A stretch of DNA of 35,232 bases. Origin: Chiloscyllium plagiosum (taxonomy: Eukaryota). Made by a program: the position numbers and the translations under genes. Below, piece after piece: positions 1 through 35,232 of the stretch; the first letter of the stretch is position 1; each line of letters starts with the position of its first letter. The stretch is taken from positions 5,776,034-5,811,265 of the forward strand of contig NC_057756.1 in assembly GCF_004010195.1 (NCBI RefSeq), written 5' to 3'. The notes under the pieces were generated by a model, which did no database searches, had not been told where the DNA came from, and saw nothing but the letters and a program-made list of their open reading frames with translations.

Positions 1-378
1 ATCCAGCACTTCCTCCTCTGTAATCTGGACATTTTGCAAGGTGTCACCATCTATTTCCCTACAATCTAATTCTTCCATATCCTTTTCCACAGTAAATACT
101 GATGCAAAATACTCATTTAATCTCTTCCTCATTTTCTGCGGCTCCACACAAGGGCCGCCTTGCTGATCTTTGAGGGGCCCTATTCTCTCCCTAGTTACCC
201 TTTTTTCCTTAACGTATTTGTAAAAACCCTTTGGATTCTCCTTAACTCTATTTCCCAAAGCTATCTCATGTCCCCTTTTTGCCCTCCTGATTTCCCTCTT
301 AAGTATACACCTACTGCCTTTACACTCTTCTAAGGATTCACTCGATCTATCCTGTCTGTACCTGACATTTGCTTCCTT
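1..378 (-). mobile_element. CR1-clade LINE ORF2 fragment (endonuclease-RT linker), runs off window start
   Basis: First ~65 nt nearly identical to 17255-17320, which encodes ...QITEEEVLD in a CR1 copy; the reverse strand matches the 'KENPK.F..Y' / 'EYFASVFT' linker region seen in other CR1 copies here. Confidence 0.8.
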
Positions 379-399
379 TAAGAAACATTTCGACAGATA

Positions 400-1090
400 G
401 CTATCTTGAGGTATAGACCAAATGGGGACAAAGTGTCCATGTGCATAGATTCCTGAAAGTTGCCACCCAGGTCGATAGGGTTGTTAAGAAGGATGTTCCT
501 GATGAAGGGATTTTGCCCGAAACGACGATTTTACTGCTCCTCGAATGCTGCCTGAACTGCTGTGCTCTTCCAGCTCCACTAATCCAGAATCTGGTTTCCA
601 GCATCTGAAGTCATTGTTTTTACCTTGTTAAGAAGGCATACAGTGTATTGGCTTTTATTGGTAGAGGGGTTGAGTTTCGGAGCCATGTTACAGCTGTACC
701 AAACTCTGCTGTTGCTGCATTTGGAGTATTGAGAACAGTTCTGGTCACCACATTATAGGTAGAATGTGGAAGCTTTGGAAAGAGTTCAGAGGGGATTTAC
801 TAGGATGTAGGGAATGGATTTACGGGTATGGAAAGCAAGTCTTATGAGGAAAGGCTGATGGACTTGAGGTTATTTTCGTTAGAGAAAAGAAGGTTAAGAA
901 GTGATTCAATCAGACATATAAGATAATCAGAGGGTTAGATAGGGTGGACAGTGAGAGCCCTTTTCTTCCGATGGCGATGGCTAGCATGAGGCGACATAGC
1001 TTTAAATCGAGGGGTGATAGATATAGGACAGATATCAGAGTTAGTTTCTTTACTCAGAGAGTAGTAGGACTGTGGAATGTCCTGCCTGCA
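400..1090 (+). mobile_element. CR1-clade LINE 3' part of ORF2 (decayed), interrupted by a hammerhead element
   Basis: LKVATQVDRVVKK..., LEY..QFWSPH..., 'FFTQRVVGLWNVLP' (ORF 944-1153) are typical CR1 ORF2 C-terminal motifs. Confidence 0.85.
493..624 (+). mobile_element. Small non-coding hammerhead-containing insert, family A (Penelope pLTR-like), copy A1
   Basis: 12-bp direct repeat TTGTTAAGAAGG at 481-492 and 625-636; core CTGATGA (499-505) A GGGA TTTT GCCC GAAA CG AC (cleavage-site U mutated to A). Confidence 0.8.
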
Positions 1091-1180
1091 GAAGTCAGTA
1101 TTTACAGTAGAAAAGGACATGGAAGATATAGAATGAGAGGAAATAGATGGTGACATCTTGAAAAATACGCATGTTGCACA

Positions 1181-1263
1181 AAAGCTAGTGCTTCCAGATA
1201 AATCTGGTGTTGTCTGATTTTTAACTTTGTCCAATCCAGTCCAACACCGGCAACTCCACATCA
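1181..1263 (+). mobile_element. Partial copy of hammerhead element family B (downstream arm only)
   Basis: AAAGCTAGTGCTTCC...GATTTTTAACTTTGTCCAATCCAGTCCAACACCGGC matches the arms of 3463-3802 and 23405-23578; the CTGATGA half of the core is absent. Confidence 0.65.
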
Positions 1264-1713
1264 CACCTTATCAATGCCTCTCATCATTTTATCGACTTCT
1301 ATATGGTCATTCCTATGCTCCGGCAAAAAAAAAGTCCCAGCCTATCCAACCTCTCCTTATAACTCAAAGCTTCCAATCCAGGTAGCATCACAGTAAACCT
1401 TTTCTGCACTCTTTCTAGTTTAATAATCTCCTTAACATCAACAACGGAGGATATTGGTTGTCAAGGTGAATTGCAATAATTATGTTACTTCCTCTGGACC
1501 TGTCCAACTGCTCCCCTGGCATGTCTCTGCTGACAGGCTCTGTGTGGGCTGAATGGCCTCTTCCTGTGCTTCTAGCTCTGTGTATGTAATTGTAACCGAT
1601 TGATGTTTCACTCTGGGCCAGATGAGGAAGTGGGGAACTGAGTGAAGACCCTTTTGTTGATGTACAGGGCTGTTACCCTGCAATGCTTGTAACCCTTGTG
1701 TCCTGAAACTGCC

Positions 1714-1996
1714 ATCTCAAGAGGGAACCTCCCAAAGATCAGATGTTACATAGCGCTGTTCAAAACAGTGAGACACTGGACAATGAGCAAGAGGACGAGA
1801 GAGGGGGAGAGAGAGAGAGAATGAGACGGCACGGTGGGTGGCACGGTGGCACAGTGGTTAGCACTGCTGCCTCACAGCGCCTGATCTCAAGAGGGAAGCT
1901 CCCAAAGATCAGATGTTACATAGCGCTGTTCAAAACAGTGAGACACTGGACAATGAGCAAGAGGGCGAGAGAGGGGGAGAGAGAGAGAGAATGAGA
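1714..1996. repeat. 113-bp direct duplication flanking a 57-bp HE1 SINE head fragment
   Basis: 1714-1826 and 1884-1996 differ at only two positions; 1827-1883 is GGCACGGTGGCACAGTGGTTAGCACTGCTGCCTCACAGCGCCTG (with a short stutter), the HE1 5' end. Confidence 0.9.
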
Positions 1997-2129
1997 TAAA
2001 GAGCATCAATAGAAAAAGGAGAGGGAATGAGTCAGCGAAAATGGAGAAAGATGCATCAAGTGACGATAGAAAATCCTGCATTTTTGACTGCCCCTTTCAC
2101 ACCCTGTGGATGTTACAGGATATTTTATA

Positions 2130-2490
2130 ATCCTGGCTGACATGGGCAGTTACTGCATTGGGGTGGGCTGCACTGTTGGATAAAATGTTAAACCAAGGCC
2201 CAAGTGCTCTTGTGAAAGATCCTGTGGTCACAATTTGGATGAAGAACAGAGGTATGTCTCCGGACTCTGCGATGATATTACAGTGTAAGACTGGACAGTC
2301 ATTCACGTTAGGTTTCAGTTCACTCCAAAAGGTGAGGAGGGATCAGAAACCAAAATATATCCATCAGCCAACATCTCTGGAAACTGATTATCTTGAACAT
2401 TGTCACTTTAATGTTTCTGAGAGCTTGCTGTATGCTATGTTTCCTCTATCACAACACTTGAGTACTTTACTAGCTGTGGTGGGACGGAGA
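2130..2490 (+). mobile_element. Old DeuSINE (SacSINE1-like) remnant
   Basis: GCTGCACTGTTGG..ATGTTAAACCAAGGCCC..GTGAAAGATCC..GAAGAACAGAGG resembles the Deu core; GAGCTTGCTGT..TTTCCT..ACAACACTTGAGTACTT resembles its tail; recognised from memory, highly diverged. Confidence 0.55.
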
Positions 2491-3462
2491 AGATGCGGAA
2501 AAAAAGTTCAAAAACAGCAAATTAAACCTGCATGCTTACTTTCTCACACACTTGAAGATGAAGAATCCAATACTCAAAATGACTCCAGCTCCAACTAATC
2601 CTGCTTTCCATTCACCAGAATCTCTACCTGGGAAAAAACAAACCAATGGATGACTACGGAACAGTTTTAGAATGGTGTTCAAGCACACATTTTATTGTTC
2701 TGTCACGCCTCACTGGGATAACTGAATCAAATCCTGCTCTTCACAAACGTTAAAGACATTTTTAGAACATGCAATATTCCCAAACCACCTATTTTCAGAT
2801 CCAGGTTGACAAAAAGCAACAATCACTATTTCCTACAGGTCTTTTGATTCCAGAACTAGGTACACAACTTAATTTAATTGAGCAACCTTGACAAATTAAA
2901 ACTGTAAAGCCCTTTTATAAACTTCCCCCGTCCTGTGTGAGGAAAAAGAAACCTACATCAGTGGAGAGACAACTGGAAACAAAATCCTGAAGTCTTTGTT
3001 GCCAAGATCTGTTGTGTTTGGCTCTTGCTGATCTGCAGTTTATCCTCAACCCTCCCTTTTTTTGAATGCAGCCCCTGATTTGCAGCAGGCACAGGGTGGC
3101 TGCTCACTTATGAAAGATCTCTGACCTATCCAATTCAGAGTCACAATTTGCAGTATCTGATGAAGGAAAACAAAAGCAGCTTTTTCCAGATTAAAGTGGC
3201 TTATTGCAGAGACCTGAGAGGTAGTGTGTTTTGGGCTGCTAGAGTGGCTCCTGGTTTCTCTTTTGGTCTGACAAAGCTTCTCACTGTCTTGCTCACAGAT
3301 TAAGCTGTGCTCAGCACCCTGACAACCCATTACATGGTTGTTGACAGGCAGAGGACCTTTGTCATTCGTAATTGGTCCCTAGTCCACACCAGTCAGACTT
3401 ACTTGTGAACAGCTCCTCAACTCCAGTTCAGCTGCACGTTACTGGAACCCACAACTACTCAA

Positions 3463-3802
3463 GATTCGGAGATGCCGGTGTTGGACTGGGGTGGACAAAG
3501 TTAAACATCACATAACACCAGGTTATAGTCCAACGGGTTTAATTGGAAGCACTAGCTTTCGGAGCGCTGCTCCTTCACCAGGTGGACAGGCATATGGACG
3601 TACATGGAATAGTGTAGGTGGGATGGGCTTCAGATTAGTATGACAGGGCAGTGCAACATCGAGGGCTGAAGGGCCTGTACTGTGCTGTAATGTTCTATGT
3701 TCGATGTTCTATGGACAACCACCTGATGAAAGTGTGCCGCTCTGAAAGCTAATGTTTGTAATTAAACCTGTTGGACTATAACCTGATGTTGTGTGATTTT
3801 TA
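3463..3802. mobile_element. Foldback hammerhead element family B, copy B1 (two inverted cores), split by a CR1 tail
   Basis: 12-bp TSD ACAACTACTCAA at 3451-3462 and 3803-3814; inverted arms ACCAGGTTATAGTCCAAC..TTTAATT / AATTAAACCTGTTGGACTATAACCTG; minus-strand core 3550-3584 and plus-strand core 3720-3754, both partly mutated. Confidence 0.8.
3589..3711 (+). mobile_element. CR1 LINE extreme 3' tail insertion
   Basis: Near-identical to 31890-32014, ends GAAGGGCCTGTACTGTGCTGTA(ATGTTCT)n; flanked by TGGACA at 3583-3588 and 3712-3717. Confidence 0.85.
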
Positions 3803-4055
3803 ACAACTACTCAAATAAGTTTCACAAAAGGAATCAAATTCCTTATTTCCAAAAGAAAACACAGCCGTCCTTGCAAACCTCTGGGTCTTAAATCACTTCC
3901 TTCTAACTTCAGTCCACAGTTTTAAAAAAAAGCACCAAAGTGAAAAGAGACAGTCTTTGCAGTTCTGAGTTTGTGAAGTGACCCACTGATACCTCTAAGG
4001 TCTAAGCAAGGAATGTAATGTTTATATACGATATCTGTATATTTGCAGCATTTGT

Positions 4056-4600
4056 AAGAACATAAGAAACAGGCGTATGAGGAGTGCATTCAGCCTCAGT
4101 CTGCCATTCACTGAGATTATAGCTGGTCAGTAAACTCTGTCTGGTATTCCTGCACCATCTTTGTACTTCTGAATATTTTAAATGTGAAGAAAGCTCCTGA
4201 TCTCTGTTGTAGAAATAGACGTGAGTGAACCTCCACAGCCCTCTGATTCACACAATGTCAAAGATTCACCATCCTCTTTATCTCTTTACCCTCTTTTTCT
4301 GAGATTGTGTCTTCCTTAGTTCAAGACCTCCCCACAGACAAGAGAAACGTCCTTCCTGCACCTACTCTGCCCTGGGGGATCTCTGGATGATTGAACGCGA
4401 TCATCTTTCAATTTTCTGAACTCCAGCGAACACAGTCCCTCATCTACGGAATCTTTCCTCGCTGGAGGATTCCTGAATCCCTGGAATTGGTGAATCTTTT
4501 TGCACCCCATCCCAAACAAGTAATTGCCTTCCTTAGGTCAGGTGACTATCGCTGCACACAGTATTCCATGTGAGGTCTGGCCGAGCAGTTATATAATTGC
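4056..4600 (-). mobile_element. Old CR1 LINE 3' fragment
   Basis: TAAGAACATAAGAA tail; reverse strand reads LEYCVQ..SP.LRK and 'GLCSLEFRKLKDD' (ORF 4316-4519). Confidence 0.7.
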
Positions 4601-4609
4601 ACTCAGATC

Positions 4610-4955
4610 GTGTGGTAGTCATGTGACTGGGAAGATAATCCAGAGGTCAGGCTAATGCTCTTGTAACATGGGTTTAAATCCCAACCCCAGCAGCCAGTGG
4701 GATTTCAACTCGATCAATCAATTGCATTGGAAGCTCGTCTAGGGGAGAGTGACCATGAAGCTATCACTGTTTGCCGTAAAACCCTGACGAGGTCACGAAT
4801 GTCCCTCAGAGAAGGCGATCTGCCATCCTTACCCAGTCTGAGCCTCCACGTAACTCCAGACCCACAGCAAAGTGGCTGTGGGGAATGGCCAAACCTCTTG
4901 GTTCATGGTCAATGAAGACTGACCTTGCCCACAATGCCAATATCCTGTGAAACAA
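4610..4955 (+). mobile_element. tRNA-derived SINE, second family (decayed)
   Basis: Head with B-box-like GGGTTTAAATCCC (4670-4682), then GTGACCATGAAGCT..GAAGGCGATCTGCCATCCTTACC..CTCCAGACCCACAGCAA, a body common in shark DNA. Confidence 0.6.
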
Positions 4956-5049
4956 TAGATATTCATGCACAATATCTGATATATATGCAGGATTTATATA
5001 TGCAGGATTCCTAATATCACAGAGGTGTCAAACGGATGGGACTATATAC

Positions 5050-5240
5050 AGGATAAACAGCGAAAGCACTTGCTATAGACAGGGCAAAGCAATCCAACAA
5101 CAATGGATCTGATCTAAGTTCTGCAGCCCCACCATATCCAGCCATGAATACTGGTGGGCAACTTACTGCAGGAGCCTCCTCAATTATAACCCTTCTCAAT
5201 GATGGGAGAGCCTGCACATCAGGGAGGCTGAGGGCTTTGG
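5050..5240 (+). mobile_element. Old LINE ORF2 linker fragment
   Basis: GCAAAGCAATCCAACAACAATGGATC..CTCAATGATGGGAGAGCC resembles a common shark CR1/L2-group LINE; no intact ORF. Confidence 0.45.
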
Positions 5241-5324
5241 AATTATCCTGTGCTGAGTGGGGATATCAGGATATGTCCCATGTCCAGAATAATCATTGAT
5301 GAAGGAAGTCTCATTATTGAGGAC

Positions 5325-5824
5325 NNNNNNNNNNNNNNNNNNNNNNNNNNNNNNNNNNNNNNNNNNNNNNNNNNNNNNNNNNNNNNNNNNNNNNNNNNNN
5401 NNNNNNNNNNNNNNNNNNNNNNNNNNNNNNNNNNNNNNNNNNNNNNNNNNNNNNNNNNNNNNNNNNNNNNNNNNNNNNNNNNNNNNNNNNNNNNNNNNNN
5501 NNNNNNNNNNNNNNNNNNNNNNNNNNNNNNNNNNNNNNNNNNNNNNNNNNNNNNNNNNNNNNNNNNNNNNNNNNNNNNNNNNNNNNNNNNNNNNNNNNNN
5601 NNNNNNNNNNNNNNNNNNNNNNNNNNNNNNNNNNNNNNNNNNNNNNNNNNNNNNNNNNNNNNNNNNNNNNNNNNNNNNNNNNNNNNNNNNNNNNNNNNNN
5701 NNNNNNNNNNNNNNNNNNNNNNNNNNNNNNNNNNNNNNNNNNNNNNNNNNNNNNNNNNNNNNNNNNNNNNNNNNNNNNNNNNNNNNNNNNNNNNNNNNNN
5801 NNNNNNNNNNNNNNNNNNNNNNNN
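5325..5824. other. Assembly gap (500 N)
   Basis: Run of N; ORFs spanning it are artefacts. Confidence 1.
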
Positions 5825-6491
5825 AGAGTGGGATTAGACTGGGTTGGACATTAAAGTGTACAGCAAGTGACAGGGAGAGTGGGATTAGTCTCAATGGGAT
5901 ATCAAATGGTTTGGAGAATGGGTGGGAGAGTTGAATTTGACTGAGTGGAGACTGAGGGGTAGAATGGCATTAAACTGTGTGGCATATTACAGGGTGCAGG
6001 GAGTGGGATTAGACTGGGTAGGTTATTACAGTGTGAGGGAAGTGAGGGGCACAGTGGAGTTTGTGGGGTTGCAATATTAGAGTGCATGGGTGTGTGGAAT
6101 GTTGGGGAAAAGGTGACTGAAATTTCACCAAATTTTAGCAAGCTTCTTCCGAGTCAGCCTCCAGAAGGAGCCCCTGTAAAGGGGGCTTCATTTCCTTCTT
6201 AAAAGGATTTACCTCGAGCATCAGCGACCTTCGTGTTCGGGAGCAGTGAGAGCGAGGGCCGGGGGCTACCGGGTAGGTAAATAAATCCTTTAAATACTTA
6301 CCTTGTCAGAGAGCACGCTGAACAGGAATGTACATGGGCCTGCTGAGTAAGTGAAGTAATATATTTGGGTGGTTACTTTACCTGAAACACTACTTTGGCA
6401 GTGCCTCCTACTCTAACCAAAAAATAGTCTGTACGCTGATTGGTAAGGTTACTAGTTTTGTTTTATACTGTCTGTTCGGGAATTTCGAACA

Positions 6492-8110
6492 GTGGGAATG
6501 GATGTTGGGACAGTTGAATGCTCCTTCTGCAGAATGTGGGAGGTAAGGATTACCATTCGTGTCCCTGCTAACTTCATCTGCAGGAAGTGCACCCAACTCC
6601 AGCTCCTCGAAAGGGAACTAGAGTTGGAGCTGGATGAATTCCGGATCATTTGGGACGAGGAGGGGCTTATAGAGAGGAGTCACAGGGAGGTAGTCTCACC
6701 TCAGGTACAAGAGAAAGGTAGATGGGTTACAGTCAGGGGATGGAAAGGCAACCGTACCAGGATATCCTGTGGCCATTCACCTCCATAACAAGAGTCTGTC
6801 CCTGTTGCTCAGAATGGAAGGAGGAAGAGGAGCAGAGCATTAGTCATTGGGGACTCCATAGTTAGGGGGACAGATAGGAGGTTCTGTGGGAGCAAGAGAG
6901 ACTCACGGTTGGTGTGTTGCCTCCCAGGTGCCAGGGTTTGTGATGTTTTGGATTGTGGTTTTGGGATCTTTAAGGGGGAGTGGGAGCAGCCCCAAATTGT
7001 GGGCCACATAGGCACTGAAGTGGGAGATGGCACAGGGCAGGGTGGCACTAGGCAAATGGACACACAAGATGGCCGCTGAGCCGTAAATTGGCCACTTGAC
7101 ACACAAGATGGCCACCGGATCACAATATGGAGAGAGAGACAGCAGAGCACTGCCTGGGGCCACCAGAATGCCAGCACAGGGCACTCATAACCTCGTTGAT
7201 GAGTTTAAGGCGGGTGAGGGAGAGAATACACATGAGTAGTGTACACTGCCCGCCGAAGTGGCTGGGTCCAGCCAATACCTCCGTTGGAAATGCTCACTGT
7301 TTGATACAGACTCAATCCAAAGTGCTAATAGCCAGGGCTGCATTAATCGTCCTTCTCAGGAAGAGCGATTAGTGCCCATTACTACAGCAATGGACTTCCA
7401 CACAGACACTGAAACTGACCATGTCTACACTGAAACTGACCATGTCTACACTGAAACTGACAATTACCGCGCTGAAATTAACAAAGGCTGCGCTGGAACT
7501 GACAATGACTGCTCCCAAACTATTAACGATTCTGCGATGTTTACAATGTTACAGAGACTATAACCTCATCACTGACCTATTCTATTACAAAATGTATAAA
7601 AGTATATGCTCTGGTTGGAGAGAAGACTTGCAGCTGACCGCTGTGCTGTTGGTCTCTCTCTCTCTCTCCGGAGCTCCGGAATTTCATTGTACAATAAACT
7701 CTTGTCACTGAACCCCGACTCTGACTCGGAGACTGGTGATTTTCCCCACAACAGCACCAACGACATAGGTAGGAAAAGGAATGGGGATGTAAGGCGGAAA
7801 TTCAGGGAGCTAGGGTGGAAAATTAGAGCTAGAATAAACAGAGTTGTTGTCTCTGGTTGGTCACCCATGCCACGTGCTAGTGAGGAGAGGCATAGGGAGA
7901 GAGAGGTGTTGAAAACGTGGCTACAGTGATGGTGCAGGAGGAGGAGGATTCAGATACCTGGATAAGTGGGGCTCATTCTGGGGCAGGTGGGACCTCTACA
8001 AATGGGAGGGTCTACACCTGAATCAGAGGGGTACCAATATCTTGGGGGGGGGGGGGGGGAGGGAAATTTGCTAATGCTGTCCGGGAGGGTTTAAACAAAT
8101 TCAGCAGGGG
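6492..8110 (+). pseudogene. CR1 ORF1: zinc finger/leucine zipper plus SGNH esterase domain, disrupted
   Basis: CSFCRMWE...FICRKC...LLERELELELDE; ALVIGDSIVRG (GDS block, ~6836-6870); HIGTNDIG split by the LTR at 7016-7753; GLHLN at ~8008-8022. Confidence 0.85.
7016..7753 (+). mobile_element. Solo LTR (Gypsy or class I ERV type), 738 bp
   Basis: TG...CA termini with imperfect inverted ends (TGAAGTGGGA / TCCCCACAACA), 4-bp TSD GCAC (7012-7015, 7754-7757), TATAAAA ~7595, AATAAA ~7693; removing it restores CACATAGGCACCAACGACATAGG (HIGTNDIG). Confidence 0.88.
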
Positions 8111-8209
8111 GAAGGGAACTTGAATTGTAGTTCCAGTACATGAGGTTGAGAGTAGAGAGGTCATAAATAAGGTTTCAAGCTTGCAGGAGTGTACCGGCAG
8201 GCAGGAAGG

Positions 8210-10785
8210 TGGTTTGAAGTGTGTCTACTTCAACGCCAGGTGCATCTGGAATAAGGTAGGTGAACTTCCAGCATGGGTTGGTACCTGGGACTTCGATGTT
8301 GTGGCCATTTCGGAGACATGGATAGTGCAGGGTCAGGAATGGTTGTTGCAGATTCCAGGGTTTAGATGTTTCAGTGAGAACAGGGAAGGTGTTAAAAGGG
8401 GGGGGGAGGTGTGGCTTTATTAGTCAGGGACAGTATTACGGTTGCAGAAAGGACGTTTGATGAGGGCCCGTCTCCTGAGGTAGTATGGGCTGAGGTTAGA
8501 AACAGGAAAGGAGAGGTCAGCCTGTTGGGAGTTTTCTATAGGCCGCCAAGAAGTTCCAGAGATGTAGGGGAAAGGATAGCAAAGATGATTCTGGATAGGA
8601 GTGAGAGAGACAGGGTAGTTCTTACGGGGGCCTTTAACTTTCCAAATATTGACCAGGAATACTATAGTTCGAGAACTTTAAATGGGTCAGTTTTTGTCCA
8701 GTGTGTGCAGGAGGGTGTCCCTCCACAGAATGTTAGGGCAGTACGGTGGCTCAGTGGTTAGCACTGCTGCCTCACAGCACCAGCATCCCAGGTTCGATCC
8801 CAGCCTTGGGCAACTGTCTGTCTGGAGTTTACACATTCTCCCAGTGTCTGCGTGGGTTTCCTCCCACAGTCCAAAGATGTGCAGGTCAGGTGATATGGCC
8901 ATGCTAAATTACCCATGGTGTTAGGTGCATTAGTCAGAGGGAAATGGGTCTGGGTGGGTTACTCTTTGGAGGGCTGGTGTGGACTGGTTGGGCTGAAGGG
9001 TCTGTTTCCACACTGTAGGGAATCTAATAAAAAAAAAATGTAGACAGGCCAACAAGGGATGAGGACACATTGGATTTTCTGCTGAGTAATGAAGCAGGTC
9101 AGGTGACAGATTTGGAGGTAGGTGAGCTATTTGATGATAGTGACCATGATTCAGTCACATTTACTTTAGCAATGGAAAGGGATAGGTATATACCGCAGAA
9201 CAAGAGTTATAGCTGGGGGAAAGGTATTGTGATACGATTAAGCAAGATTTAATATGCGTAGGATTGGGAAAGAAACTGCAGGGGATGGGCACAATTGAAA
9301 AGTGGAGCTTGTTCAAGGAACAGCTACTGCATGTCCTTGATAAGTATGTGCCTGTCAGGCAGGGAGGAAGTGGTCGAGCGAGGGAGCTGTGGTTTACGAA
9401 GGAAGTTGAATCTCTTGTCAAGAGGAAGAAGAAGGCGTATGTAAGGATGAGACGTGAAGGCCCAGTTAGGGTGCTGGAGAGTTACAAGTTAGTCAGGAAA
9501 GATCTAAAGGGAGAGCTAAGAAGTGTCAGGAGTGGACATGAGAAGTCGTTGACAGGTAGGATCAAGGAAAACCCTAAAGCTTTCCAGTGGTATGTCAGGA
9601 ATAAAAGAATGAGTCGAGTAAGATTAGGGACAATCAAGAACAGTAGTGGGAAATTGTGTGTGGAGTCCAAGGAGATAGGAGAGACACTAAATGAATATGT
9701 TTTGTCAGTATTCACACAGGAAAAATACAAAGTTGTCGAGGAGAATACTGAGGTACAGACTGCGAGACTAAACAGGATTGAGATTTACAAGGAGGAGGAG
9801 TTAGCAATTCTGCAAAGTGTGAAAATAAATAAGTCCCATGGGCTGAATGGGATTTACCGTAGGATTCTCTGGGAAGCCAGGGAGGAGATTGCAGAGCCTT
9901 TGGCTTTGATCTTCATATAATCATTGTCTACAGGAATAGTGCCAGAAGACTGGAGGAGAGCAAATGTTGTCCCCTTGTTCAAGAAGGGGAGTAGGGACAA
10001 CCCTGGGAATTATAGATCAGTGAGCTTTATGCGGTTGTGGGTAAAGTATTGGAAAGGATTACAAGAGATAGGATTTATAGTCATCTAGAGAGGAATAAGT
10101 TGATTAGGGACAGTCAACACGGTTTTGTGACGGGTAAGTCATGCCCTTTGAGAAAGTGACCAAACAGGTGGATGAGGGTAAAGCGGTTGATGTGGTGGAT
10201 ATGGATTTCAGTCAGGTGTTTGATAAGGTTCCCCACGATAGGCTACTTCACAAAATTTGGAGGTTTGGATTGAGGGTAATTTAGCGGTTTGGATCAGAAA
10301 TTGGCTCGCTGAATAAAGGCAGAGGGTGATGGTTGATGGGAAATGTTCATCCTGGAGTTCAGTTACGAGTGCGGTACTGCAAGGATCCACTGCTGTTTGT
10401 CATTTTCATAAGTGACCTGGATAAGGGAGTAGAAGATGAGTTAGTAAATTTGCAGATGGCACTAAGGTCGGAGGAGTTGTGGATAGAGCAGAAGGATGTT
10501 GTAGGTTATAGAGGGACGTGGATAAGCTGCAGAGCTGGGCTGAGAGGTGGCAAATGGAGTTTAATGTGGGAAAGTGTGAGGTGATTCACTTTGAAAGGAA
10601 TAACAGGAATACAGAGGACTGGGCTAATAGTAAGATTCTTGGGTGTCTGGATGAGCAGAAAGATCTCTGAGACCATATACATGGGCCCCTGAAAGTTGCC
10701 ACCCAGGTTGATAGGATTGTTAAGAAGGCATATGATTTTATTGGTAGAGGGATTGAGTTTCGGAGCCACAAGGTCATATTGCAGC
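8210..10785 (+). pseudogene. CR1 ORF2: APE endonuclease + reverse transcriptase, frameshifted
   Basis: LKCVYFNAR, AISETW, GVFYRPP, G(A)FNFP, DSDH; KENPKAF; DNPGNYR, SQHGF, degenerate FAD(G)TK; multiple stops and frameshifts. Confidence 0.9.
8736..9038 (+). mobile_element. HE1 SINE (V-SINE, tRNA-derived)
   Basis: A box TGGCTCAGTGG, B box GGTTCGATCCC, V-domain TGGAGTTT.CACATTCTCCC.GTGTCTGCGTGGGTTTCCTCC, CR1-like tail GAAGGGTCTGTTTCCACACTGTA. Confidence 0.92.
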
Positions 10786-10989
10786 AACAACCTACATTCA
10801 CCTAGTACCCGTAATGATCTTAACCATCTAAGCGATCATCACTTAAGAAAAACAAATCTGGCCCGGGACCACATCAGGATAGCTCAGGGTCAGGTGATGA
10901 AAAACACAGGAAAAGGCGCACTTGCTGTGAGTGCTGGATAGGTTTGTCCCACTGAGGCACAGAAGGGATGATCGGGTGAGGTCCGGCAC

Positions 10990-12925
10990 GTTGCAGGAAG
11001 GAAGAAGGACAAGATGGGAAAGTAAAGGATCTTTGGGTAATGATGGAAGTTGTGAATTTAGTCAAAAGGGAAAAAGAAGCATATGTACAGTTTAGGAAGC
11101 TAAAATGGGACAGCGCCCCGTGAGGGATCTAAGGAAAGAACTCAAGCAAGGAATTAGCAGCACATGAAATGACCTTGGCTTTTAGGGTTAAAGAAAATCA
11201 CAAGGTGTTCTATACACATATTAAAAACACCAGGATGGATAGGGAGGAGATAGGACCACTCAGGAATAAAGGAGGGAACTTGTGCTTGGAGGCCGAGGAT
11301 GTGGGTGAGACCCTAACTGAGTACTTTGCGTCAGTATTCACCCAGGAGAAGGACAATGAGTATAGTGAGATTAGTGTAGAGCATGCTAATATGCTCGGGC
11401 ATATTGAGATCAAAAAAGAACTAATGCTGGGACTTTTAAAGAACATTAAGGTGGACAAGTCACCAGGGCCTGATGGTACTTACCCCCCCACCCCTCCCCC
11501 CCCCGGGGGGCTATTCAGAGAAGGAAGAAAGGAGATTGCTGGGGCCTTGACCAATATCTCTGTATCCTTGTTAGCCACTGGGGAGGTCTGAGACGACTGG
11601 CTAATGTTGTGCCTCTGTTCATGAAGGGAAATATGGATAATCCAGGAAACTATAGATCGGTGAGTCTCACATCGGTGGTTGGGAAGCTATTGGAGAGAAT
11701 ACTGAGGGAGAGGATTTACACACATTTGGAAAAGCATTGCCAAGTTAGGGATAGTCACCCTGGCTTTATGCAGGGCAGTTCATGTCTTAGTAACTTAGCT
11801 GAATCATTCAAGGAGGTGATGAAGATGATTGATGAGGGTAGAGCAGTGGATGTTGGCTACATGGATTTCAGCATGGCTTTCACAAGGTCCCGCAGTAGTA
11901 AGGTAATCCAGAAAATTAAGATGCATGGGATCCACGGTGACTTGGCCATCTGGATTCCGAATTGGCTTGCCTATAAAAGGCAGAGGGCTGTGGTTTGAAG
12001 GGTCCCTTTTCTGTCTGGTGATTAGTGGTGTTCTGCCGGGATCTGTACTGGGACCTCTGCTGGTTGTGATTTATATAAGTGATTTGGATGAAAATGTCGA
12101 TTGGTGGGTTAATAGGTTTGTAGGCAACACAAAGATCGTTGGAGTTGTGTGTAGTGTAGAAGGCTGTCAAAGGATACAGCGGGATATAGATCAGTTGTAG
12201 ATACAGGCAGAGAAATGGCAGATGGATCCGGGTAAGTGTGAGGTGCTGCACTTTGGGAGATCAAGTGTTCAGGAAAAGTCTACAGCACTGATCTTGGGGT
12301 CCAAGATTCTATACGCCCCTGAAAGCGGCCACTCAGGTAGATAGCGAGGTGAAGAAGGCGTTTGGCATGTTCACCTTTATTGGTCAGAGAATTGAACGCA
12401 AGAGTCCGGATGTCATGTTGCAGCTTGATAACATTTTGCCTGAGGCTATACTTAGAGTGTAGTGTCCAATACACATTACAGGGAGGATGTGGAGGCTTTG
12501 GAGAGGGGGTAAAACAAGTTTACCAGGATGCTGCCCAGATTAGAGCTAAAAAAAAGAGAGACTAGAAAAACTCAGATTGCTTTCTCTAGCGCGGTGGAGG
12601 CTGAGGGGAGACCTGAGGGAAGTCGATAAAATTATGAGATGTGGGACAGGGTTGACGGTCAGAATCGTTTGCCCGAATTGAAATGCTGAATACTAGGGGG
12701 CATGTGTTGAAGGTGAGAAGGAGGTGTGAGGGGTCAGTTTTTTTAACACAGCATGGTCAGAGTCTGGAACATGCTGCCAGGGTGGTGGTGGGTGGAGGCA
12801 GACATGCTAGGCACGGTTAAAGGACTTTTAAATAAGCACATGAATATGCAAATAATGGACCAAAGCAGGCAGAGGTGATTAGTTTAACTTGGCATCACGT
12901 CCGGCACAACATCATGGACCTGTTC
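10990..12925 (+). mobile_element. CR1 LINE (different subfamily), linker-RT-3' end, decayed
   Basis: EYFASVFTQE, KVDKSPGPDG, DNPGNYRSVSLTSVVGKLLE, YMDFS, GSVLGPLL in ORFs 11169-12200. Confidence 0.9.
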
Positions 12926-13179
12926 CTTTGCTGTACTGGTCTACGTATGAGGCAAAAGGTTGAGGCGAGATGTGAGGAAATCCCTTTTCCCCCCCCAGGG
13001 TGGTGGGGAATCTGGGACTCACTGTCTGTCGAGGGGGAGAGGCAGAAACCCCTCGTTGAGCAGGGGGTGGTGGGGACAAAAGGAGACTATGAGACAGCAA
13101 TATCTGTGCACCAAGCACTGGGAAAGGGCAGACAACTCTAAAATATAAATGACGCCTTCTTCCCCCTGCCGGGCACAGT

Positions 13180-13499
13180 GGGCGGCACGGTGGCACAGTG
13201 GTTAGCACTGCTGCCTCACAGCGCCTGAGACCCGGGTTCAATTCCCGCCTCAGGCGACCAACTGTGTGGAGTTTGCACGTTCTCCCCGTGTCTGCGTGGG
13301 TTTCCTCCGGGTGCTCCGGTTTCCTCCCACAGTCCAAAAGATGTGCAGGGTCAGGTGAATTGGCCATGCTAAATTGCCCGTAGTGTTAGGTAAGGGGTAA
13401 ATGTAGGGGTATGGGTGGGTTTCGCTTTGGCGGGTCGGTGTGGACTTGTTGGGCCGAAGGGCCTGTTTCCACACTGTAATGTAATCTAATCTAATCTAA
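13180..13499 (+). mobile_element. HE1 SINE, young full-length copy
   Basis: Intact head GGGCGGCACGGTGGCACAGTGGTTAGC, B box GGTTCAATTCC, V domain, (TAATC)n tail. Confidence 0.95.
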
Positions 13500-13980
13500 A
13501 CCTTGATCACCTTGATCCGCAGGAACCTACCTATTTCTGTCTTAAATATACTCAATGACCTGGCCTCCACAGCGTTCTATGGCGGTGAATTCCGGAGGTC
13601 CACCACTCTCTGGCTGAAGATGTTTCTCCTTACCTCCATTCTAAACGGTCTTCCCTTACTCTAAGGCTATATCCTAGTCTCCTACCAATAGGAACATCTT
13701 CCCAACGCACACTCTGTCCAGACCATTGAGTATTCTGTACGGTTCAGTTAGATCCCCGCACATCGTTCTAAACTCCATCGAGTATTAATCGAGAATCGTC
13801 AAACATTCCTCATATGTGAAGCTTTTCAATCCTGGGACCATTCTCATGAACCTCCTCTGAACACACTCCAGGTCAGTCCATCCTTCCTGAGATATGGGAC
13901 CCCAAAACTGCGCACATACTCCAAATGTGGTCCGACCAGAGCCTCACAGAGCCTCAGAAGTACATCCCTGTCTTTATCTT
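13500..13980 (-). mobile_element. CR1 LINE 3' fragment
   Basis: Reverse strand reads LVGPHLEYVR.FWGP.LRK..., ...QRVVDL.NS. Confidence 0.75.
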
Positions 13981-14950
13981 CTGGTTACAAAGTATTCAGA
14001 AAAGGAAATAAAAAGGTGGAGCAGTGACATATTTGGTTAAGGAGAGCATTACAGGACTGGAGAGAGAGGAGTTTTGAGATTAGATTACCTACAGTATGGA
14101 AACAGGCCCTTCGGCCCAACAAGCCCACACTGACTCATTGCCCTACCCCACATTTACCTCTGACACTACGGGCAATTTAGCATGGCCAATTCACCTGACC
14201 AGCACATCTTTGGATTGTGGGAGGAAACCGGAGCACCCGGAGGAAACCCACGCAGACACGGGGGAGAATGCGCCAACTCCACACAGACAGTTGTCCAAGG
14301 TGGGAATCGAACCCAGGTCCCTGGTGCTGTGAGGCAGCAGTGCTAACCACTGAGCCACTTCATGCCATTTTCAGAGGGCTTGATGACAGAAACACTTTGG
14401 CTGCAGCTCAGGAACAAGAAGGATGCAATTTGTTTGCTCAGCGTCACACGTAGACCACCCGCTAGTGGGAAGGATATAAAGGAATATATCTGCAAGGCAA
14501 GTTTAACCCGGCTTTAGCAAAGAGATTATGATGAGGTTATAAAGACACTGTTTAGATGTTGTTGTGGATCCCACACTGTGGAAAGAATGTGAATGTAATG
14601 GAGAGGGTGTGGACATGGGTTATGGGAATGGTACCAGAGAAGAGAAACTTCAGTTCTGAGGACAGATTGGAAAACCGGAGGAAAGGCTGAGGGGAGATTG
14701 GGACAGAGGAGAGAGTGAGAAATTGGTCCTGGTTTCAGTTTTAGTGTTTCGCAAAAGAAATGAATGTGAGGTGAAGAGAGGCTGAAAGTGCGGTGGAGTC
14801 AGGTTCAGTTGAGGCATTCAGGACCACAAGATGGAAGATGGTTAATTAAACAGAAACTGTGCAGAGGGCGATGGGGGAAAAGGCAGAAAATTGGCACAAA
14901 ATCAAAATGTTCAGGGAACCACTGCAGACACGATGAGCTGAATCAATCTA
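13981..14950 (+). mobile_element. Highly decayed CR1 pieces (endonuclease region joined to 3' region)
   Basis: GGTTACAAAGTATTCAGAAA..GGTGGAG..TGGTTAAGGAGAGCATTACAG and TAGACCACC (YRPP-like); later GGCTGAGGGGAGATT. Confidence 0.5.
14077..14366 (-). mobile_element. HE1 SINE
   Basis: Reverse complement of the HE1 consensus seen elsewhere in the window (AGATTAGATT tail ... GTGAGGCAGCAGTGCTAACCACTGAGCCAC). Confidence 0.92.
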
Positions 14951-15190
14951 TTTCTTTTAAACCCAAAACACATAGAGGAGTTGATTAGCCATGTTGGGGA
15001 TTGGGAAAAGTATTTTTATTTCAAGTGTGACCCATGGAGTGGTGGGACGACATAAGGGTGCAATCACCCAGCCTCAGTGCTAACCCTCCGTTCTGAGATC
15101 ATCTTGGTAAATGTGCTTTCTCATGTAGGACAGTGATTTCTGATGCTCCACATTACATTTATCTAAAAGGATCCATTCTCTGTGTGTTAG

Positions 15191-15471
15191 ATTTCACAGA
15201 TAAACCTATGATACACCCTGTGGAAATTGTCACAGGAAAGCGTGTGAATTTAAGCTGTATCTTCAATACAACGTGCACTGGAACAGCACCTGCCTTAACC
15301 TGGGACACTCCCACTGCTGCACATGGATCACTCTCAAACACCGTCACTCAGCGTGGGGTCACTCTGAGCTATACTTCTGTTCTGAGCCTGACACCATCAC
15401 TCAGACACCAGGGACAAACGCTCACCTGCAGAGTGAGTTATCAGAGCAGACCCTCATACTGTCAGTGAAAT
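15191..15471 (+). pseudogene. Siglec/MAG/CD22-like C2-set immunoglobulin domain exon with a frameshift near its 3' end
   Basis: Acceptor ...TTCTCTGTGTGTTAG|, phase 1; DFTDKP..EIVTGKRVNLSCIFNTTCTGTAPALTW...YTSVLSLTPSLRHQGQTLTCRVSY; the G strand SEQTLILSVK lies in another frame and ends phase 1 at donor GTAACA (15472); exon length 281 is not a multiple of 3. Confidence 0.85.
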
Positions 15472-15599
15472 GTAACATCATTTGATGTTTGCTATAACAG
15501 CTTAGATTGTGGGAGCTTGCTGTGTACAGTTGCAAATATGTTAAATACCAGCTTTAAAGGAAGCAACCTCAGAACAGTTTATATCTGACTGCATAATTG

Positions 15600-15860
15600 A
15601 CTTAATAGCAGGAGTCAGAGAGTGGTGGTGGAGGATTGCTTTTTCAAACTGGAGGCCTGTGACCAGCAGTGTTCCACAAGGATTGGTTCCAGGTCCTCTT
15701 TTGTCTGTCATTCATATAAATGGTTTAGATGAGAATCTAGAAGGCTTGGTTAGTAGGTTTGTGGATGACACCCATATTGGTGACAGAAAGAAGGTTTTCT
15801 AAGATTTCAAAGGGATCTTAACCAAATGCCTGAGAAATGGCAGATAGAGTTCAACCTGGA
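15600..15860 (+). mobile_element. CR1 RT fragment
   Basis: QRVVVEDC..WRPVTSSVPQG..GP.L...FVDDT.IG. Confidence 0.8.
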
Positions 15861-17330
15861 TCATAGAGTCATAGAGACATAGAGATGTACAGCACAGAAA
15901 CAGACCCTTCGGTCCAACCTGTCCATGCTGACCAGATGTCCCAACCCAATCTAGTCCCACCTGCCAGCACCCGGCCCATATCCCTCCAAACCCTTCCTAT
16001 TCATATACCCATCCAAATGTCTCTTAAATGTTGCAATTGTACCAGCCTCCACCACATCCTCTGGCAGCTCATTCCATACATGTACAACCCTCTGTGTGAA
16101 AACGTTGTCCCTTCGGTCTCTTTTATATCTTTCCCCTCTCACCCTAAACCTATACTCTGGACTCCCCCACCCAGGGAAAAGGCTTTTTCTATTTATTCTA
16201 TCCATGCCCCTCATAATTTTGTAAACCTCTATAAGGTCACCCCTCAGCCTCTGACGCTCCAGGGAAAACAGCCCCAGCCTGTTCAGCCACTCCCCATAGC
16301 TCAAAGCCTCCATCCCTGGCAACATCCTTGTAAATCTTTTCTGAACCCTTTCAAGTTTCACAACATCTTTCTGATAAGAAGGAGACCAGAATTGCAGGCA
16401 ATATTCCAACAGCGGCCTAACCAATGTCCTGTACAGCCGCAACATGACCTCCCAACTCCTGTACTCAACACTCTGACCAATAAAGAAAAACATACCAAAT
16501 GACTTTTCACTATCCTATCCACTTGCGATTCCACTTTCAAGGAGCTATAAACCTGCACTCCAAGGTCTTTTTGTTCAGCAACACTCCCTNNNNNNNNNNN
16601 NNNNNNNNNNNNNNNNNNNNNNNNNNNNNNNNNNNNNNNNNNNNNNNNNNNNNNNNNNNNNNNNNNNNNNNNNNNNNNNNNNNNNNNNNNNNNNNNNNNN
16701 NNNNNNNNNNNNNNNNNNNNNNNNNNNNNNNNNNNNNNNNNNNNNNNNNNNNNNNNNNNNNNNNNNNNNNNNNNNNNNNNNNNNNNNNNNNNNNNNNNNN
16801 NNNNNNNNNNNNNNNNNNNNNNNNNNNNNNNNNNNNNNNNNNNNNNNNNNNNNNNNNNNNNNNNNNNNNNNNNNNNNNNNNNNNNNNNNNNNNNNNNNNN
16901 NNNNNNNNNNNNNNNNNNNNNNNNNNNNNNNNNNNNNNNNNNNNNNNNNNNNNNNNNNNNNNNNNNNNNNNNNNNNNNNNNNNNNNNNNNNNNNNNNNNN
17001 NNNNNNNNNNNNNNNNNNNNNNNNNNNNNNNNNNNNNNNNNNNNNNNNNNNNNNNNNNNNNNNNNNNNNNNNNNNNNNNNNNNNNNNNNNNNNNNNNNNN
17101 NNNNNNNNNNNNNNNNNNNNNNNNNACCTGTGACTATCGATGATACAAATATCTCAGTAAGAGGCCCAGCAATCACTTCTCTAGCTTCCCACAGAGTTCT
17201 CAGGTACACCTGATCAGGTCCTGGGGATTTATCCACCTTTAACTGTTTCAAGTCATCCAGCACTTCCTCCTCTGTAATCTGGACATTTTGCGAGATGTCA
17301 CCATCTATTTCCCTACAGTCTACACCTTCC
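15861..17330 (-). mobile_element. Young CR1 (HER1-type) LINE, 3' portion spanning a gap
   Basis: ORF 15951-16493 (LVRPLLEYCLQFWSP...TQRVVHVWNELP), KVDKSPGPD beyond the gap, (TCTATGA)-type tail at 15861-15885. Confidence 0.92.
16590..17125. other. Assembly gap (536 N)
   Basis: Run of N inside a young LINE. Confidence 1.
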
Positions 17331-17344
17331 TGTACAACAAACAA

Positions 17345-17870
17345 GAATAGGACTTCTACAATTAACGGTAGGGCCTTGGGTAATGTTGTAGGACAGAGGG
17401 ACTGAGGAGTTCAGGTACATGGTTCTTTGAAGATTGTGTCACATTTAGACAGGTCGGTGAAAAGGCATTTAGCATGCTTGCCTGCAAGCTCAGTTCTTTG
17501 AGCTGATTGAGGTCTATAAAATCATGAGAGGCACACATAGGGTCGATAGCAAGGAGCTTTTTCTCAGAGTGGGGGATACAATTACTAAGGATCACGTGTT
17601 CAAAGTGAGAGGTGAAAGTTTTGAGGGAGATATACGTAGAAAGTTATTAGTGCAGAGGGTGGTGGGTACCTGGGGCGTTGCCAGTGGAGGTGGTAGAGGC
17701 GGGCATGCTAGCGTCATTTAAGATGTATCTAGACAGATACATGAATGGGCAGGGAGCAGAGGGATACAGATCCTTAGAAATTAGGCGACAGGTTTAGTGA
17801 GAGGATCTGGATCAGCACAGACTTGAAGGGCCTGTTCCTGTGCTGTAATTTTCTTAGTTCTTTGTTCTTC
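17345..17870 (+). mobile_element. CR1 LINE 3' end with internal deletion
   Basis: IEVYKIMRG...VQRVVGTW; tail GAAGGGCCTGTTCCTGTGCTGTAATTTTCTT.GTTCTTTGTTC; same subfamily as 22282-23080. Confidence 0.8.
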
Positions 17871-17894
17871 ACTTGTTCTGCTTTGTTATCTAAA

Positions 17895-18200
17895 TTTAAG
17901 TCCAGGACCACTCCTGTATCTTGCAGGGCCTTCTGCACACTGGCTTTAAAAACCCTCCTGGATGCATTGTAAGAACTCTGCTCCCTCTAAATCTTTGATA
18001 GCATGACCCCCCCCAGTGAATGTTGAGAAAGAAGTAATCACCCACTGTCACGACCCTATTCCTTTTACACTGTCTGACCTGCAGTTGCCTGCAGACCTGC
18101 TGTTCGATCTCTCTTTGACTGTCTCGGTGCCTATAGCACACTCCCAGCAATGTGATTCTTCCTTTTTGGTTTCAATGTTTAACCCAGATGGTTTCATTTC
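17895..18200 (-). mobile_element. CR1 endonuclease fragment
   Basis: ORF 17896-18150: LGVCYR...RVVTVGDY. Confidence 0.75.
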
Positions 18201-18349
18201 AGGGAGTCTTCCAACATTTAAGTTAACTCCAATGACTGCGCAACACTTTGAGAGACGCTGAGAATGTTAGAAGTGAGATATCAACTGATATCTTCTTTCT
18301 CCACAAATTACATAACTGCGGCAGACATTTTAGTTCAGTACAAAGAGTC

Positions 18350-18490
18350 GCTACAGAGGGAGTGCAGTCAAGGTGGAAGGTCAGTACTCAGGAGATGCTG
18401 CACTGTTCGAGATCAGAGCTGAGGGACTGCTTCACTGTCCGAAGATCAGTACCGAGGGAGTACAACACTGTCAACACTACCATCTTTAAA
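18350..18490 (+). repeat. Degenerate ~31-bp tandem repeat (CAGTACTGAGGGAGTGCTGCACTGT-like), DeuSINE-derived
   Basis: About four diverged units of CAGTAC.GAGGGA...CACTGT. Confidence 0.55.
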
Positions 18491-18496
18491 GTGAAA

Positions 18497-18945
18497 AACA
18501 CCGAGTCAGAAAGCATGCAAACAGACCCTTTGGTCCAACTAGTGCAGACCCAACTAAACTAGTCTGAGCTGCCTGTTCCTGGCCCATGTCCCTCAGACCT
18601 TTCCTATTCCTATACTTCTCTTTTCATGTCTTTTACATGTTATAATTGTACCCATATCCACCATTTCTTCACAAAGTTTATTCTACATGCGAACCACAGT
18701 GTTAAAACAATTGCCCATCATGACTTTTTAAAATCTCTCTCCTCTCACCTTAAAATTGTAGCCCCTAGTCTTGAAATCCCCCATTGAGGGAAAAGACAAC
18801 TTACCATTAACTCTATCTATGCCCCTCATTATTTTATAATCTTCAGTCAGGTCACCTCTCAGCCTCCTATGCTTGAGTGGAGAAATGTCCCAGCCTTTCT
18901 TTGTAACTCAAACCTTCCACACCCGGCAACATCCTGGTAAATCTC
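18497..18945 (-). mobile_element. CR1 LINE 3' fragment
   Basis: Homologous to 15880-16340 (ACAGACCCTT.GGTCCAAC..., GGCAACATCCTGGTAAATCT). Confidence 0.8.
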
Positions 18946-19643
18946 TAGAACATAGAACATTACAGCACAGTAGGCCCTTCAGCCCTCGATATTGCACCGA
19001 CCTGTGGGACCAATCTGAAGCCCATCCAACCTACCGTATTCCATTCTCGTCTATATACCTATCCAATGGCTGCTCAAATGCCCATAAAGTTGGCGAATCT
19101 ACTACCATTGCAGGCAGTGCGTTCCACACCCCTACTACTCCCTGAGTAAAGAAATTACCTCTGACATCTGTCCTATAACTATCACCCCTCAATTTAAAGT
19201 ATCTCCCCTTGCGCTATACATCATCATCCTAAGAAAAAGGCTCTCACTGTCCATCTGATCTAACCCTCTGATTATCTTATATGTCTCAATTAAGTCACCT
19301 CTTAACCTTTTTCTCTCCAACAAAAACAGCCTCAAGGCCCTCAGCCTTTCCTCATAAAACCTTCCCTCCATACCAGGTAACATCCTAGTAAATCTCCTCT
19401 GCACCCTTTCCAAAGCTTCCACCTCGTTCTTATAATGTGGTGACCAGAACTGTACACAATACTCCAAGTGCGGCTGCACCAGAGTTTTGTACAGCTGCAG
19501 CATAACCTCATGGCTCCGAAACTCAATCCCTCTACCAATAAAAGCTAACACACCGTATACCTTCTTACCAACCCTATCAACGTGGGTGGCAACTTTGAGA
19601 GATCTAGGGTGTAGGTTTGCTCGCTGAGCTGTAGGTTTGATAT

Positions 19644-19683
19644 CCAGACGTTTCATTACCTGGCTAGGTAACATCATCAGTGG
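19644..19683 (-). ncRNA. Minimal type I hammerhead ribozyme motif in the Penelope 3' terminus (family C)
   Basis: Minus strand: CCA CUGAUGA U GUUACCU AGCC AGGUAAU GAAA CG UC UGG; stem I CCA/UGG, 7-bp stem II, palindromic ACGU in place of stem III. Confidence 0.85.
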
Positions 19684-19871
19684 CGACTTCCAAGTGAAGC
19701 GAAGCTGTTGTCTCCTGCTTTCTATTTATATCTTTCTCCTGGATGGGGTTCCTGGGGTTTGTGGTGATGTCATTTCCTGTTCGTTTTCTGAGGGGTTGAT
19801 AGATGGCACCTAGATCTATGTGTTTGTTTATGGCGTGGTGGTTGGAGTGCCAGACCTCGAGGAATCCTCTG

Positions 19872-19963
19872 AAAAATGTGTTGCTGGAAAAGCGCAGCAG
19901 GTCAGGCAGCATCCAAGGAACAGTAGAATCGCCGTTTCGGGCATAAGCCCTTCTTCAGGAATT
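19872..19963 (-). mobile_element. Hammerhead element family A, copy A2, nested in the Penelope element
   Basis: Minus strand TTC CTGAAGA A GGGC TTAT GCCC GAAA CG GC; imperfect TSD CTCGAGGAATCCTCTG / CTCTAGGAATTCTCTG (19856-19871, 19964-19979). Confidence 0.8.
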
Positions 19964-22281
19964 CTCTAGGAATTCTCTGGTATGTCTTTGCTCAGCCTGT
20001 CCCAGGATAGATGTTTTGTCCCAGTCAAAATGGTGGTTTGTTTTCATCCGTGTGTAGGGCTACGAGGGAGAGAGGGTCGTGTCTTTTTGTGGCTAGTGGT
20101 GTTTATGTTCCTGGTGGCTACCTTTCTTCCTGTTTGTCCTACGTAGTGTTTGTGGCAGTCCTTGCATGGAATTTTGTAGATGACGTTGGTTTTGTCCATG
20201 GGTTGTACTGGGTCTTTTAAGTTTGTTAGTTTTTGTTTGAGAGTGTTGGTGGGTTTGTGTGCTACTAGGTTTCCAAGGGGTCTTAGTAGTCTGGCTGTCA
20301 TTTCTGAAAATTGTTTGATGTATGGTAAGGTGGTTAGGGTTTCTGGCTGTGTTTGGTCTGCTTGTCATGGTTTGTTCTTGAGGAATCTGCGCACTGTATT
20401 TTTTGAGTATCCGTTCTTCTCGAATAAGTTGTATAGGTGGTTCTCCTCTGTTTTCCGAAGTTCGTCTGTGCTGCAGTGTGTGGTGGCTCGTTGGAATAGT
20501 GTTTTGATACAGCTTCGTTTGTGTGTGTTGGGATGGTTGCCGGTGTAGTTAAGTAACGGACCCAGATTTTTGGTTTGATGATTGGTAGGGCTGTTTGTTC
20601 TAGTCTTTGCATTACTGTTTCTGCTATGAATCCTGATAGCGGAGATCCCATGGGTGTGCCGTTGGTTTGTTTGTAGACTATGTTGTTGAAAGTGAAGTGG
20701 GTGGTGAGGCACAGGTCCACTAGCTTCATGATGTTTTCATTGGTAATGGGATTGATGGTGGTTGGTGTGTGTGTGATGGTCTCTTCTAAAAGTGTGGTAA
20801 GTGTTTCCTTTGCCAGGTCGATGTTGATGGAGGTGAACTGTGCTGTTACGTCGAATGAGATCTTTGCTTCGTCTTCCTCTATTTTGGTGTTTTTGATGAT
20901 TTTTAGGAATTCCTGGGTGGAGTGGATGGAGTGCTGTGACCCTTCTACTAGGTATTTCAGTCTTGCGTGTAGCTCTTTGGCCAGTCTGTAAGTTGGTGTT
21001 CCGGGTAGTGAGACTATAGGTCTGAGGGGGGCTCCTGGTTTATGGATTTTTGGTAGTCCGTAGAATCGTGGGGTGTTGTTCCTGTCGGGTTTCAGTTTCT
21101 GGAATTCCGTCGTGTTTAATTGTCCGGAATTGAGTAATTTTGTTCCCTAGTTGTTGGGGTTGGGTCTAGCTCCACCTGTTGGTAGGTGTTGGTCTCTGCG
21201 AGTAGTGCATTGGCTTTCTCGCTGGCTTTCTCTGTCCAGGATGACTGTGAGCTGACCTTTGCCTGCAGGTAATATAACAATGTTTTTGTCTTTTTTGAGG
21301 GATTTATATACATGTACACCAAGATTCTCTCTGCTCATCCACACGACCAAGAATCTTACCATTAGCCCAGTGCTCTGTATTCCTGTTGCTCCTTCCAAAG
21401 TGAATCACCTCACACTTTTCCACATCAAACTCCGTTTGCCACCTCTCAGCCCAGCTCTGCAGCTTATCTATGTCCCTCTGTAACCTACAACTTCCTTCAT
21501 CACTGTCGACAACTCCACCAACTTTAGTGTTGTCTGCAAATTTACTAACCCATCCTTCTACACCCTCATCCAGGTCGTTTATAAAAATGACAAACAGCAG
21601 TGGGCCCAAAACAGATCCTTGCGGTACCTCACTTGTAACTGAGCTCCAGGATGAATATTTCCCATCAACCACCACCCTCTGTCTTCTTTCAGCGAGCCAA
21701 TTTCTGATTCAAACGGCTAAATCACTCTCACTCCCATACTTCCATATTTTGTACAATAGCCTACCATGGGGAACCGTATCAAACGCCTTACTGAGATCTA
21801 TATACACCACACCAATGACTTTACCCTCATCCACCTGTTTGGTCACCAACTCAAGGAACTCAATAAGGTCTGTGAGGCACGGCCTACCCTTCACAAAACC
21901 GTGCTGACTATCCCTAATCAGCTTATTCCTCTCTAGATGATTGTAAATCCTATCTCTTATAACCTTTTCCAACACTTTACCCACAACCAAAGTAAGGCTC
22001 AATGGTCTATAATTTCCAGGGTTGTCTCTACTCCCCTCCTTGAACAAGGGCACAACATTTGCTCGCCTCCAGTCTTCCTGCACTATTCCTGTAGATAATG
22101 ATGACATAAAGATCCAAGCCAAAGGCTCTGCAGTCTCTTCCCTGGCATCCCAGAGAACCCTCGGATAAATCCCATCCAGCCCAGGGGACTTATCTGTTTA
22201 CACACTTTCCAGAATTGCTAACACCACCTCCTTGTGAACCTCAATCCCATCTCGTCTAGTAGCCTGTACCTCAGTATTCTC

Positions 22282-23080
22282 AAAGAACAAAGAACAAAGG
22301 AAATTACAGCACAGGAACGGGCCCTTCGGCCCTCCAAGCCTGCGCTGATCCTAGCCTTGATCTAAACCTGTCACCTATTTTCTAACATCTGCATCCCTTT
22401 GCTCCCTGACCATTCATGTATCTATCCAGAGACATCTTAAATGATGCTATCATGCCTGCCTCTACTACCTCCACTGGCAACGCATTCCAGGCAACCACCA
22501 TCCTCTGCATGAAGGACTTTCACACGTCTATCTCTCCCCTAAACCTTTCCCCTCTCACCTTGAACTTGTGACCCCCTAGTAATTGAGTCCCCCACTCTGG
22601 GAGAAAGCTTCTTGCTATCCACCCAATGTGTACCTCTCATGATTTTGTAGACCTCAATCAGATCCCCTCTCAATCTCTGTCTTTCTAATGAAAATAATCC
22701 TAATCTACTCAACCTCTCTTCACAGCTAGCGCCCTCCATACCAGGCAACATCCTGGTGAACCTCCTCTGCACCCTCTCTAAAGCATCCACATCCTTTTGG
22801 TAATGTATTCCAAATGTGGCCGAACCAAAGTCATGTTCAGCTGTAACATGACCTGCCAACTCTTGTACATTCCTGAAGAAGGGCTTATGCCCGAAACGTC
22901 GATTCTCCTGTTCCTTGGATGCTGCCTGACCTGCTGCGCTTTTCCAGCAACACATTTTCAGCTCTGATCTCCAGCTTCTGCAGTCCTCACTTTCTTCTGC
23001 CAACTCTTGTACTCAATACCCCGTCTGATGAAGGAAAGCAAGCTGTATGCCTACTTGACCACTCTACTGAGCTACGTTGA
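22282..23080 (-). mobile_element. CR1 LINE 3' portion
   Basis: AAGAACAAAGAACAAAG tail; ALERVQRRFTRMLPG...RGDLIEVYKIMRG in ORF 22539-23003. Confidence 0.88.
22869..22996 (+). mobile_element. Hammerhead element family A, copy A3 (core intact)
   Basis: Perfect 16-bp TSD CTGCCAACTCTTGTAC (22853-22868, 22997-23012); CTGAAGA (22873-22879) A GGGC TTAT GCCC GAAA CG TC GA. Confidence 0.88.
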
Positions 23081-23404
23081 AATATGAGAGGGGGGAGCAT
23101 TTTGCAGTGATCATAAGGCCATCAGATCAAAGATTGTTATGAAAAAAGGACAAGGATGGACCTGAATCCAAAGTTCTAAACATGGGAAAGTCCAATGTTA
23201 ATAAGATCAGATTTCATTTAGCTGGAGTAGATTGGGAGCATATACTTTTAAGTAAATCTCTGTCAGAATATTAGGATACATTCCTGAAGGAATTTGGGAA
23301 TGGGCCGAGCCAACGTGTTCCATAAAGATAAAATGTGAGATCAACAAATCCTGTGAACTCTGGATGTCAAGGGAAATTCAGGATTGGATAAAGAAAAAAA
23401 GGAA

Positions 23405-23578
23405 TGATCCAGAGATGCCGGTGTTGGACTGGGGTGTACAAAGTTGAAAATCACGCTAGCTTTCGGAGCGACGCTCCTTCATCAAGTGATCACCTGATGA
23501 AGGAGCGTCGCTCCGAAAGCTAGTGTGCTCCCAATTAAACCTGTTGGACTATAACCTGGTGTGGTGTGATTTTCAACT
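23405..23578. mobile_element. Foldback hammerhead element family B, copy B2
   Basis: 68-bp palindrome 23456-23523 with one mismatch; plus-strand core CAC CTGATGA A GGAGC GTC GCTCC GAAA GC TA GTG intact; A-rich approximate TSD (AGAAAAAAAGGAA / AGAAAAAGGAA). Confidence 0.85.
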
Positions 23579-24036
23579 GAGAAAAAGGAAGGCAGATATC
23601 GTGGGCTTAAAACTGTTGAATCCAGAAAGAAGTATATAACATGTATAAAACAAAACTTAAAAAGGAAACGGAGGGGGCATGAAAGGATAATGGCAGGTAA
23701 AATAAAGGAAAATCCTCATTACTTTATAAGTACAATAAGAATTTTTTTAAAACGCAGAAAGGTGTTGGGCCCATCAGAATTACCATGGTACCTTTAGCCT
23801 GGAGCCAGAGGTCAAAGGGAGGGTTCAAAATAAATACTTGGTGTTGGGGTTCAGCAGTGTGAGGGACAATGTGAGAGATCAGGGAGATGGAGTGTAATAT
23901 ACTTAAAGAAGTCAGCATGGACAGAGAGGAGATTCTGAGTGGTCTGGCAGTGTTAGAAGTAGATAAATCACCAAGTTCAGATGAAGTGTTTCTCAGACTG
24001 TTGAGGGTGGTAAATTTGGGGGGGATGTGGTAATAG

Positions 24037-24207
24037 TGTTCCTGATGAAGGGCTTATGCCCGAAATGTCTATCCTCCTGCTGCTTGGATGCTGCCTGACC
24101 TGCTGTGCTTTTCCAGCAACACACTCTCGACTCTGATCTCCGGCATCTGCAGACCTCACCTACAGCTCAGCGAGCAAACCTACACCCTAGACCTCACTTT
24201 CTCCCGG
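24037..24207 (+). mobile_element. Hammerhead element family A, copy A4, containing a 29-bp Penelope terminal fragment
   Basis: CTGATGA (24042-24048) A GGGC TTAT GCCC GAAA TG TC; approximate TSD GTGGTAATAG / GTGGTCATAG (24027-24036, 24208-24217). Confidence 0.82.
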
Positions 24208-24710
24208 GTGGTCATAGCAGGGGCACTGGCAAATATATTCAATTCCTCTGTGGATTCTTAATGTGGTTCTGTTATTTAAGACTGAAAGGTAATGCATTCA
24301 ACATAGTCTACTTCGACTTCAACAAGGCTTCTGACAAGGTCACATTTGGGAAGCTGACGATGAAGAAGAGACCATTGGATCCAAAGAAAGTCAACCTATT
24401 GGATATAGAACTGGCTGAGTGGCAGGAAGCAGATGTTTCTGCGACCGAAGGCCTGTGCCCAGTGAGGTCCCACAGGGATCACTGTTGGAATCCTTGCTGA
24501 TTGGAGATTCTATAAATGATTGACACATCAATGTTGGTCACTCAGCTTGTGGATTATATAAACTTTGGTGAGCTGATAAATAATGAGGAAGACAGCCGTA
24601 GATTATAGGAGGATATTGACGGTTGATCAGTGGCAAATGGAACTCCATCTGAATAAATGTGGGGGAATGCACTTGGGCAGGACGTACAGTATAAGGCAGG
24701 AGAGTACACG

Positions 24711-25045
24711 GGGATGGCATGGGGGCTCAGTGGTTAGCACTGCTGCCTCACAGCACCAGGGGCCCAGTTTTGATTCCAGCCTCGGGGTGACTGTCTGTGA
24801 GGAGTTTGCACATTCTCCCCGTGTCTGCGTGGGTTTCCTCCGGGTGCTCCCACAGTCCAAAGATGTGCAGGTTAAGGTGAATTGGCCATGCTAAATTGTC
24901 CATCATGTTCAGGGATGTGTAGGTTGGGTGCATAATTCAGGGGTAAATATAGGGTAGGGGAATGGGTCTGGGTGGGTTACTCTTCAGAGGGTCGGTGTGG
25001 ACTTGTTGGGCTGAAGGGCCTGTTCCCACACTGTAGGGAATCTAT
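24711..25045 (+). mobile_element. HE1 SINE
   Basis: Head, V domain and GAAGGGCCTGTT.CCACACTGTAGGGAATCTA tail. Confidence 0.92.
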
Positions 25046-25704
25046 CCTTTGGTTCCATGTTGAATGGTAGGTCCCTGGGAAGCACTGAAGATCAAAGGGA
25101 TCTTGGTGTCCATCTCCACTGTTTCCTTAAAGATAGCCCGAGTTGTTAACAGAGACATATGGAATAATGATCTTTATTAGCTGAAACAACAGAATACAAG
25201 GGCAGGGAGGGTGTGCTGGAACTGTATCAAACATCAGTTAGGCTGCAACTCGAGTATTACGTACAGTTCTGGAATTCACTTTATACCAGGGATGTGATTA
25301 ATTTGGAGATGGTGCAGAGGAGATCTACTCGGATGTTGTCTGGGCTGGAGAATTTGAGTTATGAAGAGTGATTGAATACACTGGGGTTGTTCCCTTGGGG
25401 AGGATAACTGAGGAGGTAACGTGCCTTGTGAAGTTTAAATTCACGGTGCAAATAGTTAGGATAGATAGAAAGAGGCTTTTCCCCTTGCTGGGGCATAGTT
25501 TACAAGTAAGGGGAAGGAGATTCGGAGGGGGTGTGAGAAAATATATTTTCATCCAGAGGGGAATCTGGGAATTACTGCCTGAGATGGTGGAAGAGGCAGA
25601 AACCATCAAAACATTTAGAACTATTTAGATATCCTCTGACATTGTCAAGGTGTACAGGGCTGTGGGCCAAGTGCTGGCAAAAGGGATTGTAATTGTTAGG
25701 TGTT

Positions 25705-26815
25705 TGAATTGAGACACAGTGAAAAGCTTTGTCCTGTGTGCAGCACAGGCAGGTCACAGAGGTAAGTAGCTTAGATAGGTAAATAACAGGGAAACAGCGG
25801 CAAAAACAAAAACACAGGGACAGGCGAATGTTAAGAGTTTGTCAGACCATTCAGTATTCTAACAGCAGTCGGGTAGAAACTGTTCCTAAACCGGCTGGTG
25901 CACGTGTTCAGGCTTCTGTACCTTCTCCCCGATGGTAGATTAGATTACATTACATTACAGTGTGGAAACAGGCCCTTCAGCCCAACAAGTCCACACCGAC
26001 CCGCCGAAACGCAACCCACCCACCTACATTTGCCCCTTCACCTAACACTACGGGCAATTTAGCATGGCCAATTCACCTAACCTGCACATTTTTGGACTGT
26101 GGGAGGAAACCGGAGGAAACCCACGCAGACACGGGGAGAATGTGCAAACTCCACACAGTCAGTCGCCCGAGCCGGGAATTGAACTTGGGTCTCTGGCGCT
26201 GTGAGGCAGCAGTGCTAACCACTGAGCCACTGTGCACAGGCTGTAGATAAACATTGCCAGGGTGGGATGGAGCTTTGAGAACGCTGGCGGCCCTTCCTTG
26301 ACAATGGGCCTGGGAGATGGATTCTGTAGATGGGAGGTTGGCCTTTGTGACTGTCCGGGCCGAGTTCCCCACTCTTTTGAATGGTACAGTTGCTGTACCA
26401 GGTAGTGATACATCCAGACAGGATGCTCTCGATGGGGCACCTATAAAAGTTGGCATGGGTATTCGCCATCATAACAAATTTCCTCAGCTGCCTGAGGGAG
26501 AAGAGACGTTGTTGGGCCTTTGTAACCGGTGCGTCCACATGGAGAGTCCGAGAAAGCTCGTTGTGGGTGACCACTCCCAGGAGCTTGACACTCTCCACCC
26601 GTCCCTCCTCAGTGCTGTTAATGTGCAGGGGGGGGCAGGAGTAACATCCCGCCGAAAGTCAATAATGAGTTCCTTGGTCTTGCCGGCATTGAGAGCTCGG
26701 TTATTCTCAGTGCAACATTTTTCCAGGTCTTCCCCCTCCCATCTGTAGTCTGTTTCATCGCCATCTGAGAGTCGACCGATTGTGGTGGTGTCGTCAGTGA
26801 ATGTGTAAATGGCCC
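25705..26815 (-). mobile_element. Rex1/Babar-clade LINE 3' portion
   Basis: F(T)DDTT.IGR.SDGDETDYR, LNAGKTKELIIDFRR, KAQQRLFSLRQLRKF, FYRC.IESILSGCITTWY are Rex1-type RT C-terminal motifs. Confidence 0.88.
25936..26235 (-). mobile_element. HE1 SINE nested in Rex1
   Basis: TAGATTAGATTACATTACATTACAGTGTGGAAACAGGCCC tail; reverse complement of the HE1 body. Confidence 0.93.
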
Positions 26816-26849
26816 CGGCATGTTTGAACATTTCACATTAAGAAATGCA

Positions 26850-27085
26850 GGGTTGACCACTGAGCCTCCTTCAGTACTGACCCCCCGAAGGTGCTGCACA
26901 CCATCAATACTGACTGGCTGACAGTGCAGCAATCCTACAGTACTGGCCCTCTGACCGTGTGGCACTCCCTCAGCAGTGAATGTTAGATAGAAAAGCGCTC
27001 TCTCAGTACTGCCCTGTCGACATGGCTGCATAACCTCAGTATGACAGTGAAGTACTTTCTTCAGACTGAACTGGAGTATCAACTC
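26850..27085 (-). repeat. Degenerate ~31-bp tandem repeat, same DeuSINE-derived unit as 18350-18490
   Basis: Recurrent CTCAGTACTG.CC...GACAGTGC.GCA units (about seven). Confidence 0.6.
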
Positions 27086-27409
27086 ATTAATCTGATCTGT
27101 GGAAAAGGAAGCTACATTGACCATTAAACACAGGAGCAGTACTTAGGCCCTTCAGCCCCCCCCCCCCCATCAAGTCTGTCCAACCTTCCAATCATAGCTG
27201 ATGTGTTTCTCAACCCCATTCTCCTGCTTTCTCCCTGTAACCTGTTATGAACTCAGCCAGACCACTCAAAATATCCTTAAGCAGGAAGCCCAGACCATAA
27301 CTTAGCAATTTGTTTCTCTAAGTGTACAGTGAAAATTACCCGGACTAAGTTAGCGAGGTTGACTACCAGGTTTTAAAACAGACAGAAATTTATTCACAAA
27401 ATTATATTT

Positions 27410-27567
27410 AAAAGGCAGTTGGGTGGGTATATGAATAGGAAGGGTTTGGAGGGATACGGGCCGGGTGCTGGCAGGTAGATTGGGTTGGGATATCTGGTCG
27501 GCATGGACGGGTTGGACCGAAGGGTCTGTTTCCATGCTGTACATCTCTATGACTCTATGATTCTATG
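27410..27567 (+). mobile_element. CR1 (HER1-type) extreme 3' tail
   Basis: Reverse complement of 34730-34890; ends CTCTATGACTCTATGATTCTATG. Confidence 0.88.
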
Positions 27568-28047
27568 AAACACAAAGAACAGAATACATAACCCCTACAG
27601 AATTCAATTTATCCAAACTAGACTTAATTATGCTGTTCCAAATAAACACAGCAGTCCCAATAAGCAAACCTCCTTAAAAACAGTTTAAAAATGGAACAGG
27701 GGCTTATAGCTTGAAGTTAGAAGGGCAGAAAGAGAGAGGGGGGAAGAGAGAGAGAGAGAGAGGGTTTTCACAAGCTGTTTCCACACAGCTGAACCCCCAA
27801 CTAGTTCTAGACTGAATTGCTCAGCTCGAGAGCTGACCACTCCCCTTTCATTATACAGGTCACTTCTAAAACGTGACCACTTTGGCCTGGTCTCATCTGC
27901 TTACATATAAACAAAATGGCCTCTCAATACCCTTTCATCTCTGTACCAAACCAGTCTAATCAGAACTGGAAGGGTTTTAATGACCCCTCTGAAAAAAAAA
28001 CAATGACACAGTATCCTTGAGAAAGGAACACCTTTTAGAAAAAAGGC

Positions 28048-28243
28048 AAAAGTGGGCACTGCAGATGCTGGAGATCAGAGTCTAGATTAGAATGGTGCTG
28101 AAAAAGAACAGCAGGTCAGGCAGCATCCGAGGAGCAGGAAAATCGGTTCCTGATGAAGGGCTTTTGGCCGAAACATCGATTTTCCTGCTCCTCGGATGCT
28201 GCCTGACCTGCTGTGCTTTTCCAGCAACACTCTAATCTAGATT
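28048..28243. mobile_element. Hammerhead element family A, copy A5, in foldback configuration
   Basis: ~65-bp inverted arms 28081-28145 and 28178-28241 enclose CTGATGA (28150-28156) A GGGC TTTT GGCC GAAA CA TC; approximate TSD CCTTTTAGAAAAAAGGC / CCTTTAGAATAAAGGGC. Confidence 0.82.
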
Positions 28244-28651
28244 CCTTTAGAATAAAGGGCCAGCTTTGTGACAAACCCTTGATCCCCTTAAACCTATCTA
28301 TCTCAGTCTTAAATATACTTGATGACCTGGCCTCCCCAGCCTTCTGTGGCAGTGAGTTCCGTTGATTCCTCAATCTCTAGCTGAAGACGTTATTCCTTAT
28401 CTCAACGGTATATCTCACATTTCACATTCTCAGCATCTCTCACAGTGCTTCATAGTCAATGGATTTAACTCATCATTATGTGCTTTGAGCTCTCAACTAC
28501 TCCCCTTAATGGGATTAAAGATGCATTGCTAAATGTAATTGAGTCTCACGTTCAGTTTATCTGTTCCAGGTTTTGTTTTTGGTGGATCCATTTGTACTAT
28601 GATAATGTTGGAAAATTCAGGCAACATGACATTCCACTGGTTGCCTTTTCG

Positions 28652-29440
28652 ATTAGATTAGATTCCCTGCAGTGTGGAAACAGGCCCTTTGGCCCAACAA
28701 GTCCATACTGACCCTAGTCTATATTTACCCCTGACTAATGCATCTAACCCACACATCCCTGAACACTATGGGTAATTTAGCATGGCTAATTCACCTTAAC
28801 CTATACACATCCCTGAACACTATGGGTAATTTAGCATGGCCAATTCATCTTAACCTATACACATCCCTGAACACTATGGGTAATTTAGCATGGCTAATTC
28901 ACCTTAACCTACACACGTTCCTGAACACTGGGCAATTTAGCATGGCTAATTCACCTTAACCTACACGTGTTCCTGAATACTATGGGTAATTTAGCATGGC
29001 TAATTCACCTTAACCGACACACGTTCCTGAATACTATGGGTAATTTAGCATGGCTAATTCACCTTAACCTACACACGTTCCTGAATACTATGGGTAATTT
29101 AGCATGGCTAATTCACCTTAACCTACACATGTTCCTGAATACTATGGGTAATTTAGCGTGGCTAATTCACCTAAGCTACATGTTCCTGAACACTATGGAT
29201 AATTTAGCATGGCCAATTCACCCTAACTTGCACATCCTGAACACTATGGGTAATTTAGCACGGCCAATTCACCTTAACCTGCACATCTTTTAGATTGTGG
29301 GAGGAAACCGGAACACCCAGAGGAAATCCACGCAGACACGGGGAGAATGTGCACACTTCACACAGACAGTCACCCGAGGGGGGATTTGAACCCTGGCATT
29401 GTGAGGCAGCAGTGCTAACCACTGAGCCACCATGCCGCCC
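28652..29440 (-). mobile_element. HE1 SINE with internal minisatellite expansion
   Basis: Tail at 28652, head ending GAGCCACCATGCCGCCC at 29440. Confidence 0.92.
28750..29290. repeat. Tandem array of ten ~54-bp units derived from the HE1 body
   Basis: CCTGAA units start at 28758, 28812, 28866, 28920, 28972, 29026, 29080, 29134, 29185, 29236. Confidence 0.95.
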
Positions 29441-30064
29441 ATTAATACAAAACGATGATTAATCGAAATGATTTCCGTACAACTGTGCAGCCTGCTGCCA
29501 AGTTTTCAATATATCACTGAGTTTCATCAGGGGATTCAGAGGCAACTTGAATTTGAGTCAGTTGGACAGTTCATGAGAATGAAAAAGAGAGGATTGGAGA
29601 AAGGGGGAGGAAAACAGGCCTTATTCCAACAATGAGCTGTGTTTGGAAATCCCTCACATTACTTACGGGAGACTGGAGACGATCAGTGTGTGGCTGAGAG
29701 GGAGCATGGAGCAGTTGGGACCATTCTTGGGGGTAGTAGGGACTGTACAAGTTGCATCTGAATTGGAATTGAACCAGCGCACGCATCCTTGTGGGGAAGT
29801 TTGTTTGTGCCGTCAGGGAAGGTTTGAACAAACTCTGTGGTTGTGATCCTGAGGGATGGTTCAGCAGTGGGAGAGACACAACCAGAGCAAGAAAAGACAG
29901 CAAGTGGGTCAGGAAGGTATAGGAAGTAATGTCCAGTTAAGGCACAAGGGAGATTGGTGCAAAGAACGCAAAGGAAGAGGAGCTGGGGGTACAATGAAAA
30001 TATGGGGTATATTCCCGTTGCTATCACTGAGATATGGTTGAGAGATTGACAGCTCAATATTCCA

Positions 30065-30390
30065 ACAGTGGCTCAGTGGTTAGCACTGCTGCCTCACAGC
30101 GCCTGGGACCCGGGTTCAATTCCCGCCTCGGGCGACTGTCTGTGTGGAGTTTGCACATTCTCCCCGTGTCTGTGTGGGTTTCCTCCGGGTGCTCCAGTTT
30201 CCTCCCACAGTCCAAAGATGTGCAGGTCAGGGTGAATTGGCCATGCTAAGTTGCCCGTAGTGTTAGGTACATTAGTCAGGGGTGAATGTAGTGGAATGGG
30301 TCTGGGTGGGTTGCTCTTTGGAGGGTCGGTGTGGATATGTTGGGCCGAAGGGCCTGTTTCCACACTGTAGGGAATCTAATCTAATCTAAT
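30065..30390 (+). mobile_element. HE1 SINE
   Basis: Head slightly truncated, V domain, (TAATC)n tail, ATTCCA flanking both ends. Confidence 0.93.
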
Positions 30391-30599
30391 TCCAGGATGT
30401 AGGGTCTTCAAGTGAAATGGAAGTCAGTAAACAAAGGAGAATTATCACCATATTGATGAGGGCATCAATGACAGTGGGTTTAAAAGGCTCCACAAACAAA
30501 GCCATATCTAAACAACTTAAAAAAGAAAAAGGAGTAATCACATTGCTGGGCGCACACTCTACAGAGACATGTGGATAAAGGTACCCATGAATATGCTGA

Positions 30600-31197
30600 T
30601 TGAAGAATTCTGTTACCTAGCTGATTTCAAATAGATCTTCACAAATAGACTTACTTTTGTTCAGCTTCCCAGATCATCATAGTTACAGATTTTGAACATA
30701 CACAACTACATGTAAACTTGTAAAATACCGTCAATATTAAAGAGATTCCACTGAATATGTTAGGACATTCACCCCCAGAAAGTAAACAAAGGCCCCTCAG
30801 GGAGGTTTGAGTTACAGGCCCAGAACTCAGCGGGATTGGGGCGTGATTGCGTTCGGTGCATTGTGTAAGGTCCAAGGATAGCAATGAGGCTGTCTGGGAA
30901 ACATCATGAGATCATGGAAGGCCTAAGCTTGGCCATAACGCTGCTCGTCATTGACCATCCAGTCACATGATGAATCGGACTGGCTGTGTCTTTAATTAAT
31001 TAATAAAACAATTGGTCTGTCGTTGCCAGTGTTTGTCTGAAAACAAATGTATAAAAGATTATGATTTTTCTTTGTTGATTGAAGAAGATTCTGATTCCCA
31101 GAGGTTTGTTCCCACTCCTGTAAATTCAGTAAACTCTTTTGATTCTGGAGGTAGACTCCAGGTATCGAGTGATTTATTTGGTCATTCTGCCCCAACA
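30600..31197 (+). mobile_element. Probable solo LTR remnant (5' end undefined)
   Basis: TGTATAAAAG (~31048), AGTAAA (~31128), terminus GTGATTT...CCCCAACA resembling the end of the 7016-7753 LTR; no clean TSD found. Confidence 0.45.
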
Positions 31198-31739
31198 AAT
31201 GTACGTCAGGAGGTGGAAGAGATAGAGGAACTTTATGAAAGTACATTCAATGAGGAGGTAAGTGTTACTGAGTAAGCTGGTGGAGCTGTGGGCTGATAGG
31301 TCCCTAGTATCTGGTGGACTCCATCCCAGGGTGTTAATGGAGATGGTGAACGACGTAGTTGATGGATTGTTGTTAGTTTTACCAAATCTGTTAGGTCCTG
31401 GGAAGATTCCACCAGGTTAGAAAGTAGCAAATATAACCCATCTATTCAAGAGAGGGAGAGCAAAAACAGAAAACACTTGTTATTAGGAAACTCAAGCTTT
31501 CTGTCATGGTGAAGCTGTTCGAACAAATCAATGAAAAGGGTGTTTAGACAAAAAGAAAATAATCCAGAAGAGCGTGTGTAGTTTTGTGAAAGGCAGATCA
31601 TGTTTAACTAAATTAGTGCAGCTTTCTGAAGGATTAATGAGTGCTGTGGATAATGGATGTGCTGTACCTTAGTTTCCAGAAAGCATTTGTGAAGTTGATA
31701 GATAATAGGTATTCTCCACAGAAGGTAAGTGAGAGACCA

Positions 31740-32014
31740 CATGGACCAACTTTAAAGTGAGGGGAGATAGGTATAAGACAGATGTCAGAGGTAGTTTCTT
31801 TACTCAGAGATTAGTAAGGGTATGGAAATGCTTTGCTTGCAACGGTAGTAGATTCGCCAAGTTTAAGTGCATTTAATTCGTCATTGGACAGGCATATGGA
31901 CGTATATGAAATAGTGTAGGTGGGATGGGCTTCAGATTAGTATGACAGGTCAGCACAACATCGAGGGCCGAAGGGCCTGTACTGCGCTGTAATGTTCTAT
32001 GTTCTATGTTCTAT
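31740..32014 (+). mobile_element. CR1 LINE 3' end
   Basis: FKVRGDRYKTDVRGSFFTQR, (ATGTTCT)3 tail. Confidence 0.88.
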
Positions 32015-32199
32015 GACCGTTACTGGGGCCTCAGCTTATGTACAGGTGATATCAATGACGGAGGCAAGGGGATAAGAATCACTGAGGTACAGGAGAAGCT
32101 TCACTCAGCCCCTCTCAAAGCAGGTTAAACGCTGTCCAGCTCTGCACAGAGACAATATCAGGGCCAGACAAAGGGATAACAGCTTGTTAGAAATTCTGC

Positions 32200-32354
32200 A
32201 CAAACTGCTACTTCCTCACTAAATCGACTTTCTGATCTCACCCTCATTGACAATTTTTGTAAAAATATAGAGGGGCGGTTGCAGAGGAAGAGGATATCAG
32301 TGCAGGCAGAGTATATTGGCAATTACTTCTCAGTTGGACAGCTATAGGGTAAGT
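32200..32354 (+). promoter_or_regulatory. Candidate promoter and non-coding first exon
   Basis: Unique sequence with ETS/PU.1-like sites (ACTTCCTC ~32210; GAGGAAG ~32284), GC box GGGGCGG (~32272) and consensus donor G|GTAAGT at 32349, 700 bp upstream of the leader exon. Confidence 0.4.
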
Positions 32355-32555
32355 ACCATAATGACAAGAGCTTACTTCCACGATCAACATAATCCTTTTC
32401 TGATGTTGTAATAATTTCTGATGTTATAGATTCCAATAATTGATGCTTTTGGAAGGCTGCTATTTGTTATTGAGGTCTGGCTGTAAGGTTAGATTCAGTG
32501 ATACAGATATTCTTTCTAGATCAAGACAGGAGGGGTATGTGGGGCCAGAAGCTTT

Positions 32556-32860
32556 GGACGGCACGGTGGCACAGTGGTTAGCACTGCTGCCTCACAGTGC
32601 CAGAGACCCGGGTTCAATTCCCGCCTCAGGCGACTGACTGTGTGGAGTTTGCACATTCTCCCCGTGTCTGCGTGGGTTTGCTCCGGTTTCCTCCCACAGT
32701 CCAAAGATGTGCAGGTCAGGTGAATTGGCCATGCTAAATTGCCTGTAGTGTTAGGTAAGGGGTACATTTAGGGGTATGGGTGGGTTGCACTTCGGCGGGT
32801 CAGTGTGGACTTGTTGGGCCGAAGGGCCTGTTTCCACACTGTAATCTAATCTAATCTAAT
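32556..32860 (+). mobile_element. HE1 SINE
   Basis: Head, V domain, (TAATC)n tail. Confidence 0.94.
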
Positions 32861-33103
32861 AACATCCCGAGGAGGTGTAAGTTTTGAACTAGTCCAAATT
32901 CTTTATTGATTTAATTTATTGAAGCCTCCGAACTTTCTGCAGAGCACCTATCATTCCTCAGAGAATCAAATTAGGCTGTGAGGACATTGTACAGATGTTG
33001 TTCTGACCTCTCGGGATCTGTGCAACAAGATGTGAGGTCTCGTTAATCTTTTCCCTTTCAGAGTTCGAGAGGGAGCAGCTGATGCAGTATCTGGGTACAG
33101 ACA

Positions 33104-33143
33104 ATGATCGGGAAATCTTGCTTCCTGCTGTTATTTCTGCAAG
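33104..33143 (+). CDS. Probable signal-peptide (leader) coding exon of an Ig-superfamily receptor, MIGKSCFLLLFLQ(G/A), within exon 33062-33143
   Basis: Strong acceptor TCTTTTCCCTTTCAG (ends 33061), ACAATG start context, basic then hydrophobic 13 codons, phase-1 donor CAAG|GTAATG. Confidence 0.6.
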
Positions 33144-33929
33144 GTAATGAGATCAGTTGCTCCGACAGATTTACATTTGATAGCCTTTGTCAAAGATTAT
33201 TGAGCTCTTATTGGGAACTAATTCAGCTGTGAGCCAAAGTTCAAACTGACACCAAGTCCACTTCACCCATCACCCTGTGCTCATTGATATACACCAACTC
33301 CCAGTCTGACAACAGAGCAGCACAGAGATCTTACAGTGTACACTGCAGAGCTAGAGGAGGTTACAGAGGTAGGGAGTGGAGAAGGGAGATGATGGGATGG
33401 GAAATAAATGATCATAAAGTTGATTATCATAAAGTTGAAGCTTTGGTAACCAATGGAGATCAGTGAACAATGATCTAGTTGTGGGAGTAAGCCATGATAA
33501 AAACTAGGGAACGACGTTTACTCTGAAGCTACTTGTCCGATTACAATTTTCAGTAATTTCTGTCTTTTGCTGGGTTTTGTCAGAATTGCGATGAACTCAA
33601 CACAGCAGTTCCTAGAATAGACACTTCCTGTCCATTCTCAGTGTGCTCGAAACCTCAGTAAGGGTGCAAAGATAACTAACAGAGAGAAGGACTGCAAGGC
33701 AGTCAGTGGGAAAGGTGTCAGACATTGAGTTCCATATTTATCCTCACTGTCAGCGCATGCAGAGCTCAGCCTAGAGGCTCTTTGCTTGAGAGTTTCGGAG
33801 TGACTGCTGCGGTAGTGTCAGTGCTGAGCCTGGGGACAAGTCGGTCTCCAGTGCTGTGCTGGAATCAACAATATTGGGTTTGGATCTAAAATAATCCTGT
33901 ACACAATGAGGATCCAAAAGAGATTGTTA

Positions 33930-34535
33930 AGCGGGGGGGGGGTCATGATGACAAATTTGGTTGAAGTTTTTCGAAGAGGTCACCAGGTGTGAGGGTCGGG
34001 GCAATGGTTTTGAGGTTATCTTCTTGGACTTCAGTCAGCCTTTTGATAAGGTCAAGTATGGGGGACTGACAGCAAAGTTCCTAACCCATGTGATGTCATG
34101 AATCTTGGCAAACTGGATTCACAGTCAGCTGAGTGGCAGGAAGCAGGGGATGATGGTTGAGGGGTGTTTCCTCAGCTGGAGATCTGTGAAACTCTACAGG
34201 GGTCCATATTGGGGCCCTTGCTGTTTACGGTAACTATAAAGGATTCACACTTGGAGGGTTGGAGGGTTGGTCAGTAATTTTGCGACGCTTGTATTGGTAG
34301 GATTGAAACTTGTGAGGACGACAGGCTTGGATGACAGGAGGGTCAGATGGGCTGATCAGTGTCCAATGGAGTTCAATCCAGACAAATGTGAGGTGATGCA
34401 TTTGCATGGGACAAACAAAGCAAAGAAATACATGATGAATAATAGCACTCTGGGAAACTCTGAGGGATCTTTGAGTGCATGTACACTGATCCCTTAAGGG
34501 AACAGAGTAGGTGGGTAAAGCAGTCAAGACGGTTT
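33930..34535 (+). mobile_element. Old CR1 RT fragment
   Basis: LDFSQPFDKV, QGSILGPLLF, WADQCPMEFNPDKCEVMH. Confidence 0.78.
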
Positions 34536-34657
34536 TGGACCGATGCTGTTTTTTTCGTTACTTCTGCTTTTATTCTGTTGTCAGTTTTGGTTTGGAGCTG
34601 TAAACTGGGTGTTCTGAGATGAGAATGACTTATGCACTTTGAAAGAGCTAGGGGTAA

Positions 34658-35232
34658 GTCATAGAGACATAGAGATGTACAGCACGGAAACAGACCCTTC
34701 GTCCAACCTGTCCATACTGACCAGATAGAGTCATAGAGACATAGAGATGTACAGCACGGAAACAGACCCTTCAGTCCAACCCGTCCGTGCTGACCAGATA
34801 TCCCAACCCAATCTAGTCCCACCTGCCAGCACCCGGCCCATATCCCTCCAAACCCTTCCTATTCATATATCCATCCAAATGCCTCTTAAATGCTGTAACT
34901 GTACCAGCCTCCACCACATCCTCTGGCAGCTCATTCCATACACGTACCACCCTCTGCGTGAAAAAGTTGCCTCTTAGGTCTCTTTTATATCTTTCCCCTC
35001 TCACCCTAAACCTATGCCCTCTAGTTCTGGACTCCCCCACCCCAGGGAAAAGACCTTGTCTATTTACCCTATCCATGCCCCTCATGATTGCGTAAATCTC
35101 TATAAGGTCACCCCTCAGCCTCCGACGCTCCAGGGAAAACAGCCCCAGCCTGTTCAGCCTCTCCCTGTAGCTCAGATCCTCCAACCCTGGCAACATCTTT
35201 GTAAATCTTTTCTGAACCCTTTCAAGTTTCAC
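34658..35232 (-). mobile_element. Young CR1 (HER1-type) LINE 3' end, runs off window end; terminal ~70 bp duplicated
   Basis: Open ORF 34813-35232 (LERVQKRFTKMLPGL...FFTQRVVRVWNELP); GTCATAGAGACATAGAGATGTACAGCACGGAAACAGACCCTTC occurs twice (about 34658 and 34730). Confidence 0.93.

Follow-up and report, generated by a model that had tools for sequence, protein, structure and literature searches.

Short hammerhead-bearing repeats in Chiloscyllium plagiosum are terminal repeats of a Neptune-like Penelope element and probably arise as run-off cDNAs

Family A, a short repeat in Chiloscyllium plagiosum, carries a hammerhead and constitutes the terminal repeat (pLTR) of an autonomous, Neptune-like element of the Penelope type. 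Its short copies are probably cDNAs made by run-off copying of the leading ~92 or ~130 nt of that element's mRNA. This kind of element is known, but its copies record its likely route of replication.

The window is a stretch of 35,232 nucleotides. Positions within the repeat unit are given on a scale in which q1 is window position 22869. Five related inserts had been described in the window with flanking duplications of 10-17 bp, two of them perfect at 12 and 16 bp. All five lie where they were placed, and their duplications are real, with matches of 9/10 to 16/16.

481-492 and 625-636: duplication of the 493 copy, 12/12 bp
493..624, plus strand: pLTR unit, old copy with tail and decayed hammerhead core, 79% identical to the 22869 copy over q2-117
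19856-19871 and 19964-19979: duplication of the 19872 copy, 14/16 bp
19872..19963, minus strand: young tail-less copy, q1-q90, with the short 3' end
22853-22868 and 22997-23012: duplication of the 22869 copy, 16/16 bp
22869..22996, plus strand: young copy with tail, q1-q128
22869..22904, plus strand: minimal type I hammerhead motif (features from PMC4209133)
22961..22996, plus strand: optional tail of ~35-38 nt, between the 3' end classes q92-97 and q127-131
24027-24036 and 24208-24217: outer duplication of the 24037 copy, 9/10 bp
24037..24207, plus strand: copy with tail, interrupted
28032-28046 and 28244-28258: duplication of the 28048 pair, 13/15 bp
28048..28243, both strands: head-to-head insertion with two arms

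In the head-to-head insertion the minus-strand arm is tailed (28145-28049, q32-q125) and the plus-strand arm is tail-less (28147-28243, q2 to about 97). The interruption of the 24037 copy, at 24160-24188, is a 29-bp insert consisting of the 3' end of a Poseidon-like element, a different Penelope family. The 19872-19963 copy, for its part, sits in the 3' end of a Penelope element of another, Poseidon-like type. The original prediction had missed the minus strand and missing tail of 19872-19963, the head-to-head nature of 28048-28243 and the foreign insert in 24037-24207.

The autonomous parent can be recognised by the unit at both of its ends. One unit lies 40 nt before the ATG of the ORF and another ~150 nt past the ORF end. 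At locus L140, a 561-aa open frame with an RVT_1 match (E 1.4e-8, above the cut-off) runs into the unit. It carries YIDD and a CX4CxxC linker (residues 409-417), and its GIY-YIG match (E 5e-4) falls below the Pfam cut-off, with the motif itself present (IYCIHCTRC..YIGET). A single ORF encoding RT followed by a GIY-YIG endonuclease, linked to the repeat, is the arrangement of EN+ Penelope-like elements. The CX2-5CxxC linker between RT and endonuclease, common to Neptune and Nematis and absent from Poseidon (PMC8557442), points to the Neptune clade; the label "Neptune-like" is one of linker motif, not of RT phylogeny.

Evidence for the same arrangement is provided by other loci. Among 30 loci picked by the N-terminus of the ORF, 21 show all or part of the unit immediately ahead of the ORF start; the 5' ends at these loci fall at q1-6 (5), at q13-96 (12) or upstream (4), and 4 of the 21 have longer 5' repeats. 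The unselected locus L258:3487-6958 holds tail, ORF regions and 3' unit in order, and L246, L247 and L250 end in the unit as L258 does. No ATG-started frame of 400 aa was found in 20 extended loci, and no intact full-length copy among the loci examined. An autonomous Penelope sharing the unit, which the original prediction had proposed to look for, is found, and its view that a Penelope RT mobilises the inserts, with "pLTR-derived" as one option, was right. A discrete unit with no ORF-bearing parent was not confirmed.

The element resembles the EN+ Neptune and Nematis elements (PMC8557442) in its single ORF with RT, CX2-5CxxC linker and C-terminal GIY-YIG, in its hammerhead pLTR, partial tandems and inverted truncated copies, and in its variable duplications and 30-40-bp tail at one end. 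The copies of Family A include inverted, 5'-truncated ones, their duplications vary over 9-19 bp, and the optional 30-40-bp tail is usually present at one end only. Unlike in those elements, about two thirds of the insertions here are the 92-130-nt leader only, in roughly 5x10^5 copies, and the 5' ends are sharply fixed.

The hammerhead consists of a core (22873-22879), an extra A (22880), stem II (22881-22892), GAAA (22893-22896) and then a CG palindrome, with a predicted cut after 22900 (GUC = 22898-22900). Stem I is weak, 22869-22872 pairing with 22901-22904. The motif that had been read as shared by the inserts is a real minimal hammerhead, but CUGANGA-A-GGGC-loop-GCCC-GAAA-CG-UC is complete only at 22873-22900. 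The 493 copy lacks U16.1 and has a mismatch in stem II. U16.1 is also gone from the 19872 copy and the CG palindrome from the 24037 copy, and the 28146 copy both has a stem II mismatch and lacks the palindrome. By its sequence (core, extra base, G10.1-C11.1, palindromic stem III remnant) the motif would be classed as a minimal type I hammerhead. The minimal hammerheads of Penelope-like elements (PLEs) likewise have the core, an extra base between 9 and 10.1, G10.1-C11.1 and a palindromic 15.2-16.2, and occur mostly as single motifs from truncated PLEs with some close opposite-strand pairs (PMC4209133). Helix II has 4 bp here, unlike the 7-8 bp of Schistosoma hammerheads (PMC4209133), and helix I has 2+1 bp in most copies.

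Rfam hammerhead models gave no match to the window at E <= 10, and folding found no stable structure apart from stem II (z -0.5 to 0.1). Rfam microRNA matches at 28117-28206 and 23459-23520 were rejected, as they are only the palindromes. Across aligned arms, the whole core is kept in 73 of 129, and its non-CpG columns are constant at 90-99%. Subfamily variation is concentrated at N7, loop II and stem I, while core and stem II are constant. In stem II 92% of cells are paired, with 8 two-sided changes, 5 of them at one pair; the copies are related, so the controls cannot be taken as probabilities. Helix I, for which 4-5 bp would be expected, is 66% paired; one of its four pairs is mismatched in 83 of 109 rows, and one subfamily reaches 4 bp. 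In the source element the ribozyme is likely to work, but it does not set the ends of the copies. Lunse et al. 2017 reportedly described dimer cleavage.

The copies were counted in an unselected sample of 1,155,797 bases (1.16 Mb), which contained 162 insertions with 208 arms, or 2.9% of bases. The great abundance suggested by the five inserts is thus real, and extrapolation from the sample gives about 5x10^5 insertions genome-wide. In 111 of the 162 insertions no arm extends upstream of q-7. The original prediction had set a clustered 5' start against scatter along a longer parent, and both are present: 45 of 195 ends reach upstream into the RT/GIY-YIG ORF region, but 92 of 195 pile up at q-7..+7, at 6.1 per nt compared with 0.22 per nt immediately before it. 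The boundary is not confined to one base, since 58 of 195 ends lie downstream of q7 and a subset of copies retains 4 nt upstream of q1. At the other side there are two 3' end classes, short (87 of 207) and long (111). Duplications flank 48 of 141 sampled insertions, as against 2 of 140 control pairings, and are found in 20 of 30 young insertions (9-19 bp).

The ends do not follow the ribozyme. Cleavage does not explain the 5' end because it would place that end at q33, not q1. That template ends were defined by hammerhead self-cleavage, the copies being fossils of ribozyme processing, is very improbable. Six of 195 ends do lie at q33 itself, which directly follows the predicted cut, and the pattern of variable N7, loop II and stem I beside a constant core and stem II would suit such a history. 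However, four of the six are in head-to-head pairs with stem I microhomology at that point, leaving two single copies, and the main peak lies 32 nt upstream of the cut. Moreover, the anole element does not need cleavage for its insertion, and no reads end at the cut (PMC11167929).

The pile-up more probably marks a start site of transcription. A conserved TATA-like motif lies 31-33 nt upstream of the pile-up base. In 35 long copies scored, 62-96% identical to the reference, a TTAT-like motif falls within -36..-25 in 33, compared with 2/35 and 0/35 for control windows. The bases at q-1/q1 are C|A. A 3' splice site at q1 was rejected, the preceding bases being TC and not AG, and a cap-derived G before q1 showed no clear excess (18 of 70). 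Counting against a start site here, poly(A) single-cell reads showed no point where many molecules begin or end. The bases preceding q1 also share a short motif with the tailed end, and a recombination or a nuclease model could draw on it.

It is also conceivable, though unlikely, that the short copies come from the 3' pLTR of the same parent and were cut at q1 by RT stalling at the hammerhead fold, by endonuclease resolution or through microhomology of the tailed end with the bases ahead of q1. Truncation at the 5' end is normal in PLEs (PMC8557442), the 45 arms that run upstream are ordinary 3'-anchored truncations, and junctions that recur at q4/q14 and q33 exploit microhomology in stem II and in stem I. 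Arkhipova ascribes head-to-head copies to self-priming and the tail to nuclease resolution. An RT that stalled, however, would enter the helices from the 3' side and leave ends at q25-36, whereas only 16 of 195 lie at q21-36, and the fold is weak (z -0.5). Stalling also leaves unexplained the fixed TATA-like spacing and the ORF-start copies and composites that end at the same base.

In the run-off model, transcription would begin at about q-4..q1, at hammerhead stem I, driven by a promoter that lies further upstream in the pLTR. The GIY-YIG domain would nick both target strands 12-17 bp apart, and RT would prime internally at q~92-97 and at q~130, in the manner demonstrated in vitro for the anole element, and would reach the RNA 5' end after ~92 or 130 nt. 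The cDNA may then be integrated unchanged as a single stub, or be joined to the cDNA of the other strand to give a head-to-head pair with one arm of each length. Alternatively, RT may jump to the 3' end of another RNA and continue, giving composites and possibly some long copies.

Both kinds of joined product are found. Head-to-head insertions make up 46 of the 162; 44 of these are long+short, one is long+long and one short+short, where singles would predict 49% mixed pairs (P 7e-12). Composites, in which an ORF fragment adjoins an arm that starts at q1-10 and lacks its normal upstream sequence, occur in 12 of 30 ORF-start loci. One duplication surrounds the whole composite at L213 (15/15), L222 (14/14) and L219 (14/14); it is weaker in others, and no clear one was found around L212, L224 and L235. 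Three composite junctions carry oligo-A/T, and similar ORF-to-q1 joints appear in contigs of sequencing runs X1 and X2. The alternative that stubs landed in pre-existing ORF fragments was discarded for those composites that have one duplication around their full length and in which the ORF is not taken up again.

Two other families in the window can be compared. One is built alike: of its 63 hits, 40 begin at positions 1-3 of the family, 9 of 19 cores are preceded by TATAAA at -40..-36, and 18 of 19 pairs are long+short. In the Poseidon-like family the pile-up is slight, with 4 of 30 hits starting at the core.

The original prediction had favoured a discrete, non-autonomous retrozyme-like element, which is unsupported: an autonomous parent carries the unit at both ends, and the short copies form neither a separate lineage nor arrays. 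Non-LTR retrozymes are similarly non-coding, pLTR-related and rich in monomers with a type I hammerhead (bioRxiv 10.64898/2026.07.22.740005; see also PMC7229834). They are defined by tandem units with at least two hammerheads and by ends at the cleavage site. Family A, unlike them, has no tandem arrays, ends away from the cut site and no lineage of its own, and parent sequence continues on both sides. In the 1.16 Mb, tandem arrays were absent apart from one doubtful head-to-tail neighbour among 208 arms; rare ones may exist outside the sample.

The tree, built on 86 columns, has weak resolution, with 8 of 94 branches starred; on it a lineage separate from the autonomous element does not appear. 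Its 68 short and 36 long copies are intermixed, with 25 label changes compared with 29.7 after shuffling, and the alignment contains identical short and long rows. Short copies cluster slightly (8 of 500 shuffles are as low), no bootstrap tree has a single clade of short copies, and every well-supported subfamily clade of at least 5 rows contains both kinds. Minor stub-to-stub copying may occur.

An independent pLTR derivative, akin to a non-LTR retrozyme or SINE, whose short copies were transcribed and recopied by a Penelope RT, is accordingly quite improbable. The 111 insertions without an upstream arm and the slight clustering would fit it, retrozymes are pLTR-derived in other vertebrates (bioRxiv 10.64898/2026.07.22.740005), and an internal promoter is known in Penelope (PMC2377424). 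Against it stand the near absence of tandem neighbours, the mixed clades, and the fact that cleavage-to-cleavage monomers would begin at q33. The RNA also speaks against it: reads cover both strands, and 92-93% continue into unrelated flank, as expected of read-through transcripts. Run X21 gave both-strand read-through only.

The priming steps of the run-off model have a precedent in PAc, the Poseidon of Anolis carolinensis. Internal priming at two sites, nicking of both strands and a need for downstream RNA are described there (PMC11167929). Two 3' ends ~35 nt apart lie near the pLTR-ORF junction of PAc, as here, and match the two priming sites, with the hammerhead upstream of both. The ORF of PAc begins in stem II and priming falls inside it, unlike in Family A, where the hammerhead and both 3' ends are in the non-coding leader, 40 nt before the ATG. 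In the parts consulted, PMC11167929 describes no 5' pile-up, template-jump composites or strict long+short pairing. A point against the model is that these in vitro data come from a Poseidon-clade element.

Having neither the upstream motif nor any sequence 3' of the priming site, stubs are likely dead on arrival. Nevertheless, the D. virilis Penelope promoter is internal and TATA-less (PMC2377424), and rotifer pLTRs alone are enough in cis to mobilise a host gene (PMC3846280); stubs could therefore serve as templates, which would count against run-off.

A more general model, advanced tentatively and at somewhat less than even chances, is that PLEs make a target-primed "strong-stop" cDNA, with a dimeric RT that primes once per target strand, its subunits each using one of two fixed sites in the mRNA leader, followed by run-off at the capped 5' end and an obligatory template jump for longer copies. 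A literature search, with most subscription papers outside it, found no description of such a step in PLEs or of the family, which may be catalogued in Repbase/Dfam. Regeneration of pLTRs and tandems has been called an open point (PMC2377424), and PMC11167929 states that the steps after priming are unvalidated.

Taken by itself the element is unremarkable: it belongs to a Neptune-like Penelope family with ends that occupy ~3% of the genome and would be mis-annotated as a SINE or retrozyme. Its copies are a natural experiment, and the predictions drawn from them rest on counts and can be tested: transcription should begin at hammerhead stem I, each target strand should have a single priming site, and templates should be switched by jumps from the 5' end of the RNA. 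If the strong-stop model is true, the half-million stubs, the strict long+short pairing and the composites of ORF and q1 would preserve that step as a fossil record, and the step would provide the missing route by which pLTRs and tandems are regenerated.

The short hammerhead-bearing repeat called Family A is numbered here from q1, at 22869, where the youngest copy begins; hammerhead C3 is q5 and the predicted cut falls after q32. As originally noted, five related inserts with flanking direct repeats are present in the window. The complete hammerhead motif they were said to share, however, is kept only at 22873-22900. Three inserts have the following arrangements, each copy being called an arm:

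19872, minus strand: copy with its 3' end at q90, inside another Penelope element
24037: copy interrupted by 29 bp from the 3' end of that same kind of (Poseidon-like) element
28048-28243: two arms, head to head

The 29-bp interruption (24160-24188), with its 9-bp duplication (24151-24159 and 24189-24197), is an extremely short abortive insertion. The host of the 19872 copy is a 5'-truncated Poseidon-like Penelope element (19601-21270, minus strand; RVT_1 E 1.2e-6, no Cys linker). It has its own hammerhead at about 19680 with a TATA box upstream, and lies within a CR1-like LINE end. A tRNA-headed SINE is common in the window (for instance, 13180-13498 and 24712-25052), and in 28750-29285 a 54-bp unit from its body is repeated ten times in tandem. 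An open frame at 15097-15468 (plus strand) resembles an immunoglobulin constant-type exon, presumably Siglec/MAG-like, and is possibly a host gene exon.

High genome-wide abundance, also predicted, was confirmed in a census of 120 segments, each 10 kb long and placed at round coordinates (1,155,797 called bases). Family A forms 208 arms in 162 insertions, covering 2.9% of bases; simple scaling to the 3.56-Gb genome gives about 5x10^5 insertions. Arms ending before q55 were left out, and arms at edges or gaps were excluded from end counts, keeping 195 5' and 207 3' ends. Target duplications were found at 48 of 141 sampled insertions, against 2 of 140 controls.

Among the 30 top-ranking genomic matches, 12 run on upstream into sequence that they share. 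Walking upstream from the unit leads to a single 561-aa frame that encodes a reverse transcriptase (RT), a CX4CxxC linker and GIY-YIG, and then to the N-terminus. Of 30 loci picked by a match to the ORF N-terminus, 21 have the unit, or at least its 3' part, immediately before the ORF, and the other nine are cut off near the ORF start; the ATG lies about 40 nt downstream of q127. At L258, a locus of the unselected sample, tail, ORF regions and 3' unit follow in order across ~3.5 kb. Because the unit precedes the ORF and, at L258, also stands at the 3' end, Family A is the terminal repeat (pLTR) of an autonomous Penelope-like element (PLE), such as had been proposed as a check. Every parent copy examined is broken. 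A linker between RT and EN is described as separating Neptune and Nematis from Poseidon (PMC8557442); judged by its linker, the parent would be Neptune or Nematis.

Between ORF and next pLTR, L233:3100-4363 is a reverse-oriented piece of another RT-type retroelement. At L020-L023, L227, L123 and L127, small templated pieces recur at 5' junctions and 26-53-bp tandem repeats occur within ORF copies, which suggests repeated template slips by the parent's RT.

The 3' ends are bimodal, with 87 at q78-107, 111 at q115-127 and 9 elsewhere; after refinement, long copies end at q130-131 and short ones mostly at q92-97. This is the optional 30-40-bp tail known in PLEs (PMC8557442). In the anole element (PAc, Poseidon of Anolis carolinensis), RT is reported to start at two internal sites, and the tail is the stretch that separates them (PMC11167929).

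At the 5' side, 45 ends lie upstream of q-7, 92 at q-7 to +7 and 58 downstream. Over 70 anchored arms, agreement with the parent is 0.73 at q1, 0.36-0.53 at q-4 to q-1, and no higher than background further upstream. The fixed start ascribed to a discrete unit thus survives as a sharp hot spot, but the copies themselves derive from a longer parent by truncation. Microhomology in stem I accounts for most of a peak of six ends at q33.

The discrete non-autonomous element itself was not upheld. On a tree that is weak, the 68 short copies do not separate from the 36 long ones, and some short rows are identical to long ones; tandem arrays were absent from the 1,155,797-base sample. Nevertheless, stubs (leader-only copies) account for 111 of 162 insertions and short and long copies cluster slightly. 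Some secondary copying of stubs is conceivable, since the Penelope of D. virilis is reported to have an internal promoter (PMC2377424).

Four results point to q1 being the RNA 5' end. Of 21 ORF-bearing copies, 17 have their start at q1 or further downstream (five of them at q1-6), and the remaining four are partial tandems. A TTAT-like motif starting 31-33 nt upstream of q1, which may be read as TATA-like, is retained in 33 of 35 long copies, against 2/35 and 0/35 in neighbouring windows, even though these copies include subfamilies with identity as low as 62%. Composites occur in 12 of the 30 ORF-start loci, not a genome-wide rate because the loci were selected. They consist of leader, ORF fragment and then an arm from q1-10 without its upstream sequence, and in clear cases a single duplication encloses the whole. 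At three junctions (L232, L240, L224), runs of oligo-A or A/T separate the ORF fragment from q1, as if RT had jumped to adenylated RNA ends. In the proposed mechanism, RT would prime in the mRNA leader, run off the RNA 5' end and jump to another RNA's 3' end, of which such composites and runs would be the expected trace.

Finally, a second hammerhead family, family B (23452-23580; 3499-3584, minus strand; 3720-3804; 1201-1262), has the same layout. Its stem II differs, it forms palindromic pairs and has an optional ~37-nt tail, and a canonical TATAAA lies 36-40 nt upstream of the core; the 1.16-Mb sample holds 64 arms. It is probably the leader of another Penelope family; a search for its ORF found none. 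A clear 5' pile-up was not seen in the window's Poseidon-like family. Transcription is inferred to start at about q1. One usable raw RNA run gave read-through on both strands of Family A instead of sharp RNA ends.

Head-to-head pairs make up 46 of the 162 insertions, and 44 of these combine a long and a short arm. From the single copies, 66 long and 50 short, 49% of such mixed pairs would be expected; in the second family, the observed figure is 18 of 19. A tail at one end only has been described qualitatively for PLEs (PMC8557442). In the anole element, a protein modelled as a dimer nicks both strands and extends each of them (PMC11167929); in that light, the pairs suggest one priming site for each target strand. 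Against a strict strand assignment, start sites of the anole protein in vitro are reported without strand difference (PMC11167929). Alternatively, such pairs may form by self-priming and nuclease resolution, as proposed in PMC3846280.

The Family A hammerhead is a predicted ribozyme. The features described for minimal hammerheads in PMC4209133 are all present apart from a complete helix I. In the 129 arms compared, the variants that copies have in common sit at N7, in loop II, at q35 and in the tail and none in core or stem II, a pattern that selection on source elements would produce. Covariation within the family is slight. For comparable minimal hammerheads, weak cleavage is reported, in dimers or with the help of protein (PMC11167929, PMC4209133), and eight of nine Xenopus dimers are reported without cleavage (bioRxiv 10.64898/2026.07.22.740005). 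One subfamily (L081, L101, L110, L268) has a different loop II, and a change at q35 gives it back a perfect stem I of 4 bp; its predicted minimum-energy fold is the hammerhead.

Dispersal of truncated pLTR hammerheads in vertebrate genomes is already published (PMC4209133), and whale shark repeats are reported to include Penelope (PMC8455134). The literature search, with Repbase and Dfam outside the comparison, found no account of Family A or of a strong-stop step in PLEs. The present analysis adds a likely origin of the stubs in the mRNA leader.

What the first reader, a model, noticed from the sequence alone, without database searches (positions are those of the whole stretch)
23405..23578. 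Family B: 68-bp palindrome encoding back-to-back hammerheads on both strands
Seen: 23456-23523 is a palindrome (one mismatch) centred on GTGA|TCAC. The plus strand reads CAC CUGAUGA A GGAGC GUC GCUCC GAAA GC UA GUG, with stem I CAC/GUG, 5-bp stem II and palindromic AGCU at stem III. The minus strand carries the same core with a C3-to-U change. Stems differ entirely from families A and C while the core is conserved, which is natural covariation evidence for the fold. Inference: an inverted pLTR structure from Penelope-type replication; transcription in either direction would give a ribozyme-containing long hairpin (dsRNA or cruciform potential).
Basis: partly seen in the sequence, partly recalled or inferred. 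Interest (0 to 1): 0.75.

Follow-up and report, generated by a model that had tools for sequence, protein, structure and literature searches.

The report
Head-to-head Penelope retrotransposon leader stub
This hairpin is a real but decayed 174-base insertion of two head-to-head copies of the ribozyme-bearing leader of a very common Penelope-type jumping gene, a known layout, likely made when two short DNA copies ran off the capped start of the element's RNA and were joined; its ribozymes are predicted to be locked inside the hairpin.

Summary
The 68-bp palindrome and both hammerhead cores are there. They are the middle of a 174-bp insertion (23405-23578) with a 12-bp target duplication (1 mismatch), a short arm, and a long tailed arm that has lost 41 bp. 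The arm is the 5' leader of a Neptune/Nematis-type Penelope-like retroelement (RT plus GIY-YIG); its tail ends at the ORF start codon. Inverted arm, one-sided tail and TSD are a published layout, and this scan found it before on other DNA, this genome included. The centre is not fixed: 48 exact centres against 1,221 close foldbacks. Both ribozymes are predicted masked in the hairpin, the minus one is mutated, and inserted cores decay neutrally. Less ordinary family-wide clues: arm ends peak 8 nt before the core and carry one extra G (28 of 29); arms of one insertion often differ at subfamily markers (18 of 50); family RNAs are polyadenylated inside the arm. These favour two cDNAs running off a capped RNA end. 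New member of a known kind; interest 0.28.

The parts
23393..23404 (+). left copy of 12-bp target-site duplication (1 mismatch to right copy)
   Evidence: sequence; 9-bp exact core; family TSD mode 11-13 bp
23405..23489 (-). long (tailed) arm: element leader from -4 to +121 relative to hammerhead C3, with a 41-nt internal deletion near 23456
   Evidence: alignment to family copies
23405..23441 (-). one-sided tail, about 37 nt, ending at the first base of the parent ORF start codon
   Evidence: tail defined in PMC8557442 and PMC3846280
23454..23488 (-). damaged minimal hammerhead (C3U at 23485; stem I 3' strand altered at 23455)
23489..23490 (.). head-to-head junction; the self-complementary AT is a 2-nt microhomology shared by both arms at position -5
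   Evidence: same class as L017; 48 exact copies genome-wide
23491..23525 (+). intact minimal type I hammerhead: C3 at 23494, stem II 23502-23514, predicted cleavage after 23522, 3-bp stem I
   Evidence: criteria from PMC4209133
23490..23578 (+). short arm: leader from -4 to +84
   Evidence: family short arms end at +79..+91
23534..23539 (+). ATTAAA poly(A)-signal variant; family-wide reads turn into poly(A) at 23551 and 23554
   Evidence: 251 + 316 reads laid from copies anywhere in the genome, not assigned to this locus
23579..23590 (+). right copy of the target-site duplication
23060..24030 (+). host: decayed LINE ORF2 remnant (CR1-type, label recalled) interrupted by the insertion
   Evidence: flank translations; tblastn of the right flank to the window's other LINE copy, E 8e-6

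Best explanation
The feature is a decayed insertion of two head-to-head copies of the 5' leader of a Neptune/Nematis-type Penelope-like retrotransposon, likely built at the insertion site from two separately primed cDNAs that each ran off the probably capped 5' end of element RNA. Shown: architecture (long tailed arm, short arm, 12-bp TSD), parent ORF, variable centre, arm-end hotspot with an extra G, marker discordance between arms, poly(A) inside the arm in family RNA. Inferred: the GIY-YIG endonuclease nicks both strands about 12 bp apart; each 3' end primes RT inside the RNA, one near +85 and one at the start codon (+121), as shown in vitro for the anole element; RNA starts at -8, so priming in the upstream pLTR gives only 95-130 nt of cDNA plus a C copied from the cap, while priming in a downstream read-through pLTR gives the long copies; the two cDNA ends are joined by microhomology end joining, here trimmed to AT. 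The 41-nt deletion, C3U and other changes likely came later. The hammerhead is a passenger, predicted to be masked by the hairpin.
For: Parent: RT (Pfam RVT_1, E 5.5e-9), DKG, C-X4-CxxC linker and CCHH GIY-YIG motifs; the arm runs straight into the ORF start in L262 and L280-L283. Layout: 53 of 70 tail-selected copies have an inverted arm within 1.5 kb, 49 of the 53 ending at +79..+91; 58 of 70 long arms end within 2 nt of the A of the ATG (whose scale reads 1 nt high); TSD of 9 bp or more in 29 of 42 against a shuffled mean of 0.08. 5' hotspot: 58 of 123 arm ends lie at -14..+1. In 50 close foldbacks the modal end is -8 (29 of 100 ends), followed by a non-parent G in 28 of 29, and in 14 of 15 where the junction has inserted bases; long copies have that base in 1 of 27; p 7e-6 and 5e-3 against a 60% null. 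Of the first 100 of 1,477 non-parent cases genome-wide, 78 carry it (counted by eye); in L100-L129, 21 of 24 arms that end there carry it. An extra G marks capped ends in L1 insertions (PMC11702581). Two templates: 18 of 50 pairs differ at one or more recurrent markers, 5 at two, against about 2% background per site. In vitro precedent: both strands cut and extended, two internal start sites bounding the tail, predicted dimer, cleavage not needed (PMC11167929).
Against: No RNA 5' end was seen: the raw-read library is poly(A) single-cell RNA and no start or end peak was listed. The sequence just upstream of the core is 60% C, so joins alone supply some of the extra base; RT terminal-transferase addition at a pause would look the same. 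Both arms carry the extra G in only 2 of 50 pairs. Arms also share private variants (8 against 0.12 shuffled in 69 pairs), including this copy (23446/23574), which fits one template, fold-back copying or later conversion. About half of arm ends lie elsewhere. Poly(A) at +57/+60 falls before both priming sites, so long copies need read-through RNA. Samples are from the start of contig C1 and favour young copies. Clade placement rests on motifs, not a tree. Pfam did not call the GIY-YIG piece.
Confidence: 0.68

Rival explanations
1. Same element, but the second arm is copied from the first by self-priming or snap-back (on an antisense RNA, as proposed for rotifer PLEs, or on the first cDNA), so one template makes the palindrome.
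For: PMC3846280 interprets palindromes at inverted junctions as self-priming. Arms share locus-private variants, 8 against 0.12 expected; this copy has such a variant in both arms. Markers agree more than chance (loop position 41 of 50 against 25.4; poly(A)-signal marker 33 of 33 against 26.0).
Against: 18 of 50 pairs differ at recurrent markers, 5 at two. Many junctions hold non-palindromic inserted bases, and 2 of 50 have the extra G on both arms. The two arms end at different fixed points (+85 and +121).
Confidence: 0.15
2. Two cDNAs, but the hotspot is an RT pause at the 5' foot of the folded hammerhead (or a processed RNA end) with a non-templated base added, not a capped start site.
For: Ends spread over -14..+1 at the edge of the fold. 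In D. virilis an intron end maps to the 5' end of helix I (PMC4209133). No start peak in RNA.
Against: The added base is specific to -8 and nearly always the same. No AG acceptor lies at -10/-9 and no shared upstream exon follows. Stem I is weak (probability about 0.27). Few ends fall at the cleavage site (5 of 123 between +25 and +34).
Confidence: 0.12
3. The foldback is a self-propagating non-autonomous unit (MITE-like or retrozyme-like) with a fixed centre.
For: 48 exact copies of this centre exist; 39 others were top hits of the window query, which favoured them.
Against: 1,221 close foldbacks with 20 different spacer lengths among 50 read; variable 9-16-bp TSDs; arms differ within insertions; an RT parent, no transposase parent seen; units are head-to-head, not the head-to-tail tandems that define non-LTR retrozymes (bioRxiv 10.64898/2026.07.22.740005).
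Confidence: 0.03
4. This copy is a functional host element: a dsRNA source or a bidirectional ribozyme switch.
For: Strong predicted hairpin (-93.9 kcal/mol RNA, -53.3 DNA); an Ig-domain exon lies 8 kb upstream on the plus strand.
Against: Both ribozymes are predicted masked and one is mutated; the left arm is deleted; family cores decay neutrally; it sits in a dead LINE remnant; no downstream partner exon was found.
Confidence: 0.02

Closest known systems
Inverted-pLTR insertions of endonuclease-bearing Penelope-like elements (PMC3846280, PMC8557442; passages read)
   Same: Head-to-head pLTR copies, 30-40-bp tail on one end only, TSD, palindrome at the inverted junction, hammerhead in the pLTR.
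   Different: Here a large share of copies are leader-only stubs with arm ends clustered at -14..+1 and an extra G at -9; the tail ends at the start codon instead of lying inside the ORF.
PAc, Poseidon element of the green anole (PMC11167929; parts 1-2 of 4 read: abstract, main text, start of methods)
   Same: Two internal RT start points bound the tail; both target strands extended; hammerhead cleavage not needed.
   Different: PAc is Poseidon clade and its ORF starts inside the hammerhead; this family has the CX2-5CxxC linker and its ORF starts at +121. The parts read do not describe leader-only foldbacks or a cap-derived base.
Minimal type I hammerheads of metazoan PLEs (PMC4209133; parts 1-2 of 4 read)
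   Same: Core boxes, extra base between 9 and 10.1, G10.1-C11.1, palindromic 15.2-16.2; dual motifs on opposite strands 100-700 bp apart already reported in Schistosoma; monomers inactive in vitro.
   Different: Stem II is 5 bp and stem I 3 bp; the two motifs abut and mask each other.
L1 twin-primed 5' inversions (PMC11702581; passages read)
   Same: Both nicked ends extended by RT, joined by microhomology, TSD kept; extra G at capped 5' ends.
   Different: L1 segments come from adjacent, mostly non-overlapping parts of the RNA and start at poly(A); here both arms copy the same leader from fixed internal points.

Membership tests
EN+ Penelope-like element (parent family) | single ORF with RT, including the DKG motif | tested here: met
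   RVT_1 E 5.5e-9; DKG and YIDD motifs; no intact full-length ORF seen, copies are broken or gapped
EN+ Penelope-like element (parent family) | C-terminal GIY-YIG with CCHH motif | tested here: met
   motif read in L062, L215, L229, L242 against criteria; Pfam gave no hit for this piece
EN+ Penelope-like element (parent family) | direct pLTRs around the ORF plus inverted 5' copy and one-sided 30-40-bp tail | tested here: met
   L280 and L283; 53 of 70 with inverted arm
EN+ Penelope-like element (parent family) | target-site duplication | tested here: met
   29 of 42 at 9 bp or more, shuffled mean 0.08; 12 bp with 1 mismatch in this copy
Neptune/Nematis clades | CX2-5CxxC linker between RT and EN | tested here: met
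   C-X4-CxxC in L211, L215, L222, L229, L235, L242, L248; altered in L062 and L233
Neptune versus Nematis | placement in an RT phylogeny | not tested
   no named reference set fetched; Neptune and Poseidon are the vertebrate clades in the bioRxiv survey, so Neptune is the likelier
Minimal type I hammerhead (plus arm) | conserved core, extra base at 9/10.1, G10.1-C11.1, palindromic 15.2-16.2 | tested here: met
Minimal type I hammerhead (minus arm) | C3-G8 (or U3-A8) pair and stem I | tested here: not met
   U3 with G8, stem I probability about 0
Minimal type I hammerhead | fold accessible in this copy's transcript | tested here: not met
   predicted stem II probability 0.0 in the whole element, both strands; a prediction only
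Minimal type I hammerhead | self-cleavage at the NUH site | not testable with these tools
   needs an assay; no read-end peak listed
Non-LTR retrozyme | head-to-tail tandem units each with a hammerhead | tested here: not met
   copies are inverted pairs or single arms; definition
MITE / DNA transposon (criteria recalled) | fixed short TSD, equal termini, transposase parent | tested here: not met
   variable 9-16-bp TSDs, unequal arms, RT parent

The most novel reading that the evidence does not exclude
These stubs record how Penelope-like elements integrate: a dimer primes both nicked strands on two RNAs, often from different source copies, at two internal sites, and copies the cap when it runs off the leader. 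The pLTR then works like a retroviral R region, with a start site 8 nt before the hammerhead and a poly(A) site about 57-60 nt after C3. This would replace the antisense self-priming idea and make thousands of genomic junctions a direct map of PLE start sites.
Probability: 0.5. Interest if true: 0.5.

Novelty: new member of a known kind. Interest (0 to 1): 0.28.

Why it matters
The locus itself is one of thousands of dead stubs and matters little. How PLE tandem and inverted structures form is called undefined in PMC8557442, and the only in vitro system leaves later steps open (PMC11167929). The junction statistics here (extra G at one position, two-allele insertions, poly(A) inside the pLTR) give specific predictions for that assay. 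For annotation, such foldbacks should be filed as PLE ends, not as MITEs or retrozymes.

Tried and rejected
Rfam scan of the window: no family at gathering score. PDB sequence search with the RT half: nothing at E 0.01. Pfam: no hit for 3 of 4 parent pieces, including GIY-YIG. The first DNA search scored only 40 of 3,235 candidates and favoured same-centre copies, so it was not used for frequencies. Core conservation was discarded because the selecting pattern fixed part of the core; (tail-selected) was used instead. 'Intact' ORFs of 900+ aa were runs of N. Run search: no RNA holder listed. Run X22 laid 0 reads (no test); X21 (about 2% read) gave no reads on the unique flanks, a weak blank, and no start or end peak. 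Contigs X15, X17, X18 showed no empty site and no piece spanning the insertion, so its age and polymorphism are open. No partner exon for the Ig exon within 30 kb upstream or 50 kb downstream of the window. Truncation at the ribozyme cut site as the source of the hotspot: rejected. Splice-acceptor origin: no AG at the hotspot. Paper searches listed no title or abstract start on a cap-derived base or two-template joining in PLE insertions; the library lacks most subscription papers, and no supplements were opened (those of PMC11167929 and PMC4209133 may bear on this; bioRxiv ones are closed). Sequence look-up in earlier findings gave nothing.

Full report
Observation. The window lies at G000:C47:5776034-5811265 in a 3.56-Gb genome. 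Bases 23456-23523 form a 68-bp palindrome with one mismatched pair, 23485/23494; folding of 23440-23582 gives z = -14.1 with 0 of 200 shuffles as good. The plus strand carries the hammerhead as described and the minus strand the C3U version. Rfam finds nothing at gathering score. Positions below are relative to hammerhead C3 (= 0).

The whole insertion. Against family copies the right arm (23490-23578) covers -4..+84 and the left arm (23405-23489, inverted) covers -4..+121 with a 41-nt deletion. The 68 bp is simply the part left of that deletion. A 12-bp duplication with one mismatch flanks the insertion (23393-23404, 23579-23590; exact core of 9). The host is a decayed LINE ORF2 remnant (the CR1 label is recalled).

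Family census. Exact matches in G000: 4,949 to a 34-nt core arm, 8,737 to a 32-nt tail piece, 1,221 close foldbacks with 0-30 nt between the arms, and 48 with this exact centre. I analysed 70 of the first 76 listed tail copies, all on contig C1; six were left out because they were already held under other ids. Of the 70, 53 have an inverted arm within 1.5 kb, and 49 of those end at +79..+91. 58 of 70 long arms end within 2 nt of +121 (its scale reads one too high). TSDs of 9 bp or more occur in 29 of the 42 copies scorable, against a shuffled mean of 0.08. A second inverted insertion of the family lies in this window at 3463-3804, with a 12-bp TSD and a different centre. The fixed centre is therefore not the propagating unit.

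Parent. Long insertions bracketed by the same long and short arms hold ORF pieces. These show RT (RVT_1, E 5.5e-9), DKG, a C-X4-CxxC linker and a GIY-YIG with CCHH, which PMC8557442 gives as marks of Neptune/Nematis PLEs (passages). Pfam did not call the endonuclease piece and I built no tree. In L262 and L280-L283 the tail runs directly into the ORF start codon at +121; L280 shows pLTR-ORF-pLTR plus an inverted arm upstream. So the arm is the element's 5' leader, repeated at its 3' end. No intact ORF was seen; the long ones were N-runs.

What is known. Inverted 5' copies, a 30-40-bp tail on one end, TSDs and palindromes at the junction are described for PLEs (PMC8557442; PMC3846280; passages read). 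Minimal hammerheads in pLTRs, including pairs on opposite strands, are in PMC4209133 (parts 1-2 of 4), where monomers were inactive. The anole element cuts and extends both strands, starts RT at two internal sites that bound the tail, is predicted to be a dimer, and does not need ribozyme cleavage (PMC11167929; parts 1-2 of 4). This scan's notes list 25 similar findings in at least 12 genomes, one from this genome with a leader run-off reading. I had written my cap and run-off idea before seeing them; they are not independent support.

Mechanistic clue 1, a 5' hotspot with an extra G. 58 of 123 arm ends in the tail sample lie at -14..+1, and only 5 lie at +25..+34 around the ribozyme cut site (BLAST ends). 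In the first 50 of the 1,221 close foldbacks, the modal end is -8 (29 of 100 ends). The next base is a sense G, where long copies have C, in 28 of 29, and in 14 of 15 at junctions with inserted bases; 1 of 27 long copies has it. Against a 60% null from the C-rich upstream sequence, p is 7e-6 and 5e-3. Genome-wide, 5,004 arms of one variant continue with the parent base and 1,477 do not; 78 of the first 100 of these carry the extra G (counted by eye), and 21 of 24 that end there in L100-L129. The window's second copy shows it too. In L1 such a G reflects the mRNA cap (PMC11702581, passages). A start site at -8 is inferred, not seen.

Clue 2, two templates. In those 50 pairs the arms differ at the loop marker in 9 of 50, at -4 in 7 of 25 and at a 2-nt indel in 7 of 31; 18 pairs differ at one or more markers and 5 at two. 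Background change is about 2% per site. Against this, markers still agree more than chance (41 of 50 against 25.4; 33 of 33 against 26.0), and arms share 8 locus-private variants against 0.12 shuffled in 69 pairs. The window copy has one such shared variant (23446/23574; 1 of 369 motif matches). A mix of same-source and different-source templates, or later conversion between arms, fits best; pure fold-back copying does not explain the discordant pairs.

Clue 3, poly(A) in the arm. In one poly(A) single-cell run (X21, about 2% read; listed under the same species label as the best DNA holder), 257 + 324 reads leave the arm into poly(A) at +57 and +60 (251 + 316), 12-15 nt after ATTAAA. These come from copies anywhere in the genome and may be host transcripts. 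504 reads continue upstream into the element's 3' UTR. No start or end peak was listed, and X22 gave no test.

The ribozymes. In a transcript from either strand the complement comes first; predicted stem II probability is 0.0 in the whole element, against 0.99 for the isolated plus-strand motif and 0.39 for the whole right arm. The minus motif has U3 facing G8 and no stem I. Among tail-selected long arms, non-CpG core sites change at 17/518 against 74/3052 downstream, and 15 of 22 complete motifs keep an intact core: no sign of selection after insertion. Variation between subfamilies concentrates in loop II, and families A and C have other stems on the same core, which supports the fold in the source elements only.

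Verdict. A real feature and a new member of a known kind: about 0.95 that it is a PLE inverted-leader insertion, about 0.68 for the two-cDNA, cap run-off mechanism as stated. The locus is ordinary; the family statistics are a modest, testable contribution. Interest 0.28.

Noticed in passing
window 3463-3804: Second inverted insertion of the same family: tailed arm 3463-3584 (-), short arm about 3716-3804 (+) starting with the extra G, 12-bp TSD, junction split by a later ~130-bp repeat fragment.
   Followed up: partly
window 1201-1263: Partial, older arm of the same family with its tail.
   Followed up: no
window 19600-21200 (-): Decayed second PLE (RT by Pfam, GIY-YIG motif, no zinc-finger linker seen, so Poseidon-type) ending in the family C hammerhead at 19680; a family A copy is inserted at about 19873-19962.
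   Followed up: partly
window 15187-15465 (+): Lone C2-set Ig-domain exon (Pfam C2-set_2, E 7.7e-8; Siglec/MAG-like by recall); no partner exon found in 30 kb upstream or 50 kb downstream of the window.
   Followed up: partly
L184, L187, L188, L194, L208 (junctions): Inserted junction bases are short copies of nearby arm sequence, as expected of polymerase-theta-type end joining (recalled).
   Followed up: no
L239-L248, L281-L283: Most long copies contain runs of N between the inverted arms, so the assembly likely under-represents full-length elements.
   Followed up: no
L063:2422-2995: N-terminal ORF piece of what looks like another PLE family, interrupted by a family B arm.
   Followed up: no
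window 28704-29286: Tandem array of about 54-nt units derived from the end of the window's tRNA-type SINE.
   Followed up: no
window 9741-10663 and 21326-22281: Two LINE RT fragments in inverted orientation, 83-88% complementary, about 11 kb apart.
   Followed up: no
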